DNA from: Paramoeba atlantica
Lineage: Eukaryota; Protista; Discosea
Assembly: GCA_977017575.1 (NCBI GenBank)
Contig: CDRNVI010000099.1
Span: 62,001-126,000, forward strand
Reading direction: 5' to 3'
Length of the DNA: 64,000 nt
Part shown: positions 1-64,000 of the stretch, in pieces
How the letters are laid out: each line of letters opens with the position of its first letter
How positions within the stretch are numbered: the stretch's first letter is position 1
Position numbers and translations under genes: made by a program
Notes under the pieces: generated by a model
What the model saw: the letters and a program-made list of their open reading frames with translations, nothing else
What the model was told of the DNA's origin: nothing
The model's database searches: none

Positions 1-2099
1 ATTTTGGAAGGAGGTTATGTGGTTCAGACCAAGTTGGATAGTGCAATGCGCTCGACCATCAAACACTCCCCCAATTTCTTGGGAACGCGCCAACAATCTC
101 TTTCCCGGATCTCTGTACCGTCCAGAAAATAGTAACGAGCCTCCAATTTTTTGCATTACCGAGGAGGAGTGGAAGGAATACATGTATGTAGCATATGAGG
201 ACTACAGATGGGATCCGCTCGCACGCCAACGAATATGAGTGGTGGTGTGAGTCGTCACTATTTCCCGAATGTTTTTACTGCTGCAAGACATTACTTATGG
301 ACGCCGCCGCTGGTCACCAAATGTGATCCATGGTTATCGATATTGTCGTACATGTTCAATTCACGACAACCTTCAATTACACCTCATGTGATCGCTAATC
401 AAATATTTATCCGTGGCAACAGCGAGAAACTTGGCTACTTAACCGAGCATGTGAATGAAGTGGCGGGTGAGGATGAGACAGACGATGACGATGAAATATC
501 GAATGGCGACCTCAGTGGGGAAGAGTAGTTCTACAGAAGTAGAACTTCTAAGTAGAACTTCTATAGAAGTAGTCCTGTATTGCATTCAGGAATCATTTTT
601 GGGAATGTTTTGAAAAGATTATTTTATGGCCGAATAATGTAAGTGAAATATACAAAATTTTGTTTTCTCATTTTACGTGGTTTTTTTCCGTCTTTCCTTA
701 TCATTCGCTTTGTTTTTTCCCATTGCAAAAAATATTTGCATTTTGTATTCTGACATTCGATTTATATTATGTGCGAAACAAATACGATGTATCTACGATA
801 TTTTTTATATTACGTACGTATATTTGATAGGTACGTACATTTGATACGTACGTATGTTTGATAGAAGCACAAGAGCTCATTGTGCACCTATAATATAAAG
901 ATTGCGGTGGTTGTATAACTACCGCTCTACCCTCGATTATTGAAAAAAAAGTGAACAAAAACAGTGAAAATACAAAGAGGAACACAGTAATATAATAAAG
1001 GAAAAAAATATAAAATGAGGCTCCGGTGGTCCAAAACTGAACAAAAAAATTAAAAAAATGGGGGGTCTAGGGGGGGGTCTAGGGGGGGGGGTCTAGGGGG
1101 GGGCATACCGCACGGAATTTTTTTTGAAAAAATTATTTTTCGAAAAAAACCGCAGAAGGGGTAGCCGGGGTCTTGGCGCGCATTTTCCACCCCCCTACCC
1201 GGGGGTGACCCCCCTCGTATGCGCAGGACGGGTCTGCCAAGTTCGTATTTTTTCGGAAAAAAAATTTTGAAAAAAAATTCAACTTGGCGAAAAAAATGGT
1301 AAAAAAATTATTTTTTCAAAATTGTTTCCCCTATTGTATTTTAATAGTTTGGGACCTATACTATCTTTCAACGACGTTGTTTTCGCAAGGTACGCCTTTT
1401 TGGAGCCGTGGTACGCCTCACAAAATGACCCATTTTTGGCCAGAAAACGCGAAAAAGTAATTTTCGGACTCAGAGAGGTCTTTCTGTGACGGAAGAATGG
1501 TGTGATTGGAGTCGGATTCTCTACCCATTACGTTCTGCAGCCTTGAATTCTTGCCTACGAGTGATTTCCCACACGTAAATGTCGGATTTAGCGCTCTCCG
1601 AGCAAAACTACGCAAAAATGCCCCCATTTTTACCTAAAAATCGCCAATTTTTGACTCAAATCCTTCCGGTCTCTTCGGCTTTCGTAACCAATTTTTCTTT
1701 TTTAGGCTCTTCGTTAAACGCGGAGGTAGTTTTCAACGCGAAGCGCGCAGCATGAGTGACTTCTAAGTTGAAAACAACCACCGCGTTTAACGAAGATTTT
1801 TATAAGTAATCGCTGCGTATATACACTGGCGAGAAAAGTAGGAAAACTACTCAAACGATAAACATAATTGGCAGTATATGTAGAATTCTACACGTTCTAA
1901 ATTGGGATTTAGCCTGAAAATTATGTTTCTAAATTAAAGTACACTACAGTTACCTCACTTTCACGACTCTACTTTTCCCTATGCAGTCAAAGACACAACC
2001 TTCCCCGGAAAGACAAATCTCCCCTGAGTCATCTTCCCTTACGGAGGGTCCGTTACGCTCTTTCTATGAAGGCAGCTCATGGTACTCTGTGTATCCCAG

Positions 2100-2905
2100 C
2101 GGGTAAGTGTGGGTGAGTGCGGGTAAGTGGGTACACTTACCCGGGTAATTACCCGCACTTACCCGCTAGGTGGGTAATTACCCGACTTACCCTTTTGGCT
2201 ATGATTAAAGTGCTATATGGATATTAAAGTGCAAAAGTTTCTATTTGGATATTAAAGTGCAAGCATCTTAATATCCAAATGGGCTGAACCAGGATCCAGT
2301 GCAGACGCTAAATTGCGAGTTGCCTACGCAAAGGAGGCTTGAGACATAGCCTGCACGATGGAACGGGTTTGAAAGCCCGTCCTGGTAGCTACGGTCGGGT
2401 AGACGTGCTCGGGGCGCAAGGCGTCGAGTGCCGCCTGGTAAGGGGATAGCAAGACAATGAGGGTCTTTCACGTTGTCTTTTAACTTTATGTTTCAACTTT
2501 TCCTTTCAACAACTTTTCACTTGCTTCTTGGATCTTAAACGTCAATTTCATCTTTCCACTTGATCACTACTTGAAATTACAGTTCTTCAATGGCTTGCGT
2601 GTTGCTTTCTTGACGCGTTGATGTCGACTGCATCGTAAAAAAGGAATCTAGAGGCCCGGTTCTATTTCCCGACTTTGCGCCGCGTTGAAACTGCTTCCGA
2701 ATGGCCCTTCAAGCATTCGGGTGCGACAGTTTCCATGATGTGACTCAGAACTTATTTGACTGAAAACCTTGTTTTGGACAAGTGAAAAAACCTATTTGGA
2801 TATTAAAGTGCTATTTGGATATTAAAGTGCCTATTTGGATATTAAAGTGTTTATTTGGATATTAAAGCGCATTTGGATATTAAAGCGCATTTAGATATTA
2901 AACTG
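2100..2905. repeat. GGGTAA/TTACCC clusters and 18-19-bp ctatttggatattaaagtg repeats
   Basis: Direct and inverted copies at 2100-2192, ~2200-2280 and ~2792-2900; probably transposon subterminal repeats. Confidence 0.75.
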
Positions 2906-3768
2906 CGCCCCGGGTTAGTGAGTTTACCCGTAGTGAACCGCAGTGATTCACTACGAGTAAACTCCAGGGTATGTACAAGTACATACCCTGGAGGAACATA
3001 TTGGAAAAGCGACTTAAGGAAGCCTTGCAGATGCCCTTTTATCTAAATGAAGAATTGAAATTTCCTTAGGAATTATTGAAGCAATGGAGGCGAGCAAGAG
3101 CAGATCGCCAGAATCAAATTGATGATTCTGAAAAGCATTTTGAAGTTGGACAATTGACACTTGATCGTTTGCGCATTAAACTGGGATCCTTAAAAAGGCT
3201 CCGATACTAGCTACGTGCAATCTCATCATAATCCCATTACTATCTTTATACTTATAATGCTTATACTACTTAGTATAATAAGCGGTAGTTAATTTTACTC
3301 GCTCTCGCAGACGCAGTGTCCGATTCACCGTGCACCTCTTCTCTGCAATTCGATGTGTTATTCTACAAAAATCCACCTGCCTGGCTCTCGCACAATGCAT
3401 GATATTCAATATCATGTATTTATTTTACCGTGTTGGCCACATGTTGTACAACTGTGCAATGATATAATTTGCGAGACGCAGCGTCCGTGTTCACAAAGGA
3501 CCTCATTAATACCTGAGTGGATTACATGTCTTGCGCTTAGCGACTGATACAAAGGAAGCACGGGAAATACTCTTCCTAAAAAGAATGAGAAGCGCTGGCG
3601 GTCAGGGTATGAGCAGATTCGAGCTGCGCTCAAAGCAAGCAACTCCTCGGAAATAGCAGCTTCGTTAACAATGTGAGACCAGGAGAATATGATGAAAATA
3701 TTTCATTTACTTATTCCACTCCGTGTACTCGGCAATTTGTGTGAAACATCCGACACGACTGATCTTCA

Positions 3769-4260
3769 ATGCGTGAATGGTTTCTTTACACTTTTCGAAC
3801 AGTGGTATACTGCCACGGGAGGCAGCTCAAATCTTGCACAGTATCTTCGGATGTGTTATCACTAGGAGCTATACTCGGATTTTTGTACACGGAATTTTCT
3901 ACGGACAAAGCTATCAATCAGATGAAGCGTATTGTCGTTGAAGCGATGTTAGTATACTTCGGGATAAAGAGTAGGGTGCGACGACTTTTGCAAATAATGG
4001 AACACGAGAGATTCTTGAAGCGGAATTCGATCTCATGTTGGACGATTATGCAACGTCAAGTTGTGGAAGATTATTGGAAAAGCACTGGTTCTCAAAAATA
4101 TAAACACATTCGAGTCTTCCGACAAACAACCAATCGGATCTACTCCGAAACACATATGGAACGAGAATTTGGGCACATGCTCTACATTGAGAACAAAAAA
4201 CAGCATCTATCCGATGAGCCCCTTCAAGGAATGGTTCGAAACTTCTTTAATGATCCTTAA
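3769..4260 (+). mobile_element. hAT transposase C-terminal (dimerisation-like) remnant
   Basis: EDYWK....KY..I....NRIYSETHMEREFG resembles hAT W..Y/F..S...ER.FS; short subterminal-type repeats upstream. Confidence 0.5.
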
Positions 4261-4272
4261 ATGAATCTTTAT

Positions 4273-4339
4273 GGACCTCCACGTGGTCTTCCCTGGCACT
4301 GCTATTCCACTGATGGTACAGACACCGACCTACCGATAC
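4273..4339 (+). ncRNA. HDV-like ribozyme, 5'-truncated copy
   Basis: ACC-UCCACGU-GGU-CUUCCCU-GG(P1.1)..CCGA(J4/2)-CCUACCGAUAC; 5' P1 strand missing. Confidence 0.62.
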
Positions 4340-4391
4340 TTACCTACGTTTCTGTACTAATTTCATCCCGTACTTGACACACACTCAGCAT

Positions 4392-4457
4392 GGGGAAGTA
4401 TGGTCAGGACCTCCACGCGGTCTTCCCTGACACTGATAGTACATCACCTACCGATAC
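4392..4457 (+). ncRNA. HDV-like ribozyme, 5'-intact copy with degenerate P4/J4-2
   Basis: P1 GGGGAAG/CUUCCCU with G-U at position 1, P3 ACC/GGU, L3 UCCACGC, P2 UAUGGUCAGG/CCUACCGAUA imperfect. Confidence 0.7.
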
Positions 4458-4627
4458 TCTTATCAGTATTATTAACAATTCTTAGTAATTGTTATAGCAG
4501 TTTGTTATGGTGTTTGGTGATATTCTTCATCTATGACAATTTTGTACAAAACACGTTTGTAAGTTTTCAACAAAAACATATCCCACGTGACCCAGTGTTG
4601 CCCGTTTGGGGGTCATAAGCCAACCGG

Positions 4628-5335
4628 TCAAACAATTCGGCACTCATCCATGTCAACGAAGACACACTCTGGAATGAGAGGGCTCGTGCATGAGAGCACG
4701 CTTGGTCCACCGTGCGCTTGATCAGCCAGAAGAGTGCTGTCTGTGAAAAAGGTCTGATCCAACACAAGACCATTCGGAAGCGTTGTGAGGTCATACGTCC
4801 CGCGTAAATAGAAATTGTACTTTAAGGAGAGCGTCTTAAGACCCTGGGGGAGAGCGTCAAAGTGTAGGGCCTGTTTGAAACGGTTTAGAGCAAGTCCCAT
4901 GTGTTGCATCGTGTGTGGTACGCAACTCAAGTCCAATGTCCCGGAAAATTGGTTAGAAGTCAGGTGAAGACCGACCATTTGTCGAGGAAGAAGTTCTAAC
5001 GGGAGGGAGCCGCTTAGTTCATCGTTTTTGTACAAACTCAGGGATAAGAGGGTGGGGGGCAATCGTTCCCATATTAATGTCTCATCTTTCACTTTGTTTT
5101 TCATCCCGATATGAGACCAATCAATGTTGGTAACGCGCTGATCCGCGTCGCATTGTACTCCATACCATTGACATGCTGCAGTCGCGGTGGTGTTGAATTC
5201 CCATCCCATAGGGATGAGATACAAGGGTTCCAGAAATTGTGCAAGAAGATATTCGGGGGGAAGGCGGGGGTTGACGCGTCCAAGACGGCACGCGAATTCT
5301 TCCGAGCTCTTTGCTTCGTGTAGGGAATCTGACAT
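4628..5335 (-). CDS. LRR family protein (235 aa)
   Basis: Motif RLGRVNPRLPPEYLL, cap W..C.WYGVQC, then ~22-aa LPxxLxxLxLxxNxFSGxLDL repeats; pyrimidine-rich tract upstream of ATG. Confidence 0.9.
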   Translation of the reverse strand: MSDSLHEAKSSEEFACRLGRVNPRLPPEYLLAQFLEPLYLIPMGWEFNTTATAACQWYGVQCDADQRVTNIDWSHIGMKNKVKDETLIWERLPPTLLSLSLYKNDELSGSLPLELLPRQMVGLHLTSNQFSGTLDLSCVPHTMQHMGLALNRFKQALHFDALPQGLKTLSLKYNFYLRGTYDLTTLPNGLVLDQTFFTDSTLLADQAHGGPSVLSCTSPLIPECVFVDMDECRIV

Positions 5336-5753
5336 ACGGACCGAATTGAGAAATAGAAGGGTATTGAGATAAGTGTAGATTAGTTTGTGGTTAGTGTAAA
5401 TTAGTCCAGTAGTGGTGTGCAGGCAAAAGTAGTTGTGAATGAATGCTGAAAATACAGTACTGAAAATAGTTCGAATAACTCCGAGTTACATTTAGAGACA
5501 TATAACATAATATTGAGGATAAATCATCATGCACTTATGATACGCTTATCTTATATTCGTCCGTCCATGTAAAGTAGAAGCCCAGCTCATCGGCATGGTA
5601 ACTGATCTTCTGACTCGCCGGTACAGTCCTCAAGTCAGCGTCACTTTGTTCAAGGAGTATGGAATAAAGGTATCCCGGAAGGCGATTTTATAAAGCGAGA
5701 CGAGAATATGTAATATCATATTGTGTGCCGATCATATGTACTAGCAAAGAATC

Positions 5754-6413
5754 CTATTTGTACTGATACAGTATTTGCGCACCCTGTCCCTTTTGTATCA
5801 GTCGCTGCACCATTCCATTCCAACCTACTATCTGTGTTCGTGCAAAATTGTACTCTGCTTTCCTTGGCATCACATTTTCCTCTAATATGCCAGTAAGATC
5901 CGGATTTTTTTGCAGCATGAGCATCCGCAAATTTGGTGGCAGGGCGTGAAACTCCACTTCCCCGCTCAGCAAATTGCAGTCCAATGCGATACAATCTAAA
6001 CTTCGAGGCATACCCGCGAGGTCCACCTTACCGGTAAAACCATTTTCGCTCAAATAAAAATGTTGCAAATGTAGGGGAAGCTGTGAAAATTCAACTTCTC
6101 CGTGTATTTCATTGGATTGCACGCCGAAATACACCAAACCGGGGGGCAACGCCCACGAGAGCGTGCCTTTTAGCTGTCGCCAATCCCACCGGATCCAGTT
6201 CACTTTTTGCGCCCCATCGCACTTGATCCCCTCCCAGGAACAGAGCGCAACGGAGGGGCGCCATGTGGGATGGCTCGGGGAGAGGTTGCGTACCACGCGC
6301 TCCATAAGGTATTCCTCGGGCAGACCCGTCCCGGAGAGTTTGCCTCCGAACTCGGCACGCTGGGGAGAGGGGGAAGACTCCGATGCGGCCCACCAGTTCG
6401 GCAAGAGGTTCAT
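5754..6413 (-). CDS. LRR family protein (219 aa)
   Basis: GKLSGTGLPEEYLM motif, CSWEGIKC cap, four LRRs. Confidence 0.9.
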   Translation of the reverse strand: MNLLPNWWAASESSPSPQRAEFGGKLSGTGLPEEYLMERVVRNLSPSHPTWRPSVALCSWEGIKCDGAQKVNWIRWDWRQLKGTLSWALPPGLVYFGVQSNEIHGEVEFSQLPLHLQHFYLSENGFTGKVDLAGMPRSLDCIALDCNLLSGEVEFHALPPNLRMLMLQKNPDLTGILEENVMPRKAEYNFARTQIVGWNGMVQRLIQKGQGAQILYQYK

Positions 6414-7961
6414 GTGCAGGTTTTAGTGTACAAACGAAAAACAAGGGGAAACAAGCTCTTTTTTAGTGTGGCCAATAGCAGGAAAATGAAACCCTGCAGC
6501 GGGATAATTTTGTGTTACACACTCATCTGAGACGTATATTTTTTGTATAGTTTCTATACCTTGCTGCTTTATTTTTCTTACCTTTTACTGTATCTTAATG
6601 GCCTCACAAGCAACAAGACCGTATGCGTCGCAGGACCCTAATACGGGACCACGTGACGTGACCGAAACTACGTTGTCCGTTCCCTTGCAACAACACCCTA
6701 CATGCATAAATGATACACATCATTTATGAATACGGGAATGTGGTAAGCAGCTTAGCTGAGATATTTTTCTCCGTGTTGGTTGGGTAGTTGTTGGTCCACC
6801 TCGCCTCGGTAGAAAAACAGATCTACTGCATTGTAAACGAGAGTTAACATCTTGCGAACATCTTTCGACGTGCGTCAAGAAGGCTGGGATACGGAACCAG
6901 GGTGTGCAAGTACGTGCTGTACCCGCACGTTTAATAAGCTCTTTTTTTCTTTCCTTTTTTTTACAGATTTCAAAAATTTGTTAGCACTGATCACAAAGAT
7001 CACGAGGGCCACAAACGGTGGGTCACAAAGATCCCAAACACCCGACGAGATAACAAATAATGGGTCATTAAGATTTCAAGTGAACCGATCACAAAGATAA
7101 CAAACAAACAAACAAACAAACCAATCAGGTAATATACACATCCGATTACAAAGATCCCGTGCAATGAGTCATAAGGACTTCATAGATATCAAACAAACGA
7201 TCACAAATATCCTAAGTAAGGCGGCGAAAAGATCACAAAAAAACAGAATGGTCGTGACATTTACGATGCATGTCACATCGGAAAAGACATCGCTCAGAAC
7301 CTGTTGATGTGCTATTCCGTACATCAATAAAAGGTGAATGAAAACTAATAAAAGGTATATGAATCTTTTTTTTGTAATATGAATCAAGAAATTTACAATC
7401 AATTTATAGATAACCTTTGTCGAGGTTACCAATCTCATGCCTGCTATTCCTCAGCATACAGGATATGCTTACGTATACGTTGTATACAGGGCACAAACCG
7501 CACCACCAAATACAAAAAAAAGTGAACTTGAATATTGAAATTTAGACCTTCAACCGGCTATAAAAGACAAACAAACCGCTGTTTCGCGGTGTTTCACAAT
7601 TCTAACCCGCAGCCCCTCGAATAAGGTGCGGTACAGATTGTTTATCACGTGAATTGCGCAGCTGTTTTCACCAGAACGTTGCTGCGGAAAACTTATTCAT
7701 GGGATGGCCATGATGATAATGAAGGGGAAGGTGAAGGGGATGGCGAAGATGATAGTGAAGGGGACGAAGCGCACAAAGAACGGAATGATTAAATCAGCGA
7801 GCTCCGACTCCTGTTCTCCAATTTCGTGACAACAACACCTTTCGTGACCACACGCACGATCATTCACTTAAAACACAAAAAGAAAAAATGCAAGTTTCAT
7901 TTTCAGATTTTATTTGAAAAAAATAAGGGAACAAGGTGAAGGATAACTAAGGGGGGCATAC

Positions 7962-8215
7962 AGTATATGGAAGGCCCTCGCGAAGGGCAATTCGTATTCC
8001 TTATTGTTCCCGAAGTAGGATCAACGTTTGGCTAATAAATTTATAAATGATGCAGCTCATCACTTTAATCGGAATAACACTCGAACATGGACTATGCATT
8101 CATTGCGGCATGGGAAGGTCACTGAGCTTCGAGTCCGTGGCGTTCCTATTTCAGAGAGGCAATTAATGGGACGATGGCGCTCTCACTCGTCAGAACAATC
8201 CAATGTCACAGCGTA
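7962..8215 (+). mobile_element. Tyrosine recombinase C-terminal fragment (DIRS/VIPER/TATE type)
   Basis: LLFPK..HSLRHGKVTELRVRGVPISERQLMGRWRS; frameshifted second copy at ~15835-16075. Confidence 0.78.
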
Positions 8216-8459
8216 CCAGCGCCAACCAAGGGAGTCCAACTCTCCGTAACTAACCAGCATGTGACATCCAATGTCACAGCCTACCAGCGGGAACCAAGGG
8301 GGTCCAACTGTTCAATTAACCAGTGGCAACATGAGAGTGTTGCGGTACTTCACCATGTCTAACTGCCCTGCAGCATGCTAAGTCCAGCTCTATACGTTTC
8401 GAATGTCATCGGGAAGACCGAGACATCCAATTCAAGGTGTACAACTCGATCGAATGATC

Positions 8460-8532
8460 GCTTCCCCCTCCTACCCCGGCCTTTGATAGACCTGCCCCAG
8501 GCTTGGGACTGGAAACTGCGGAGTTAAGAAGC
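8460..8532 (-). ncRNA. Twister self-cleaving ribozyme (type P1 with P5 hairpin)
   Basis: GCUUCU-UAA-CUCC-GC-AGUUU-CCAG-UCCCAAGC-CUGG-[GGUC..GGCC]-GUAG-GAGGG-GGAAGC. P1, UAA, P2, P4, L4 UCCCAAGC, both pseudoknots and GAGGG are present; one P2 mismatch or bulge. Confidence 0.88.
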
Positions 8533-8867
8533 CATAGGAGTTATGAAATCAAAAGTAAACAACACTTTTTTTAAGACAAATTATACTAAATCACAGTTCT
8601 CAGACATTGCGTTTAGTCTGTCATACACATTTTAGATGTGTTCTCTGTTATGCACATTACAAAGGGGTTGAGCGACAGCAATTAATCAAGGGGGTATGTC
8701 ACGTCGTACACTTTTTTGAGATAAGAAAGTTTATAAAAGTTTCCAAAACAATAGAATTTATTGAATAATTGAAGATCCCCCTAATCCCCCCATTTTCTCT
8801 CCATCTTTCTCTTTATTCTCTTTGAATTCTCTTTATTCTCTTTAAATTCTTTATCATTCTATTTGAT

Positions 8868-9764
8868 TCAATGATTCTCGAGCCTTATCTGTGTGTTATA
8901 TACGCACAAACCGTACTCTTGCACATGCTCAGGAAAGGGCGATCTTGTTATATTGCTACGCAAGTTCACATTATCTGATAAATCCAAACCCATCAATGAA
9001 GATGGAAGCTCCTCCAAGTTGACATCACCAGAAAACATATTGCGCGACAAATCAAGGTGCCGAATCCCCGAAGGAAGTTGTCGGAGATCGAGTTCGCCGG
9101 ACAACTGATTTCCAGAGAGATATACTTGACATATGTTAGGCGGAAACAAAGTCAAATCAAGTGAGCCGGTGAGACGATTTTCGCTAAGGTTCACATCTTG
9201 CATATTGACCGGCAGACTCGTCAAACACACAGTTCCATTGAATCTGTTGTCATTCAAAGTCAAATCTTCGAAACAGAGCGGAAGGGAAGTCAAGTCCAAC
9301 TCGCCTTCAAACCGATTTTCGTACAGAGTTAGTGATCGCAGTTCCGAAGGCAAGCGCGTGAGCGGTGCTGTCCCTTCTAGAGCGTTCTGACACACATTAA
9401 AATCGTACAAACTATGTGGGAGATAAATCAAGTTCATAGTACCTGACAAATCTCGTTGGGTCCATCTCACGTGGCTGACTTCTTCCCGCTCGTTACAACT
9501 CACACCTTTCCACTCGCACGCTGGCGTGTGAAGACTCCACGATTCGTCCAAGTTGTGGACTTCCGCGAGGAGACGAACGAGTAGATACTCCTGAGGTAAA
9601 TTCGCAGCGCTCACTTTAGCAATACGCGGTCTCGTCTTTGTAGTTTCTTCAGCAGAATGAGTGTTGGAAGGTATTGGGCTTTCGACTTTACGTCGTTTAG
9701 TCGACGGTTCCTGAATATCCGAACATGTGAGCCGCACGATCGTTTGTAGCGTTAAGTGTAGCAT
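8868..9764 (-). CDS. LRR family protein with KRRKV motif (298 aa), paralog A
   Basis: STKRRKVE, RIAKVSAANLPQEYLL, CEWKGVSC, ~8 LRRs; closely similar to 16649-17545 and 19602-20492. Confidence 0.92.
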   Translation of the reverse strand: MLHLTLQTIVRLTCSDIQEPSTKRRKVESPIPSNTHSAEETTKTRPRIAKVSAANLPQEYLLVRLLAEVHNLDESWSLHTPACEWKGVSCNEREEVSHVRWTQRDLSGTMNLIYLPHSLYDFNVCQNALEGTAPLTRLPSELRSLTLYENRFEGELDLTSLPLCFEDLTLNDNRFNGTVCLTSLPVNMQDVNLSENRLTGSLDLTLFPPNICQVYLSGNQLSGELDLRQLPSGIRHLDLSRNMFSGDVNLEELPSSLMGLDLSDNVNLRSNITRSPFPEHVQEYGLCVYNTQIRLENH

Positions 9765-10329
9765 GTAAAGTAAGAAATTACTTATTAGAGATTGTTTTTT
9801 AAAAAATAAAAAATAATTCTATGAATGTACTGTACCCCGTAGTTATCAGTCACTACGTTTCGTGGAAAAGAGACATAAACTTTAATAGGGCTACGTGTGC
9901 CCGCCCCCCCTTTGATAGGGCTATTTTGTCTAAAAGGCCAAAGATTTGTTTAGGGGGGGCATTTTTTTTATGAAATCCGCCGATGAAAGAAGCAGCGGCT
10001 GTTTTCCGGTGCATAGCTATCCGAGTGTAAAATAGTGTTTAAAAAAGCTGCAAGACCTTGTTTAGGAACTATAGAAAACTTCTCCCGAAAATTATTGTCC
10101 TATGAATTCTCGGGAGGATCTGGTGCCGCGTGGACCGTTAAGCAACTGGATCATTTCGCGAACTCCAGTGGCTCGTGTATCACATGTAGTCGGACCTTTT
10201 GCTTCCGGACAAGAACCTGGTATCTCTCTCTTCCCCAAAATTCTCTTTCAGCACGTCCCTCTCTCCCTCCCTTTGTTCCTCCATCAATATACCGCAGAAA
10301 ACACTTGTCGGTGCAAGACAAGTTGTGCG

Positions 10330-10910
10330 TGTGTCGTTCTTCGTCTTCCGTATCAAAACTTGCGAAGTCATAATATTGCCGAGGAGACCATACGGAAAAT
10401 AAAGCGAGTCGGAGAAAAAGATTATCAATCAAGAATGAATCGTGGAGGTCGCGACCGGAAGCGTGAGCGAGCCTTCAATAGCTCGCGACAAGATTTTATG
10501 GCAAAGGTTCATGAAACCCTTCTCGGTCTGTTGAATGATCATATCCCTATCGCTCGAGATAGGGTGCTCCAGTTGATGAGTCATCATGGGGCATTTCGGG
10601 AAGGACTGGGTGAAAAAGCAAAAGAAAGAGCGTATAAGCACTATCGTTACGTGTTTTGATGGACTCAAGCTATCACACCATCAGATATTGGTCAACGTAT
10701 AAGACGACAGTCGCATCATTTGTACTCGCAGCACGATGTTCGTCAGTACAGCTCTGTTATTTTCGGAGATAAAAGTTTTGTCATGAGACTAGCGTTAGCG
10801 TCGACGGCGAACTGAAGGGGAAAAATTTAGCGCCAGTGGGCGTGATTTCAGTCAAAGTCGTTCGGACGAAAGAAAAGCAAACACTGACTATTTTTCTTGC
10901 CGCCTTATTT
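10330..10910 (+). mobile_element. Highly degenerate Tc1/IS630 transposase remnant
   Basis: Read past the stop of ORF 10102-10659: VIFGDKSF and FFLPPYFP resemble the first-D and LPPYSP motifs. Confidence 0.5.
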
Positions 10911-11453
10911 TCCGTCAAGGATAAGGGGGTGTATCCTCGTCTAATCCTGCAGAAATACAATTCCTGAAAATTGATTCCTGAAAATTCGAGTTACTGAATT
11001 TAATGCACTTTAAATAGTCTTTTTTAGGTATTTGTTTTGTGATTTTATACTTTCGCTTTATTCGTGCGCGTTATAAATTCGTGTGCGTTATCTATTTTGA
11101 GAACGACGACGACGACCTACAAATTGTTCTTGTGTGTATTATGATGACCTACAAGTTGTTCTATTCATCACTCTCAGAACGTCATCCATCCGCTTTGATC
11201 ACAAGATTTTTGCAAACTGATTGCGGGAGACACTCAGTTTGACCATGATTTTCGGCACGGTCCCAAAATCTAGCATCACGAAAAAGTATTCGGGTCCAGT
11301 TTTTCCAGCTGACCAGGCAATAGTTCTAACGGAACGTTGCCTGAGAAACTACTACGTTCTAGATTCAAGGAAAGAAGCGTGGAAAGTAAATCCTTTTTTT
11401 TTCCAACTTACTACGCTTAAAGCTTCACACATATTTCCATTATTTTCACGTCC

Positions 11454-13515
11454 TCACGTGCGCAACGAAGGACGCAAGTTCTCTGCGGGCATCCGACTTA
11501 CCAGCATGCGCGCTTGGGCTCGCATTAGAGTCACATTCATTTCCGTGAGGAGGCGTTGGAAGGCCTTTCCTCTCGAAAGAGTGCCCTGCGAAGCGGCTGA
11601 GCGACGCTCGGCGACCTCACGGAGAATGGCCTGCGCGCTGTCGGACCACGATCCGAAGGATTCCACTGCCATAGCGGTGAATCTGTACCCTTGGGATTCA
11701 GCCTCGAGGCGCTCCGTTTGTGCTCCGTAGCGTACCGCTCGGCAAAGGATCCCGCTTTCCACACGTTAGCACCTCGGACTCAGTCCGTATAATATACCTA
11801 TGTGTTCTATGAACACTTCTTTTTTTAATTGAACACATAGAACGCATTGAACACTTTCTGGGGAGGTACACATCCCACGAACATGTTGATTATTTTTCAT
11901 AAACCTTCTTTGTTTTGCGCATATCCAAGTGATTACACATGCCCGAGCATACATATACCCGAGCATACATATACTATATGTATGTGGGTTACTGAACGTG
12001 GGTAACGCAGAAGCCCAATACCAAGCCGGTAGCTAGGCCAAAGTTCGGGAGGAATACGTCTCCTGGTCGGGTGGAGCCACCGCCAGGGCCGTAGGCTAAC
12101 CTCTCGTTATGGGGCGAAGTGCGCCTTGGTACACACGTCGTAGAAATGGTCGACCAGGGCGTTGTGCCGAGAAAATAGACCGTAGCCACTTTTGCAAGCT
12201 AGGGCGTGCCTGCCATCTGGTTCGGCCTAGCGGTTGGCTACACTTGTCCATAGGGCAAGGGCGGGGGGCATTGTGGACGTCTGCCCCGAGCCACCAACGG
12301 GCCAGGGCGCGGAACACCGTAGGGATAAGGGCGTACCCCAGCTCTTTGGATGGGAGAGCAAAGGCCCAGTTTGCGGCCCCATCCCCACTTTGAGAAAGCC
12401 ATCTTTCTTTAGTTGGTGTTTTCTTTAGTTGGTCTTTAGGTGGTGTTGGATTTGCCGGGGGGACTCAGGATCCTCTGGTAAGAGGTACCCTGTATGGACG
12501 TTGATGAGGGGTCTTCCGGATAGTTCGTTTACGTGGGTCATTGCCTCCCGGAATCCTTCTGCATCCAGTGCATCCCATCCGTCTTGGCTGGCTGCGAAGG
12601 AGACTGAGGAAGCGTACGCCGCTGAGTAGAAAAGAGAAGAGGAAGTCCAAAACCGCCATATTTTTTTCTTCGCTGAGCGCTGAGCGCATCCGGAAGGATC
12701 GAGTGAGCAAAGTGCGTCCTCTAAAGCTTGTAGCACCGCGGTGTCGAGACGCAAACATAGATCTAATAGGGGTTTAGGGGCTGTGGTGCGGAGGGAGAAG
12801 ACGAGCTGACAAAAGCCAGAGCACTGGCGGATGAGGGTTAACGCCACTTGGGGATCGAGGATATTCTTTATAGCGCTAAGTGTGGACAATGCTGGGGCCA
12901 AGGCGTGTTCGCGGAGGTAATCACTACAGTATTGCGCGGATCCCACCTGGCTGCCTAGGATGCTGAAATTGCCATCGAAGAGAATTCTTTGTTATGGGAT
13001 CTCAGGGAATAAAGTCACGAGGTGTGCGGACGGGGGGTGTAGGGTCACTTCACACTTCTGAGTGTTAAGAAGGAGTCCGAGCTGTCGACTTTCCCGCTCA
13101 ATGACTTCGAGGGCTTGCTTGACGAGCGCCGCCTTGCCGGCAAGTACCCCGTCGTCAAGGTACCAGACATGGAGGAAAAGTTCTTCAGGAAACTCAGCGT
13201 TAATAAATAAAAAAAATAAATAAAAATTTGCGCGAGATGATGGATTACCAGGGAGAAAAGGAGCGGTCCCAAGGGATCGACTTGTTGAACGCCTTCTGCG
13301 GAGTGCAGAATGTGTTGCCCAAAGGTGACGTAGCTGTCCGTTTCGTAACACCATTCTACCCATTTAGAGAGGGGGTTAGGAAAGTGCTTCTGAGTCAAGG
13401 AGGGAAAGGCGGATCTTGAGACGTCATTAAACGCGTTTGAGAGATCAATTTTGCACAGGACGAAATCTGGGTCGTCAGCATGCTTGGTCACCGTCTGACG
13501 ACAGAGATGAATCAT
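11454..13515 (-). mobile_element. Degenerate CRE/SLACS-clade non-LTR retrotransposon
   Basis: KIDLSNAFN, GVQQVDPLGPLLF, WYLDDG, LGLLLNTQKCE, RPGDVFLP, MAVESFGSW across several frameshifts. Confidence 0.88.
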
Positions 13516-13696
13516 GCGTTCGGCGCCAGCGGCGGTGGCGACACCATACTCTCCCTCTCATTAATTTTTATAAATTATAAATTATAACAAAAAATGAGAT
13601 ATACCGTGGAAACATTAATTAAGAATTACACTAATTAAGGGAAAATGGTTTTCAAAAAAACTTATTCCCTTAATTAGTGTTCCCTTATTTTATGTA

Positions 13697-13923
13697 GAAG
13701 GAGGTCAAGGAGGCCTTCAGAAACCTCCTAATCCACTACGGGTTTAATCCAAAGGTTCTCATCCAAACTATGGATCTACCAACACGCCGTCCTATCCAAA
13801 TTGCGCTTTCATTCGTTGTTCATGCCAGCCTTACTCATTCATTGAGAGGCTACAAAAGAGAACCACCCACCATATCAAGAAGTGGATGAACTTTGCCTCT
13901 GCCACCAGTATTGAAACCTTATA
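13697..13923 (+). mobile_element. Third copy of the mosaic junction fragment
   Basis: gaaggaggtcaaggaggccttcagaaacc..aaactatggatctaccaacac..; truncated by a Tc1 TIR at 13924. Confidence 0.88.
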
Positions 13924-14083
13924 CAGGGGGGATCGCCAATATCAGGACACCTCCTGTTTTTGTCCTTGGGTCCGTTTTAGCTGAGTTTTGTTGCAAAGGA
14001 GAGTTCTCGACGCGAATATGGTCCATACTTTTCGGCATTAGGATGTACTTTAATAATTATTAATAATTCTTTAATAATAATTA

Positions 14084-14177
14084 CTGTCCCCCCCGTTTAA
14101 GCGCACCTCGTTTTCCGTGAAAAGTGCGCTTAAACGGGGGGGGTCTGACCGTGTGCGCTTAAGGGGAGGGAGGACAG
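14084..14177. mobile_element. Minimal palindromic MITE (TA|CTGTCC..GGACAG|TA)
   Basis: ccccgtttaagcgcac/gtgcgcttaaacgggg inverted repeat. Confidence 0.65.
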
Positions 14178-14359
14178 TATTATTAGAAGGAAAAATTATT
14201 AATAATTTTACAGGTATGGGTGTGACAGATAATTACGGGGGTCAAAATGCGACAGATATCTAGAGGGGTCCATCGCCAAAAAAAGCAAGGGAACGAAAAG
14301 TTACAGAAACTTTTTCTTTATTGCCTAGGAAGGTGCCTTTGCACCCCAATGGGGTACTA

Positions 14360-14787
14360 CCGTACAACCCCCCAGTAAGAGTGGGTTTTGACCAAATCTC
14401 TCTTACTGGGGGGTTATGCTTTTTAGGCCAGTTTTCTTTTTTCTCCAAACTTTTTTGACAACCTTTTTTTTAGAGTTTTTCTCTTTTTCGAATAGTTCTG
14501 TCTAAAAGAAATTGTCATTCTGTCATTGATTTCATTTCATCTACTTTTTTTAAGTTATGACAACGGACATTCGCATACAACTTGCGTTAGAAAGCGTTGT
14601 CCAAGACTCCAGCCCAACTATATTTGATTTTCATATGCTTCATATAAAATATTGATTCTTTGTTTTTGATTGTGCGTTTTCTTCTCTGTGCTTCAACCTC
14701 ATTTGATTGCCCAGAATAAGGGCTAAATCTCTCTTACTGGGGGCCAGCCCAAAAAGAGCCAAATCTCTCTTCCTGGGGGGTATACGG
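14360..14787. mobile_element. MITE with TA|CCGTA..TACGG|TA ends; related copy at 62085-62398
   Basis: Repeated cccccagtaagagag motifs in inverted orientation. Confidence 0.78.
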
Positions 14788-16391
14788 TATAAGCTGAAGA
14801 CATACGTCTACGGGGTAAAAAGAATCCCAGAGAGTGAAGCGGATGATGAAGGAGATGATGGGGATAATGAGGGGAATGATAAAGGGGATGGAGGGTATGA
14901 CGAAGGGAACGTTGATGGGGATGATGAAGGGGACGCTGGTGGAGACATTGAAGCTAACGAGCTCCGAATCCTGCTTTCCAATTTCTTCCGTAGAACTCTA
15001 CGATCCCAACATTACATACTCCCATCATATCCCATCATTGTTCATAATCCCATCATTGTTTACCAATAAAAAACACGAGCTTTCTTTGATTGAAATTCAT
15101 AGTCAAGGTCCCGCTTCATCACAAAACGTTTTTCAAAATGTATGAAGTACCGTACTATCCGTACTAGGGAGATGTATGGGTATACTAAATTTTGTCTAAA
15201 AAGCAAAAAATAATTTATAATTATATTTAATTTATCAGTAGTTGCTAGAAAAATGTTGCCTTGACCTTAAAATGCGATTTCTTGCCGTGTGATGACTAGA
15301 AAGTGGATCTGTCGCTTCTAAAAAAGGGATGTCTCCCGCTCCTGTTGCTGGGAGGGGGGGGTAGGTATACTAAGTGGGCACGGGTATACTATCCTGGAAC
15401 ATAGTTTAGTATTAAACAAGTTTAGATAGTAGATTTTTTTACAAATTCTTTTGATTACGATTTCTCTTTCCATGACCTTTCCACCGTACGGTCGAACTGG
15501 TACGTGGCTCCGGGCTTTGGACCGGTATAGCAGGCTTAAAGGAGACCGAGGTTACCGAAAGGAAGTGGATGTTGTCACGGGGGGTATTACAGTCCATGCT
15601 GTGCATTCATCGTCAGTTAGCCCCTAGGACACACTTCATTTGCCTCGGCCTGCTATTCTCGTGAATATGAAAGTCCCGATCCAGCCACTAGTTGTTTTTC
15701 CAACGGCGGCCACTGCGCCTCCCCCCCACTAAGAAACGCGGAAAACCGGAATTATGGGATGATCATGGCGATAATGAAGGGTAAAATGAAGGGGATGGCG
15801 AAGGCGATAGTGATAGTACGGTATACAGTGGTTAATGGAAGGCCCTCGCGAAGGGCAATCCAGGTTCCTTATTGTTCTCGAAGTGGGATCGACGTTTGAC
15901 TAATAAACTATAAATGATGCAACCCACCACTTTAATTGGAATAACACTCGAACATGGACTAGGCGTTCATTGCGGCATGGGAAGGCCACTGAGCTTCGAG
16001 TCCGTGGTATTCCTATTTCAGAGAGGCAATTATTGGGACGATGGCGGTCTCACTCGTCAGAACAATCGAATGTCACAGCCTACTAGCGCCAACCACGGGA
16101 GTCCAACTCCCCGTAAATAGCCAGCATGTGACATCCAATCATTGGCAATGTCACATTGTCACATAGGCAATGTCACCGCCGACTTGCCACAACCCAAGGG
16201 AGGCCAATTCCCCATAACTAACCAGCATGTGACATCCAATGTTACTGCCTACCAGCGGGAACATGAGAGTGTTGCGGTACTTCACCATGCCTAACTGCCC
16301 TGCAGCATGCCAAGTCCAGCTCTATACGGTTCGAATGTCATCAGCAAGACTGACACATCCAATTCAAGGCGTACAACTCGATCGAATGATC

Positions 16392-16464
16392 GCTTCCCCC
16401 TCCTACCCCGGTCTTTGAGAGACCTGCCCCAGGCTTGGGACTGGAAATTGCGGAGTTAAGAAGC
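16392..16464 (-). ncRNA. Twister ribozyme, second copy
   Basis: Core identical to 8460-8532; differences only in loop or P5 positions (GGUC/GACC perfect stem; AAUUU vs AGUUU). Confidence 0.88.
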
Positions 16465-16648
16465 CACATGCGACGTACATAAAGTAAACAATACGTTTTT
16501 GTAAGACAACTTCTATTAAATCACAGAAGACAAAATTTATTGAATAAATGACGCCCCTCCTAAGCCCCCGCCCATACATTTTGATTCCCTTCATCATGCT
16601 CTTTATTCCCCTTAAATTCTCTTTACTCTCTCTATCTTTTAATTTGAA

Positions 16649-17545
16649 TCAATGATCCCATACATTTATCTGTGTGTTATATACGCACAAACCGAACTCT
16701 TGCATATCTTCAGCAAATGGCGATCTTGTTATGTTGCCACACAAGTCCACATTATCTGATAAGTCCAAAGTCATCAAGAAAGATGGAAGGTTCGTCAAGT
16801 CCACATCACCAGAAAACTTATTCTGCGACAAATCAAGTCGAAAAATACTTGCAGGAAGTTGCTGCAGATCGAGTTCGCCGGACAGCTGATTTCCAGAGAT
16901 ATATACTCGCGATATGTTAGGCGGAAGCAAAGTCAAATCAAGTGGCCCGGTAAGACAATTTTCGCTAATGTTAACACTTTGCATACTATCCGGCAGACTC
17001 GTCAAACACACAGTTCCATTGAACCTGTTGTGATTTAACGCCAAATCTTCGAAACAGAGCGGAAGGGAAGTCAAGTCCAACTCGCCTTCAAACCGATTTA
17101 CGTACAGAGCTAGCGATCGCAGTTCCGAAGGCAAGCGCGTGAGCGGCACTGTGCCTTCTAGCGCGTTCCCAGGCACAGCAAAATCGTACAGACTATGTGG
17201 GAGATGAACCAAGTTCATAGTACCTGACAAATCTAGTTGACCCCATTCCACGCAGCTGACTTCTTCCCGCTCGTTACAACTCACACCTTTCCACTCGCAC
17301 GCTGGCGTGTGAAGACTCCACGATTCGTCCAAGTTGTTGACTTCCGCGAGGAGACGAACGAGTAGATACTCCTGAGGTAAATTCGCAGCGCTCACTTTAG
17401 CAATACGCGATCTCGTCTTTGTAGTTTCTTCAGCAGAATGAGTGTTGAAAGGCATTGGGCTTTCGACTTTACGTCGTTTAGTCGACGGTTCCTGAATATC
17501 CGAACATGTGAGCTGCACGATCGTGCGTAGGGTTATGCGCAGCAT
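16649..17545 (-). CDS. LRR family protein with KRRKV motif (298 aa), paralog B
   Basis: Colinear with paralog A, intact frame. Confidence 0.92.
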   Translation of the reverse strand: MLRITLRTIVQLTCSDIQEPSTKRRKVESPMPFNTHSAEETTKTRSRIAKVSAANLPQEYLLVRLLAEVNNLDESWSLHTPACEWKGVSCNEREEVSCVEWGQLDLSGTMNLVHLPHSLYDFAVPGNALEGTVPLTRLPSELRSLALYVNRFEGELDLTSLPLCFEDLALNHNRFNGTVCLTSLPDSMQSVNISENCLTGPLDLTLLPPNISRVYISGNQLSGELDLQQLPASIFRLDLSQNKFSGDVDLTNLPSFLMTLDLSDNVDLCGNITRSPFAEDMQEFGLCVYNTQINVWDH

Positions 17546-18374
17546 GTAAAGTAAGAAGGCGATTTATATTATGAAAGTTAAATAGACATTGTTTTTAGTG
17601 TTTTATGCGGCGGTGTTCGGAGTCATTTCTCAGACAAAGTACCTTTTTTTGAACTACACGGAACTTTCGAAATTGTTGCACAATAAAGAAGGGTTCTCGC
17701 CACAGACAACATCACCACAAAAAGTGAAATTATGAAAAGATATCGCAGTGTCTCGCTTTTTCTCGATCGTAAGATTTATTTCGAAATGGAAGGTAGAAAA
17801 GAAGTTACACCTCAGCATAAGATGGATACCTGGACATCGAAATGCTGCAGAACCACAGTCTCATAACAGCGACATTGCATCAAGTCGTAATACGAGTAAC
17901 ATGAGAAATAGTTCGAGCAGAAATGGATTTACGACGCTGTCTTAATAAACCAGATTCCGACCCCAGTGAAATATTAGACACCAGGTTCATATACTGTACC
18001 TTACTTACTTGTACCTACTTATTTGTCACACGTCACCTCACTAGATCTCACTTTTTGGCTTCAGAAAAAATCCGTCGACTACCCCCCTAGTTATGTTTCA
18101 CTTTCTCAGTTATTTTTTTCCAAAATAATCTTAAAACGAAGCTAAGATTTTTTCTTTTTGCATTTTTTGAGCGAATGGTAGTGCGCGGTGCTATTATACC
18201 GCTTCTGTAATTCCATGATCTGACTTTTTTTGGGACAGCCCACCCCTAGTGATCTGTCGCACGCTGATCCGCCTAGTTATCGGTCACACCCTACCCCTCT
18301 ACTTGTCTGTCACCTTTTCACCAAAAGTAGTGACAGATAACTAGGGGGGGTACAACAGTAAGCAGCTAAATGAC

Positions 18375-18633
18375 CAAAAGCAAGGCCAGTCGCACAATAA
18401 TTTGGACAGACGGGGCAAGACACAACAATCAGCTCGGGAGAAAGTTTAAATGGGAAAGCGTCAATCACCGGCGTCAATGTGTTACATCGGATGGAGTGCA
18501 TACAAACACCGTGGAATGCGCGAACTCGATGACAAAGAAGCGTTTGAATCGGGAAAGAAGTGTGTTAGGTAGAAAGTCAAGTCAAAGAGCCGACCGCGTG
18601 CAAGCAATCGCGGAAAAAATAACGGCAGCTTGA
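18375..18633 (+). mobile_element. Merlin/IS1595 (ISXO2-like) transposase C-terminal fragment
   Basis: IIWTDG..VNH....SDGVHTNTVE. Confidence 0.82.
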
Positions 18634-18761
18634 AGAAGAACGGGGGCGAAGACATGCTGCGTATATTAGAAAATTTAAGTACTCAATGTACCTGTATTCA
18701 TCAGTAGGTTGGTCAAGTTAAGTAAGATGATATTCTGCATACTGTATATTTGTGCCACATA

Positions 18762-19544
18762 CACTCCAGGCCACAATGTTTGCCCCCCAGGCCAGAAAGT
18801 ACACCGTGTGAGCTTTTGACCTAATTCCTTTGGCATTCGACAGATCTCGAAAAAGTAGAACGTTTTCTGTATTTTTTTCATCCGCGGAGACCCCTAGACC
18901 CCCTGTGTGCACCTCAAAAGTTGGGTTTTTCCCCTTAAAAAAATAGTTCTTTTAGACAAAAAAATGAAAAAAATCACCAAAAAATACTTATTTGAAGGGA
19001 CAAGCCGGTACTCTGTATGGTCCCCCTTTACACGCTGCACAATTTAAATGCGCTTGATCATTAAAATCATACAGTTCAGAACCTGACGCTGACAGGGACT
19101 GCGCTTAATCATCACAAAAGCTTTTTTAATGGCCACTCGAAAATAAAATCCAAGCTCTTTCTCAATTTCAGGCTTCTAAATTTCTTTTTGGACTGACAAA
19201 TGATTTCGCGACGTTCAGGGAGTTCGCATCGGGCTACCTTGTGCGTAATTTGGGGGTTTTCGTTCGGGGATGTGTTGGAATAATATTCCCAGTAGATCTA
19301 ACAGGGGTTTTCCTCAACAGTACGTTGGTGAGATACCGTTTTATAGCAAGAAACACTTAAAAATTGTACTTTTCGTGAAACATTTCTTTTTTTTTGACCC
19401 GTTACTCATGTGGGGGGCTCTACATGTGAAAAAAATGCGGGAAACGTTCCACTTTTTTGAGATCTGTCGAATGCCGAAGGAATTAGGTCAAAAGCTCTCA
19501 CGGTGTATTATGTGGCCTGGGGGGCGACAATGTGGCCTGGACTG
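18762..19544. mobile_element. Non-autonomous TA-flanked element with ~150-bp TIRs
   Basis: TA|CACTCCAGGCCACAATGTTGCCCCCCAGGCC..GGCCTGGGGGGCGACAATGTGGCCTGGACTG|TA. Confidence 0.8.
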
Positions 19545-19601
19545 TAAGTGAAAGACACATAAATGAAAAACGTCAAAAGTACAAAAAAGGTTAAATTTGC
19601 T

Positions 19602-20492
19602 TCATTTTAACCGAATCTGCGTATTATAAATGCACAAATCGAACTGTCGCACACGGACAGGCACTTGTGACCTTGTTGTATTACTACACAAGTTCCAATT
19701 ATTCGATAAATTCAAAGTCATCAATGAAGATGGAAGTTTCGCCAATTCCACATCACCAGAAAACGTATTGCGCGACAAATCAAGTTGCGAAATCTTTGAA
19801 GGAAGTTGCCGAAGATCGAGTTCGCCGGACAATTGATTTCCAGAGAGGCGTACTTGCCATATGTTAGGCGGAAGCAACGTCAAATCAAGTGGCCCGGTAA
19901 GACGATTTTCGCTAAGGTTCACATTTTGCATATTGACCGGCAGACTCGTCAAACATACAGTTCCATTGAATCTGTTGCTATGCAAAGTTAAATCTTCGAA
20001 GCAGTAAGGAAGAGAAGTCAAGTCCAACTCGCCTGCAAACCGATTTTCGTACAGAGCTAGTGATCGAAGTTCCGAAGGCAAGCACGTGAGCGGCACTGTC
20101 CCTTCTAGCGCGTTCCCAGGCGCATCAAAATAGTTCAGACTATGTGGGAGATGAACCAAGTTCATAGTGCCTGACAAATCTAGTACGGACCATCTCACGT
20201 GGCTGACTTCTTCCCGCTCCTTACAACTCACACCTTTCCACTCGCATGCTGGCATGTGAAGACTCCACGATTCGTCCAAGTTGTGGACTTCCGCGAGGAG
20301 ACGAACGAGTTGATACTCCTGAGGTAAATTCGCAGCGCTCACTTTGGCAATACACGATCTCGTCTTTGTAGTTTCTTCAGCAGAATGAGTGTTGAAAGGT
20401 ATTGGGCTTTCGACTTTACGTCGTTTAGTCGACGGTTCCTGAATATCCGAACATGTGAGCCGCACGATCGTGCGTAGGGTTAAGCGCAGCAT
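19602..20492 (-). CDS. LRR family protein with KRRKV motif (296 aa), paralog C
   Basis: Colinear with paralogs A and B, intact frame. Confidence 0.92.
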   Translation of the reverse strand: MLRLTLRTIVRLTCSDIQEPSTKRRKVESPIPFNTHSAEETTKTRSCIAKVSAANLPQEYQLVRLLAEVHNLDESWSLHMPACEWKGVSCKEREEVSHVRWSVLDLSGTMNLVHLPHSLNYFDAPGNALEGTVPLTCLPSELRSLALYENRFAGELDLTSLPYCFEDLTLHSNRFNGTVCLTSLPVNMQNVNLSENRLTGPLDLTLLPPNIWQVRLSGNQLSGELDLRQLPSKISQLDLSRNTFSGDVELAKLPSSLMTLNLSNNWNLCSNTTRSQVPVRVRQFDLCIYNTQIRLK

Positions 20493-20945
20493 GCAAATTA
20501 AGAAGGCGATTTATATTATGAAGGTTAATTTATTTTTAGACATTGCTTTTAGTATTTTATACCGCGGTGTTCGGAGACATTTCTCAGACAAAGTACCTTT
20601 TTTTGAACTACACGGAACTTTCGAAATTGTTGCACAATAAAGAATGGGTCTCGCCACAGACAACATCAGCACAAAAAGTGAAATTATGAAAAGATATCGC
20701 AGTGTCTCGCTTTTTCTCGATCGTAAGATTTATTTCGAAATGGAAGCTAGAAAAGAAGTTACACCTCAGCATAAGATGGATACCTGGACATCAAAATGCT
20801 GCAGAATCACAGTCTCGTAACAGCGACATTGCATCAAGTCGTAATACGAGTAACATGAGGAATAGCTCGAACAGAAATAGATTTACGACGCTGTCTTAAT
20901 AAACCAGACTCCGACCCCAGTGAAATATTAGACACCAGGTTCATA

Positions 20946-21309
20946 TACTGTACCCCCCCGTTATTTGTCACACGTCACCTCACTAGATCTCACTTTTTGG
21001 CTATTCAAAAAAAATCCGTCGACTACCCCCCTAGTTATGTTTCACTTTCTCAGTTATTTGCTTCCAAAATAATCTTAGAACGAAACTTAGATTTCGTCTT
21101 TTTGCATTTTTTGAGCGAATGGTAGTGCGCGGTGCTATTATATTCCGCTTTTGTAATTCCATGATCTGACCTTTTTTGATCTGACAGCCCCCCCTAGTGA
21201 TCTGTCGCACGCTGATCCGCCTAGTTATCGGTCACACCCTACCCCCCTACTTATCTGTCACCTTTTCACCAAAAGTAGTGACAGATAACTAGGGGAGGGT
21301 ACAGCAGTA
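20946..21309. mobile_element. MITE-like element (TACTGTACCC termini); second copy at ~17991-18360
   Basis: Imperfect TIRs and internal gtgacagataactagg inverted motif; copied with the LRR block. Confidence 0.65.
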
Positions 21310-21794
21310 AGCAGCTAAATGAACAATTTAAACATTGCTCGCTAATCTATTCATTTTATAGTGTTGGTCTAGATACAATCTAGATTGTCGTTAGTCTACT
21401 GGAACAGTAGCGGAGGTATGCCTCCGTGATGTTGGCCTTTAAACCGAGACACCCGCTAGAAGACATGCCAATTGGTGCAAAAAAATGCACAGTGACTGGA
21501 AGGAAGTAATAGGAACAGTGGAGCACAAGGAAGAATATCTTGCTATAAAAGATAAAATGTATGATCATGTAGACAAGATGAAACGTTAACATCTGAGAGA
21601 ATCAGGGTATTAATATTGTCATAACGCATCCAACACTCAAGGTGTGACACACAAGGACCGGAAGAACGAGTTGACGATGCGTGCGAATTATTTAAAGAAT
21701 ACCACGTATTAATTTTACCGTATTGGACACATGTTGTACAACTTCCTAACTTTTTATCAGAGCTTGATTCTCCGCCTTGATGTGGCGCTCTGAC

Positions 21795-22350
21795 TTAACA
21801 CCCCTTTCGAGCATAACGCCGAGTGCATGCAGGCCAAGGCCAAATGTGTCCTGCAAGGCCTACCTCAAGGCCAGTCGGCTAAAGATCAGCGACGCAACCT
21901 TTGCGAGGCGGCCCTAGGGAAAGCCCCGCCCACCACGCAACTGGTCTGCATGCGGCAGATTCAGAACGTTCATTCCACAAAGTGGATGAACGCGTGGCCC
22001 AACTGGCCAGAGTACTACATGCGGGACCCGCAGTGGGAGACTGCGGCCCGTCTCCGGTACTTGGTCGCCCGTACCTCGGAGCCTGAGCTCCAGTGCGTGT
22101 GCGGTGCAACCTCCCGCAATGAGGAGTTTTGCGGACACGCACTGGATTGCAAGAAGGTTAAGGGGAAAACCCAGGCCTCCCGCCACAAGGAGGTCAAGGA
22201 GGCCTTCAGAAACCTCCTAATCCACTACGGGTTTAATCCAAAGGTAGGTTTAATCCAAAGGTTCTCATCCAAACTATGGATCTACCAACACGCCGTCCTA
22301 TCCAAATTGCGCTTTCAATCGTTGTTCATGCCAGCCTTACTCATTCATTG
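21795..22350 (+). mobile_element. Partial duplicate of the mosaic retroelement junction region
   Basis: Near-identical to ~24257-24812 (MQAKAKCVLQG..KLWIYQH). Confidence 0.9.
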
Positions 22351-22391
22351 AGAATATCATTCATTTTTGGAGGGCTCTATGCGCAAACTGA

Positions 22392-22586
22392 GTGTGTTGT
22401 TCTACCTGCACAGGATTCCCTGTACAAGGAACAACACACCATTATCTCGGCGTAGTAAACACGCCTTTGCTTGCCTGGCACAGTGATTGCCGGAAAATAA
22501 TATTTTTTTTTCCGGTTCATTTCACTGCCCAAGCTGCTTCCCACTTAAGGGGCTTGTCCCCACAACTGAGTGATCTCCCCGGCAAC
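22392..22586 (+). ncRNA. Conserved structured RNA motif, copy A (upstream of RT ORF)
   Basis: 11-bp stem GUGUGUUGUUC/GAACAACACAC, then CAUUAUCUCGGCGUAGUAAACACGCC and further hairpins shared with 46585-46706 and 48119-48319. Confidence 0.65.
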
Positions 22587-22623
22587 GTAGTATTACCTAC
22601 ATGTGTCAAGGAGGCAGAGAAGT

Positions 22624-22952
22624 GGGAGTCACGAATGACCTCGGAGGCAGATGACTACCTCCGGAGCGTGCACCCTCGGGACACGGAGTCTACAAGAAGA
22701 CCTCGAATACCATACCAAACATGATTCAGAACACATGCCCGAGGGGAGGGAGTCACGAATGACCTCGGAGGCAGATGACTACCTCCGGAGCGTGCACCCT
22801 CGGGACACGGAGTCTTCGAAGACCTCGAATACCATACCAAACATGATTCAGAACACATGCCCGAGGGGAGGGAGTCACGAATGACCTCGGAGGCAGATGA
22901 CTACCTCCGGAGCGTGCACCCTCGGGACACGGAGTCTTCGAAGACCTCGAAT
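22624..22952 (+). repeat. Tandem repeat, 2.7 x 122-124 bp, in retroelement 5' region
   Basis: gggagtcacgaatgacc starts at 22624, 22748, 22870. Confidence 0.95.
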
Positions 22953-25356
22953 TTGATTATTAATAGAGGGCTGCGCAGTATGTCGTGGACCGGTATCTAG
23001 CGTGTTTATGGAGCTGTGATAATGTACGGTATTCAATGTCCCGCATGGAGAGAGTACGTGCTAAGTGTATGCCACGACTTCCTAGGGAAATCTGAACAGG
23101 GAAGATAGAGACGGCTTGGAATCTCCTTCTAGCTGTTAAGCGCTTCCTTTTCTTCCCGGAGGACAAGCTATCGCAAAGACAGCTTGCACGCGAACTACGC
23201 ATGCGAGCTCACCTTGAGGGCTCAGAAACCTCGGCCCCGACCACCCCCAACCCGGCCAACGGCTCCCCTATGTCGGCGGTCAAACGCGCGACGGAACTGA
23301 TTAGAGCAGAAGCTTTCTCGAGAGCCGCCAAAATTCTGGAGGCACCGCTCGACCCACCGGCCAATCCCGCGGCAGCCCTTGCACAAGCCAAACGACTTCA
23401 TCCTTCTGAGGGACCCTACACCACGGGGAAATATCTCTACGATAAGGACCGACACGGGTCCCTGCCTTCCCTTGCGGATGTAGCTAGAAAGGCCCAAAGC
23501 CTGGCACCGCTTCGCGCCCCAGGCCCGACAGGGTGGACTAAAGAACTCGTAACCCCAGTTCTAATGGACAACGGTCCACGTGACACAGTCACGTGGACCA
23601 TACATGGAATACTAACCAACTCTCTCCGTCCCTCGATGCGCGAGCTGCTTACGGGGGCATCGTTGAAACTATTTACCAAGCCGGGCGCCCCAGCTGGACA
23701 TCACTCCTCGTACCGCCCCATAGCGATGGGGGAATGCCTTCTGAAGGTCGCCGGTCTTCTGGCCCTGGAGAAAGTGAGAGAACACCTCCCCACATTCTTC
23801 CAAGGACTCCAGTTCGGAGCACAATACACCCAAGGGTGTGAACATATTATACACAGTGTCCGAAAGCACTTCCGGGACAGGCCCGATGAAATCATAGTGG
23901 CTGCGGACCTGGAAAATGCTTTCAATATCTCGCGGTCTGTCATCTTCCGGGCCCTGGAGGGGGACCCGAAGCTACTCCCTCTGGAGGGTATCACCCTCTT
24001 TAGCTACGGGAAGGCTAGCTCTCTTCACTTGGGGGAAGGTACATCTATTATAAGTTCCAGAGGGGTTAAGCAAGGTGATCCTATGGCTCCTATCCTATTC
24101 GCCATAGGGATACACGGGGCCATAGCCAAAGTGGCTGCTAAATTCCCTGGAACCCTCAAAGTCTGGGCGTCTCTGGATAATGTTACCTTTGCAGGGGAGC
24201 CCAAGGTGTGCGGGGCGGCCCTGGAGGCAATGCAAGGGGAGATTAAGTCACTAGGGCTTAACATCCCTTTTGAGCATAAGGCCGAGGGCATGCAGGCCAA
24301 GGCCAAATGTGTCCTGCAAGGCCTACCTCAAGGCCAGTCGACTAAAGATCAGCGTCGCTCCCTCTGCGAGGCGGCCCTACTGAAAGGCCCATCCACCACG
24401 CAACTGGTCTGCATGCGGCAGATTCAGAACGTTCATTCCACAAAGTGGATGAATGCGTGGCCCAACCGGCCGGAGTACTACATGTGGGACCCGCAGTGGG
24501 AGACTACGGCCCGTCTCCGGTACTTGGTCGCCCGTACCTCGGAGCCTGAGCTCCAGTGCGTGTGCGGTGCAACCCTCCGCAACGAGGAGTTTTGCGTACA
24601 CGCACTGGATTGTAAGAAGGTTAAGGGGAAAACCCAGGCCTCCCGCCACAAGGAGGTCAAGGAGGCCTTCAGAAACCTCCTAATCCACTACGCGTCTAAT
24701 CCAAAGGTAGGTTTAATCCAAAGGTTCTCATCCAAACTATGGATCTACCAACATGCCGTCCTATCCGAATTGCGCTTTCAATTCGTTGTTCATGCTAGCC
24801 TTACTCATTCAGTGAGAGGCTACAAAAGAGAGCCACCCACCATATCAAGAAGTGGATGAACTTTGCCTCTGCCACCAGTACTGAAAGCTTATATACCTCA
24901 CGCGGATGGAATCTTACAAGCGCATCGCAATTATGGCACCTTTGGACCGGGGAAGCTCTTTGCCATATGCAAAGTTCTTGTGACCCGAATGTGCTACAAT
25001 CCCTCCGCTCCCGAATAGAGGAAGAGAAGAATGTACCCCGCCGAGGCTTGATAAGACCAGCAACTTATACTCTTGATGATCTTGCAGATTTCAACCGAGT
25101 CAAGGACATCCTACGCAAACAGTATGAAACGAACACGTTACAGAAACTGAAAAAACGGGCCCCAATAAGTTCAAAATGGTGGGTCCTACCGGTTGATCCT
25201 GACACAGCTAAACATTTTGCGGCAGCGATAAACGGAATAAAGAACTATAAGCTTTCCCGATTTGCAGCATCGATTATGACCCTGACACCTCTCCCCTCCT
25301 GCGCCGCTCTCCGCAGATGGGGAATATCATCACACTCAAATACGACGTGCCCCATA

Positions 25357-26883
25357 CAGGGGTGCGGGTCTAAAGGTGGGGGGGTCTAAAATTCGTAAAA
25401 GTTGTCCAATTTTGGAAAATAATAGCGCATTGGATAGCTCTCACAGAGTTGTATGTTTTAGGCGCATTAAAACCCTGTGATTTTTTTTGATACCACATTT
25501 CGCTTTTTTCCCTCGCAGGAATTACATTTTTTACTAGAAAATGCCCCAAATGCGCGCTCGCTCGAGGACTTCCCGTGGAGTACTGAGCGATAGATCGTAT
25601 TCTTCCCCCGCCCCCGTCAAAGAGAGTCACCGCATGCTTTTGGTGGCGGAATACGAGCGCACAGGATCGTACTCCGCTACGGCGCAGCACTTTGGTGTTC
25701 ATGAGAACACTGTAAAACGTTGGGTTGAACGTTTTACCCTTACGGGTGACGTGTTAACGGCATCCCGAGAGCGTGTCTCGACGGTGGTTACCCCTGCGTT
25801 CCTGGATGTGGCTCTCAAGCTTGTCGACGAGGGGTATCGCGACCTTGTTTACGGCGTAGAGAGCTGGAGCGATCTTCTGCGAGAGATCCGTAGCCAAGGA
25901 TTCACCTGCAGTCGACGGACCCTAGTCGACACATTGAAGAAGCAAGGCGTTGTGCTCCGCACTCTTCGGCGACGACCATCACTCACACTCGAACACAAGG
26001 AGAAACGGTTGCAATTTTGTAAGGCGATGCTCGAGAAGAGCGACGCTCAACTCCTTCATTTTGTTTATTGTGACGAAAAGAAGTTTACTTGCGGTCGTGG
26101 GCGTTCCGGGCGAACTTACCTTTGTCGGAGGACGGACCCCCATAAGGAACAACGAGGCGAGCTAGAATCATGGTACGGCGGAAATGGGATTATGGTTTGG
26201 ATGGGTGTGAGCCTCAAACACGGCTTCCATCTCCACATTTTCCCTCCTCGAAATTCAGAAGGCCAGAAACTCACCGTTACGGGTGAAATTTTTGATCAGG
26301 CTATGAAAAAGCCACGGGGCTTCCTTCAATATTTAAAGCGACATCCAGCGGCCATTATTGCCATGGACAACTGCCCGGCCCACAACAAGGCGCGTGCCAC
26401 GTTCCGTGATACAGGAATTTCCGTTCTCCCCTGGCCTGCAAAATCTCCAGACCTGAATCCGATCGAAAATTTGTGGTCTGTGATGGACACAGACAAAAAT
26501 CTTCTTCGACCCCGAAATCGACAGCAACTGGAAGCCGCCATTGAGGGGTCTTTCCTTAAATTGAAACAGACCCACTCTGCAACGGTTCAGAAAACGTTGA
26601 AGAGTTTCAGGAAGCGTTGTGAAATTGTTATTAGTCGGAACGGGGGGCACTGTGGTTACTAATTGTCTTTTGCAATCCAAATTACAGAAATTATTGACAT
26701 CACTAAAGTATTGCAATATGTGTTTTTGACCCTTACATGAAAGGGGGGTACCCCCCAAACCCCGGATGCTACCTATCCTAAAACATACAACTCTGTGAGA
26801 GCTATCCAATGCGCTATTATTTTCCAAAATTGGACAACTTTTACGAATTTTAGACCCCCCCCACCTTTAGATTCGCACCCCAG
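25357..26883 (+). mobile_element. Complete Tc1/IS630-family transposon with ~105-bp TIRs, at TA
   Basis: TA|CAGGGGTGCG left end; inverted copy at ~26778-26883 with altered last bases; splits the host retroelement in its CPI|CS zinc knuckle. Confidence 0.92.
25541..26662 (+). CDS. Tc1-like transposase, DD32E (373 aa)
   Basis: N-terminal HTH (TVKRWVERF), CDEKKF, MDNCPAH, WPAKSPDLNPIENLW; intact frame. Confidence 0.93.
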   Translation: MPQMRARSRTSRGVLSDRSYSSPAPVKESHRMLLVAEYERTGSYSATAQHFGVHENTVKRWVERFTLTGDVLTASRERVSTVVTPAFLDVALKLVDEGYRDLVYGVESWSDLLREIRSQGFTCSRRTLVDTLKKQGVVLRTLRRRPSLTLEHKEKRLQFCKAMLEKSDAQLLHFVYCDEKKFTCGRGRSGRTYLCRRTDPHKEQRGELESWYGGNGIMVWMGVSLKHGFHLHIFPPRNSEGQKLTVTGEIFDQAMKKPRGFLQYLKRHPAAIIAMDNCPAHNKARATFRDTGISVLPWPAKSPDLNPIENLWSVMDTDKNLLRPRNRQQLEAAIEGSFLKLKQTHSATVQKTLKSFRKRCEIVISRNGGHCGY

Positions 26884-27817
26884 ATGTTCTAGAGAAATAC
26901 AAACACCGCGTCACGTCCTCTCCTCCTCTACCGTATCCTTGGAACAAGGACGATACTCCTATCGACATAATCTGCTGCTTCAAGAGCTCGCGACTCATCT
27001 CCTAAAGTTTCCGTACACTTCGAAAGCCAACTTTGACATTCCGGGACTGCGCAACCCCCCGGACTGGATGGTAAACGATCTATCATTGTTGCGGCCAGAT
27101 GGCTGGGTGCAACTCAAGAATGTATGCGAATACATTATCGATTTTTTTTGTCATCCCCCGAGCCCATTAGCGCACGCCCCTACAGTACCATTTTTGTACC
27201 AGAGTCCCGGGGCCGGGGACACCGTACGTGGTGAGGACCAAAGGGAAAAAATATTAATTATCGAACTCACAATACCTTGGGAAGAGAACCTCGCTGAGGC
27301 GCATCGGCGCAAACGAAACAAATACAGCCAGTTAATGTTCAAGCGTCGTGCAGAAAAAGTACCCTGCTGTTCGATAGTTTTTGAAATAGGAGCGTGTTTA
27401 ATGCCTAACACGACCTCCTCACGAGTCAGTGTCCCATTCCATGGGGAAGAAGAGGCATCTTCCTGTGTACAGCACATGATCCGAAGTGCAATCTTCGGGA
27501 GTTATGTGATCTGGACGCGGCGCGAGGACCCCGCATGGTCCGATGAACCACGCGAAGAATGATTAGACTTTCGGTAGACACGTTGTATGCGTGCTAACCG
27601 AATTAAATTCTCTTCCGGCTCGCCCGGTATGAAACGGAAATGGAGGTAGGCGTCCTACGCTCCCATTCATCCAACCTCTGCCCGCTGCGTGGGTGCATAC
27701 AGGGCTGTAAAGAAGGACGAAAAGTTTGCACAAGCGCTATTTGATTTGCGAATAACCAATGACCGTATCGAATGTGAGACCCCCTTTAGCGTATCAAATG
27801 CGCGTGATATAAATTTA

Positions 27818-28387
27818 CCGTCAAAGTACTAATTATCAATAATAATAATTAACGGATTTTTTTGGGAGGAAATTATGCCGTTAATTATTATTCCAATGTT
27901 TTTTACGAAATTCGTAACAAAATTTAAGCGTCAAGAGAAAACATTAATGAGAAGATTTTCAAAAAATCTTCAAAACATATTAAGAAATCCAATTACGTAT
28001 GTTTACATGACGGAAAAACAAGGCCAACCTTAGAAATGAGCGGAAAAAACCCAAGTAAACATGATATGAAAACATACTAAACGTTCTTAAAGATATCAAA
28101 GCCTTAGTCAATATCAGTAACGTGATTTGGTTGGATAAAACCTTTCATTACATCTATCTTGTAACTTCTGCGGATACGTCGTAATCAATTCATACTTTCG
28201 CGGTGACGTCGTATTTTTTCTTCCGGAGAGAAATATTTTGAATTTTGTTGATGAACAGACCGACCACCGATAAAAATGTTTGGGAAGATTTCGGTGAAAA
28301 TCTAAAAAATAATAATTATTCCGTTAATTATTGTTCCGTTAATTTTTATTCCAATGATTTTTATTCCGTTAATAAGTACCTTCACGG
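27818..28387. mobile_element. AT-rich MITE, TA|CCGT termini
   Basis: taccgtcaaagtact../..agtaccttcacggta; ccgttaatt subterminal repeats. Confidence 0.65.
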
Positions 28388-28925
28388 TATTTCCCTCCCG
28401 TATTTCGTTAAGATAACTGCACAACCTCTCAAATAAGATTTCTTCACGCAGACATGAAAAAAGGGTATTAATTAATACCGATTTATGAAGAGCTCGAAGC
28501 CGTATGCTGTATGCATGTTGGAGATCACATGTTTCGTCCCCGTGTACTCCAATGGGCTACAACTATCAGCAACACCCTCGTGGCGCAGTTGAGAGGAAAA
28601 CGTGCTATCGCAAAGCTCTGAAATTCGTTTCTTTATGTACTGTGGTGTGGACATGGAGCATTGACCACTTTGAACTATGAGTTAGGAACAATGGGTTAGG
28701 GTAACAATGAGTTAGAAGTGAAAAACAAACCCGATAGGAAGAATAAGGAAAAGCAAAAGGGAATGATGAGCAGTAGATGTCAAGAAGAATTATATTTATA
28801 TTTAGGTTGTTAATATTTAAGTTTAATATTTTTCTGTTGTATCAAGTATAGAAAAAGTTTTCCACTGTATATGGCTTCCCTTGTTTACGTTTTGAATACA
28901 TTCTCATATCTCTCAACACCATAAC

Positions 28926-29666
28926 TTAGTTAATAAGAACAATATTCGTACTCAGGAGACGAAACGGGTTATCAATTACGTGCTGCGGAAGTTCTGACCT
29001 CTTTACTTCAGCACATAACGCTTCGTTACATCTTACGTCCAGGCAGAACAGCGATCGGGGAAGGTGCATGAAATCAATCAGCCCTGAAAAGAGGTTGTGG
29101 TGGAGAGACAAGATCTGCATGCCGTGCGGAAGTGCGTTCAACTCAAGACCTCCGGTAAGAGAATTATGGCAAAGATCCAGTTTCTCAATTTCCACTGGAA
29201 GCTCACTTAAACAGATATTTCCAACGAACTTGTTTTTCCCCATATCCACCTGCCTCATGCTCGGGGGTAGAGCCGGCAGATCCAGACTTGCACTAAACAA
29301 ATTATTCCACACACTTATGTCTGAAAGGGTAGGGGGAAGATGACCCAATGTTACCTCACCCTTTAACCCCTGATGAGATACGAAAAACTTGGTAACCGAG
29401 TCCGGAAGATGGATCACGTCGAGCGAACCGCTCAGTGGAGGTGAATAACCAAAGGGGTTCGCACTCCAGGAAATCTCACGAACACGCTGGTCCACACAAG
29501 TGACCCCGTGCCAGTTACATGCGTGGATTTGTGCACTCCATGACGGACGCGGGTTCGAGATGTTCTGAATGAGTTTTGCGAGTTGATATTCCTGTGGTAG
29601 AACCCCCGCGGTGACTCTACCGAGACGTGTCGTTGAGGTGTCGGCGAGATGAACGTTGGGAAACAT
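28926..29666 (-). CDS. LRR family protein (246 aa)
   Basis: RLGRVTAGVLPQEYQL, CNWHGVTC, LRRs; strong polypyrimidine tract directly upstream of ATG. Confidence 0.9.
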   Translation of the reverse strand: MFPNVHLADTSTTRLGRVTAGVLPQEYQLAKLIQNISNPRPSWSAQIHACNWHGVTCVDQRVREISWSANPFGYSPPLSGSLDVIHLPDSVTKFFVSHQGLKGEVTLGHLPPTLSDISVWNNLFSASLDLPALPPSMRQVDMGKNKFVGNICLSELPVEIEKLDLCHNSLTGGLELNALPHGMQILSLHHNLFSGLIDFMHLPRSLFCLDVRCNEALCAEVKRSELPQHVIDNPFRLLSTNIVLIN

Positions 29667-30318
29667 GAGAACGGAAAAGAAGAAACAAGATAAAACGCGA
29701 ACCTCCTCAAATAGCCAAAATATGGTGAATTTCAGAATTATCCTTATACTATATCGAATGAATACATCGACGAGCTTGCATTGCTATGTTACAAGGAGCC
29801 GAACGCAATATTGCAGTTTAGAGGTAAAAGGTTATCGAATTCCAGAATTTTTAGGGGGCATTTCGATCCGACTGCCAGTCTTTTGAAACATTCGATCTTC
29901 CGAGGAACTACTCCACGGCGAGAGCATGGCATGTCTGCTCTCTGAAAAAGTGGTTCCTCAGACAGAAAACCACATTTTCGACCATTATTAGCATATGGAT
30001 GTGACAAACGCCAATCCACCCGAAGTAGTCCACAGACAAATGGCGTAAAAAGTTGGTAGTATGTGGTTCAAGTACCGCTAATCAATTGAGAAAAATCTAT
30101 TCTTTGATTCTTTTTGAAAATATAATTTTTAACAATTATGTCTTTTAAAGATAAAAGGTGAAAATGGTCATTTTAGGCACAGACTGTACCCAAACTCAGA
30201 CCGTACCGTACAGTTTGAACGCAAGATACCTGATTTAATTTATTTTCGTACGATCTAATAAGTGCCGCCCTCCACTGATAGACATACGAAGGATGGTTCG
30301 CTGAATAATGACTAATGA

Positions 30319-31011
30319 CTATTCGTCATCTTTCTGATCTCCAAATTCTACATTTTTAGGCACAACGTGCGGCTTAGCAAAGTAATTTTTTGACAGAACG
30401 AATTTGTGCACATTTTCGGGGACAAGGGTCAAGTCCAAACTACCACAGAGATAATTGGAACTTAGGTCCAGATGCTTTAGACATCCGGGAAGCTGAGTTA
30501 GATCAATCTCCCCCTCAAATTGATTAAAACTTAAATCCAAATATTCCAAGGTGCTGGGCAGATGTACCAGATCTAAGAGCCCGGTACATTTGTTCATACA
30601 AATATCAAACTTTTTTAAAGAATTTGGTAGTACAGAAAGTTGAACAGGGCCTACTAAATCCTGAAGGTACGCAGTAAAGGAAATTAACGCACATGGCATG
30701 TACTCCCACAGGAGTTCACCTGCCAACGCAGGATAGTCTGGTATGTAATCGTCATCAAAGATATCCCCCTCGAACATTGTGTTTTCCCACTGTAGAGATA
30801 TCACTTGTTTTTCCTCATTGCATACTACGTATCGCCACTCACAAGCGGGAGTGGTCTCTTTCCATGATGTTTGTCTGGTCGTTAGATTACTCACAAATCT
30901 AGACAGTGTGTATTCCTGTGGTAACACAGTGCCACGAACTTTGCTTGCACGATATGAGATATCGGCGCTCATGAGGAAAATAGCGTGCAGATCATTTCCA
31001 GGATGAGCCAT
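30319..31011 (-). CDS. LRR family protein (230 aa)
   Basis: RASKVRGTVLPQEYTL, CEWRYVVC, LRRs. Confidence 0.9.
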   Translation of the reverse strand: MAHPGNDLHAIFLMSADISYRASKVRGTVLPQEYTLSRFVSNLTTRQTSWKETTPACEWRYVVCNEEKQVISLQWENTMFEGDIFDDDYIPDYPALAGELLWEYMPCALISFTAYLQDLVGPVQLSVLPNSLKKFDICMNKCTGLLDLVHLPSTLEYLDLSFNQFEGEIDLTQLPGCLKHLDLSSNYLCGSLDLTLVPENVHKFVLSKNYFAKPHVVPKNVEFGDQKDDE

Positions 31012-31469
31012 TAAGACTACTATTACGTGTATTAAAGTTGTAACGATCTATTACAAAAGTTGTAACGATCAATTATATACAGATGTATACTTATCTGTAT
31101 TATAAATAAAACATATATGTATCATACAGATGATCTATTACGTAAATCTAAGTATATAGAGTATCTCAAGAAACGGATTACACTTTCTCATGTTGAACAT
31201 TGTTGTAAGAAAATGTTTTATAAAAGATATTACTCTACTTAATATGTATTGCGGTGGTTGTATAACTACCGCTCTCCCCTCAATTATTGAAAAAAAGTGA
31301 AAAACAGTGAAAATACAAAGAGAAACACAGTTATAATAGAAGAAAAAAAATATAAGGGGGCTCCGGTGGTCCAAAGCGCAGGGAAGTGTTAGAGTATGCC
31401 GCGGCGATAATTTTCCACCCCCCCTCCCCCCTGGTACGCGCAGGAGGGGTTCAACAAGGTCAAAATTGA

Positions 31470-31630
31470 AAGAAACATTGCTGATGCCTTCACGGCAGAA
31501 ACGATTCCGCACTCCCACAGCAGTCCTTTCCGCCCGGCTCTGAATTAGACGCTCAGAGCGTCTTATCGAAGTCTCAGAGAGCTTTCTAGGGCGACCTCCC
31601 TTGTTAATGCGTTGCGTCGTCCCGTTCATC
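31470..31630 (-). mobile_element. Tc1 N-terminal HTH remnant
   Basis: GGRPRKLSETSIRR. Confidence 0.55.
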
Positions 31631-31663
31631 GACCTTATTGTGCTCACTGCACCTACACTTATA

Positions 31664-32711
31664 CAGGGGGGATCACCAATATCAGGACACCTCCCATTTT
31701 TGGGCCGTGGGTCCGTTTCACCTGAGTTTTGTTGCAAAAGAGAGATCTCGACGCGAATATGATCGGAACGACATTTTGCGCCTATTTAAACACACTTGCA
31801 AAAAATAGTATAAAAAAATAAAAAAAAATCTCCGGTCCGGAACGCGCGAATGGATTGGGCATGGATTGCTTGTTTTAATTTTTACTGTTTTTCTTGTTTG
31901 TAGTATATACTTAGGGGAGACTAAATTGCTAGTTTTGGGCTGAGAAAAAAGGTACATCTGTGGACAGAAAAAGAATTGCTAATTTGATTGTTTGTTTTCA
32001 ACTCGTATACCCCCCCCCCAATGGACCTACTTGGTTCGTCTACTGGGTCAAAATATAGAGGCAATGCCGCGATTCATACTTCTCCCCCCTTATTAATTGC
32101 AAAAAAAAAAAAATCTCCAAAAAATATGCAAATTTATGTAAAAATCCCGTTAAAATTGTCTATTAAAGGATATAATTCTCTTTTATTGCACCGGGTCATG
32201 GGCAAGCTCGTCGTGCGGGATTGAAAGCAGGCCTAAAAATTATTGATTGGCCCTCAAAGTCATCTGACATAAACTTGATAGAAAACTTGTGGTCAATCAT
32301 GGATGACTACATTCATAGTTCTTTGCGTCCGAAAATTAGGCATGAATTGCGAGAGGCCATACCCAAGGCTATTGAATATCTCCTAACCGAAAAGCGGGAT
32401 ATCCTAGAGAAGACTCTGAAGAGCCTCCCAAAACGGTTAGAAGAGTTACGAAAGTGTAACGGAGGGGTTATTTCATACTAAATAACTTTTTCAATGCTTT
32501 TTAAGACATTTTTATCCACATTTTCAAATGTGCAAATTTTGAAAAAAATCGTTTTTGTCGTACACACCCTACTTTTTAGGTGTGTTTCAATAGGCGCAAA
32601 ATGTCGTTCCGATGATATTCGCGTCGAGATCTCTCTTTTGCAACAAAAATCAGGTGAAACGGACACATGGCACAAAAATGGCGGGTGTCCCGATATTGGT
32701 GATCCCCCCTG
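31664..32711 (+). mobile_element. Internally deleted Tc1 element, family B, ~100-bp TIRs, TA duplication
   Basis: TA|CAGGGGGGATCACCAATATC..GATATTGGTGATCCCCCCTG|TA; fragment WPSKSSDINLIENLW at 32221-32481; solo TIR also at 13924-14020. Confidence 0.9.
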
Positions 32712-33076
32712 TATAGTGTACCTACACTCATATATTTCCGCACCCCGGGTTACACACTTCATTTTCCGACTGAAGACTTCAGTTATATATCTTTTTGATT
32801 CACTTCAGATTGTAGTTTCAGAAAGTTTTATACACTTCAGAAGTGTGAAACGAAATACATGAGAGGCTGCGGATGGCGAGGTTTCACGAAGTTTCGCGAG
32901 ATTTCCCCCGCAGCCCCTCACATGTAAATACAGTATACGAAACAAAAGGCCGTTCTGGTCAGACTTTTATTGTAACTCAAAGATTGTTTTATTCAGACTT
33001 TGAGACGGTGATTAATCTCCTTGAGTGAGACTTCACTGATGTCAATACCTCCAATAAAATTCTAAAGAGTCAGGGA

Positions 33077-33440
33077 TTAAGCACCGAAGCCAAAATTTAC
33101 TGCAGAGCGTAACTCTGATTCGTGTTTCTTGCGGCACAGTAGATCGGAGTTACCCACTAGGAACACCTTTTTGACAGAGCGTGGCAAATGCGTTAGGTCA
33201 ACAATACCTGAAAACATATTGCAAGTCAATCCCATGAACTTCAAAGTCGAAGGAAGGGAGGTAAGATCGAGAGTCCCGCTTAGTCGATTAAACGAGAGCG
33301 AAAACTTTTCTAAGTGTGGAGGAAGATTTGTGAGGCAAATTTCGCCAGTAAACATATTATTGTTCAGAAAAAGCGATTTCATGGTTTGCGGAAGAGATGG
33401 TAAGTCCAGTTCTCCTTGAAACTGATTCTGCGCAATATTA
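33077..33440 (-). pseudogene. C-terminal half of the interrupted LRR gene
   Basis: Begins mid-LRR (NIAQNQFQGELDLPSLP), lacks the N-terminal motif, abuts the retroelement 3' UTR. Confidence 0.8.
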
Positions 33441-33446
33441 TATCTA

Positions 33447-36400
33447 TACAGGGCATTACCTGTAGAGTAATAAAGTCTAACAGGACGTACGCATATGACG
33501 TCGCCTGCTAGACCATTTGCTAACCAAAGCTTTGGTTGTCCCATAAAGGGGATTCCCTTTTCAGCCAGAGTTGAAAGCTGCTCCGGATCGCCGTTCGGAT
33601 GACTTCGACACGGCACTTATCTGAGAGTGCCTTGTCACCCAAAAAGAGACGGTTGATGTGACGCAGCGTCGTAGAAGGGAGACCTCTAGCTCCAACTTCA
33701 AAGCATATCAAGTGGCAGTCTGAGTACCTTATTTTCGTCGGTGTAGAATATTTATGTACTTTTCTACTTTTCGGCAGTGGGCTTCGTGTACGTTTTCCTC
33801 CCAGGGCATCGTCAACTCAACGATAAATTCAGTTCCGTCGTTGAGTTTGACGATTCCATCTGGGCGAAGCTGTGTTTCCAGGTCGGACCACCATGCGGGT
33901 AGTTGACGTAGGTGTGGGAGATCAAAATGTGCCTCTGCGGTATGGGGGGAAGAGAGTATCGCGTTTGCAAAGGTGGAGAGTACACAATCATGGCGATATG
34001 TGTAACGTCCCTGTTCTAGTGATACCTTGCACGAGGATAAGAGGTGTCGTAATGTTTCCGGTTCTTGTTTACAAATTCGGCATTGTACTGTATCTGTGCC
34101 GTGAATTCCCCATGTCCTCAGCATTGTCCTAGTAGGGAGAGTGTTTTGTACCATTAAAGAAGTTGCGAAGCGGCTAAGGGAAGTGCTACGTAGTCCGTTT
34201 ATCGCGGCGCTGAAATCTTTCGCCTGTTCTTCCTCGGAGGCTATATCCCACCACTGAATAGCGAACGTTGACCTGCGGCGTAGTGCGTTGATCATTCGGT
34301 CCTCATTAAGCTCAAGAAGAGTTCGTTTTGCGAGGTCGCGATCCTCCAGTATGTGTGTGATGTCACATGCTGGTCGAATTTGGCCTTTCCTGCGCTTATG
34401 TTCTTCAGCCCGTATTCTTTCCTGCAGTGCGGCGGTAACGTTCGGGTCTCGGGACCGCTTCATTTGACAGAGAAGATCAGCTGTACAGTCCTCCCAGAGT
34501 CTGGACAAGCTGCAGATGTTCCATCCACGCTGAGAGTAGATTGCTTCGCTGCATGTAGTTCTAGCCGCATTGATCCACCGTTTCAGGGAGTGAGTACACA
34601 TTTTCTGAAGGCGTAAAATAAAGTTGAGCGTGATACATGGGTGTATAGTAAAGGTGAAGCGTAGCCGAGAGATGATTGCGTGTTGATATATCCAAATTTT
34701 TGATGGGAGGTCGTCGGCCGACTGCTCCAAGGAGGAGGCGTGGTCACGCGAAATAATCTCGTATGGTGGAAGTGTTGGGACCGTTTGGGGCTTTGATGGC
34801 TGTACTTCTTCTTTGTCGTCGGTGCGAAGGAGCAGAACGATCCGAAACGCCGATAACCCAGGGACCGCTCTCCCGTTCAGTACCTTGTTTACCGCTTTAC
34901 CCATTGAGCTAGGTGATGCGTAGTGGTTGTATAATTCCAGGCGGCTGTCGTGAAAAAGAGAAACCCAGTTCGCGTGGCGGGAAATGTGACTTGTTGAGTC
35001 TACTCTACTAACTTCTAAAAAAGTCACACGCTCTCTTTTCCATAAGTTCGTCTACGGTACACGTTTCTACGACGATGTCGTGTGCTGCACTTTTCCCATT
35101 GAGCGCTTTGGACAGGGCGGCTTCAGCCCCCTGGGGGGAAGGGATACGACTACGCACAAGTTGGCTTACGCATGCTGCATGCACATCCGGGAAATATCTC
35201 CATGTGTTGTCGTTGACGAGGCGGAGTTTGACAGGTTTTGACCGGGACTGGATAAAGTGGAAACGTTGCTTGTGTCGGTTATGGGTTACGGGATGCGTGG
35301 GGTCCTGGGGCGGCGGGAGATACTGTGACGGGCTGTAGGGAGTTTGTGTGGGAATCTGGGGACCCTCGGATTCATCCGAATGTAAATGGGTGTCCAGTTG
35401 TGATGGGGGTAAGAGGCTTCCTTGTTCAAGCGGCGGGCTTTGTATTCGCCCTACGCTGTGCGCTTGTTGGAAAACCCAGGATGGGACTTCGTCATCGCCA
35501 TTCTCATTCCGCGGACTGTGTTGGTGTGCTGGGGAAGATGAGTCCAAGAGAATGATACTTTCCGGTGCCTTGTTTTTGGGAGTCGGGATGGCTGGTTCCC
35601 TGGCAACGGCACGGTCAGCTGTCGTAGTGGTTGTGTTTAGGGACCGTGTGACGAGATTCTTGAGAAGGGTACATGGGCCGGTGGGTAGAGTATCCTGCCC
35701 ATCCAGTTTGCTTATCGGTGTGTCAAGCGAAGTCAACGGTGTGCCAGTGCGTTTGCAGCAAGGATGGCCGCACCCTGCCTTGTTCTTACATTTATGCTTA
35801 CAGGGCTCAACACGGTCTGCTTGTTCGGAGGCGGGGCCTAGGCCTTGCTTGCAGCACACGTGCTTACATTGATCTTTACTCTTGCAGATATGCTTGCATA
35901 CTCTAGTTAAGGCGTGGACCTGAAGTTGTGTTGGAGATTTAGGTTTGGGGAGGCTTTGGGAGTCCGGAGTTTGACATGGAACGCCGTTGAAAAGTAGGAA
36001 TTTGGCAAGCGAGCAGGCAGTTGATGCGACGGCACGACCGACGGTAACAGTGGGTGATTTTTGATGGGGAGTAACCTCCTTGGGTGGGGGTACATGTAAA
36101 TCGTGTTCGTCTTTTGGACAGGGTGCTATTGTGTACGACAAGCGTTCCTGTCCGGTGCTGCTGTGAGGTCGTACGGTTACCGCCGGGGTTGAGGGAGTGC
36201 CGTTAGCGTACGGTTGAGTGCGGCTTGAAAACAGATATCGTGTTGCAGCTCGCGCTGCCATGCCAAGTAGGTTGCTTGATTTCGGTACTTTCACATCCTG
36301 TGTTACGTGGTCACGGGTGCATGGCGGTGACGTTTCGTCCCTTTGTCGCGTACTTGGAGCTTCTTTGGGCCCGGATTCTTGGCCGCTCGCCGTAGTGCTC

Positions 36401-37085
36401 GTGAGTTCGTATGTTGTTGGTGTAAGATTACGTTTGCAACATGGGTGCCCGCAGGTCTGTTTGTTTTTACAGACATGCTTACAGGGTGTGCTACGTTGTA
36501 CCGGCATTACACTCACAGCCGTGATCACCTTTACGTCTTCTCTTGCATCCACCGGTGCGTCACTTCTCTTATTGTTGTACGTATCCGGTTTTACTACGCG
36601 TACCAGGTGTCGTTTGCAGCATGGGTGTTCACAGTGAGCTTTGTCCTTGCAGCGGTGTTTGCACTCCGGAACCGTTTGTTGTGTGGTGGGGGGGACGGGG
36701 TGAGGGGGAAGTTCGTTTGTGTGAGGAGTGACCAGGATATGTGGCCGCGTTACACCCCGCTTGCAACAGGGGTGTCCGCAGGTGCTTTTGTCCTTACAAG
36801 GATGTTTGCATGGAGCTGGGGGTGCTTCTCCTGTGTCGCTGGTAAGGGACTCATTGCTCTTTTGGGATATGAGAGCCTGGACGGTTCGGGTAGCAGATTT
36901 TGCAACCCTGTCTGTGGGAGTGCCTTTCAGGGACAGGTTTTTGTTTTGGTTAGACACGTCGCGTGGTCTCTTAGGAGAGTCCTGCGACGCCTGGTGTGTG
37001 CCCTTCCCTAGTAGTAAGCAAAACATGTCGTTGTAAAGGGTAGGGAAAAAATAAATAAAATCAACAACAAAGTACAGAAACTGTA
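33447..37085 (-). mobile_element. RLE-type non-LTR retrotransposon (R2/NeSL-like 3' half), RT core deleted
   Basis: ORF 35008-37026 with 5 Cys/His repeats; ORF 33729-35027 with KIWIYQH thumb, CRIC..H....C knuckle, GRYTYRHD, RPDG..ELT.PWE; tail ICFEVGARG at 33520-33711; no QG/YADD RT motifs. Confidence 0.88.
37065..37085 (-). other. Spliced-leader exon 3' fragment (SL relic)
   Basis: TACAGTTTCTGTACTTTGTTG; euglenozoan SL exons end in ACAGTTTCTGTACTTTATTG-like sequence (1 mismatch); not followed by a GT donor; 38 nt before an ATG. Confidence 0.8.
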
Positions 37086-37492
37086 TCTAATGCCTCATGT
37101 TTTAACGGAAGATCGCTCAGTACGATATGTCCGGTCATGGCGTTCCTTCTCCCGCTGAACAGAACAAGAGTTTGTGGGAAATATTGAATACACAACGGGC
37201 CAGATATTTTCTGCTCGTCCCAATCAATTTCAGTCATCTTATCGTCTTCGTTACATTTTACACCGTACCAATCACACACAGGGGTGTCGGTACTCCAGGA
37301 ATCGTGCAACTTCTCGAAATCTCGCACCAGTCGTGCCAGTTGATACTCTACTGGTAGAGTAGCCTGACTTATCCTTCCAGCTCGTATTAACGAGGTCCGG
37401 TTAAAGTGTAATGTCGATCCATCGGTGGTGCTGATTTTACGTCGTTTAGCCAGAATTTCGGGAGAATCGTGCGAAAACACCAGGGGAAACAT
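37086..37492 (-). pseudogene. N-terminal half of an LRR gene interrupted by a retroelement
   Basis: MFPLVFS..AKRRKIS..RAGRISQATLPVEYQL..CDWYGVKC; breaks mid-LRR (LPLKHEALD) at the SL-like sequence. Confidence 0.85.
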
Positions 37493-37718
37493 GCAGCAAA
37501 TTCGGAACACTAGAATATAGCACAAAAATATGCTAGCATACAAGCGCTGTAGAACACCATAAATATACAATGGTAGTACAGTTACAGTAGAACTGCCTGA
37601 TGCTTCTCTTTAGAGGCATACCATCGAACACCGATGGGTATAACTACAATTTTCCTTTAGTAATTATTTTCCTTTAATTTACCTGGTATGGTTCCTGTAA
37701 TACTCACGGGCACCGTAT

Positions 37719-38411
37719 TTATATGATTGTGATCCGTGTCCCGTCCATGTTAAAGTAGAACTGTGGAAAAGATGAGTCCCCTACATTGCTGAGATTTACG
37801 TGATTCTTAAAATCAAACTTTCCTTCCAAGTCAGGATTATTGTGCAGATCTAGCGACCGCAAATGCGGGGGAAGCGACGAGAACTCCACGACCCCGGAAA
37901 AAAGGTTGTCGTGAAGCTGGAGCGTTTTGAGCATCAGCGGCAAGCACACTAAGTTTGGAGTACCCGTAAATTGATTTTCACCGAGGTGCATGGACTTCAA
38001 CGGAGCCGGTAGCTGCTCCCAAAGAACTTCTCCTTCTAAATCGTTGCGCGAAAGACTCAACGTAAGCACCGTTAATGGTAGGTGCTCCCAATTCAACTTT
38101 CCACGAAGTTCGTAGTTACACAAGTAGATGGCACACATCCTTTCTTGTTTATCGCAATAGACCCCCTTCCACTTGCAAATGGATGTGTTTGTGCTCCAGG
38201 ACGAACCAGAGAACCTCGAATTGTTACGGGGAAGCTGGAGTCCGCTTACAAACCTCATCATGTCAAATACTTGAGGCACGGCAACGCCTCTCACTTTGGC
38301 TGGGCGATGAGTGGTACTTCGCTCGTTTGTGTAGTTGTCGTCCATGGAAAATCTAGCTGTCCAAAACTGGTCCCTAAGGGTCGAATTATTAGTGCAATAA
38401 ATGTTGTTCAA
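37719..38411 (-). CDS. LRR family protein (230 aa)
   Basis: RPAKVRGVAVPQ, CKWKGVYC, LRRs. Confidence 0.88.
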   Translation of the reverse strand: MNNIYCTNNSTLRDQFWTARFSMDDNYTNERSTTHRPAKVRGVAVPQVFDMMRFVSGLQLPRNNSRFSGSSWSTNTSICKWKGVYCDKQERMCAIYLCNYELRGKLNWEHLPLTVLTLSLSRNDLEGEVLWEQLPAPLKSMHLGENQFTGTPNLVCLPLMLKTLQLHDNLFSGVVEFSSLPPHLRSLDLHNNPDLEGKFDFKNHVNLSNVGDSSFPQFYFNMDGTRITII

Positions 38412-39705
38412 TTGTAAGTTTGACTACGCATTAACAATGTGCATGTACGAGGGATGAAACCTGCTGCAGAACATTACATATTATTACACAACATTTGACA
38501 CATTTGTTACTCTTTTGCGTTGATAGTTCTCCGAGGTAGGAGCCGATGGTGGGCGATGTATGATGACTAACCCTCCCAGCCAATACCTTTCATCTCCCCC
38601 CTCCGGAAAATGGTAACCCTTTCGTTGACTTCCCTTCATCTCTCTCTTCCGGAAAATGGTATCGTTCCCGATGATTCCCTTTCTTCTCTCCTCCTTCCTG
38701 AAAATGGTAAAAAACTAGAGCGGGGGTATATGCGTCTGTCTAAGCGAGAGAAAACAATTTATCACCAGCGATAACGATACTGCTTCTGTAATCACAAGCT
38801 TACGTTTTGTATGTTAGCATCTCCGTTAGACTTACGCTTACACAAGGACAATGGTGAGTCTCTAGTTCGCATTTTTTTGGCGACAGGAACAGAAAGTTTC
38901 GACTATTCCGTACAGAATTACACTCAATGTTCTAGATATCTTGTTCGAAAATTATTTCGTGTAAAAATACAAAAATACAGACTGACCAATACTAGCAGAT
39001 AATGAAAGAGAGAAAAACTTGCGCCGCGAAGGAAGAAGAAAACTTCCCAACGAATTTTGACTTGCACCGCATTCCTGGGCGGTACACTTACACTATTCAA
39101 GTGCATGATATTTATAATTCGTCAGTTCAAAAGATTTTACGAAGGGGAGCTGAAGAAGATAACCAGAGAGGTCACTATGGAACTTGTGAAGAAGTCACAC
39201 AACCTTGTTTGGAAAAAGTACGATAAAACTATATTAGATGTGACCAATCGGTATATTTGAACTACTATGCAATACTGGAACTCACTACTGGAACTACAAC
39301 TAATCGGTGTACTGGCTAATCGGTATAATGGAACTCCTGAAACAAACAATGGAAACAATCAGGTCAGAAAGACGGGACTTCGAAACAGAAGAAATAGGAG
39401 AAAAAGAGAAGGAAACAAAATAGCAAGACCTGATAAGCTCCATGAATCTGTCGCCCAGTCGAACCCGATGGAAAGTGTCGAGACTCTTCTAAAACAACAC
39501 GTACACAGCTCTGATGATATTCTTCACCACCAGTTGTGTCTACATTACGAGTGCAGATTCCGATGAGGGCTCATCGAAGCGGGAGTCCTCTCCGATAATT
39601 CTTTCGAATAACGCGACTCAGGAGGAACTGCTGCGATCACAGCGCAAATAGAAATTCTACCAACGGAGAGGTTCTTTTCTCCCTGGTAGCCTGATAGACG
39701 ATCTA

Positions 39706-40066
39706 CAGGGGTGCGAATCTAAAGGTGGGGGGGTCCAAAATTCGTAGAAGTTGTCCAATTTTGGAAAAAAATAGCGCATTGGATAGCTTTTACAGAGTTG
39801 TATGTTTTAGGATAGGTAGCTTCCGAGGTTTGGGGGTACCCGCCTTCGTGTAAGGGTCAAAAACACATATTGTAATACTTTAGTGATGTCAATAATTTCT
39901 GTAATTTGGATTGCAAAAGACAATTAGTAACCACAGTGCCCCCCGTTCCGACTAATAACAATTTCACAACGCTTCCTGAAACTCTTCAACGTTTTCTGAA
40001 CCGTTGCAGAGTGGGTCTGTTTCAATTTAAGGAAAGACCCCTCAATGGCGGCTTCCAGTTGCTGTC
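39706..40066 (-). mobile_element. Truncated second copy of the DD32E Tc1 element (right end)
   Basis: TA|CAGGGGTGCGAATCT; encodes ..KRCEIVISRNGGHCGY as in 25541-26662. Confidence 0.9.
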
Positions 40067-40278
40067 CGGAAGTTCGAAGAAGCACATCCGGCCGAAGACG
40101 TTGTACTCTGGGGTACAAATCACACGCTAAATATGTGTGCGTACGAGAAATACCCTCCCCAAATTATCGCATGCCACCCAAGTGTACGCGGTATTGCAAT
40201 ACAAATATCATTATATTCTCCCACATATCAAGGGTCTTTGATATGTGATTTATTTGAAACTAAGAATACCCAAGCAAT

Positions 40279-41151
40279 CTAAAAATCAACATCCAGGTTT
40301 CGAATACACGTATTGTAGTACTTGAACGATCCGTCACGCAAGCGGAGGGGTAATTCGTCTTCGTGGAATTTGCCGTGAAGCTCTTTGTTCTCAAACAACC
40401 ACAAGTACTCCATTTTCGTTGGGAGACAATCAAAGGTAACTGAACCATAAAATTGATTCTCCTGTAAGTATAATTGTTCTAGTGCAGATGACAAATGTCT
40501 TAGATCCGGAGTTCCTGTAAACTGATTGCGACCCAAGGAAATATGTTTCTGATGCGGAGCTAATTGTGTCAGATCCAGCTCGCCATATAACGCGTTTTCG
40601 TCAATCGAAAACCCATCTAGGGGTTCCGGCAGACAGGTGAGATCAAGCCTTCCTGTAAAATCGTTCTTGTGCAACACAAGCTGAAATATTTGTCGAGGAA
40701 GATCTTGTAGATGCAACTCCTCTGTGAGCACATTATTATGAAGGTCCAACCACGTCAAATTCCGAGGCACGACGTCGAGTGGCAGTTTTCCCCCGAGTCG
40801 GTTGCTGTTCGCAAAAAAGCCTGTAAGAGTCTGTGGCAAATATTCCCATTGCGGCGTACCACATAGTTTTCGGTTATCCCACATGATAGCGATGATTTTA
40901 TCAGCACCAGCGCACTTCACACCTTCCCACTCACACGCAGGCAATGATGTATTTCCAAATACGGAAGGTCCAGATTCCATGCCAGAGGTAATGTTTGTAA
41001 GAAATCGAGCTAACTCATACTCCTGTGGCAGGGTAGCGCCTCGTACTTTGGATGTACGCGAGGGGAACGTGGCAGTGTTTGAAGAAGCAGATTGCTTTTG
41101 CCGCTTCCGTGGCGGTGCATCAGCATCGGACAGAACTACCGTAAATCTCAT
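40279..41151 (-). CDS. LRR family protein with RKRQK motif (likely start MRFTVV at 41151)
   Basis: PPRKRQKQ, RTSKVRGATLPQEYEL, CEWEGVKC, ~8 LRRs; ORF track extends to 41247 through a duplicated repeat. Confidence 0.9.
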   Translation of the reverse strand: MRFTVVLSDADAPPRKRQKQSASSNTATFPSRTSKVRGATLPQEYELARFLTNITSGMESGPSVFGNTSLPACEWEGVKCAGADKIIAIMWDNRKLCGTPQWEYLPQTLTGFFANSNRLGGKLPLDVVPRNLTWLDLHNNVLTEELHLQDLPRQIFQLVLHKNDFTGRLDLTCLPEPLDGFSIDENALYGELDLTQLAPHQKHISLGRNQFTGTPDLRHLSSALEQLYLQENQFYGSVTFDCLPTKMEYLWLFENKELHGKFHEDELPLRLRDGSFKYYNTCIRNLDVDF

Positions 41152-41171
41152 GAAGTCAAAATATAAAAGGA

Positions 41172-42788
41172 ATGTACAGTAATGTATCCAGAGAGCTGAA
41201 CTACAGTAGAGATACAGCTGTATCTGTGTACAGCTCTCTGAAAACAAGACAAAACCACAGTGCAGTTCAAGGTGTCCCCACCCCAGTAACTAAAATGCAA
41301 AGAAATCATGATATGTTAATTTTTGGTTGAGCTTGAAATTGGTTGGAGCCGAATTGGCAATCCGTGGTTGAGAACTGTGCGATTTCTTCTTCCTTCATCA
41401 TCGGCCTTCATAGAAATTGCTCGTCGTACTTTTGTAAACCGTACGCGAGCTGGGAAAAGGGTGGTGTCGAAAATTTCAACGGCGTCGTCAGAGATTTCTA
41501 CCCAAAGTCTCATCCTTTCAGTAATATATCCCAAGCAGACCTTGATTCCGTATCCAGTAATACCAATGCTCGACCGAAAGTGGTGCTCCAAGACCAGTCC
41601 CCATCTGAGTTTGTGCAAAAATTACGGAAAATTCGACCGCAAATTCTCTTGGACAGCTCGCAGGAACCTTAAATCTCTTTTCGTGTGCGTGGGCTTCTTC
41701 CTTCAAATATTGTGTTATAAAACACTAATTTCCTATGAAACTGCGCGGGCCTTGTTTGTATTGGATATTTGCATTTCGTGTGCGTTCTTGCATAGAATGT
41801 CGTTTTCTTTACGTGTATGGGCATCAAAAGGTCTTGGCTTTATTACGGGTTGGGTATGGTGGAAAAGTTGGGCTCAGTCAGAAAAGTTGGGCTTCAGTCG
41901 TCTTGGCTTTGTAAGGGATTGGGTATGATGGAAAAATTGGGCTACGCAAATTGCTTCCCACTAACGACACACATTTTTGTCTTGCAGACGGGTAAACAAA
42001 GTCTTGGCTTTTCTAGGGGTCGGGTATGATGGAAAAGTTGGGCTTCGCAAATTGCTTCCCACTAACGTCAGACTCAGTGGCCCGGCCGGCCCCTCCGTGC
42101 GTTCGGCCTCTTATATTCCCCAAAACAACTACCACCTTCCGCCCATTTATCAGGGGTCGCTCGCGCGACCCCCGCTAAATAGGGGGGGAAGGTGGTAGTT
42201 GTGGGGTATGGAGGCCTCTCGCAACTCCGGGGCCTCACCGGGAGCAGGAATGAAATACTAGCGCTCTTTAACTTGTTTCTCCCCTCCACTTTTTTTCTTT
42301 TTAACTTATTTCCCCCCCTCCACTTTTTTTCATGGGGTCGATTTTTTTTTCGAGGGGGGGTCACTTTTTTTGAGGGGCTCGCAAAAAATATGCATTAAGG
42401 GTGCGAGTTTTTATGCATTATCAGTGGGACAATATGCATTATCAGTGGGACAATATGCGTTATCAGGGTGCATTATGCAGTATAAGGGTGCGAGATTTAT
42501 GCGTTATAAGGGTGCGAGTTTTATGCGTTATAAAGGTGCGAGTGGCATGTACAGTAATGTATCCAGAGAGTTGAACTACAGTAGAGATACAGCTGTATCT
42601 GTGTACAGCTCTCTGAAAACAAGACAAAACCACAGTGCAGTTCAAGGTGTCCCCACCCCAGTAACTAAAATGCAAAGAAATCATGATATGTTAATTTTTG
42701 GTTGAGCTTGAAATTGGTTGGAGCCGAATTGGCAATCCGTGGTTGAGAACTGTGCGATTTCTTCTTCCTTCAGCATCGGCCTTCATAG
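41172..42788 (+). repeat. 242-bp direct repeats (41172-41413, 42547-42788) bracketing the IS30-like fragment
   Basis: Near-identical sequence at both positions. Confidence 0.9.
41427..41672 (+). mobile_element. IS30-like transposase C-terminal fragment
   Basis: YFCKPYASWEKGGVENFNGVVRDFYPK..N.RPK..L...SPSE matches the IS30 YF..P...W.KG..EN.NG..R...PK..N.RPR....P signature. Confidence 0.78.
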
Positions 42789-43000
42789 AACGAGGAGGTA
42801 ATCAACGTGAAGGGAACATTGTGAAGGTGCTGTTTTGTGTGATTTTTCGTGAGAACTTCAAACAAAACAGTACCTCCACAATGTTCCCTTCACGTTGAAG
42901 ATTACCTCCTCGTTCTATGAAGGCCGATGAAGAAGGAAGAAGAAATCGCACAGTTCTCAACCACGGATTGCCAATTCGGCTACAACCAATTTCAAGCTCA
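42703..43000. repeat. ~300-bp near-perfect palindrome (foldback)
   Basis: ~140-bp arms, short central loop; left arm also present at ~41328-41413. Confidence 0.93.
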
Positions 43001-43456
43001 CTGCTTCGAAAATTTGAGCGCCAAAAGACACAAGAACTCCTTTTCGATTTGAGCGTCTAAAGACAGAAATACAAATCCTCCTACGTCCAGCTCGAACTAC
43101 CTACAGTGGTTTCAAGATATCTTCCGCCCCGCGGAATTTTGAGTTCTTTTATTCATTTTTTCTCATTTTTGCAGCATTTGATAGATCTCATTTTCCTGGT
43201 GAAGAACATTGCTGCCCTTTTTTTGTAGGGACCCTCCCATACCCCCTGGGACCAAAACACATGCTTTCTTGGGTCATTTTTCTGGAACGTATAAAATATT
43301 TCTGCACTTTGTTTGTTTACGCTTTGTCAAATTACTTTCTCTCGAATTATGGATTGTTTTCATTGCGTTTGATGACTGGGGGAACGAAATCTCTCGTTTG
43401 CAACAAAAATGAGCTAAAACGGGAAAAAAAACTCAAAATTCCGCGGAGGGGAAAGT

Positions 43457-44401
43457 TCAATGGAAACCACAGTATAAATCAACACCTCGAGGGAGCCTTC
43501 CGTGAAATTTCTTTTTCGGAACCCAATCCGTAAACTTATTCCCCCTCAGCAACACCCCATTATCCTCGCTCCATTCCATATACAGCATCTTGTGCTCCTG
43601 AACTTCCCCAAAATCCACAACCCCTTCGAACGCATTCCTCCGCAAATCCACATAAAGCATCGAGGGGGGAAAATCACCCGGAAAGGTCACCGACCCCGAG
43701 AGCGCGTTGCCGAATAAATTCAACAGGACCATAGACGACGGCATCCCGCTTAACTCCAGCCCCTCCGTAAACTTATTCCTTGACAGGTCGAGCCGACAGA
43801 GCGACGGGGGTAACCCTTTCGTAAGAAAAAGGGGCCCGGTAAATCGATTCATCCGCAGCCCGAGTTGCTGCAAACTCACCGGAAGGGCGGAGAGATCAAG
43901 AGCCCCAGAGGATTTCGCCTCCTGGAGGCGTAGCTCCGTGAGCTGCGGGTGATGTGAACTTTTACGGGGTAGGGGATAACCCGATAACCCGGTGCGCACC
44001 ACATCGACCCTACGGAGTGACCTGGGGAGATGGGAAAGGGTGAAGCCATCCCCCAGAATCGTGGGGTAGCTGTGGAGCTGGAGTTGCTCCAGGGTCGCGG
44101 GAAGTGCCCCCCAGGAGAGGTTTCCGGCGAGTTGGGGGGATCCCGCACGCCCGAGGAGGGTGAAAATGTTTTGGTGGGTATCACAGGTAATGCCGCGCCA
44201 CGTGCAGGGGGAGAATTTTTTTGCCGCTCCGAAGAGGCTCCGCTTTTCGGTCACCCAGGAGGGGTCGCGAACGGTGGCCCCGAGGAGAAAGGTTTCTAAC
44301 AAGTGCTCCTGAGGGAGTAAGTCGAGGCGTACTTTGCCGCACTTAAGGTGGGATCCGTCGTCCGCACCGTTGAAAGCATGACGCTCGAAGTTAAGAAACA
44401 T
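43457..44401 (-). CDS. LRR family protein (314 aa), ADDG subfamily
   Basis: ADDGSHLKCGKVRLDLLPQEHLL, SPCTWRGITC, LRRs; related to 60383-61387. Confidence 0.9.
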   Translation of the reverse strand: MFLNFERHAFNGADDGSHLKCGKVRLDLLPQEHLLETFLLGATVRDPSWVTEKRSLFGAAKKFSPCTWRGITCDTHQNIFTLLGRAGSPQLAGNLSWGALPATLEQLQLHSYPTILGDGFTLSHLPRSLRRVDVVRTGLSGYPLPRKSSHHPQLTELRLQEAKSSGALDLSALPVSLQQLGLRMNRFTGPLFLTKGLPPSLCRLDLSRNKFTEGLELSGMPSSMVLLNLFGNALSGSVTFPGDFPPSMLYVDLRRNAFEGVVDFGEVQEHKMLYMEWSEDNGVLLRGNKFTDWVPKKKFHGRLPRGVDLYCGFH

Positions 44402-45077
44402 TCCCGATGGTGAGTAGGGCTGTCCAATTCGAAATTTAAGCTACAACTTTGTAAATTAGCTGTGCAATGTAGTACCCCATAATGCCCCAGGTGTAGATCA
44501 ATGCCCTAGGGTAGTAAATCCATCTTAGCAAATCTCTCATTCAGCTTATTCAACTTACAGTATAGCCTTAATGTACAGTAAAGTACTTACAGCACAGTAC
44601 TTACAGTACAACCTTAATGTACTACAAACTTGCAGGCTTAATGTACTAGCGATGGTTCTCCTCATTATAAATCTTCTATTCTTCACATTATAAATATTAT
44701 TTACTTAGTATCTATGGAGATTATGTAGACAGTAGTTGGAGGTCGCTGACAGTCGCTGGCGATGGCTGACAGTCGCTGGAAGTCACTGGAAGTCACTGGA
44801 GGTCAGGATAACTAGAAATAGGACGAAGTCAACTGAAGTGAGGGGTGAAGCGTTGGAGTTCAACCCAGTTAATTTTGTTTTTGAAATGAGAATTCATATT
44901 TGACCCAAAAGAGGATCTGTCAAAGTTCAACACCTTGTTCTGATAGTAGTTTTGTCATGCAGGGCAAGACCGCCAGAGATATTTAGGGCCAGCAGGGGTA
45001 GGCACAATCAACGCTCCCTGCTGGACCTCTTCGCCTTCCGTGGGGACGCAGTGAAGGGCGCGGGATATCGAGTGATA

Positions 45078-45160
45078 CTTCATTATCACTCCTTCGTAAA
45101 CACGCTTGTTACCGGTCCCAAGCCCGGCACCGCCATATTCGGCGGAGTGTGAGGGTGAAG
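45078..45160 (+). ncRNA. Twister ribozyme, distinct family
   Basis: CUUCA-UUAU-CACUCC..GCUU..CCGG-UCCCAAGC-CCGG-[CGCC AUAUUC GGCG]-GAGUG-U-GAGGG-UGAAG; 4-bp GCUU/AAGC pseudoknot; L1 is UUAU rather than canonical UAA. Confidence 0.8.
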
Positions 45161-45318
45161 ATTTCAATACATCTATAGCACGATTATAAACTAAATATAA
45201 TTGAACTACTTGTTTCTAGTATCCAGTAGAACTACTACATTTAGCTCCATTTACCTAAACAATCTTACACGCCTGAAAATGTCACGCATCAATTCGCTTG
45301 GTCCCGGCCTGGCAGTAC

Positions 45319-46566
45319 TTCATCCTCTGTAACGAGGCCCATGGGCTCCGTACCCTTCGGGTATCACCGCCCCAGCATTCGTGCTGCGAGGCCCATGGGC
45401 TCCGTGTCCTTCGGGGCACACTTGCCGTTGCATTTATATATTCATCCTCTGTAACGAGGCCCATGGGCTCCGCACCCTTCGGGGTACCACCGCCCCAGCA
45501 TTCGTGCTGGGAGGCCCATGGGCTCCGTGTCCTTCGGGGCACACTTGCCGTTGCATTTATATATTCATCCTCTGTAACGAGGCCCATGGGCTCCGCACCC
45601 TTCGGGGTACCACCGCCCCAGCATTCGTGCTGGGAGGCCCATGGGCTCCGTGTCCTTCGGGACACACTTGCCGTTGCATTTATATATTCATCCTCTGTAA
45701 CGAGGCCCATGGGCTCCGTACCCTTCGGGGTACCACCGCCCCAGCATTCGTGTTGGGAGGCCCATGGGCTCCGTGTCCTTCGGGACACACTTGCCGTTGC
45801 ATTTATATATTCATCCTCTGTAACGAGGCCCATGGGCTCCGTACCCTTCGGGGTACCACCGCCCCAGCATTCGTGTTGGGAGGCCCATGGGCTCCGTGTC
45901 CTTCGGGACACACTTGCCGTTGCATTTATATATTCATCCTCTGTAACGAGGCCCATGGGCTCCGTACCCTTCGGGGTACCACCGCCCCAGCATTCGTGTT
46001 GGGAGGCCCATGGGCTCCGTGTCCTTCGGGACACACTTGCCGTTGCATTTATATATTCATCCTCTGTAACGAGGCCCATGGGCTCCGTACCCTTCGGGGT
46101 ACCACCGCCCCAGCATTCGTGTTGGGAGGCCCATGGGCTCCGTGTCCTTCGGGACACACTTGCCGTTGCATTTATATATTCATCCTCTGTAACGAGGCCC
46201 ATGGGCTCCGTACTCTTCGGGGTACCACCGCCCCAGCATTCGTGCTGGGAGGCCCATGGGCTCCGTGTCCTTCGGGACACACTTGCCGTTGCATTTATTC
46301 CTCTGTAACGAGGCCCATGGGCTCCGTACCCTTCGGGGTACCACCGCCCCAGCATTCGTGTTGGGAGGCCCATGGGCTCCGTGTCCTTCGGGACACACTT
46401 GCCGTTGCATTTATATATTCATCCTCTGTAACGAGGCCCATGGGCTCCGTACTCTTCGGGGTACCACCGCCCCAGCATTCGTGCTGGGAGGCCCATGGGC
46501 TCCGTGTCCTTCGGGACACACTTGCCGTTGCATTTATTCCTCTGTAACGAGGCCCATGGGCTCCGT
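45319..46566 (+). repeat. Tandem array, 10 full units plus a partial unit, ~123 bp, three TTCG-loop hairpins per unit
   Basis: Unit starts at 45319, 45441, 45564, 45687, 45810, 45933, 46056, 46179, ~46295, 46418, ~46534; two units carry a 7-bp deletion. Confidence 0.97.
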
Positions 46567-46584
46567 CACTCCTACGAAGGAGTG

Positions 46585-46706
46585 ATAATGAGGGGGTTGC
46601 TATGCCCTGTCCATGGTATCATGTTCAGGGGAACAGCAACTCCCCATTATCTCGGCGTAGTAAACACGCCTTGGCTTGCCTGGCACTACGATTGCCGAAA
46701 AAAAAA
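46585..46706 (+). ncRNA. Conserved structured RNA motif, copy B (3'-truncated at an A-run)
   Basis: AUAAUGAGGGGGUUGCU/AGCAACUCCCCAUUAU stem plus conserved core. Confidence 0.6.
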
Positions 46707-46767
46707 CTTAGTTCCTTAATCCTCACTTGAGGCATGGTAACGGGAGTCCTCCCCCCTAAGAAGATTT

Positions 46768-47030
46768 GAAGTTGAAAAATATGGAGTGTTCGGGGGAGAG
46801 AAAACAAAGGGGGAGACTATTGTTGGTGCGTTATAGATCCCCCCATATGGAAGTATCGAGGCACACCGGACGTCTCGGGTTGACGCTCGAAATACGAATA
46901 TGAAGTTGAAAAATATGGAGTGTTCGGGGGAGAGAAAACAAAGGGGGGGAGTATTGTTGGTGCGTTATAGATCCCCCCATACGGAAGTATCGAGGCACAC
47001 ACCGGACGTCTCGGGTTGACGCTCGGAATA
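46768..47030 (+). repeat. Two ~133-bp direct repeats
   Basis: gaagttgaaaaatatggagtgttcggggg.. occurs twice. Confidence 0.9.
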
Positions 47031-47209
47031 CGGCTTTTCAGGGTATCTCGCCTAGTAGGAATATTGAATCAGAAATTCAGACCGACGATAGTGAACGCGT
47101 TAGTGCTTATTCGGTGGAGAAAAAAAAGAAAACTAGAAAAAAAAAGCAAACGGTTGCTTTGCTTGATGCATTTATACCCGATTTCTTTGTTAACGAAGAT
47201 TCATCATAA

Positions 47210-47875
47210 ATGCTGAAGGAACAACTTGGATTCTTTACATCAACACACCTAAAACATGGTTTACCATGGGGTATCAAATGTTGCACGGCATTGAAAAGTA
47301 CCCAAAATTTTATTGAATGGATAAATTGTCCCCCTTTTCACGGGAAAATAAGGAAACTATCCTCCGGGGTTTGGTTACAACATTTATTAGAACTCGTGGA
47401 ATGCGGGGTGCTACGTGTGGCACACGACTCTCGATCATCATCACGTTTATATTTACGTTACTTTGAGGCATCAAAAGGGGAGGAATTGTCAAGAAGTATT
47501 GCGGATGGAACACCACTAAATGAGATGTGCAATCGCCCTCCTGGCTTGAATTTTCCAGCTATTGCTGAAATTATCCATGTAATAGAGAATTTCCCCAACG
47601 TAAACTTTTTATCCGCTGATATGCGACACTGGTTTCACCAGAGTGAAATACCATCAGAATCGGGGCGTACATCAGTTAGGAGATCGATGTGTAATGAGAT
47701 CACGGAAATGGATGAACAGATAGGGAAACATGGACATTCTTTTCGAATTTTCCATATTAAATCTAAAGAAAACCCAGCGGACGGGTTGACTCGAGAAGGG
47801 CATAATTATGACATAAAAGAAGCACTCCTGAACTCAGCTCTAAGAGCTGGCGATGTACATGTAGACCCTATGTAA
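47210..47875 (+). mobile_element. DIRS/VIPER/TATE-like RT plus RNase H remnant, internally deleted
   Basis: RSIADGTPLNEMC..PP....P..ADMRHWFHQ (RT), joined to HIKSKENPADGLTR (RNase H end). Confidence 0.72.
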
Positions 47876-48118
47876 GAATTATAGAAAGCGTAACTGGAGG
47901 AAACAAACACACGAATCTAGAGTAATTAGTAAAATTTATGAGTGGATAGCATGAGGAATGGCAAAGAAAGTAAATCCCCCCCAAAAGAAAAAACGTTAAC
48001 CAAAGGTTTACGCCAACCCTTTGTTCTATTGCACTCAAAGTTTTCTACTCCATTATGCAGTAAAATTTCCTTCGTATTTCTTCTTCCGAAAATTTTCTCG
48101 ACGCATGAGTAAAACCGT

Positions 48119-48319
48119 GCTGCCGGGGAGATCACTCGGTTGTGGGAGCGGGCCCCTTAAGTGGGAAGCGACTGGGCTGCGAAATGAACCGAAAATATAT
48201 TTTTTTCGGCAATCGTAGTGCCAGGCAAGCCAAGGCGTGTTTACTACGCCGAGATAATGGGGAGTTGCTGTTCCCCTGAACATGATACCATGGACAGGGC
48301 ATAGCAACTCCCTCATTAT
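48119..48319 (-). ncRNA. Conserved structured RNA motif, copy C
   Basis: Near-identical to copy B at the 5' end and colinear with copy A at the 3' end. Confidence 0.65.
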
Positions 48320-48361
48320 TGCGACCCGACGGCTAGGTTAAACTAAGAAATGTTTGTCAGC

Positions 48362-48760
48362 ATATTATAGAGCTTACCGCACCGTGGGAGGAGAACCTTA
48401 TGGGGGATCATCATCGTAAAAGCGGTAAGCGCAACGAACTGTTATACAAGCATCGCCCGGACAATGACCCATGTCACTCTATCGCATTTGAGATTGGTGC
48501 GAGAGGAATGCCCAACACAACGGCATCTCAACTCGTCCACAATTCGACGGGGATGAAGAAGCCACATCATCTTGTCTACAACAAATAATGCGAAGTGCGA
48601 TCTTCGGAAGCTACGTGATCTGGAATCGAGGAGAGGAACCCGCATAGTCCGATGGACCACGACAAGCTTGATGAACTGGCTGCGGTATTCACGTTGCATG
48701 CGTGCAACCAGCAAAAACATACTCTACCGGATCGCCTCCTCTCACTCCCGTACTTCCGAA
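48362..48760 (+). mobile_element. 3' fragment of the NeSL/R2-like RLE element
   Basis: PWEENL, IAFEIGARGMPNTT, IMRSAIFGSYVIW; homologous to ~27270-27560. Confidence 0.8.
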
Positions 48761-49071
48761 GTATCGTCATCCTCAAAAACGTTTCTGCATTTTGCCTTGT
48801 TCCTCCTCCTCCCGATACAGTCTTCTGGAGTCAGTTGTGGTACACTGGCCGAGAAAATAGTTTGATGTTAGTATTTTCAATTTTTTGTTTGAATTTTAAT
48901 TTTTCGAAATCACCTGTAAAACCGTTCAATGACATGAACCGTTCGATGACTGAAATCATCGAAGATACTACATATCCAAAAAACGAACAAAGCACCGGTA
49001 TAATTTATACCGGTGCTTTGTACTGTTTATAATAAACAGTATTCGTCGTAACCGATGTTATGTTATTACGA

Positions 49072-49701
49072 TTACTCGCGAACCATCGGACCATTCTTTA
49101 CAATGATGCGTGTGGATTCGACATTGTAGCGCATGGACTTCGATAACGATTCCACATCCAACGTTCCCCGTAACTCAGGATTGTTCGCTAGCCCCACACT
49201 ACGTAGTGACTGGGGAAGTGAGAAAAAATGGATAATGTTTTCGAATTCGTTGTAGTCTAAGTCTAGAACTTGAATTGAAGTTGGTAGGTGTAGAAAATTA
49301 AGCTCTCCACTAAAATTGTTTTGATTAAGCAAAACTACTCGCAAAGGGGAGGGAAAAAGCTCAAGCGGGAGTTCACCAGAAAGATTGTTCGCACGCATCA
49401 GGAGTTGAGTTAAGGTTGTCGGCAAATACTCCCAAGTGGGGGTACCACGTAACTTACGCACACACCAAAAGAGACGCCATAAGGTGCCGTCTTCCTCACA
49501 ATTGTTACCCTCCCACTCACACGCTGGAGTGTGCGTATTCCACGAGTTGTGCTGATTTTCAACATTGTCTATGAATCTCACCAAGTCATACTCTAAGGGT
49601 AAGGCATTCCCTTTGACCTTTCCTGTCCGAGAACCGGAAAGAGTTGTTTCGTCAGATGCGCGCGTAGAAGCCGTGGAGTAGAATGACATGAAAAGAACCA
49701 A
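49072..49701 (-). CDS. LRR family protein (209 aa)
   Basis: RTGKVKGNALPLEYDL, CEWEGNNC, LRRs. Confidence 0.88.
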   Translation of the reverse strand: MVLFMSFYSTASTRASDETTLSGSRTGKVKGNALPLEYDLVRFIDNVENQHNSWNTHTPACEWEGNNCEEDGTLWRLFWCVRKLRGTPTWEYLPTTLTQLLMRANNLSGELPLELFPSPLRVVLLNQNNFSGELNFLHLPTSIQVLDLDYNEFENIIHFFSLPQSLRSVGLANNPELRGTLDVESLSKSMRYNVESTRIIVKNGPMVRE

Positions 49702-50823
49702 AAACTCAAGAATACACTTGCGTTGTTCGTAATCATATTTCTTTTGTAATTCTCATGTAATGTAACAGTATATAGAAAACATGTTTACTCAATCGATATA
49801 TAATGTTGCCTATTTAATAACACCCGTGCATTCCTCAACCCTCATAACAAATCCATATCGAAACATTGGACCCCTATTTACTCAGCATATCTTTTCACCC
49901 CCCTGCCTCCACACATCCTATAACTTAGGACTGGGATATCCAAAGTTTCGCGTCGCACGTCCCGCCCAAATTGTTTTCGTTTTGGATATGTTCCTATAAT
50001 ACTATAGTTTCCACTATAACTTAATTCACATATAACATATAAGTACATTCGAATTACTAACGCACGCTTCCAGTAAATCCGTTCTTGGTATATTCTTGGT
50101 AAGTAGTGGTTGATAACACTGGAAAGATGATCAAAGAATGATGGAATGTACATAAAATATTTAAATATTGATGACTTCAATGGTTCATGATACAACATAG
50201 TCAGGGCCATGGATGCGTTCTGGCAAATGGAGTCATGGTTCATGATGCATCATGGGCATCAGGGTCCCACAGAATCCGCCACGCCTGGTGAGCAAGAGAG
50301 GTGCATAGAACATCCTCTAGAACACACATACTGTATACCGTGTTTACTCGCCGTGTGAGAGACTTCCGGTATATGGAAAAAGCCTCATGCGCGCAGCACC
50401 GGTGTCGCGTTAGTGGGAAGGCAGGCGGCGTGCTCCCGTAGAAGGATCCCTCAGCGCATGGGGACTCGGAACCGTGTTCCGACCGGGGTGGTGGGAGATG
50501 ATGGAAGGGAGGCGCACCACTACTTTATAACAAGAGGGACAGTTCCCTCCCTAACGCCATCCGGAAGCGGGCATTAAAATAGTAAAAGTATGCCCGTTTC
50601 CGGGAGAAAAAAGATGAGCCAGTAAAATGTATTAAGGTACAGAAACTGTGAGCAAAACAGATTATTGTGTCAACGTTCAACTAACAATTCTCAGAATAGT
50701 GGCTTTCCCTGTAACTGTCATCAGTACCCGGAATCTTGGCAGTAACTGGAGGTCACACGAGTCCGCATCCGACTTTCAGAAAAGCAGTTTTACCGACTCT
50801 CCTATGCGGTAATCTAGGTGCTA

Positions 50824-51663
50824 TTAAAATTTTACTTCTATTTCAGTATTCCAAATACTGAACGTCCATAGCGACCCGGGTAACTCAGAGCGCACGAAAT
50901 GGCCCGTCAGTTCGGTGTTACAAGAGACATCGAGCATGCTCAATCCCTGAGGAAGATTACGAAGCAGCAAGGGGCCGGCAAATGCATTTTCACCGAGGGA
51001 GAGCACCGTAAGGCAGGGCGGCAAGTGTTGCAAGGAAAGGGGTCCTGTAAATTTATTGGCCGATAACTTGATAATTTTCATCGTCTGCGGTAAGAACTTA
51101 AGTTCAACATTACCCGAGAGAAGATTCGCAGAAATATCCAACTGCAGCAAGCTATGAGGCAGTCTAGTCATGTCAGGTGTACCTTCAAAAAAATTGTTCG
51201 AAATGTTCAGTTCTTTTAGTCCTTGTGGCAAATGCGCCAAGTCTAATCCTCCTGTAAACTTGTTCTGGTTCAGAAACAAGTACGTGAGGCGAGGAGGAAG
51301 CGCATCCGTTGGTACAGTCCCACTCAAACGATTGTACGCGACACTACAAAACAAAAGACTTTCAGGTATCCAAACCCACCGAAGGGACCCTAGGAATCGC
51401 TGTTCCATCTCTACCCTTGATATTAGTTTTGTGGCACCGCTATACCAGTGAAGTTTAGTAATTCGTTTCTGCTTGTCGCAAGACACACCTTTCCACTCAC
51501 AGGCCGGAGTAGATCTGCTCCACGAGGCGTGAGGGGGTTCAATGTCCTGTATAAGACGCGCAAGTGCGTATTCCTGGGGAAGGTGGGCGCCCCGGACTTT
51601 GCTAGGAAGTACGGGTGAAGGGTCGATCGTGAAACATAAAAAAGGACTCAACATAGTTCCCAA
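50824..51663 (-). CDS. LRR family protein (~279 aa)
   Basis: PSKVRGAHLPQEYAL, CEWKGVSC, ~7 LRRs. Confidence 0.9.
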   Translation of the reverse strand: MGTMLSPFLCFTIDPSPVLPSKVRGAHLPQEYALARLIQDIEPPHASWSRSTPACEWKGVSCDKQKRITKLHWYSGATKLISRVEMEQRFLGSLRWVWIPESLLFCSVAYNRLSGTVPTDALPPRLTYLFLNQNKFTGGLDLAHLPQGLKELNISNNFFEGTPDMTRLPHSLLQLDISANLLSGNVELKFLPQTMKIIKLSANKFTGPLSLQHLPPCLTVLSLGENAFAGPLLLRNLPQGLSMLDVSCNTELTGHFVRSELPGSLWTFSIWNTEIEVKF

Positions 51664-52361
51664 CTATCTTGGGGGAGACAAGAAAGTGTAACGAAGCAAA
51701 AGAAAGTTTTTTTTGCGAATCCACTTTATTTTACAATAAAACGAAGAGACTAAAATAGAAAAATTGCCAAATGATCATCCATAAACAAATGATCAAAAAA
51801 ATAAACCAAAAAAAGATTATCAATATCCAATCTGGGGGTAGGTGGCATGTATGATATCAATAATAACATAGTTTTGGTTCCACAGCTCAGCTCGGGCCCT
51901 GAACTCTCTTGTTGAGGTGAATAACAGCCTCTTAGAGGCATGCCCGGCAAAGTATGATTCAAAGCGCGCTGCGAGGAAGTTTCATAATTTTTCAACACCG
52001 CGATGATATAAACTGGGTGCATGACCCTAATTCAAACGTTGCTTAAAAAAGAATTAAACGAGTTGTGTGCGCGGATAAAGAAATTTTCTGGTACTCCCTT
52101 TAATAAAGCTCTGCAGATTCTCCGTATGATAAATATACTGCGTAGAGGACGGGCAACTGTAATTGGGGAAAAAATTTATAAGACCGTTTTCGAGGCTACA
52201 TTTTTTGCGTAAGCAGCTCGAAAATTCAGCGGCTGCGCTAGAGCCTGGTTCAGCTTGGCGGTTCCGAGTCGGTCCTCCAGGGGAGCGGGGTTTGGATGTG
52301 GGCCTTGAAGGCACTCCTGATCGCTTTCCCTTCGTATTGAGGCCGCCAGGTTGCAAGTTTT

Positions 52362-52430
52362 GTCGACAGCGGGAATCGAACCCCCAACCTGCAGGTTGCA
52401 AGGCCCGCTGTCTGCCAACTACGCCCGCCG
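52362..52430 (-). pseudogene. Degenerate tRNA-Ala(UGC)-like sequence, possible SINE head
   Basis: GGCGGGCGTAGTTGGCAGACAGCGGGC-CTTGCAA-CCTGCAGGTTGGGGGTTCGATTCCC: intact B-box, UGC anticodon loop, broken D-arm and acceptor stem. Confidence 0.65.
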
Positions 52431-53348
52431 AAAGTTTAGTTTTATAGTTTAGTTTTATACCAATAGTTTAGTTCAATACCAACATCTTAATTTTGATTAT
52501 GCTTCGATTGAAAGCTCGACGTCTGAAACGTATTATTTCCAAAAGTGGTGTCAGCTGTTTCTTAGTCAAAGGAGATTTTATACACTTCACGTGTGCGGTG
52601 TTTCGGTAGATTCAAGAAGGCTATCACGGCATTTGTCTTCGAAAAATCATAAAAGTAGTACATCCTCTGATCCCGCTCCTTCAACAGGATCACTTTTAGC
52701 TAAAAGTCGCCATGAATGTTTCCAAGCACAGTGCAACGCCATGTGATATGCCCCGTGATATTGAAGTAGATTCAAGAAGGCGTTCAATGCATTTAGCTTC
52801 CAAACATAAGAAAAATACTTCCTTGGACGAGATTAAATCTTCAACTGGTGGTGCAATGCGGATTAGATTTTTTTCTTGGAATTCACCGGGAGGGTAAAAG
52901 AGATTCTAGTCCTTCGAACTCTGGATCTGTCCATTCGATGAATGAAGAGGGAGCGTAATCCAAAGGCAGTGGTTGTAAAAGTTCTAATGAAATCACCCAA
53001 TTTTCCACGCTAGAGAGACAAAATGATTTTACCGTTCTCCAGTAGTAAAAAGTCCATGTGTTTGCAGAATTTTCTGTGGAACAACGAAGACTTGAAGCAA
53101 ATTATGATGTAAATCCGGAAGCAAAAGAGGTTCAACACATGGTCAGTGTGAAAGGAAAAGCTCAACATGTAACTCCACATACCATTGTTAATAATATATG
53201 GTTGTTAATAATAGACGAACCCCCCCTTTACGTATATTAAACGGGGAGGGGGTTTACGTTGCGTCATTCAGCTGTAAAGATAGATTAACCTTGATGACGT
53301 TGCAGGGATTCGAAAAACCATTTGTGTGAATTTCACTGTGCTGTTTAA

Positions 53349-53999
53349 CTACATTACACAACACCGACCTTGTTGGGTAATCTGTGTGTGTTCAACGGAG
53401 AATTGACCCCCGACCAGCGAGGCGGGGAGATGCCTTGAGGCGTACACGCCGCACAATCGGGGGTTCGAACCCAGGTTCAGTTGTTCTAACCCTGGCGGCA
53501 GCGACTCAAACCGAACCGCTTTGTTAAACTGGTTATGTGAGAGCCCCACCGCCCTGAGGTCCCGCGGTAAGGTGGAGAAATCGAGTATGCCGAAAAACCA
53601 GTTCGTCGAGAGTTCCAGCTGGAGTAAACCTGCAGGAAGGCTTTGAAAGGGCACCGTGCCCTCAAGTGCGTTGTTGTACAAAAACAAGGAGGTGAGCGTC
53701 CCGGGGAGATGCTCCCATCGAGGAATACCACGGAGTGTGAGTGCCTGGGTGGAAGCTTTGTGTCCAAAACAAGACCAGAAGACCCCGACCACTACTCCGT
53801 GCTCGTCACATTCGACTTCGTACCACTGGCACGCAGGGGTCCGAAGTGTGTTGAAGTTCGCGACAGGTTCGGACCGAATGTTTTTCAAAAACTCAACGAG
53901 GGTGTATTCCTGAGGTAGGGCGGCACTAACGCGGCCAAGACGACTTTGGGGAACGTCAGCGTTTCGTACGAAGGGCCACGAGGGAAAGAATGAGGTCAT
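53349..53999 (-). CDS. LRR family protein (216 aa)
   Basis: RLGRVSAALPQEYTL, CQWYEVEC, LRRs. Confidence 0.9.
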   Translation of the reverse strand: MTSFFPSWPFVRNADVPQSRLGRVSAALPQEYTLVEFLKNIRSEPVANFNTLRTPACQWYEVECDEHGVVVGVFWSCFGHKASTQALTLRGIPRWEHLPGTLTSLFLYNNALEGTVPFQSLPAGLLQLELSTNWFFGILDFSTLPRDLRAVGLSHNQFNKAVRFESLPPGLEQLNLGSNPRLCGVYASRHLPASLVGGQFSVEHTQITQQGRCCVM

Positions 54000-54858
54000 T
54001 TAAAAGGAAAATAGTAATTTCGAAAGGAACGTAAATTTGAAATGTTTTATCGATTGCGACGCAAAAAATGACCATTTCTTTCGACAAAACATGGGCGTAA
54101 ATAAACATTTCCGCCCTAAATATTATATATATGAAACGATGTTGTTCGTACATGGAGAAATAAACCTCTAAAATGACCTGAGGAAACGGGGATCATACGC
54201 GTAACAGAATTAGTCGAATTCGACGCGAGGGTAGAGGAACTAATCTTGGAATGTGGAATACTATAAAATACTACAGAAAGGTCTAGATCCTTTATACTAA
54301 TTTAGATCACCTGATAGGAAGAGAACAGGTTTTGGATCAAAATAGCCAAGTCTCTCTTCCTGGAAGGGGGGGTGGGGGGAAATATTGACCTTTGAAGAAA
54401 AATTGGTGAAAGGGGACTTTTTTCCCCCGAAAAAAACTTGAATTTTTTTCACGGTGGTTTCTCAAACAAAATTTCAGTATTATCCAAACGAGTGATTAAG
54501 CATCATATTTTTGTTACTTACACGACTCCTCTCTATGTTTTTTCTTTGCACAGGCTGTAAAATGTATGACAGTATCACTTTTTGTAGTTGGGAACCTTGG
54601 ATGACGTGATGATAGAAGCCTGTACCGTACGATGTGAATTAAAGAGTTCTTGTAATCCGCTGTTTAAGGAATTCGAAATTATTGTCCAGGCTCAGAACCA
54701 GAACCAAGATAGAGCTCATACATTTTCTTGTTTGGTATATTTTATTAAGTGAAGTACGAAGCTAAAAGTTTTTTGGGGAAAAAAGTCCCTTTAGACCGAA
54801 AAGTTGACCTTTTTTGGAATGGTTTAATCGTATCTTACAGTACAGCTTTCATTGTAGT

Positions 54859-55635
54859 CTAAAAATACGACTTGCAAACAATTTTTGTATTGTCGTACAC
54901 GAACTGGGTTGGAATTGCAGCCATGTTACCCTTTTCAATGGTTCCTCCGAGGTCATGGTTGTATTGTAGCGTTAGTATACGCAACGACGGAGGGAGGAAG
55001 TTAAATTGGAGCACGCCAGAAAACTGATTTTCATCAAGTCGAAGGTGACGCAGATTTGTAGGAAGGTTTCCCAAATCAGGCGTACCCAAGAAAGCGTTGC
55101 TATTTAAGAGAAGATCAAGCATTCCACGCGGCATGGATGCCAAATCGACAGGACCGATAAAGTAATTCCTCGTCAAAATTAGTTGACACAAACTACGTGG
55201 CAAAGTGCTCATCTCTATTTCACCTTCAAACTTATTCTCTCGCAGGTCTAACGTCACAAGCCCAGGAGGAAGGTGCTCAAACATGAGGACACCTGAAAAT
55301 TTATTTTCACTCAGATTCAGTGACTGAAGCGTAGAGGGAATTTGTTCAAACGAGACCGTACCAGAGAGCGCATTATTCGTTACATCGAATTGAGTGGTCG
55401 TAGGAGGAAGAAATGCCCAGTTTAAGGTGCCGCGTAGTTTGCGGTGATCCCAACGAATTGAGTTGACCTTATTAGGAGGCACGGATCCAATGCCACTCCA
55501 GTAGCGTGCTTGATTGGACTCAGCCCAGCTAGATAACCGATTTTCAACTTTTTCGACTAATCGGCTTAAATGATATTCATGGGGGAAGCTCGCTTTGCTT
55601 ACTTTGCCAACTCGAGATTGGGTTGTTGTGTTCAT
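54859..55635 (-). CDS. LRR family protein (258 aa)
   Basis: RVGKVSKASFPHEYHL, ~8 LRRs; cap cysteines lost. Confidence 0.9.
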   Translation of the reverse strand: MNTTTQSRVGKVSKASFPHEYHLSRLVEKVENRLSSWAESNQARYWSGIGSVPPNKVNSIRWDHRKLRGTLNWAFLPPTTTQFDVTNNALSGTVSFEQIPSTLQSLNLSENKFSGVLMFEHLPPGLVTLDLRENKFEGEIEMSTLPRSLCQLILTRNYFIGPVDLASMPRGMLDLLLNSNAFLGTPDLGNLPTNLRHLRLDENQFSGVLQFNFLPPSLRILTLQYNHDLGGTIEKGNMAAIPTQFVYDNTKIVCKSYF

Positions 55636-56701
55636 TTCGAAGGAGATGAAAATTTGTGAATGTTAACAGATAATACCTTATTATGCCAATGATATGGCCA
55701 AAACAAGTCATCACTTAAAACGTTCCATTCGATCGATTAAAAGGCAGGTATTCATTTTCTCTATCTACATATTGAAGTTTGAGTCGTTGCAATCTGTCTA
55801 GGTCTCTTGACAATACAAGTTTGTCCATTTCAAGAAAATTACAAGTGTGTCTATTCGGCTAAACGAAGTAAATCATCGGTTCTAGGTTTCACCGACTATA
55901 CTAACATATTAAACGTTCAGTCGAAAGGTGGTGAATATGTGCTACATCAAGAATCTCAGACCATGATAACATAACTTAGTACATCACGAAGATGGAATCG
56001 TCTAACCAGTGGCTGAGTACCGGGGACATATTGTGACCCCCCTTTTATTATGGACACTTTTTCGGCCTTTGTCCATAATAAAGGGGGGGGTAATGAAAAG
56101 GGTCGGAAAAAATTGGCGCCGCTTCGCGGCGCCGTGTTTACTCATAATAGGGCAAAAATATAATCTGAACTGCACAATGCATAAAGTATAGTTTAGATTA
56201 TACGTAAAATATAATCTAAACTGTAAAATACACGGTCAAGAGAGCGGGCGAGAACGGCGGGCGAGGAGATTAGACGAATAGGGAAGGAGAAGAGGGTTGA
56301 ATTCTACTTACATGTATGTTCACGATGTGCATGTACTCACAATGTGTATGTACTTCACAATGTATGTTGTATACCAAAATATTTTTTCTATGTTTTTTTT
56401 TCTTTTTTTCTCTCGTCTGCGAGCAAACTAATGGTATCAGCAGAAAAGAATATACAATGTATAAAAAGAATATACAATAGAAAATTCTATACAATGTATA
56501 GAAAAGAATATACAATGTATTAGTGGGTTGTTTTGCTAAGGCTCTCATACGTTGACCTTTTCCCGCTTGTTTTTCACAATGTCACATTGTGTTTGTCTCT
56601 GATCTTCGATGTGTCCTCACATGGAAAAACGATTCCGATATCCCTCGTGACTTTTTCAGATTTCTGAAGTCTCATGGAATCGTACTACTGAGAAGAATGA
56701 T

Positions 56702-58515
56702 GTAAACCCCCCCGCGCACATTAGTTACATCACGTATTAGTTACGTATCACTTATTAGTGACATAAAACGATAAAAATCACTTATTAGTTACGAACCACT
56801 TATTAGTTACTGTGACCCCGCCCTTTAATATGCACACGTTTTTGGGGTTTGTGCATATTAAGGGGGGGGGGGTAAGAGGGAGAAGAACCCGCCCCTCCGG
56901 AAAAAAGAGGAATTGCTTTATCCCACTTGCTGGTACGACAGCATGGAAAACCAATTTGGCGGAAAAGTTGTGCGAAAGCCTTTGTGTCCTCAAGCAAGTG
57001 ATGCCACAGGAAGTTAGTGAAGTGCAGGAGAAACTTTTGAACCTTGGGGAAAACGATTTCCAGGAAAAACATCGAATATTTTCAGAGTGTGGTCCAAAAT
57101 TTTTGAACGCCATGACCAGTGCTCGCATGAAGCGTGGCGTCGTTACTCCGAAACTTGGAGGGGTTACTCGCTGGTGCTCCGACAAGTTCACGTCCATGGA
57201 ATTTCTGGCAAACTATTCAGTTATTCATCGAAGAAGCAAAAAAAGGGCCACGAGAATATAATTCCATTAAGCGGTGTCAAAAAATCTTGACTAAATACGG
57301 CTCACAATGCATTCAGAAGCAGTGTGAATTTTTTTTGAGCGAATGTAGTGAACTACATGCGGCACTCAAGGAATTTAGTGAAAGCAAAGATACTCCTATG
57401 GCCACACACGTTTGCCAAATGTTGGAGCATCTATACGAAATTTCCGAAGGTACAGGAGCACCACAAGGATTACGATCATCCCTTTTGCACCACAAGAAAA
57501 GACTAGATAAGAATCATAACATGCGTCCTGGAAACAGGTAATGTGGTTTCGACCAAGTTGGATTGTCCTGTTCGGTCGGCCAATACGTCAACATGCTTTG
57601 TGATATTGGCGAACTGAAATTTTGTCTGCGCAACCACCGTGAAAAAAAGTTATTTTTTTTGGGAGGAAAAAAAGTCCCCTTTCACCAAAATTTGTGCATA
57701 TTAAGGGGGGAAGGGAAGGGGGTGCATATTAAAGGGGGGGTCACAGTACGTAGAGTAAATAATTCGAAAATTCTTTTTTTTTGCTTGGAACTTCTTCCCT
57801 CTTGGAAATTCGTATTTTCATATTTTATTCTTCTCTTCGCCAAGAGGCAACAGCCTTAGCCTCTGAGTAACCCGAGGATTTGGGAACCAATACTACGAAT
57901 TGAAAAGAAACCACCTTTACACACCCACACGAAACCCACACCACACCCACAACCAAAGGGGGGCTGGTCACCCCCCCTCCCTTTTTTTTTATACCCCCCT
58001 TTTAAGATTCACGATCGCACGCCTGACCGTTCAACAGCGATGATTCGCTCTCGCGGGGACGGAGCGGAAGGTTCCTCAGCTTGCTCTGAGGCGTCCATAG
58101 CCCTTAGTTGGCCAAACGGACGTAATACTAACTAACTAACTAACACCCACAACCATGCGAATTATACGAATTGAAAGTGACGACGAAACAATATTCGAAA
58201 TGATCAATGAATCACCAAACGAGTGCTGAAGAGAAACTGCAAAATTCATAAATGAAGCGGAATTCTGCAAAGAGAGAGAAGCCTGGACCCAAACTAAAAC
58301 AGGTGCCCAGAATTGTGATATTTATATTGCTAAATGCTGATTACCGTTTAAATTGCACATTTAAAGCAAGAGCGGAGGGACAAGGTATCGTCAAAACTTC
58401 TTCTGTGAAAACTTCTACTCGTAACTAATAAAGTTGGAATTCGATGTTTTGATAAATCACTTATTAATTACGAAAATCCTATGTAACTAATGTGCGTGCG
58501 GGGGGGGGTTTACTG
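56702..58515. mobile_element. Outer TIR element with nested inner element 56810-57746
   Basis: Outer gtaaacccccccgcgcacattagttac and its inverse; inner TA|CTGTGACCCC..GGGGTCACAG|TA. Confidence 0.72.
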
Positions 58516-58889
58516 TTTCGCCTACTTGAGAGTACGTCGATTTTAAACTACTTACTTGACAAGAAACAAAGTACAAACGAAAAATTATTTTATGCCAAAA
58601 ATACTCACTTCTGGGCCCTTTGTGCCGTGCTTTCGACAAACAATGCGAAAATTTAAAAATCACATTGGAGCCGCTTCCCGACTACAAAAGAATCCGTTCC
58701 CCCAGATGGAAAAGTCGACGTCTCCAAGCCTTGAAACAAGATACGCTTTATGACTTACAATTAAGTTAATGCAGAAAGAAGAGGAAGAGGACGACGACCT
58801 CTGAACCCGCAAACTTGCCACAAAAAAAGGAAAATTATTCGCCCAAGGACGAATGTTGCTAAGATTTTTTCAAAACGCAAAGAGACATA

Positions 58890-59005
58890 CAGGGGTGTGG
58901 GCCTAAATGTAGGGGTCTAAAAGTTGTCCAAGTTTGCAAAATAGTGCCGCACCGGAGAGCTCTCACAGAGCAGTATGTTTTAGGCGCATTAGGATCCTGT
59001 GATTT
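58890..59005 (+). mobile_element. Diverged solo left TIR of the DD32E family
   Basis: TA|CAGGGGTGTGGG..gagctctcacagag..gttttaggcgcatta. Confidence 0.7.
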
Positions 59006-59734
59006 GAGATCCTGTGATTGTAAGCAAGCCTCCGCATTGTCGTGCCCACTGACGAAGTCGATGGTGCTCGATTTGATCCGACATAAAACAAGATGATCTT
59101 CTAAACTTATAACTGCTTTAGGAGACACCTATCAACGCTTCAAAAAAAACACTATGGATGTGTGTGGCGGAGATGGGGTCGAATGCAGTACCTCGCGATC
59201 AGTGAAGCAGATTTTCGAATATCTCAGTGTGTAATCGCTTCGCTTTCTTCGGTGAGGAAACTGCGATGTTTGTCAATGGAGAAGTTCAAGGCTACACTAT
59301 TCCTCCTATTGGTTGCCCGCAGCCCAAAGTCGTGGATAACAATCCAAAGGAAACAGTTACAGCTTTTCTTGCAGGTGTGGCGACGCAGTCCAAAAGCAAG
59401 TAATGGTCATGAGGGCAATCCTAATTTAATAGGCTATTAAATTAGGACACTATTATAGTGTCCTACGAGAAAGGTGATATCCCGTTGCCGAAGTATGGGG
59501 TGCTGTACACAAAAATCCAAGTCATCAAACAAATTCCAATAGTGCCTGGCAAAATCGATGACACTTCCGAATTTGAATTCTCCGAAGAGGCAGCAGATTT
59601 ATTTACTGGAAGGGGGTTCTTCCCCTTCTTATGCCTTCCCCCCTTAATATGCAGAAACCTCAAAAACGTGTGCGTATTAAAGGGGGGTGACAGTATAGTT
59701 TATCTTTTCTACAATACAACTACAATGGTGGTTA

Positions 59735-60244
59735 ATGCAGAGAATAAGGAAAAATCTATCGACGAATGCGATCGAATTGTTGATTCGATGGTTGGGGGAA
59801 GCGCATCTACAAACTCTGCAGCAAATCGATACCATATCAACATTCTCCACGCTAGGGTACAGCGATCATGGAAACATTAGAGCGCCATCCGTGGCTTACA
59901 GGTTCACCTCCTCTACCGAAGATGAGGCAAGTTGGCTCTGCCAAGACGCGAGATTCAGAACTCTGCTCCCCTACGGGGTCTTCCAGGTGTTCGAAACGCT
60001 GTATTTTAAGAAAATTCGAGAACGCCAAGAAAGTGAAGCGAAGGGCATATCGGGTAGGATCATTCGATTTCTTGAAATTGAATGTTGGGCTATGATGTTT
60101 TGGTCAGAATATGCCATTCGTACGACAAACATTGAGTCTCCCTACGAAAAACGAAATCGGGCACCGCTTCGTGGCGCTTCCTGGTCAGGTCGTCGTCAAA
60201 AAGGACAAATAAGCAGGGGAGTTAGGGTTAAGACAATGAAGTAG
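59735..60244 (+). mobile_element. Possible pogo/CENP-B-like HTH remnant
   Basis: STNSAANRYHINILHARV..RAPSV; weak, frameshifted. Confidence 0.3.
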
Positions 60245-60382
60245 GGGGGCACATTACTTATCCACTATGTACAACCTCGATATCTACAAAAAAGCAATAG
60301 AACCCGAACTGCCTTTGTTTTTATTACCCCATAAAGTCATGCGGTTCTCATTCCAAAAACTAAACCCCCTGGAGAAATAAAT

Positions 60383-61387
60383 CTATTTCGACCTCTGTAT
60401 ACGATACTTGGCAAAATTAATCTTCGCTCCTAGCCACAGACCATTCGGCAAACCAGGACGTTCGCTTTTAGGACCCCAATCAGTCACTTCGTTCTCATCT
60501 AAGTTAATCCCATAATGACCTCTATCAAAGTATCTTGCTAAAATTTTGTGTCCAAGTATTGGGGATAAGTCAAGATACCCAGAAAACGAATTACCGAAAA
60601 GCCCAATGTACTCCATAGAAGCAGGAAGCGTTGTGGGGAATACTACAGGGCCTTCCATGTTATTCGAAGCAAGGTTTAAATAGACTAAATTCTGGGGCAA
60701 CGCACCTAAGTCCAGCAGTCCAGTAAACTGGTTTAAGGCCAAGTCGAGCGTTCGTAATCCCGGGGGTAATGCCGTAAGTTGAACAGATCCTGTAAATTTG
60801 TTACCCCGCAAACCCAATAATCCGAGGTTGTGCGGTAGAGTGGCCAAATCGGCCTCCCCAAAAAACTTGCTGTGATTGAGCTTGAAGTTTTTGAGCGTAA
60901 GCGGAAGATGAATGAAACTTACCGTCCCGGATAAACGAGTTTGAAATATTTGAAACCGATTTAGGCAATGAGGGAGGTGATCGAGAGGCAAGTCCCCTTG
61001 TAATTGTAAGTAAGTAAGTAACACCAATGTGGTTAGTTTGCGGGGGAGGTGACTCCAACTTAAATTACCTTCAAGAATGGGACTATTCGCGTGGCCAATA
61101 ATGCTGATAATATTCTGCTCTTTATCACAGGTAATGCCTCTCCATGTACAGGGGGACACCTTTTTAAATCCGCCAAAAAATCGCCGTTTGTGTGTGATCC
61201 ATGTATGGTCACGAACTGTTGCTCCTCTCAAGAACTCTTCAAGTTCATTTTCCTGAGGTATTAACTCACGACTTACTTTTCCGCGTCGAAGGTCTGACCC
61301 ATCGTCAGCTGCAATGAGACAACGAAGCTCAGTTTTCAGATGCTTCATGAGTGCAATGATAACACGAAAATTAAGAATGTGACACAA
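60383..61387 (-). CDS. LRR family protein (~320-334 aa), ADDG subfamily
   Basis: AADDGSDLRRGKVSRELIPQENEL, SPCTWRGITC, LRRs. Confidence 0.9.
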   Translation of the reverse strand: MCHILNFRVIIALMKHLKTELRCLIAADDGSDLRRGKVSRELIPQENELEEFLRGATVRDHTWITHKRRFFGGFKKVSPCTWRGITCDKEQNIISIIGHANSPILEGNLSWSHLPRKLTTLVLLTYLQLQGDLPLDHLPHCLNRFQIFQTRLSGTVSFIHLPLTLKNFKLNHSKFFGEADLATLPHNLGLLGLRGNKFTGSVQLTALPPGLRTLDLALNQFTGLLDLGALPQNLVYLNLASNNMEGPVVFPTTLPASMEYIGLFGNSFSGYLDLSPILGHKILARYFDRGHYGINLDENEVTDWGPKSERPGLPNGLWLGAKINFAKYRIQRSK

Positions 61388-63571
61388 GAGACATTGTTAT
61401 GTTAACAACAGTGCTACGATACAGTAGTACCACTAATGATCCCTCTGGTTTATTTCCCTTAAATTTTCTGTTGTTGATACATTTCTTACACCTCATTCTA
61501 CAAAGCAAATATATTGACCGAAACGCATTTTTACCCTCTAAGGCTAAAAAAACTGACGCACCATCAATTAAAAAGCAGACAAATTCTTTTAGGTGTGAAT
61601 CGTTGTAATTTTTCTACGTATTTTGACAATATACAGTAGTTGTAAGTTTGTCCATTTCAAGAAAGAATACAAATCATCGGTTCTAGGAAACGTTCACCGA
61701 CTTTACTAACAAATGAAACGTTCAGTCGAAAGGTGGTGAATGTGTGCTACATCAAAAACTCTAAGACCATAATAACAAAGCTTTATACATCATGAAGATG
61801 GAATAGTTTAACGAACACCGTTGACTTACTATTTAAGAGCGATTAACTGCTCCCCCCACTCGGCTTGAGAGTCCATCCATTTTGGATTATAATTTCTAAC
61901 TAGAAGAAAATTTAAACGTAAAAGTACGCACTTTAATTCACTTTACGTTAATAAGAGTTCATATAGAACACATAAACTAGAGGCTGTGGTTTGGATTTCT
62001 CTTGCGCCAGGGTAAACAATATAGTTCCGCCGGAGTGGTTGAGATTTAGTTTAATTTAAGCACCGTATATTGGGTTAAAGTATACCTTATACCCCCCCCA
62101 GTAGGGTACCCCCCCCCGTAAGAGAGATTTGGCCCTTTTTGGGCTGACCCCCAGTAAAAGTCATTTGGCTCGGGAGCCCCACAGGAGGCGTATAGAGGGT
62201 AGGGGTGTGGATGTCTGCATGTTGGGGGCCTCGGGGGTAACTCAAATAAGCGTTTTAATACGTTTTAACAAGAAAAAATAGAAAAAAATAGTCAAAGTTG
62301 GGAGAAAAGTGGAAAATGGCCGAAAAAGCATACCCCCCCAGTAAGAGAGTTTTGGCCATTTAGTCCCAAAACCCATTCTCTTACTGGGGGGTATACGGTA
62401 ATGAGGTTACGAATTATGGGTTAACCCTTGCGAAGAATCCGTAAAGCTTTGGACAATGAATACTGACTTAAAAAGAAACGGATCGTCCTTGTAAACGGAC
62501 CCTACTTTAGACTGTACGAACGCCTATATAGGTGGGTCGCATACAGCGTGACACGTACATAAAGGAAGAAGGAAGAAGGGAAAAGGAAGAAGCTTCCCTG
62601 TACCATTACCCTAAAGTTTAGGGCCTAAAGGTACCGTTAGAGCAGTGCACACCCTTCATCCAAAGAAATTGTTGATCATTTGGAAGTCGCAGAGATGATG
62701 CTCCGTGTAGAATGGGTGGAAAAACGGAAATCGCGATTGGAAAGCCCAACTACCGCTGATCTTTAACCGGGTATTGTGTGAAGTCCCACCATTCTTGTCG
62801 AGGCATTGGTGCTGATGGAAAAGCACCGCAAAAATGGTCACCTCTTTTTAGTGACGCCAATCGGACAGACCCTCACATACAGTGTAGAGTAAGTGAGAGC
62901 GAATTTCCGGAATACTGGCGACGGAGTTTACCCAACGCAGGATGGACACTCAAGATGGCGGATTTGCTAGCCGAACTCTTGTCCTTCAAATTGTGCGAAG
63001 TCCTCGAAAGCCAGTATGCGAGCGAGTGTGAGCCGTTGCTAAAGGGACGAAAAATTGGTGCAGAATGGTTCCCGTCGATATGGGAAAGCTTTCGTGGAAT
63101 CGCCGTTGATGACTCGAAGCTGACACGCGATCGTGACAAACAAATGCGCGAAGAATACTGCGCAAAGTGTTTCGCAAGTGGGGCAATTCAAAAAGTAAAT
63201 AACTTCTCTACGCTCGGACTTCAATGACATCAGAAAGGAACTGTATTCCCTACGAGACGATGTTCAAGAACTTTATCAATCCTCTGATCTCAAGGAATCG
63301 AGCTCAAACTCGAATTCGGTTCTAGGTAAGCGTAAAGTTTATAATCGGACGGGAATACGTTCATGAACTACGTTTTTTTGACCAAGTTAAGTCCCTCTTC
63401 CTTCTCCATAATAATATAAACCCCGCGTCATGAAAAGTGACCCCCCACTTTATTTTCGTACAAGTGTCCGTTTGAGCTGATTTTTGTTGCATTTTGCAGA
63501 TCTCAACACAAGGACTTTGCGCGTGAAGAAATGAAACTAAAAGAAGCGAATACGTATATTTTATTGAGGAA

Positions 63572-63982
63572 TTACCATTTTTTCACTTTTTCGCCTTTCA
63601 ATCTTATACACTCCTTAAGGCGTGAGTCAAAGCTTAAGACCGTTTTGTCGATCACATTTTGAGACAAGCGAGACCACGCTTTGCGTACACATCGGATGAG
63701 TGAAGGCTTATCCGATGGGGTCTGTTCGTCCAACGCCCCTTGGACCATAGACCAGACGTTTTCTATTGGGGAAAGATCTGGTGAGTTGGGGGGCCAATTT
63801 TTCAGAAGTTCACTCATTGCGCTTTCAATGTACTCCTTTGAGGCACGAGCAGTGTGTGCCGTTGCCCCATCTTGCTGAAAAATACGATTAGGGGGGAAAT
63901 CTACCTCTTTTAATGTTTCTATGTACGTCTCACTTGTAATAGATGTGTCATTTTGTAGAATTACCAAGTACCTCCACCCCAC
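63572..63982 (-). mobile_element. Tc1/IS630 transposase C-terminus, D35E spacing, cut by window edge
   Basis: FQQDGATAH..WPPNSPDLSPIENVW. Confidence 0.9.
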
Positions 63983-64000
63983 TCCTACAGCACCCCAAAC

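Follow-up and report, generated by a model that had tools for sequence, protein, structure and literature searches.

In kinetoplastids, genes are transcribed as long units without individual promoters. How do kinetoplastid mobile elements get RNAs with defined ends in such a genome? Self-cleaving ribozymes are known to work for retrozymes and for retroelements of the non-LTR and Penelope-like types. The window analyzed here, a stretch of DNA of 64,000 nucleotides, addresses this question, and two solutions lie side by side in it: non-LTR elements capture the spliced leader (SL), and a module of a tyrosine-recombinase (YR) element, i.e., of the retroelement order DIRS, may employ a twister ribozyme. 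The account favored here, to which I give a probability of about 0.4, is that the window has two twister loci, that one of them (Tw3) lies in a module of an order-DIRS retroelement family and would have a role in RNA processing, and that the other (Tw1/Tw2) may represent a second twister lineage. Literature searches found no link between ribozymes and YR retroelements, and none between twisters and kinetoplastids.

The window comes from the nuclear genome of a Perkinsela-like kinetoplastid that lives as an endosymbiont in Paramoeba, close to P. atlantica. The P. atlantica protein P0124 maps at 97–99%. It was found that SL mini-exons and SL RNA units of ~572 nt are present; the mini-exons, the intronless one-strand genes, and the hundreds of leucine-rich-repeat (LRR) genes fit the Perkinsela-like identification. 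The window is an LRR gene array riddled with transposons, and its LRR ORFs are all (13/13) on the minus strand. An earlier note, made from the sequence of the window, had likewise supposed a kinetoplastid with one-strand gene arrays, and the SL mini-exons and SL RNA units bear this out, in agreement with the polycistronic transcription and the 462+ LRR genes reported for Perkinsela (PMC5601477).

The three twisters proposed in that note were recovered. A complete twister descriptor (in order P1, UAA, P2, GC, P4 closing UCCCAAGC, P2′, GAGGG, and P1′) matches at 45093–45159 on the plus strand (Tw3) and at 16394–16462 (Tw2) and 8462–8530 (Tw1) on the minus strand, while 300 simulated windows contain no match to it. 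All three sites were also matched by the Rfam twister-P1 model (RF03160, clan CL00120; evalue mode), but the scores of 30.7 (Tw2), 29.7 (Tw1), and 28.2 bits (Tw3), i.e., 28–31 bits, are under the gathering score of 67.2, because P3 is deleted and a rare P5 is inserted at all three sites. Both helices are optional in the class: P3, absent here, occurs in 78% of twisters, while P5, present at the window sites, occurs in about 1%. Two window-wide E-values, 0.013 and 0.024, already include multiplication by 4227 families. The alignments span the whole model and keep the conserved letters of L1, L2, and L4. As in the rest of the class, there are P1, P2, and P4 and a UAA cleavage loop by P1; the U-A cleavage site in this L1 loop is directly 3′ of P1, between TTCG and TAA in Tw3 and between TTCT and TAA in Tw1 and Tw2. 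The L4 GUCCCAAGC, the L2 GC, and the L1 GAGGG are exact at all three sites and permit both pseudoknots, T1 and T2. The helices P1, P2, and P4 are all canonical in Tw3, a textbook example; in Tw1 and Tw2, P1 and P4 show 4/4 pairs, but P2 only 3/4, each time owing to a single C·U mismatch. What differs from the class is that the adenines of the L2 3′ strand (consensus GUAAA) are reduced or absent; Tw3 has one A after P5, and Tw1 and Tw2 have GGG, while an environmental P5-type twister has AA. In summary, both twister loci share a rare architecture without P3 and with P5, for which self-cleavage is predicted. A search for relatives usable in a covariation test of the twisters found none. A further 194 kb of this genome, of which LRR arrays make up a large part, yielded no intact twister, and intact twisters are not enriched across LRR arrays. 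Since Tw1 and Tw2 are one duplicated locus, the three twister sites come down to two independent loci.

Tw3, with a preceding hairpin, occupies 45070–45159 (plus strand) and is in all likelihood a twister, with cleavage predicted between U45097 and A45098. It consists of a P0 hairpin (45070–45091), P1 (CUUCG/UGAAG), P2 (ACAC/GUGU), P4 (CCGG/CCGG), and P5 (CCGCC/GGCGG) in addition to the loops described above. The MFE structure of 45066–45163 is the twister fold including P0 (z = −3.58), and a competing fold appears once extra upstream context is added. The 5′ flank of Tw3 is homologous to the core of the inverted terminal repeats (ITRs) described below (alignment A5, z about 5–6). Downstream of Tw3 are an AT-rich spacer (45160–45318, plus strand, read from the sequence) and a tandem array of 123 bp × 10.3 (45319–46566, plus strand), which has many hairpins with UUCG-type loops and no real ORF.

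The array is followed by an internally deleted element with two arms of 120 nt, at 46585–46704 (left, plus strand) and 48319–48200 (right, minus strand), which are 99% identical as inverted repeats and are very probably order-DIRS ITRs (alignments A1 and A5). The left one is composed of a long hairpin (z = −5.6), the conserved core CATTATCTCGGCGTAGTAAACACGCCTTGGCTTGCCTGGCAC, in which the 5′ half of a twister survives as a vestige, and an A-run. ORF221 (47210–47875, plus strand) is a deleted RT/RNase H ORF with 175 homologues, which are RT/RH proteins; full-length relatives carry RVT_1, RVT_3, and RT_RNaseH. By tblastn, ORF221 matches residues 52–183 and 499–566 of a 567-aa protein of the sister contig L012, which has a full-length 5.2-kb relative with ORF1, YR, and RT/RH. 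The L012 ITRs are 119 nt long (1390–1508 and 6599–6481) and 98% identical. The YR ORF (L012 3216–4115), which has been lost from the window copy, matches Phage_int_SAM_4 (E = 0.001) and XerA (E = 0.14), and the motifs ALRSCE, HTLRH, and RHY are readable in it; a structure prediction did not recover the fold (pLDDT 34.5). Judged from the sequence, these elements form a YR retroelement family of Perkinsela-like genomes that had not been described, with ITRs, a VIPER-like ORF order, and no detectable internal complementary region (only chance matches of 8–13 nt in L012 and the window copy). Tw3 is an ITR-like terminal module of this order-DIRS family that carries the whole ribozyme. The supposed tie between a twister and a non-autonomous retroelement stands for Tw3, but the partner is an order-DIRS element with ITRs, YR, and RT/RH, not one of the R2/RTE/L1Tc type. 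Of the three sites, only Tw3 shows the proposed layout, in which a spacer and then tandem repeats follow the twister; Tw1 and Tw2 have no TRF-detectable repeats.

The ORF order of L012, with ORF1 in a Gag-like position followed by YR and RT/RH, is that of VIPER/TATE of kinetoplastids, whose study left out Perkinsela (PMC6681497). The window/L012 family has inverted terminal repeats, as DIRS-like elements have, and no target-site duplications, as is the case in order-DIRS elements; it differs from DIRS-like elements in the internal complementary region mentioned above. VIPER-like elements are reported to have split direct repeats, whereas the family described here has inverted terminal repeats with a twister-derived core. 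The non-autonomous deletion derivatives found here are comparable to SIRE.

What might Tw3 do? Without gene-specific promoters in this genome, the elements would have to be transcribed by read-through. Tw3 would cut co-transcriptionally at its U-A site and free from any incoming transcript a downstream 5′-OH RNA that takes in the spacer, the hairpin array of 123-nt units, and the deleted element. I tentatively suggest that Tw3 may serve the 5′ processing of the element RNA in this way. It is more doubtful, but conceivable, that a YR retroelement lineage carries a twister in its terminal-repeat module and uses it, or once used it, to release its RNA from transcripts that read through polycistronically, in which case the ITR halves would record a gain and then a loss. 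If this is true, then, as far as the searchable literature goes, no twister had been reported from Euglenozoa before, and no self-cleaving ribozyme had been tied to a YR retroelement. No boundary, target-site, or 3′-end sign of a reverse-transcribed RNA starting at the cleavage site was found. The predicted RNA ends are exact and can be tested on existing Paramoeba transcriptome material.

In Schistosoma mansoni, non-LTR retrotransposons of the Perere-3 (RTE) type are known to have twister variants at their 5′ end (PMC8501958). As there, a twister heads a retroelement-derived unit, and its proposed role is the 5′ processing of a co-transcript; the P2 5′ strand CUCC of S. mansoni twisters is also found in Tw1 and Tw2. 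However, the partner here is YR (order DIRS) with ITRs rather than RTE, there is no target-site duplication in P1, and most copies of the module are vestigial. The HDV-like ribozymes of R2, RTE, and the trypanosome elements L1Tc/ingi follow the same logic of freeing an element RNA from read-through in a polycistronic genome, but they are of another ribozyme class, and the ingi/L1Tc-like elements here carry a 5′ SL mini-exon. Retrozymes and Penelope-like elements are likewise non-autonomous ribozyme-bearing repeats with structured non-coding RNA; they have hammerheads in direct repeats, leading to circular RNAs, whereas the unit here has one intact twister and inverted repeats. A retrozyme-type pair of direct ribozymes is absent, as each locus has one intact twister, and the twister of the left ITR, which is in direct orientation to Tw3, is vestigial.

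A processing role for Tw3 has to be weighed against decay. It may be, although I consider it rather doubtful, that the twisters are functionless fossils of old retroelement terminal modules, Tw3 being the least decayed. Most copies are dead: all canonical ITRs keep only the twister 5′ half (P1-5′, UAA, P2-5′, and GC), seven ITR cores are without L4 and the twister 3′ strand, the outward twister copy of L004 is degenerate, and L4 and L1 are altered in the copy of L008. There are only three intact motifs in 258 kb of genome. Moreover, the full-length element of L012 works, or at least looks intact, without a ribozyme; since both ITRs of this apparently young element have only twister vestiges, the L012 subfamily does not need an intact ribozyme. 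On the other hand, no conserved position and no helix of Tw3 has been lost along its ~67 nt, which would hardly be expected unless the motif arose recently or is under selection. The deletion state of the ITR cores is common to two subfamilies that are about 80% alike, which suggests conservation rather than random decay. As a separate observation, the degenerate twister of L004 abuts the left ITR; this was counted as further support for the Tw3–ITR link.

The second locus is of another kind. Tw1 and Tw2 lie between genes, 337 nt downstream of the stop codon of the LRR ORF 8868–9764 and 186 nt downstream of the LRR ORF 16649–17545, respectively, and all four are on the minus strand. Sequence comparison indicates that they are one locus copied along with the LRR gene by segmental duplication: Tw2 differs from Tw1 at 3 positions in 69 nt, and their homology covers the LRR gene and the twister without a break, the sequence upstream of the cleavage site included. 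Tw2 is also found in an independent contig that is 99.93% identical. Cleavage of Tw1, which lacks P3 and has a P5-like hairpin, is predicted between 8526 and 8525. There is no folding signal for Tw1 and Tw2 (z = −0.44 for Tw1), and an alternative register exists. The non-coding block downstream of Tw1 (7967–8461, minus strand), with a loosely repeated unit of ~65 nt, is shared with the second copy (15835–16393) at about 92–94% apart from indels; no tandem repeat was detected after Tw1 or Tw2 by TRF even at score 30. In the favored account, Tw1 and Tw2 would be a second twister lineage on the sense strand which, if active, would cut the polycistronic precursor so as to part the LRR gene from the 0.6-kb structured non-coding stretch behind it. 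An unlikely alternative makes them host cis-regulatory ribozymes, outside any mobile element, which cleave the LRR pre-mRNA or polycistron past the coding region and would tune LRR expression or end read-through. Their sense-strand position 186–337 nt past the stop, the identity of the twister duplicates (96%, vs. 87% for the adjacent LRR coding region), and the absence of mobile-element hallmarks and DIRS coding remnants nearby are consistent with it. However, the flanks are no less conserved than the ribozyme itself, P2 has a mismatch, and a third LRR paralogue (19602–20492) and an L001 relative are without the twister region. The mean UTR length in Perkinsela is under 100 nt (PMC5601477), so the ribozyme would probably be outside the mature mRNA.

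Still less likely is the reading of the earlier note, that the twisters head non-autonomous, LINE-dependent retro-RNAs which excise themselves from LRR polycistrons, are mobilized by a non-LTR RT, and aid LRR expansion. Non-LTR elements and SL-RNA retrocopies are abundant in the genome, suggesting that RT acts on cellular RNAs here, and Perere-3 is a precedent. Non-LTR fragments abut both the Tw3 unit and an ITR relic at 22–23 kb; the former is a C-terminal ORF fragment (48313–48665, plus strand) adjoining the right ITR, 39–68% identical (tblastn) to an ORF at 26795–27562. Tw1 and Tw2 have the same sense as the LRR genes, with one of which they were duplicated. Yet three non-LTR elements have the SL mini-exon at their start, and trans-splicing rather than a ribozyme thus supplies their 5′ ends; in the element at 33532–37085 (minus strand), the mini-exon (37085–37065) is 36 nt upstream of the first ORF. 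The non-LTR copy at 23023–25389 (plus strand; RVT_1, nearest PDB relatives R2 and LINE-1) has an RT ORF (23201–24859), another ORF (24856–25389), and no ribozyme at its head, and resumes at 26795–27562 beyond a Tc1/mariner insertion. Since paralogue homology starts at ~23023, which is mid-ORF in contig L009, this copy is 5′-truncated and the array upstream of it is flank. Four other contigs carry RT paralogues, and upstream of these there is neither twister nor arm nor array. Downstream of Tw3 there is no non-LTR RT ORF, only the C-terminal fragment past the order-DIRS element. Being antisense to the LRR genes, Tw3 cannot excise from an LRR polycistron. Tw1 and Tw2 are sense but without mobile-element boundaries: the homology of the copies does not start at the cleavage site but extends upstream of it into the LRR gene, and no dispersed copies exist in the 194 kb. 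The HDV-like ribozymes of that model are also absent, as described below. Finally, chance matching is highly improbable even though every score is under the Rfam threshold, given the empty simulated windows (0/300, against three observed), the family-corrected E-values, and the decayed related copies elsewhere in the genome.

A covarying RNA motif had been reported beside repeats of ~123 bp at two places. Both arrays are real, one of 123 bp and the other of 122 bp × 2.7 (22624–22952, plus strand), but the likeness of their units is no greater than that of shuffled sequence. The motif has real homology: an ITR relic, made up of the core and adjacent internal sequence (22432–22584, plus strand), adjoins the 122-bp array and is 85% identical to 48267–48121. 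However, the covariation term amounts to −0.76 kcal/mol, with base pairs that are either invariant or broken, and the covarying motif was rejected in favor of a conserved repeat sequence (ITR homology). A second copy of the 123-bp array is found in L004 (2809–4351) with no twister upstream; array plus element have no intact twister there.

Two HDV-like cores had also been proposed. Rfam gave no HDV-family match at E ≤ 10 across the whole window; the most permissive local scan yielded only drz-Agam-1, with 14.5 bits at 4254–4322 against a gathering score of 37, and a nested-pseudoknot descriptor had no match within range of the finding. An HDV-like ribozyme, with its nested double pseudoknot (P1, P1.1, P2, P3, P4, and the J4/2 cytosine), is thus not supported. 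The presumed cores are probably a direct repeat, GGACCTCCACG(T/C)GGTCTTCCCTG, which occurs at 4273 and 4408 within 4254–4436 on the plus strand.

No Rfam match was found at gathering thresholds anywhere in the window; when the search was made permissive, ribozyme signals were confined to twister-P1 sites, namely 16394-16462 on the minus strand (Tw2; 30.7 bits, E=0.013), 8462-8530 on the minus strand (Tw1; 29.7 bits, E=0.024) and a weak match at about 45.1 kb (Tw3; 45093-45159 on the plus strand). A local search gave Tw3 a full-length twister-P1 alignment of 28.2 bits in which all modelled pairs are canonical. The low scores arise because the P3 stem is missing from all three sites and an extra hairpin is inserted at the P5 position in each; a review puts the share of annotated twisters with P3 at 78% and the share with P5 at about 1%. 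I searched with a descriptor made of P1, UAA, P2, GC, a linker, a 4-bp P4 closing UCCCAAGC, a linker, P2′, GAGGG, and P1′. In the window it matched Tw1, Tw2, and Tw3 only, and 300 simulated 64-kb windows gave no match, which argues that the twisters noticed earlier are real. Judged by sequence, the three sites are twister motifs, not chance matches.

The three motifs differ in quality. Tw3 has a P0 hairpin upstream, and the minimum-energy fold of Tw3 with its flanks is the twister fold (z=-3.58). Tw1 and Tw2 have a C.U mismatch of P2 in the canonical register, while an alternative register exists, and neither gave a folding signal; they are plausible twisters, less certain than Tw3. Nor are the three sites independent: Tw1 and Tw2 lie in one segmental duplication, which extends without a break from the LRR gene across the twister to about 620 nt past it. 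In a related locus on another contig (L001), the homology stops mid-gene and is thus uninformative. No inverted partner was found in a search for one of Tw1 or Tw2. The tandem repeats that the earlier note placed after them were not recovered by TRF even at score 30; only a segment of about 65 nt recurs loosely. A hammerhead-like CUGACGAG...GAAA sequence downstream of Tw1 was rejected, since its stem II register fails and it has no Rfam match.

The premise of a kinetoplastid genome was borne out by spliced leader (SL) mini-exon units, intronless mapping, LRR relatives, and the published Perkinsela genome, in which genes lack introns and show strand polarity and which contains ingi/L1Tc-like elements, over 500 SL fragments, and 462+ LRR genes (PMC5601477). 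Starting from a Perkinsela SL primer printed in the same paper, I found the mini-exon of this genome to be TACAGTTTCTGTACCTTGTTG, directly followed by GTAC. It lies in SL RNA units, each about 572 nt long, that are 96-98% similar to one another and dispersed over several contigs, at four sister loci (L003:14372-14943, L005:103-674, L007:12397-12968, and L012:13445-14021 on the minus strand); the window has a single diverged SL RNA fragment at 50530-50649 on the minus strand. A P. atlantica transcript protein maps without introns at 97-99%. The LRR ORFs, all on the minus strand, contain LRRNT_2 domains of the plant type; MMETSP transcripts of Paramoeba and LRR proteins of Perkinsela are their relatives. 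Two C/D-box snoRNA-like sequences (55894-55955 and 61712-61760, both on the minus strand; sub-threshold snoMe28S-Am982 matches of 29.6-29.7 bits) are part of a 140-nt repeat on the strand that carries the genes.

A contig of the ENA assembly ERZ24900291 matches 14898-27550 of the window at 99.93% identity, so a further 194 kb of the same genome could be sampled. Because MAFFT put the cleavage site of Tw1-Tw3 one column off, descriptor and relaxed-motif scans took the place of a covariance model. In 258 kb of Perkinsela-like genome, there are three intact twisters, all in the window. A scan of metagenomes for twisters of the P5 type gave 119 stretches, including two microbial contigs from human-gut metagenomes. 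Applying the descriptor and BLAST to all of them revealed full twisters in two; none of the 119 is related to the Perkinsela-like genome, and they provided no relatives for a covariation test.

What, then, does Tw3 belong to? Inverted repeats of 120 nt (46585-46704 and 48319-48200) flank an ORF of 221 codons (ORF221; 47210-47875 on the plus strand). ORF221 has 175 homologues, of which the full-length ones are reverse transcriptase plus RNase H (RT/RH) proteins. An early DIRS idea (NPADGLTR motif), against which Pfam and BLASTP had seemed to speak, was taken up again on the strength of the exhaustive protein search. The nearest full-length relative lies in a 5.2-kb element with inverted terminal repeats (ITRs) of 119 nt on another contig (L012:1390-6599), which encodes a 329-aa ORF1, a 299-aa ORF, and a 567-aa RT/RH. 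The 299-aa ORF has weak tyrosine recombinase (YR) profile matches with readable catalytic motifs (ALRSCE, HTLRH, and RHY); its AlphaFold single-sequence model, with a pLDDT of 34.5, was too poor to use. ORF221 fuses RT/RH residues 52-183 to residues 499-566. On this ORF structure, the window copy derives by deletion from an order-DIRS retroelement and is non-autonomous. The L012 family shares its ORF order with VIPER/TATE and its inverted termini with DIRS-like elements, while a search for an internal complementary region detected none. The kinetoplastid VIPER/TATE survey did not take in Perkinsela (PMC6681497).

Seven ITR copies were compared: two each in the window, L004 (another contig with a related element), and L012, and a relic at 22 kb. 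All have a long hairpin, then the core CATTATC.CGGCGTAGTA.ACACGCCTTGGC..GCCTGGCAC, then an A-run; the hairpin stems vary between subfamilies yet remain paired. The 5′ half of Tw3 (the P1 5′ strand, UAA, the P2 5′ strand, and GC) is matched by the core with a likeness exceeding that of all 500 shuffles; the core lacks L4 and the entire 3′ strand of the twister. In L004, a twister that is degenerate but almost complete (46 nt at 89% identity to Tw3) reads away from the left ITR; no intact twister accompanies the array and element there. The left-ITR flank in the window (46573-46590) is homologous to this pseudo-twister, and the homology ends exactly at the predicted cleavage position between U and A, where the 123-bp array starts. 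A 347-nt unit at L008:11379-11725 is bounded by a 39-nt inverted repeat and has a twister-like relic at its end. The left arm of this repeat forms the 5′ portion of a twister-like sequence in which L4 (UCCAAAGC) and L1 are altered. The core alignment and the L004 and L008 relics identify Tw3 as an ITR-like module keeping the complete ribozyme motif.

Where a genome is transcribed by read-through, a twister heading an element would set the 5′-OH end of the downstream RNA. The HDV-like ribozymes of R2 and L1Tc and the twister variants of Perere-3 define RNA 5′ ends, and the same job is proposed here. Tw1 and Tw2 lie on the LRR sense strand 186-337 nt beyond the stop codons of the LRR genes at 8868-9764 (Tw1) and 16649-17545 (Tw2), where, if active, they are predicted to cut the LRR precursor. 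Tw3 is antisense to the LRR genes and thus would not cut the LRR polycistron from which the earlier note had it excised. A competing explanation, still alive, is that the twister modules are decayed leftovers of element termini; it is favored by the L012 element, which looks young and manages without an intact twister, so that the argument for a current, general role of the ribozyme is weaker. In the searchable literature, Schistosoma is the sole genus in which twisters are tied to non-LTR elements, twisters have no link to kinetoplastids, and no ribozyme is linked to a YR retroelement.

Other parts of the proposed ribozyme-headed system did not hold. No HDV-family model matched anywhere in the window at E<=10, contrary to the suggested HDV-like cores. 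The most permissive local scan gave only drz-Agam-1 at 4254-4322, in one copy of a direct repeat, with 14.5 bits where the gathering score is 37; the repeat's other copy had no match. A nested-pseudoknot descriptor found one AT-rich site at 61005, beyond the bounds of the finding. Similarity between the 122-bp (22624-22952) and 123-bp (45319-46566) repeat units does not exceed that of shuffled sequence, and a search with the array pseudo-ORF found no other arrays. The motif beside both arrays is truly homologous, while its alleged covariation is absent among close copies. An SL RNA origin of the arms, arrays, and twister elements was rejected for want of BLAST similarity.

The RT ORF at 23201-24859 is of the non-LTR type; its nearest relatives of solved structure are R2 and LINE-1. 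I rejected the arrangement of twister, array, and RT ORF as the native 5′ UTR of a non-LTR element at 22-25 kb: neither twister nor arm nor array lies upstream at the loci of four RT paralogues, and these are homologous to the window copy only from about 23023 onward, a point in the middle of the ORF of the longer L009 paralogue. Thus, the window RT copy is 5′-truncated, and the upstream array and motif are its flank. An SL mini-exon heads three non-LTR elements, at 37085 on the minus strand of the window (mini-exon 37065-37085), L007:746 (plus strand), and L009:6716 (minus strand), a few dozen nt upstream of the first ORF; these copies therefore descended from trans-spliced mRNAs. Fragments of the same RT ORF at 21794-22353 (against 24257-24817) and 13698-13923 are 94% and 90% identical, respectively, which suggests that sequence around the ITR relic was duplicated or rearranged locally.

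An open Tc1/mariner transposase ORF of 373 aa (25541-26662 on the plus strand; HTH_Tnp_Tc3_2 and DDE_3) is inserted in the non-LTR copy, and a 96% identical, inverted fragment lies at about 39.9 kb (39708-40066). A near-perfect palindrome of 298 nt (42703-43000), accompanied by a 247-nt direct repeat on either side (41169-41415 and 42544-42790), looks MITE-like; its MIR5998 match of 59.5 bits reflects just the long hairpin.

Follow-up and report, generated by a model that had tools for sequence, protein, structure and literature searches.

The window, by which we mean the whole 64,000-nucleotide stretch analysed here, holds at least eight LRR ORFs, and those between 4.6 and 20.5 kb all lie on the minus strand. 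On the same strand, behind the stop codon of one of these genes, is a compact motif with the parts of a twister ribozyme, and beyond it, coded on the other strand, is what remains of a tyrosine recombinase. Both the co-directionality of the motif with the LRR gene at 8868-9764 and the distance of 335 nt from its stop codon had been given in a first-pass annotation of this DNA, and the ORF coordinates return the same values. The features of the locus, together with two further twisters in the window, are:

8868-9764, minus strand: LRR gene encoding 298 aa; its LRRNT_2 and LRR_1 matches are weak.
8533-8867, minus strand: interval of 335 nt from the stop codon to the twister, on the fast-diverging side.
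8460-8532, minus strand: type-P1 twister ribozyme motif of 73 nt, recognized by Rfam alignment, descriptor, covariation and constrained fold.
8319-8459, minus strand: spacer block of 141 nt directly downstream of the twister, 94-96% identical to the other cassette copies.
8198-8309, strand not assigned: 68-bp tandem repeat, present twice and overlapping the end of the recombinase remnant.
7965-8249, plus strand: tyrosine recombinase remnant, the C-terminal ~90 aa only, with the HxLRHG box and the GRW...Y tail.
16392-16464, minus strand: paralogous twister in a second cassette, with 3 differences from 8460-8532.
45092-45160, plus strand: divergent third twister of the same architecture, P5 present and P3 absent.

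The motif at 8460-8532 had been proposed to match the twister consensus element by element, and this is borne out part by part on the minus strand. Stem P1 is formed by 8532-8527 and 8465-8460 (6 bp, with U.G as the innermost pair), and leads into the predicted scissile step between U8526 and A8525, with A8524 next; this is the step named originally, and it agrees by homology to twisters. The 5′ strand of P2 (CUCC, 8523-8520) faces a 3′ strand at 8475-8471. An imperfection in this stem had been read as a C-U mismatch; the imperfection stands, while its form is less certain, as the constrained fold alternatively gives four Watson-Crick pairs with U8473 bulged. The GC of the second pseudoknot (8519-8518) pairs with G8502-C8501, and a linker of 5 nt, AGUUU (8517-8513), takes the place of a P3 stem. 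P4 joins CCAG (8512-8509) to CUGG (8500-8497) around the L4 loop UCCCAAGC (8508-8501), and is followed by a P5 hairpin of 5 bp at 8492-8478, which was absent from the original list of parts. The GAGGG at 8470-8466, in which G8470 is the presumed general base, then runs directly into the 3′ strand of P1. Both pseudoknots are complementary in this copy, the L4 CCC with the GGG of GAGGG and GC with GC, and the core, comprising the A after the scissile bond, UCCCAAGC and GAGGG, is identical to the Rfam consensus throughout. Judged from its sequence and pairing, the element is a genuine and structurally complete type-P1 twister, with P5 present and P3 absent.

Formal support for this assignment comes from three directions. 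In a permissive search, the Rfam twister-P1 model (RF03160) aligns over its full length (model positions 1-68) with 29.7 bits and an E-value of 1.2e-4 in 301 nt. No Rfam match in the window reaches gathering level, which for RF03160 is 67.2 bits against the 29.7 found; the shortfall arises because the P3 stem of the model is deleted here and P5 is counted as an insertion. The gathering score is a curation cut-off and not a biological feature, and P3 is optional in twisters. A descriptor that demands L4, P4, GAGGG, AA, GC, at least 3/4 pairs in P2 and at least 4/5 pairs in P1 matches the window three times (8461-8531, 16393-16463 and 45092-45160) and 200 shuffled windows not once; at 8460-8532 the match has 4/4 pairs in P4, 3/4 in P2 and 5/5 in P1. 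Lastly, we trained a covariance model on three near-identical copies and applied it to the window and to L003, a further contig of the same assembly (ctg3520l; ENA ERZ24900291), which gave six members of the family. Descriptor and covariance model were both run over the window in full, including 9785-9822, places that were masked or omitted in later BLAST comparisons. Once the six are aligned, pairing over the stems and the two pseudoknots amounts to 90%, with the GC/GC pseudoknot paired in 100% of cells and CCC/GGG in 89%, the failures being those of a truncated copy. Seven pairs are changed on both sides, a number that 0 of 500 shuffles reach and that slid controls (0-1) do not approach. The compensatory changes fall in P1, P2, P4 and P5, and one divergent copy, that at 45092-45160, supplies nearly all of this signal.

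Downstream of the twister, the minus strand passes through the 141-nt spacer and into the 68-bp repeats, whose copy number varies between cassettes and which seem to be derived from the recombinase C-terminus. The recombinase remnant has a single close relative among the called proteins. It is 92% identical to a 150-aa ORF on L003 and 40-60% identical to Phage_integrase-type proteins, with 47-53% identity to the Phage_integrase ORF of another locus, L004. Taken as a unit, the relic spans ~570 bp, with the twister as its outer edge and the recombinase C-terminus, on the other strand, as its opposite end, so that the direction of the twister is inward and antisense to the recombinase. The block 7967-8596 recurs at 15835-16526, in the second cassette of the window, with 92-96% identity, and in three further cassettes on L003. 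Relic and LRR gene together form a duplicated cassette, present in two copies in the window and three on L003. Positions 1-20453 of L003 are collinear with 900-11033 of the window, with flanks that are 93-95% identical, and the two differ in the number and state of their LRR/relic cassettes; on this comparison L003 would be the alternative haplotype or else a segmental duplicate of recent origin.

The copies of the twister are in various states of repair. At 16392-16464, the differences are a linker change, a change in the loop of P5 and a third that converts a P5 U.G pair to U-A. The third twister (45092-45160) is fully paired in P1, P2, P4 and P5, with stem sequences that differ from those of 8460-8532, and is followed by a spacer of ~158 nt and a long array of ~123-bp hairpin repeats (45319-46566). 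On L003, the copy at 14290-14362 is intact, the copy at 10624-10699 carries a GGA insertion straight after the cleavage-site U, while the copy at 16915-16987 has lost GAGGG and the 3′ strand of P1 at a rearrangement junction and has a changed L4. Counting variable columns among the four full-length cassettes gives the following values, from the gene to the relic:

LRR coding end: 18.6% variable columns.
3′ flank on the LRR side: 32% variable columns.
19 nt abutting the twister (8533-8551): 56% variable columns.
Twister: 11% variable columns.
Spacer: 7.8% variable columns.
68-bp repeats: 4.4% variable columns.
Recombinase relic: 11.7% variable columns.

The switch in divergence coincides exactly with the 5′ edge of the twister. 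The spacer is the best conserved part of the cassette outside the repeats, and the twister is conserved no better than the dead recombinase fragment; its preservation therefore needs no selection tied to the LRR gene. Within the twister, the eight positions that vary among the four full-length copies spare all 18 core nucleotides, and five of the changes keep pairing. This is weakly suggestive of constraint on the twister, the chance of missing the core being estimated at ~0.1. The boundary itself suggests either that the relic side is of more recent origin or has been homogenised, or that the LRR side evolves fast, and the lower divergence of the relic side could reflect gene conversion or function. 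Just outside the boundary, at 8548-8537 on the minus strand, is an imperfect 12-nt duplicate of the first bases of the twister, running through the UAA and the P2 strand with 9/12 matches. An equivalent duplicate of the twister start with 11/12 matches lies near 16990-17005 on L003, and the remaining cassettes have an unrelated 19-nt patch where it would sit.

Taken together, these features are best explained by a probably cleaving twister that belongs to a mobile-element relic and was copied with the LRR gene, and that is not a selected 3′-end mechanism. We hold this reading to be rather probable as a whole. The motif and its structure, the covariation, the make-up of the cassette, the boundary in divergence and the decay of some copies are shown directly, while the catalysis, the mobile origin and the transcription are what we infer. 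The twister may once have lain in the terminal (inverted) repeat of an element, or may have stood at the front of a small element, led by the ribozyme, that inserted alongside. The relic and the neighbouring LRR gene would then have been copied jointly as a cassette, and it is because of this joint duplication that the ribozyme would now be found 335 nt behind an LRR stop codon. Since the twister shares its strand with the LRR run, a read-through precursor would carry it in sense. Were the minus-strand run expressed as a single polycistronic RNA, the ribozyme would sever it downstream of the LRR gene, and such a cut would be a tolerated side effect where trans-splicing and polyadenylation make the mRNA ends. 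An intergenic cut is expected to be largely harmless under trans-splicing-coupled polyadenylation, and relic ribozymes would therefore persist.

Among the alternatives, the one that fares best, though we consider it improbable, is that a small independent non-coding RNA unit starts with the twister and continues with a ~140-nt spacer and tandem repeats, its 5′ end being set by cleavage, and that the recombinase remnant is an unrelated neighbour. The layout 8532-8460/8459-8319/8309-8198 parallels that of 45092-45160/~158-nt spacer/array from 45319, and the low variability of the spacer noted above speaks for such a unit. However, the two spacers share no sequence similarity, and the predicted structure of the spacer at 8319-8459 is ordinary (z -0.6). 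The 68-bp repeats overlap the recombinase C-terminus and seem to come from it, which speaks against a chance neighbour, and no free-standing copies of such a unit occur in ~150 kb of other loci.

It is slightly less probable again that the element is a decayed or misfolding fossil that no longer cleaves. The nested minimum-energy fold of the RNA, at -29.2 kcal/mol, lies 12 kcal/mol below the canonical nested twister and sequesters both L4 and GAGGG, which at face value would favour a dead ribozyme, as would the imperfect P2 and the visibly broken sister copies. The Rfam consensus sequence, however, has a comparable gap (-27.2 vs -12.9 kcal/mol); the gap is therefore not diagnostic, and we dropped the minimum-energy fold as an argument against activity. 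The positions at which twisters are known to be sensitive, namely the pseudoknots, the general acid A and the general base G, are all canonical in 8460-8532. In a 2024 high-throughput study of ~2,600 natural twisters, 94% were active, imperfections in P1, P2 and P4 were largely harmless, and P5 stem-loops had little effect (PMC11662667). The concern, raised with the original description, that the P2 flaw might be lethal to cleavage thus appears unlikely to be justified, as flaws in this stem were largely without effect in natural twisters (PMC11662667). The 8460-8532 RNA probably cuts itself between U8526 and A8525, and we regard activity in vitro as fairly likely.

The least probable of the alternatives is the role that the first-pass annotation had proposed, in which the twister is kept because its self-cleavage forms or destabilises the 3′ end of the LRR mRNA independently of trans-splicing-coupled polyadenylation. 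Its position on the strand of the LRR gene and of the entire minus-strand LRR run, and its occurrence downstream of two LRR paralogues in the window and of others on L003, are what such a role would predict, and the substitutions that miss the core and mostly preserve pairing point the same way. Against this, all of the copies stem from the duplication of one cassette, and for that reason they are not independent. The ribozyme is also not retained wherever the gene is retained: the truncated and certainly inactive copy at 16915-16987 on L003 sits behind an intact 298-aa LRR ORF, and no twister accompanies the close paralogue at 19602-20492, whose homology to the cassette stops ~19 nt past its stop codon. 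A covariance-model search of the window likewise finds no twister at five other LRR ORFs, and the third twister, at 45092-45160, lies outside any LRR 3′ flank. With conservation that does not exceed that of the dead recombinase fragment, membership of the relic, damaged copies and a twister-less paralogue, the proposed role in 3′-end formation or decay is not supported.

The reading as a relic passenger has weaknesses of its own, chief among them that a full-length parent element carrying the 8460-8532 twister was not found. L004 and L006, the nearest full-length recombinase loci retrieved from the same assembly, have no twister within 10 kb on either side. No inverted repeat, internal complementary region or copy of the terminal bases is present in 7900-8620, and neither the window nor L003 contains a partner twister on the plus strand. 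Truncation of the relic could account for the missing inverted partner and internal complementary region. The relic ends at about 7965, and no reverse transcriptase or RNase H occurs at the twister locus; in the L004 relative, an RNase H ORF lies upstream of the recombinase ORF. Of the features of a DIRS-like terminal repeat, an adjoining tyrosine recombinase ORF is present, as a C-terminal remnant only. The core-sparing positions, in being weakly suggestive of constraint, also sit less easily with a passive relic, as does a low divergence on the relic side that could be due to gene conversion or function, and the Rfam score of the twister falls under the gathering threshold.

Other leads to a parent were followed and set aside. 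A reverse-transcriptase ORF at 23201-24859 pointed to L001 and L002, where neither this twister nor the relic block occurs. Twisters are likewise absent from the metagenome contigs L005 and L007-L009, and an exact-pattern scan of them for this lineage was also empty. A retrozyme-like pair, made of the second twister and a variant at 15464-15544, was rejected: it has no counterpart in the first cassette, and the variant is without the catalytic G. This variant (minus strand) and another on L002 (13404-13500, plus strand) are twister-like, with L4 = UCCAAAGC and a 3′ core of (C)AUGG rather than GAGGG. Their pseudoknot is compensated as CCA/UGG, but the G of the general base is altered or lost. 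They reach ~20 bits with model R1 (E ~0.007), and may be a separate variant lineage or dead copies.

L002 also contains two inverted arms, at 13379-13417 and 13687-13725, which are 39 nt long, 90% complementary and 269 nt apart. In each, a leader of ~25 nt precedes the 5′ half of the variant twister, which is directed inward. The whole has the appearance of a ~350-bp unit whose terminal inverted repeats bear ribozymes, so this genome does have terminal inverted repeats that contain inward-facing twister pieces. A wider proposal follows the same lines: twisters would be working, inward-reading termini of mobile elements here, perhaps including DIRS-like elements, and their relics would still cut host precursors behind genes. 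We offer this only tentatively and consider it doubtful at present.

Several other features of the window and the related loci were recorded along the way. Perfect 85-bp inverted repeats at 25378-25462 and 26777-26861 flank a 373-aa Tc1/mariner-type transposase ORF (HTH_Tnp_Tc3_2, DDE_3), and the whole (25378-26861) looks like a young DNA transposon; ends related to these repeats are also found near 39704-40066. A spliced-leader-like core lies at 37060-37083 on the minus strand, directly upstream of a retroelement ORF (35008-37026), with an exact match to CAGTTTCTGTACT at 37071-37083 that continues as TTTGTTG. This core is the one feature that points to Euglenozoa; the housekeeping proteins are singletons at 90% identity, and the best relative of the helicase is no more than 37% identical. 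On L004, a pair of neighbouring 5S rRNA genes, scoring 98.7 and 53.1 bits, lies at 4573-4829 on the minus strand, ~3 kb upstream of the RNase H and recombinase element.

The element at 8460-8532 belongs to an established ribozyme class, and both its host and its setting are unusual. Its main use is as a marker of mobile-element history, and it probably represents no new gene-expression mechanism; its possible link to a tyrosine-recombinase element is the part of the finding worth pursuing. The biological roles of twisters are largely unknown, and the sole case worked out in the literature searched is that of Perere-3 (PMC8501958), which is also the only link between a twister and a retroelement that the search returned (PMC8501958). 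A precursor-based protist genome with several twister lineages, some of them beside recombinase relics, raises the question of whether twisters serve other classes of element, and also that of the fate of a self-cleaving RNA inside a polycistronic transcript. Should twisters prove to sit at the termini of mobile elements here, perhaps DIRS-like ones, this would be the first link between a ribozyme and a tyrosine recombinase and the first report of twisters in this lineage, and in DIRS-like elements ribozyme cleavage would set the 5′ end of the element RNA. Our literature search returned no paper tying a self-cleaving ribozyme to a tyrosine-recombinase retroelement and no report of twisters in kinetoplastids. 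The searched text of the 2024 twister survey contains no mention of Euglenozoa, kinetoplastid, trypanosome or protist (PMC11662667).

Compared with the type-P1 twisters of Rfam (RF03160, clan CL00120; e.g., rice Osa-1-4), the element described here has the same order of elements, both pseudoknots and all of the strongly conserved nucleotides. It differs in having a 5-nt linker for P3, a 15-nt P5 hairpin, G-rich junctions, a bulge or mismatch in P2 and a score of 29.7 against 67.2 bits, and in its host, a spliced-leader-type protist. Self-cleaving RNAs behind genes are known from the rodent Clec2 genes, where hammerhead ribozymes in the 3′ untranslated regions lower or shape mRNA output. This is the kind of role first proposed for the present locus; unlike the Clec2 hammerheads, however, the twister shows no sign of conservation tied to the gene, and broken copies coexist with intact genes.

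Other parallels are with mobile elements. HDV-like and hammerhead ribozymes serve retroelements, at the 5′ ends of R2 and L1Tc and in Penelope-like elements. The idea shared with our preferred reading, that of a twister carried in a mobile-element relic, is that a small self-cleaving RNA processes the RNA of a co-transcribed element and that its relics persist, while both the ribozyme class and the element class are different here. Retrozymes are a further case of ribozyme-bearing retroelements (PMC4918200; PMC7761336). Within the twister class itself, the comparison is with Perere-3, a non-LTR retrotransposon of Schistosoma mansoni in which a twister carries out 5′ processing (PMC8501958). 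At the present locus the twister adjoins what is left of a tyrosine recombinase, coded on the other strand, rather than a non-LTR element that shares its strand; target-site duplications that would contribute to P1 were not detected, and a full-length parent was not found. What the two have in common is a twister attached to a mobile element at its edge and reading into it, present in multiple copies of which some are decayed.

What the first reader, a model, noticed from the sequence alone, without database searches (positions are those of the whole stretch)
22392..22586. Unassigned ~200-nt RNA motif in three copies with strong covariation
Copies are at 22392-22586 (+), 46585-46706 (+) and 48119-48319 (-). 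The first stem has different sequence but conserved pairing (GUGUGUUGUUC/GAACAACACAC vs GGG[A/G]GUUGCU/AGCAACUCCC). The CCGGAAAA/UUUUCCGG hairpin loses a G and its partner C together in copy C. Invariant parts include CAUUAUCUCGGCGUAGUAAACACGCC, GCUUGCCUGGCA, GCUUCCCACUUAAGGGG and GAGUGAUCUCCCCGGCA. Long-range pairs CUCGG/CYGAG and GCUUGCC/GGCARC are possible. It shares CAUUAUC, GUAAACACGC and GCUUG with the 45-kb twister, and copy A has GCCCAAGC, but I cannot fit it to twister, HDV, hammerhead or pistol. It lies upstream of an RT ORF at 22 kb, so it could be a new ribozyme, an IRES-like element or an RT-binding element.
Basis: partly seen in the sequence, partly recalled or inferred. Interest (0 to 1): 0.8.

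Follow-up and report, generated by a model that had tools for sequence, protein, structure and literature searches.

The report
Terminal repeat of twister-capped retrotransposon
The three-copy "RNA motif" is real and folds, but it is the end-repeat (and its internal complementary copy) of a tyrosine-recombinase retrotransposon in a kinetoplastid-like protist; the element's other end is a twister ribozyme, a combination I found described in no paper.

Summary
The interpretation does not hold. The motif (M) does not belong to the RT ORF at 23 kb.

Related loci from the same genome (ENA ERZ24900291) show four elements with one architecture. In order: a twister ribozyme at the left terminus, ~122-nt tandem repeats, an inverted copy of the element's own first 18-60 nt, the first ~120 nt of M abutting it, then gag-like, tyrosine recombinase and RT/RNase H genes, then the full ~230-nt M inverted at the right end.

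The partial M plus the inverted left terminus is the reverse complement of the joined ends. That matches the internal complementary region (ICR) of DIRS-type retrotransposons. B is such an ICR, and C is the right end of the same element.

A is the right end of a 634-nt internally deleted copy. That copy is inserted into the coding region of an unrelated non-LTR retrotransposon. Uninterrupted paralogs show the empty site.

M matches no Rfam family. Which strand folds is unresolved.

Verdict: a new variant of a known kind. The twister-YR-retrotransposon link is the interesting part.

The parts
22391..23024 (-). 634-nt internally deleted copy of the YR retrotransposon. On the minus strand it reads: left terminus, tandem repeats, right terminal region M. 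It is nested in a non-LTR element.
   Evidence: Both flanks align to uninterrupted paralogs L003/L004/L005 at AAACTG|TACG. The two flanks were compared separately.
22391..22625 (+). Copy A of motif M in its full form.
   Evidence: nhmmer 22384-22612; CM 127.9 bits; alignments.
22624..22952 (.). About 122-nt tandem repeats (about 2.7 units), the same family as the repeats in L007.
22985..23024 (-). Left terminus of the deleted element. It starts CATTATC on the minus strand. The twister is truncated after its P4 5' strand.
22366..27562 (+). Remnant of a non-LTR retrotransposon with an RT ORF (RVT_1) and a C-terminal CCHC/PD..E..K-like region. It is broken: 5'-truncated relative to paralogs, two nested insertions, and at least one frame change.
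21785..22353 (+). A second fragment of the same non-LTR family (RT C-terminal part), lying upstream of A.
45081..48320 (+). YR retrotransposon copy, internally deleted. The gag and YR genes are absent and RT/RNase H is reduced to one ORF.
   Evidence: Same architecture as L007, L008 and L018.
45092..45160 (+). Twister ribozyme (P1, P2, P4 and P5 present, no P3). The predicted cut after U45097 removes the element's first 17 nt.
   Evidence: Rfam Twister-P5 22.5 bits. Helices were read. It aligns with the L008 twister, which scores 37.4 bits on twister-P1.
45236..46571 (.). 123-nt tandem repeats, about 11 units.
46573..46704 (+). Internal complementary region. It consists of 18 nt that are the exact reverse complement of the element's nt 1-18 (46573-46590), overlapping copy B (46585-46704), which is the first ~120 nt of M.
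   Evidence: 18/18.
47210..47875 (+). Remnant RT/RNase H ORF (221 aa) of the YR element.
   Evidence: 59% amino-acid identity to the L007 internal region; aligns to the L008 RT ORF.
48100..48320 (-). Copy C of M in its full form, inverted. It is the right terminal region of the element at 45081-48320.
   Evidence: It is 99% identical to B over the shared part.
25541..26662 (+). Transposase ORF of a Tc1/mariner-type DNA transposon nested in the non-LTR element. This is a neighbour, not part of the finding.
   Evidence: HTH_Tnp_Tc3_2 and DDE_3; 85-nt inverted repeats flank it.

Best explanation
M is the terminal-repeat system of a DIRS-type tyrosine-recombinase (YR) retrotransposon with VIPER-like gene order (gag-like, YR, RT/RNase H). 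The host is a kinetoplastid-like protist.

Shown:
- The full ~230-nt M sits inverted at the right end of each element.
- The first ~120 nt of M sit upstream of gag in sense orientation. They directly abut an inverted copy of the element's own left terminus.
- Together these two pieces are the reverse complement of right end joined to left end. That is what defines an internal complementary region (ICR).
- The left terminus is a twister ribozyme.
- Copy A belongs to a 634-nt deleted copy inserted into another retrotransposon.

Inferred mechanism:
1. The element is transcribed by read-through.
2. The twister cuts after nt 17-18 and sets the RNA 5' end.
3. The first-strand cDNA ends anneal side by side on the ICR. 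This restores the lost leader and closes a circle.
4. The YR integrates the circle at a short core, CA(G/T)T(T/A)T on the coding strand.

The conserved stems of M are selected as intramolecular structure of the terminal RNA or of the single-stranded cDNA. Stem H1 is the outermost hairpin, and its 3' end is base-paired in the sense RNA. It is a candidate self-primer for reverse transcription.
For: - Same architecture in four elements: window 45081-48320, L007, L008 and L018.
- The sequence abutting the partial M is the reverse complement of that element's own first nucleotides: 18/18, 51/56, 42/45 and 42/45. Each matches its own terminus best.
- Partial and full M are 94-99% identical within an element but 68-80% identical between elements. 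This is the signature of termini regenerated in each replication cycle.
- Empty-site evidence supports both termini of the A unit.
- YR gene: the R-K-H-R-H-Y columns are invariant or nearly so in 30 relatives. Eight of the 30 hit Phage_integrase. SAM-like and integrase domains give weak hits.
- RT gene: RVT_1 weak hit. Nine distant metagenome relatives were found.
- Twister: 37.4 bits, E 1.7e-4, with no non-canonical pair. The P5 helix has a different sequence in four elements.
- The CM and nhmmer find M only at these positions in 288 kb.
- The DIRS-1 ICR is defined and needed in exactly this sense (PMC7192593). The gag-YR-RT/RH order is that of VIPER/TATE (PMC6681497).
Against: - All elements come from one genome, and only four lineages of M exist.
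- YR, RT and twister matches are all below the curated Pfam/Rfam thresholds.
- No transcript data are available, so the cleavage, the RNA ends and the strand that folds are all inferred.
- Both strands of M fold equally well. G-U and A-C cells occur on both.
- The ICR lies near the left end, not next to the right repeat as in DIRS-1.
- Left and right ends share only the ~25-30-nt module.
- The A unit has no ICR.
- Three of the six left-end twisters are decayed: L007, L019 and the 22-kb unit.
Confidence: 0.8

Rival explanations
1. M is a free-standing structured RNA, possibly a new self-cleaving ribozyme or a twister variant. On this view it merely travels with mobile elements.
For: Strong compensatory variation in several stems. 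Wobble-only changes in the long-range helix of copy D favour the M+ strand. M shares CATTATC-N9-TAAACACGC, including the UAA-ACAC-GC stretch, with the twister.
Against: No Rfam match at E<=5 on either strand. M lacks the twister P4 loop and GAGGG. The candidate P1/P2 partner strands are in the wrong order (read). Every one of the nine copies is an end or an ICR of a YR element. Homogenisation within each element is explained by terminal-repeat biology.
Confidence: 0.08
2. M is the 5' UTR (IRES or RT-binding element) of the non-LTR retrotransposon whose RT ORF starts at 23201.
For: Copy A lies 600 nt upstream of that ORF on the same strand.
Against: Paralogs have continuous coding sequence where the 634-nt unit sits. 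Five other copies of the family lack M. B, C and the L007/L008/L018 copies have no such RT downstream.
Confidence: 0.02
3. The pairing is a DNA-level property with no folded single strand. On this view M is a palindromic recombination or binding site for the tyrosine recombinase, or a plain inverted terminal repeat of a Crypton-like DNA element. The twister-repeat block would then be a separate foldback insertion.
For: Both strands fold equally well. H1 is a near-palindrome that scores on both strands. YR sites are typically inverted repeats around a short core (my own knowledge).
Against: The A unit ends exactly at the CATTATC terminus, so the twister block is part of the mobile unit. The elements carry RT/RNase H. 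Conserved G-U pairs and wobble-only changes are not expected for a duplex protein site. Stems D2 and D3 are not palindromic with respect to the core.
Confidence: 0.1

Closest known systems
DIRS-1 and DIRS1-like YR retrotransposons (Dictyostelium and others)
   Same: They encode YR plus RT/RNase H. [quoted passage not shown] They lack a long target duplication, and a short core is shared by junction and target (PMC7192593, PMC6681497).
   Different: Gene order is gag-YR-RT/RH, not gag-RT/RH-YR. The ICR lies upstream of gag, ~1.5 kb from the left end, not beside the right repeat. The left end is a ribozyme rather than a promoter-bearing long repeat. Left and right ends share only ~25-30 nt. Tandem repeats sit in the leader.
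VIPER / TATE of kinetoplastids
   Same: Host group and gene order gag-like, YR, RT/RH. The degree of decay and the nesting among other retroelements are also similar (PMC6681497, PMC5814959).
   Different: VIPER and TATE are reported with split direct repeats (A1 ... B1 A2 B2). That paper mentions no ribozyme. Here the termini are inverted with an ICR, and a twister is present.
[quoted passage not shown]
   Same: A twister-type ribozyme at the 5' end of a retrotransposon, co-transcribed with it. The 5' strand of P1 lies upstream of the cut (PMC8501958).
   Different: Perere-3 is a non-LTR element, and its P1 5' strand is supplied by the target-site duplication. Here the lost leader has an exact complementary copy inside the element (the ICR).
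L1Tc Pr77 / L1TcRz HDV-like ribozyme of trypanosomatid retroposons, and R2 HDV-like ribozymes
   Same: Ribozyme-defined 5' ends for retroelements in genomes with read-through or polycistronic transcription (PMC5814959).
   Different: A different ribozyme class. HDV-like ribozymes cut at their own 5' edge, so nothing has to be restored.

Membership tests
DIRS-order (YR) retrotransposons | Encodes a tyrosine recombinase | tested here: met
   R156, K183, H250, R253, H254 and Y284 columns are invariant or >=90% conserved in 30 relatives. Eight of the 30 hit PF00589. The element's own protein scores below threshold (SAM_4 20.9 bits, Phage_integrase 16.3 bits).
DIRS-order (YR) retrotransposons | Encodes reverse transcriptase / RNase H | tested here: inconclusive
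   RVT_1 23.8 bits against a cut-off of 29.6. No PDB sequence match. Nine distant relatives in metagenomes. RNase H was recognised only by reading, not by a tool.
DIRS1-like subgroup | Inverted termini plus an ICR complementary to the start of the left end and the end of the right end | tested here: met
   in four elements. The position of the ICR differs from DIRS-1.
VIPER-like subgroup | Gene order gag-like, YR, RT/RH | tested here: met
   L008 and L007 ORF order.
VIPER-like subgroup | Split direct repeats A1 ... B1 A2 B2 | tested here: not met
   The repeats are inverted.
Twister ribozyme (Rfam CL00120), asked of motif M | P1-UAA-P2, P4 loop UCCCAAGCC, GAGGG, pseudoknots | tested here: not met
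   No hit at E<=5. Only the UAA-ACAC-GC part is shared.
Twister ribozyme (Rfam CL00120), asked of the elements' left termini | Score at or above Rfam gathering; conserved nucleotides and helices | tested here: inconclusive
   37.4 bits (L008) and 22.5 bits (window), against gathering scores of 67.2 and 37.6. All conserved nucleotides are present, along with P1, P2 and P4. P5 covaries. P3 is absent.
Twister ribozyme | Self-cleavage | not testable with these tools
   No transcript or biochemical data.
HDV-like, hammerhead, pistol, hatchet, other Rfam ribozymes (asked of M) | Match to the family covariance model | tested here: not met

The most novel reading that the evidence does not exclude
The full ~230-nt M is itself a functional folded nucleic acid and not merely a complementary end. 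It could be an undescribed ribozyme or 3'-end-forming RNA that makes the element ribozyme-bounded on both sides. Alternatively it could be the self-priming structure that starts reverse transcription in YR retrotransposons, a step whose primer is still unknown for DIRS-1 (PMC7192593).
Probability: 0.15. Interest if true: 0.85.

Novelty: new variant of a known kind. Interest (0 to 1): 0.6.

Why it matters
Twister ribozymes are widespread in eukaryotes, but a confirmed role is known for only one non-LTR family. No ribozyme has been linked to tyrosine-recombinase retrotransposons in the papers I could search. Here the ribozyme's cut would remove the element's first 17-18 nt. The element also carries an internal exact complement of just those nucleotides next to a complement of its other end. 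This gives a concrete, sequence-level reading of how a DIRS-type ICR rebuilds ends, and of how such elements get defined RNA 5' ends in genomes with read-through transcription. It also gives clear termini for a VIPER-like family, which have been hard to define.

Tried and rejected
- **Rfam.** Nothing at gathering threshold in the window. At E<=5 nothing matches M.
- **Collection scans.** An exact 26-mer scan of JGI metagenomes found 0 matches. A viral-contig scan with the RT alignment found 0.
- **Distant relatives.** The metagenome relatives of the RT (L009-L017) and L020 are short contigs. They have no M and no twister.
- **L019 and L021.** These are diverged or cut copies. L019 has a decayed twister and tandem repeats but no recognisable M.
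- **PDB sequence searches.** Searches with the YR, the RT and the non-LTR C-terminal piece found nothing.
- **M as coding sequence.** A and C are open in the same frame. A protein search found one 'relative', which is simply copy D. Most differences change the amino acid, so I rejected coding.
- **M as a twister variant.** Rejected; see the membership test.
- **Strand assignment by folding energy.** Inconclusive.
Copy G does not keep it, and it competes with the invariant hairpin GGCGU/ACGCC. The other proposed pair, UUGCC.GG with CC.GGCAR, is kept through wobble changes.

Full report
**Observation.**
- A self-comparison gives A vs C 85% identity over 153 nt and B vs C 99% over 120 nt.
- B ends inside the A-rich hairpin.
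- The first ~40 nt of A differ from B and C in sequence but keep a 10-11-bp stem.
- The module CATTATC-N9-TAAACACGC occurs five times in the window, against none expected.
- Rfam at gathering thresholds finds nothing in the window. With permissive settings it finds nothing for the motif. It finds a sub-threshold twister at 45 kb.

**Source.** The window is not human and not viral.
- Its RT protein has nine relatives, all from one ENA assembly, ERZ24900291. L001 is the same locus as the window.
- Genes in neighbouring contigs are intron-poor.
- A UDP-glucose pyrophosphorylase matches PDB entries 3gue and 2oef far better than any others. From my own knowledge these are the Trypanosoma brucei and Leishmania major enzymes.
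- I take the host to be a kinetoplastid-like protist.

**More copies.** A spurious ORF across copy C found one database protein, which led to L007.
- A nucleotide profile of the motif, used only for searching, then found a second, partial, inverted copy in L007.
- A search with the neighbouring ORF led to L008. The representative search with that protein led to L018. Each has one partial and one full copy.
- A covariance model of the first 129 positions finds exactly these nine copies in 288 kb. Apart from reverse-strand echoes of the palindromic first stem and one 17.5-bit, low-GC hit in L004 that I take as chance, it finds nothing else.

**Architecture.** All four elements read the same way on their coding strand:
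1. a left terminus starting CATTATC that folds as a twister ribozyme;
2. a spacer;
3. tandem repeats of about 122 nt;
4. an inverted copy of the left terminus;
5. directly abutting it, the first ~120 nt of M;
6. the ORFs;
7. the full M (~230 nt) in inverted orientation at the right end.

**Genes.**
- The recombinase's own Pfam hits are below threshold. In an alignment with 30 relatives from the 1.8-billion-protein library, however, the R-K-H-R-H-Y positions are invariant or nearly so. Eight relatives hit Phage_integrase.
- The gene order is that of VIPER/TATE of kinetoplastids (PMC6681497).

**State of the copies.**
- Window copy at 45-48 kb: no gag and no YR gene, and RT/RNase H reduced to one 221-aa ORF (at least one large internal deletion).
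- L007: YR and RT/RNase H in several pieces.
- L008: gag-like and YR ORFs open, RT/RNase H in two frames (one frameshift).
- L018: one nested retroelement insertion.
- L019: one nested Tc1/mariner insertion.

**The motif is a terminal repeat plus an ICR.**
- Within an element, partial and full M are 94-99% identical. Between elements they are 68-80% identical.
- The stretch abutting the partial M is the reverse complement of that element's own first nucleotides: 18/18 in the window, 51/56 in L007, and 42/45 in both L008 and L018. In each case it matches its own terminus best.
- Inverted left start followed by the complement of the right end is the reverse complement of right end joined to left end.
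- That is the definition of the internal complementary region of DIRS-type elements. In DIRS-1 this region has been shown to be required (PMC7192593; background in PMC6681497).
- So copy B is an ICR, C is the right end of the same element, and their 99% identity follows.

**Copy A and the RT ORF.** On the minus strand, the unit 22391-23024 reads left terminus (twister truncated), three repeats, then full M. It is an internally deleted copy of the same family.
- I compared its two flanks separately with paralogs of the surrounding non-LTR retrotransposon.
- L003, L004 and L005 run straight through AAACTG|TACG, where the window carries the 634-nt unit.
- The unit is therefore an insertion into that element's coding region, not its 5' UTR.
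- The surrounding non-LTR copy is broken: 5'-truncated relative to paralogs, two nested insertions (this unit and a Tc1/mariner), and at least one frame change.
- The right ends of A, L008 and L018 begin AAACTGAG, whereas the ICRs have ATAATGAG.
- In the A case AAACTG is present in the empty site. This suggests a 6-nt core shared by target and junction, which is an inference.

**Twister.**
- The L008 left terminus scores 37.4 bits on twister-P1 (E 1.7e-4) with no non-canonical pair. The window copy scores 22.5 bits on Twister-P5.
- By reading, both have P1, U|AA, P2 (ACAC/GUGU), GC, the P4 hairpin with the conserved loop, a P5 hairpin and GAGGG.
- P5 has four different sequences in four elements.
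- Both scores are below the gathering thresholds. P3 is absent and P5 is an insertion relative to the models, so membership is probable but not proven.
- The predicted cut lies 17-18 nt inside the element. The window's ICR carries the exact complement of nt 1-18.

**Structure of M.** On the four divergent full copies, RNAalifold gives 59 pairs in these parts:
- a long outer hairpin (H1);
- an invariant small hairpin;
- a long-range helix;
- two inner domains.

Counts:

| Measure | Observed | Slid-partner controls | Shuffles reaching observed |
|---|---|---|---|
| Pair cells forming standard pairs | 96.5% | 44-52% | 0/500 |
| Pairs changed on both sides | 11 | 0-2 | 0/500 |

- Templating from the ICR can explain why partial and full copies agree. 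It cannot explain complementarity between the two arms of a stem, so I infer selection for an intramolecular fold.
- Which strand folds is open. Both strands fold with z-scores between -2.7 and -7.7.
- In the sense RNA, the complement of H1 is a terminal hairpin with a paired 3' end. It could prime reverse transcription, as was suggested for a hairpin in DIRS-1 (PMC7192593). This is an inference.

**Comparison and novelty.**
- The closest known systems are DIRS-1 (ICR logic), VIPER/TATE (host and gene order), Perere-3 with its twister variants (PMC8501958), and L1Tc with its HDV-like ribozyme (PMC5814959).
- Full-text searches found no paper joining twister, or any ribozyme, to YR retrotransposons or to kinetoplastids.
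- That library is incomplete, so this is absence in what I could search, not proof.

**Limits and declarations.**
- All evidence is from one genome, and there are no transcript data.
- I built one nucleotide profile HMM pair and one covariance model of the non-coding terminal motif, for searching only. I printed no consensus.
- A slip: while reasoning I recalled from memory short motif strings. These were the endonuclease region of R2, an LTR-type RT motif, an RNase H end and a twister fragment.
- The 'restriction-like endonuclease' label for the non-LTR element rests on my reading only, with no tool match.

Noticed in passing
window 8462-8530 (-) and 16394-16462 (-); partial 15510-15536 (-): Two further twister-P1-like ribozymes (29.7 and 30.7 bits, below gathering) with a covarying P4 stem (CCAG/CTGG). 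They lie about 340 nt downstream of LRR-family ORFs inside a repeated unit. No M or ICR is nearby.
   Followed up: partly
window 4628-6413, 8868-9764, 16649-17545, 19602-20492, 28926-29666, 40279-41247, 50824-51663, 60383-61387 (all -): A multi-copy family of ~220-330-aa ORFs with weak LRRNT_2/LRR hits. The window is a gene-family array riddled with mobile elements.
   Followed up: partly
window 25541-26662 (+); related arms near 39.7-40.1 kb and 58.9-59.0 kb: Tc1/mariner-type transposon (HTH_Tnp_Tc3_2 + DDE_3) with 85-nt inverted repeats, plus fragments of more copies. The same family is nested in L001, L006 and L019.
   Followed up: partly
window 33729-37026 (-): Two long ORFs of another retroelement (zf-RVT hit), unrelated to the finding.
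   Followed up: no
window 13698-13923 (+) and 13073-13551 (-): Further fragments of the non-LTR RT family, one on each strand.
   Followed up: no
window 22624-22952 and 45236-46571; L007 14440-15050; L008 6838-7500; L019 5225-6100: The leader tandem repeats (61/122/123-nt units) differ in sequence between elements but always sit between the twister and the ICR. Their role is unknown.
   Followed up: partly
window 14086-14146: A long perfect hairpin (C-rich/G-rich arms) that draws chance-level microRNA model hits.
   Followed up: no
window 41169-41415 / 42544-42790 / 42900-43000: Direct and inverted repeats that are 97-99% identical, from another unexamined element.
   Followed up: no

Follow-up and report, generated by a model that had tools for sequence, protein, structure and literature searches.

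The element and its surroundings

The window, by which we mean the entire 64,000-nucleotide stretch of DNA analyzed, carries on its + strand a dispersed element of ~3.24 kb that extends from 45081 to ~48319. Its boundaries are evident from a comparison of 12 kb around a tandem array with 20 other loci, which have this one element in common and whose flanks are unrelated at each. The element begins with a twister-like ribozyme motif (45081-45165), followed by an AU-rich leader of ~150 nucleotides (45166-45318) that is 91-100% conserved in 15 genomic copies. The leader adjoins the array (45319-46566), which comprises 10.3 units of 123 bp and is documented by Tandem Repeats Finder (TRF), predicted folds, genomic copies, and higher-order repeats elsewhere. 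Downstream are the left part (46567-46591) and the right part (46585-46704) of an internal complementary region (ICR), and then two tandem copies of a 134-136-bp unit (46764-47032) that were detected as blastn self-matches and that, according to TRF, are conserved in other copies of the element. An ORF of 221 amino acids (47210-47875) and a 120-nucleotide 3′ terminal repeat (48200-48319), recognized by its complementarity to the ICR and by copy comparison, complete the element. All of these features lie on the + strand.

The conserved 3′ end of the element reads ...GCAACTCCCTCA (48315), and the 4 nucleotides that follow vary between copies. After the conserved ...CCCTCA, the sequences TTAT, ATTA, GTCT, TTTA, TTTT, and ATCT are observed (48315-48319; L024, L027, L028, L029, L034, L035), and the left end is always CATTATC. 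This combination of a constant left end and a variable right end points to an exchange site inside a short A/T-rich core.

The element is located inside a cluster of leucine-rich-repeat genes, with LRRNT_2/LRR ORFs on the - strand at 40279-41247, 43457-44401, 50824-51663, and 60383-61387. A tRNA scan identified no tRNA genes. A Helitron, which has a 5′ TC and a hairpin near one end, was considered and rejected because there is no CTRR end and the boundaries point to the ICR. Two abutting transposons with terminal inverted repeats were likewise discarded as the main reading, given that leader-array and body travel together at most loci and that the middle segment is a circle junction, inverted.

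A variable array of 123-bp units

TRF reports a period of 123 bp, 10.3 copies, and 97% matches for 45319-46566 (+), which confirms the array described in an earlier reading made from the sequence alone. Each unit is built from a 55-bp module and a 68-bp module, both of which are headed by GAGGCCCATGGGCTCCGT. That reading had proposed a search for other genomic copies, and these prove to be numerous. A search of the 45.7-Mb genome (248 contigs, with sparse ORFs and many retroelements) yielded at least 131 matches to the unit on 16 contigs, and 2 further contigs carry relics that are 78% identical. Several loci form near-identical pairs (C99/C54, C37/C28, C12/C2, C32/C21, C3/C30, and C185/C67), and so the matches represent ~11 independent insertions. 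The paired loci are either haplotigs or recent duplications. C99 and C54 are 97-99.9% identical over 10 kb, and C16 and C29 are likewise a near-identical contig pair. The assembly may hold both haplotypes, or else large recent duplications, and any copy count is therefore affected.

The number of units per locus ranges from 1 (C40 and C185/C67) through 2, 3, 6, 10, and 11 to 21-22 (C28 and C34). Even near-identical duplicate loci differ, carrying 10.3 versus 6.0, 11.4 versus 21.4, and 3 versus 2 units, and for this reason the array can be said to behave like a minisatellite. Unit lengths of 119, 121, 122, and 123 bp are found across copies. Other loci have higher-order periods of 178, 191, 257, 265, 314, or 437 bp, each specific to its locus and made up of whole units together with modules of 55 or 68 bp. 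Beyond this genome, the 26 contigs recovered by a metagenome pattern scan for the hairpin module are all chance matches in unrelated, mostly GC-rich sequence. The array is an expandable, variable-length part of the 5′ untranslated leader of the element and not a free-standing RNA gene.

Single decayed units (L037-L040 on C36 and C41), 76-78% identical and accompanied by the last 43 nucleotides of the leader, are located in a repeated ~380-bp intergenic segment between tandem-duplicated EF1-alpha genes and a gene for a 1447-amino-acid DEAD/Helicase_C protein. Such 78% single-unit relics are short and carry no ribozyme end, and we set them aside as an uninformative guide to function.

Predicted structure of the unit

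The unit at 45687-45809 served as the reference for single-unit folds, with 200 dinucleotide shuffles for comparison. As + strand RNA it folds with -59.2 kcal/mol versus -39.4 +/- 3.6 for the shuffled sequences (z -5.5), and none of the 200 shuffles is as good. A dimer reaches -122.3 (z -8.5). RNA from the - strand is less exceptional (-49.0, z -2.3), whereas the two strands of the unit are alike when folded as single-stranded DNA (z -4.2 and -3.9).

The minimum-energy fold has five helices, with ~76 of the 123 nucleotides paired: a 7-bp closing stem, a 12-bp helix formed by the palindromes, and three UUCG-capped hairpins. The hairpins are those that had been claimed (GUACCC-UUCG-GGGUAC, CCCAGCA-UUCG-UGYUGGG, and GUGUCC-UUCG-GGACAC), and two of the three indeed have the C(UUCG)G closure. 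Pairing between the two palindromes had also been anticipated, and in the minimum-energy fold both copies of GGCCCAUGGGCU are joined in the 12-bp helix. A small CCUC/GAGG hairpin from the same reading is absent from this fold, where its UGUAACG pairs with CGUUGCA to create the 7-bp closing stem. Within arrays, UGUAACG/CGUUGCA can alternatively form a hairpin that spans the unit border.

Three units were searched against Rfam at E<=1 and no family matches, nor is a hammerhead, twister, or HDV core visible in the unit. The suggestion that monomers might cleave themselves is thus without support, because the unit holds no known ribozyme. Retrozymes carry a ribozyme in every monomer, which the same search of three units does not reveal here.

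A probable self-cleaving motif at the 5′ end

At 45050-45127, Rfam reports a Twister-P5 match of 22.5 bits (E 0.021), which is below the gathering score of 37.6; at gathering thresholds the whole window gives no match. By eye, the parts of the motif are P1 (CUUCG/UGAAG), U^AA, P2 (ACAC/GUGU, then GC), P4 (CCGGUCCCAAGCCCGG), and GAGGG, plus a closed extra hairpin (CCGCC..GGCGG). The twister core of CCGGUCCCAAGCCCGG, UAA, and GAGGG can therefore be recognized by eye despite the sub-threshold score. Both the motif and the element start, CATTATCACTCC, are conserved in all copies, beside unrelated flanks. The 5′ end of the element is probably a self-cutting RNA motif. Cleavage is predicted to occur between 45097 and 45098 and to remove 17 nucleotides; the sequence from 45098 onward begins AAACACGC.

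A second twister-like core, CCGGTCCAAAGCCCGG, appears after UCCUUUAAGCCUGC at 15523 (-) in the window and at ~8049 of L030, ~7588 of L034, and ~2432 of L036. It belongs to other element families, and arrays of 67 bp and 55 bp are present near the L034 and L036 copies.

An internal junction copy of both element ends

The left part of the ICR contains an exact complement (46573-46591) of the first bases of the element (45080-45098), which is the 19-nucleotide, 100% inverted repeat I3. The right part is an inverted copy of the 3′ terminal repeat, with 120 nucleotides that are 99% complementary to 48200-48319, so that inverted arms of 120 nucleotides link the ICR to the 3′ end. Left and right parts overlap by one CATTAT. 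On the opposite strand, the ICR reads as the 3′ end followed, across this shared CATTAT, by the 5′ end. Judged from these complementarities, the internal junction copy is organized like a DIRS-type ICR.

Canonical copies carry a 46-nucleotide inverted 'half twister' and a spacer of ~130 nucleotides at the ICR left part, a junction that is seen in L021, and most copies read ...CCCTCATTATCACTCCTTCGTAAG on the complement at this site. In the window copy the ICR is shortened, having lost the spacer and the inner 27 nucleotides. When the first 1149 nucleotides of a canonical copy are folded, the minimum-energy structure pairs the first 46 nucleotides with the ICR left part and encloses the array as a loop.

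A reverse transcriptase remnant and related elements

The 221-amino-acid ORF has no Pfam match by itself, and a PDB sequence search and a word-based protein search were uninformative. Its residues 18-154 and 151-221 match parts that are ~1.1 kb apart in the 482-587-amino-acid frames of longer relatives, which are known from match coordinates and include copies on C30, C43, C19, C54, and C45. In a full HMMER scan, public homologues of 560-700 amino acids carry RVT_1, and one also carries RVT_3. Because its two halves match separated parts and its homologues are reverse transcriptases (RTs), the ORF is an internally deleted RT/RNase H remnant and the element is non-autonomous. The RT/RNase H expected of the DIRS order is accordingly present at the level of the family, and the window copy is non-functional.

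No tyrosine recombinase frame is present in the window copy. Relatives on C16 and C29 have a 341-amino-acid frame, located between the array and the RT remnants, with a sub-threshold match to Phage_integrase (E 0.002). The C16 relative has on one strand, in order, a twister end, five 124-bp units of a second array type, the recombinase-like frame, RT remnants, and a 3′ end. Its C29 partner has eight units of this second type.

The window also contains a related mini-element of ~645 bp (22380-23024, -), which was identified by TRF and by blastn matches of 84-88% to both ends of the main element. Its truncated twister-type 5′ end is directly followed by a second-type 122-bp array (22624-22952, 2.7 units) and then by the 3′ end region. 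The units of this array include hairpins with GUCA-UUCG-UGAC and the palindrome GUCUUCGAAGAC. Arrays of the second type are also found on C16, C29, C53, C54, C12, and C2. In the relatives with the recombinase-like frame and RT remnants, units of 122-124 bp occupy the same position as the 123-bp array, and the palindromes of the two types are CCCATGGG versus TCTTCGAAGA. The fold of the second type is only modestly stable (z -2.1). Because the second type also follows the ribozyme motif in relatives, an array of 122-124-bp units is a trait of the clade rather than of the defective family only.

In the same region of the window, a 373-amino-acid ORF (25541-26662, +) with HTH_Tnp_Tc3_2 and DDE_3 domains represents a Tc1/mariner-type transposase. 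It adjoins a 552-amino-acid ORF (23201-24859) with a weak RVT_1 match.

Sequence variation and the question of selection

We surveyed 92 units, 46 of them distinct, from loci of the family. Transitions in the stems comprise 12 types that keep the + strand pair through G-U and 12 that break it, and all 10 transversion types break pairs. The sequence-only reading had held that most variants produce G-U wobbles on the + strand. This is true of the two commonest variants, but counted by type only 12 keep a pair and 22 break one; moreover, array amplification inflates the counts of the two commonest wobble variants, which for this reason are not independent. Stem-disrupting types are thus at least as frequent within the family as stem-preserving ones, an outcome that the same reading had named as evidence against its proposal. 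Paired columns (76) hold 34 variant types versus 10 for unpaired columns (47), and a compensatory double change occurs in 1 unit only. Within the family, the stems are no better conserved than the loops and the structure is not under visible selection.

In deeper comparisons, a few observations point the other way. Two fully compensatory pairs distinguish the paralogous hairpins H1 and H3. In the 78% relics, H1 keeps all 6 of its pairs by means of G-U pairs that are possible on the + strand only, and the closing stem exchanges an A-U pair for G-C. Wobble pairs in these comparisons are confined to the sense strand. In the second array type the palindrome has changed in sequence and kept its self-complementarity, within a module that has the order GAGG-palindrome-CUCC-hairpin. 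When 13 units of the family are aligned with 6 relics (A3), 88.4% of cells pair, compared with 36-45% if the partners are slid. Only 3 pairs, however, have changed in both positions, and in the relics the 12-bp helix of the palindromes is disrupted, with 9 of its 12 pairs departing solely through unpaired cells. Because the relics are copies of one another, the signs of covariation amount to very few independent events. On these comparisons, the evidence that selection keeps the structure is thin.

Comparison with known elements

Tandem monomers occur in the 5′ regions of other retroelements, among them the mouse L1 5′ UTR and the 5′ repeats of SLACS/CZAR in trypanosomatids. These resemble the present element in that their 5′ non-coding end holds head-to-tail units of ~100-200 bp whose number varies. 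However, mouse L1 and SLACS/CZAR are non-LTR elements whereas the present element appears to be of the DIRS order, and its units are densely folded hairpin modules with UUCG loops. In addition, its units are located downstream of the ribozyme motif and for this reason need not act as a promoter.

The array had been assigned to a retroelement 5′ region by analogy to SLACS/CZAR. The location is supported, as is + as the sense strand, since + carries the ribozyme motif and the RT-remnant ORF as well as the UUCG loops and the wobble pairs. The role as a nuclease-resistant or multimerizing RNA scaffold that had been proposed along with it stays hypothetical. The analogy holds for a 5′ retroelement array and is otherwise loose, given the DIRS-type ICR, the recombinase-like frame in relatives, and the lack of a spliced-leader-gene target. 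Insertion into spliced-leader genes is not seen, with unrelated flanks at each locus, and the only spliced-leader core in the window is on another element, at 37071-37083 (-). There, an exact 13-mer match is located at the head of a retroelement ORF (35008-37026), and 0 of 100 shuffles reach this count. We take this 13-mer to be the conserved core of the kinetoplastid spliced leader, and by this sign the host appears to be kinetoplastid-like.

DIRS-1-like elements are defined by an ICR (PMC7192593, PMC3266345). Like the present element, DIRS-1-type elements have an ICR in which both element ends stand side by side and inverted, encode RT/RNase H, and have no clear target-site duplication (PMC7192593, PMC3266345). 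Complementarity of the ICR to both termini, as in this group, is found here, but inverted terminal repeats of the DIRS-1 kind are not: the termini share only a 25-nucleotide, 80% inverted match (I2) that is offset from the 3′ end. The present element differs further in that its ICR is upstream of the coding part and not near the 3′ end, its long inverted arms are formed by the ICR and the 3′ end rather than by the two termini, and its 5′ end is a twister motif. A tandem hairpin array is not described for DIRS-1 in these two papers (PMC7192593, PMC3266345).

VIPER/TATE elements of kinetoplastids have split direct repeats (A1 ... B1 A2 B2), and SIRE is a non-autonomous derivative (PMC6681497). 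A host that appears to be of kinetoplastid type, an order of recombinase then RT (here in a relative), and short non-autonomous derivatives made from the ends are common to VIPER/TATE/SIRE and the present family (PMC6681497). Whereas the internal repeats of VIPER are direct (PMC6681497), the internal junction copy here is inverted, and the split direct repeats are accordingly absent. Neither 'ribozyme' nor 'hairpin' occurs in the VIPER/TATE paper (PMC6681497).

Twister variants head Perere-3 non-LTR elements, whose co-transcribed RNA has its 5′ end defined by a twister-type ribozyme, as may be the case here (PMC8501958). Perere-3 is a target-primed non-LTR element, however, without an ICR that restores cleaved-off bases and without a downstream hairpin array (PMC8501958). 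The present element mixes features of L1/SLACS/CZAR, Perere-3, DIRS-1, and VIPER/TATE and fits none of them fully.

Interpretation and alternatives

Taken as a whole, the explanation that we favor, with some reservation, is that a self-folding module of ~123 nucleotides has expanded, in the manner of a minisatellite, in the 5′ leader of a non-autonomous, defective retroelement that is twister-headed and of the tyrosine-recombinase (DIRS-order) type. Transcription would enter from upstream, and the twister would cut the read-through transcript, leaving an element RNA that would begin at 45098 and carry the array as a structured leader. The first 46 nucleotides of canonical copies would pair with the ICR 'half twister', forming a long-range stem with leader and array as its loop. 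The ICR right part could pair with the 3′ terminal 120 nucleotides, and the ICR would thereby hold both ends together and supply the 17 nucleotides lost to cleavage. Because each unit closes on itself, gain or loss of units would be harmless to the ribozyme and to the end-joining splint, which would explain the range of 1-22 units. Unit number might change through unequal exchange, slippage, or RT template switching at the 18-nucleotide motif that heads both sub-modules.

The principal competitor is a neutral minisatellite, in which the hairpins are functionless, GC-rich palindromic units promote slippage or unequal exchange, and the leader is the sole place that tolerates extra DNA. We regard this as unlikely, but as the foremost of the alternatives. 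It accounts well for unit numbers that range from 1 to 22 and differ between near-identical duplicate loci, for the lack of a purifying signal in the stems within the family, for the decay of the palindrome helix in relics, and for the about equal folding of both DNA strands. It is less easily reconciled with a diverged subfamily that has an array of the same period at the same position, whose GAGG-palindrome-CUCC-hairpin module has a different yet self-complementary palindrome. The presence of UUCG in each of the three sense-strand loops and of wobble pairs on this strand only also argues against it. A role at the DNA level, with the GCCCATGGGC palindromes and the inverted repeats of the hairpins serving as binding or synapsis sites for a recombinase or other dimeric protein, or as cruciform sites, would agree with the retention of palindromy despite a changed sequence (CCCATGGG versus TCTTCGAAGA) and with the good folding of single-stranded DNA from either strand. 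Yet the palindrome center CCATGG is unlike the junction core CATTAT at the element ends, duplex DNA sites would not explain a long-range closing stem or sense-only G-U pairs, and UUCG loops favor RNA; we consider such a role quite improbable.

We give least credence to the proposals that the monomer is a self-cleaving or circularizing small RNA, as in retrozymes, or that the array encodes a repeat protein of 41 residues per unit, both of which strike us as very improbable. The tandem layout does resemble that of retrozyme arrays, 123 is divisible by 3, and long open frames cross the array. Against these points, three units had no Rfam match at E<=1 and no hammerhead, twister, or HDV core is visible, and no frame starts with an ATG. 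Other copies have units of 119, 121, and 122 bp, which would break any frame, and on this ground we exclude a coding repeat.

For the leader expansion that we favor, the likeliest benefit, if there is any, might be that an uncapped, ribozyme-processed RNA gains a compact and stable leader or a series of repeated protein-binding hairpins; selection for this benefit is weakly supported. A more ambitious version, which we think rather improbable, holds that the units are repeated high-affinity sites, or an exonuclease-resistant and cap-independent leader, on the uncapped RNA of the element once processed by the twister, and that non-autonomous copies expand them and thereby out-compete autonomous partners for Gag, RT, or recombinase. 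If this were true, the array would be a 'hijacking' platform, tunable through copy number, in a ribozyme-headed recombinase retroelement.

Tandem repeats within transposable elements are common, and by itself the array does not represent a novel kind of structure. What is unusual is the setting, in which self-contained modules of UUCG hairpins are positioned between a probable self-cleaving head and a splint that would restore the cleaved-off bases, and the retroelement that holds them, in a trans-splicing protist, appears to be of the recombinase type. If the structure does not matter, the array would be a clean case of a structure-prone minisatellite seeded in a mobile element. If it does matter, the array could show how an uncapped, ribozyme-processed RNA is stabilized, translated, or packaged where mRNAs normally receive a spliced leader, and in what way full-length elements lose machinery to defective competitors.
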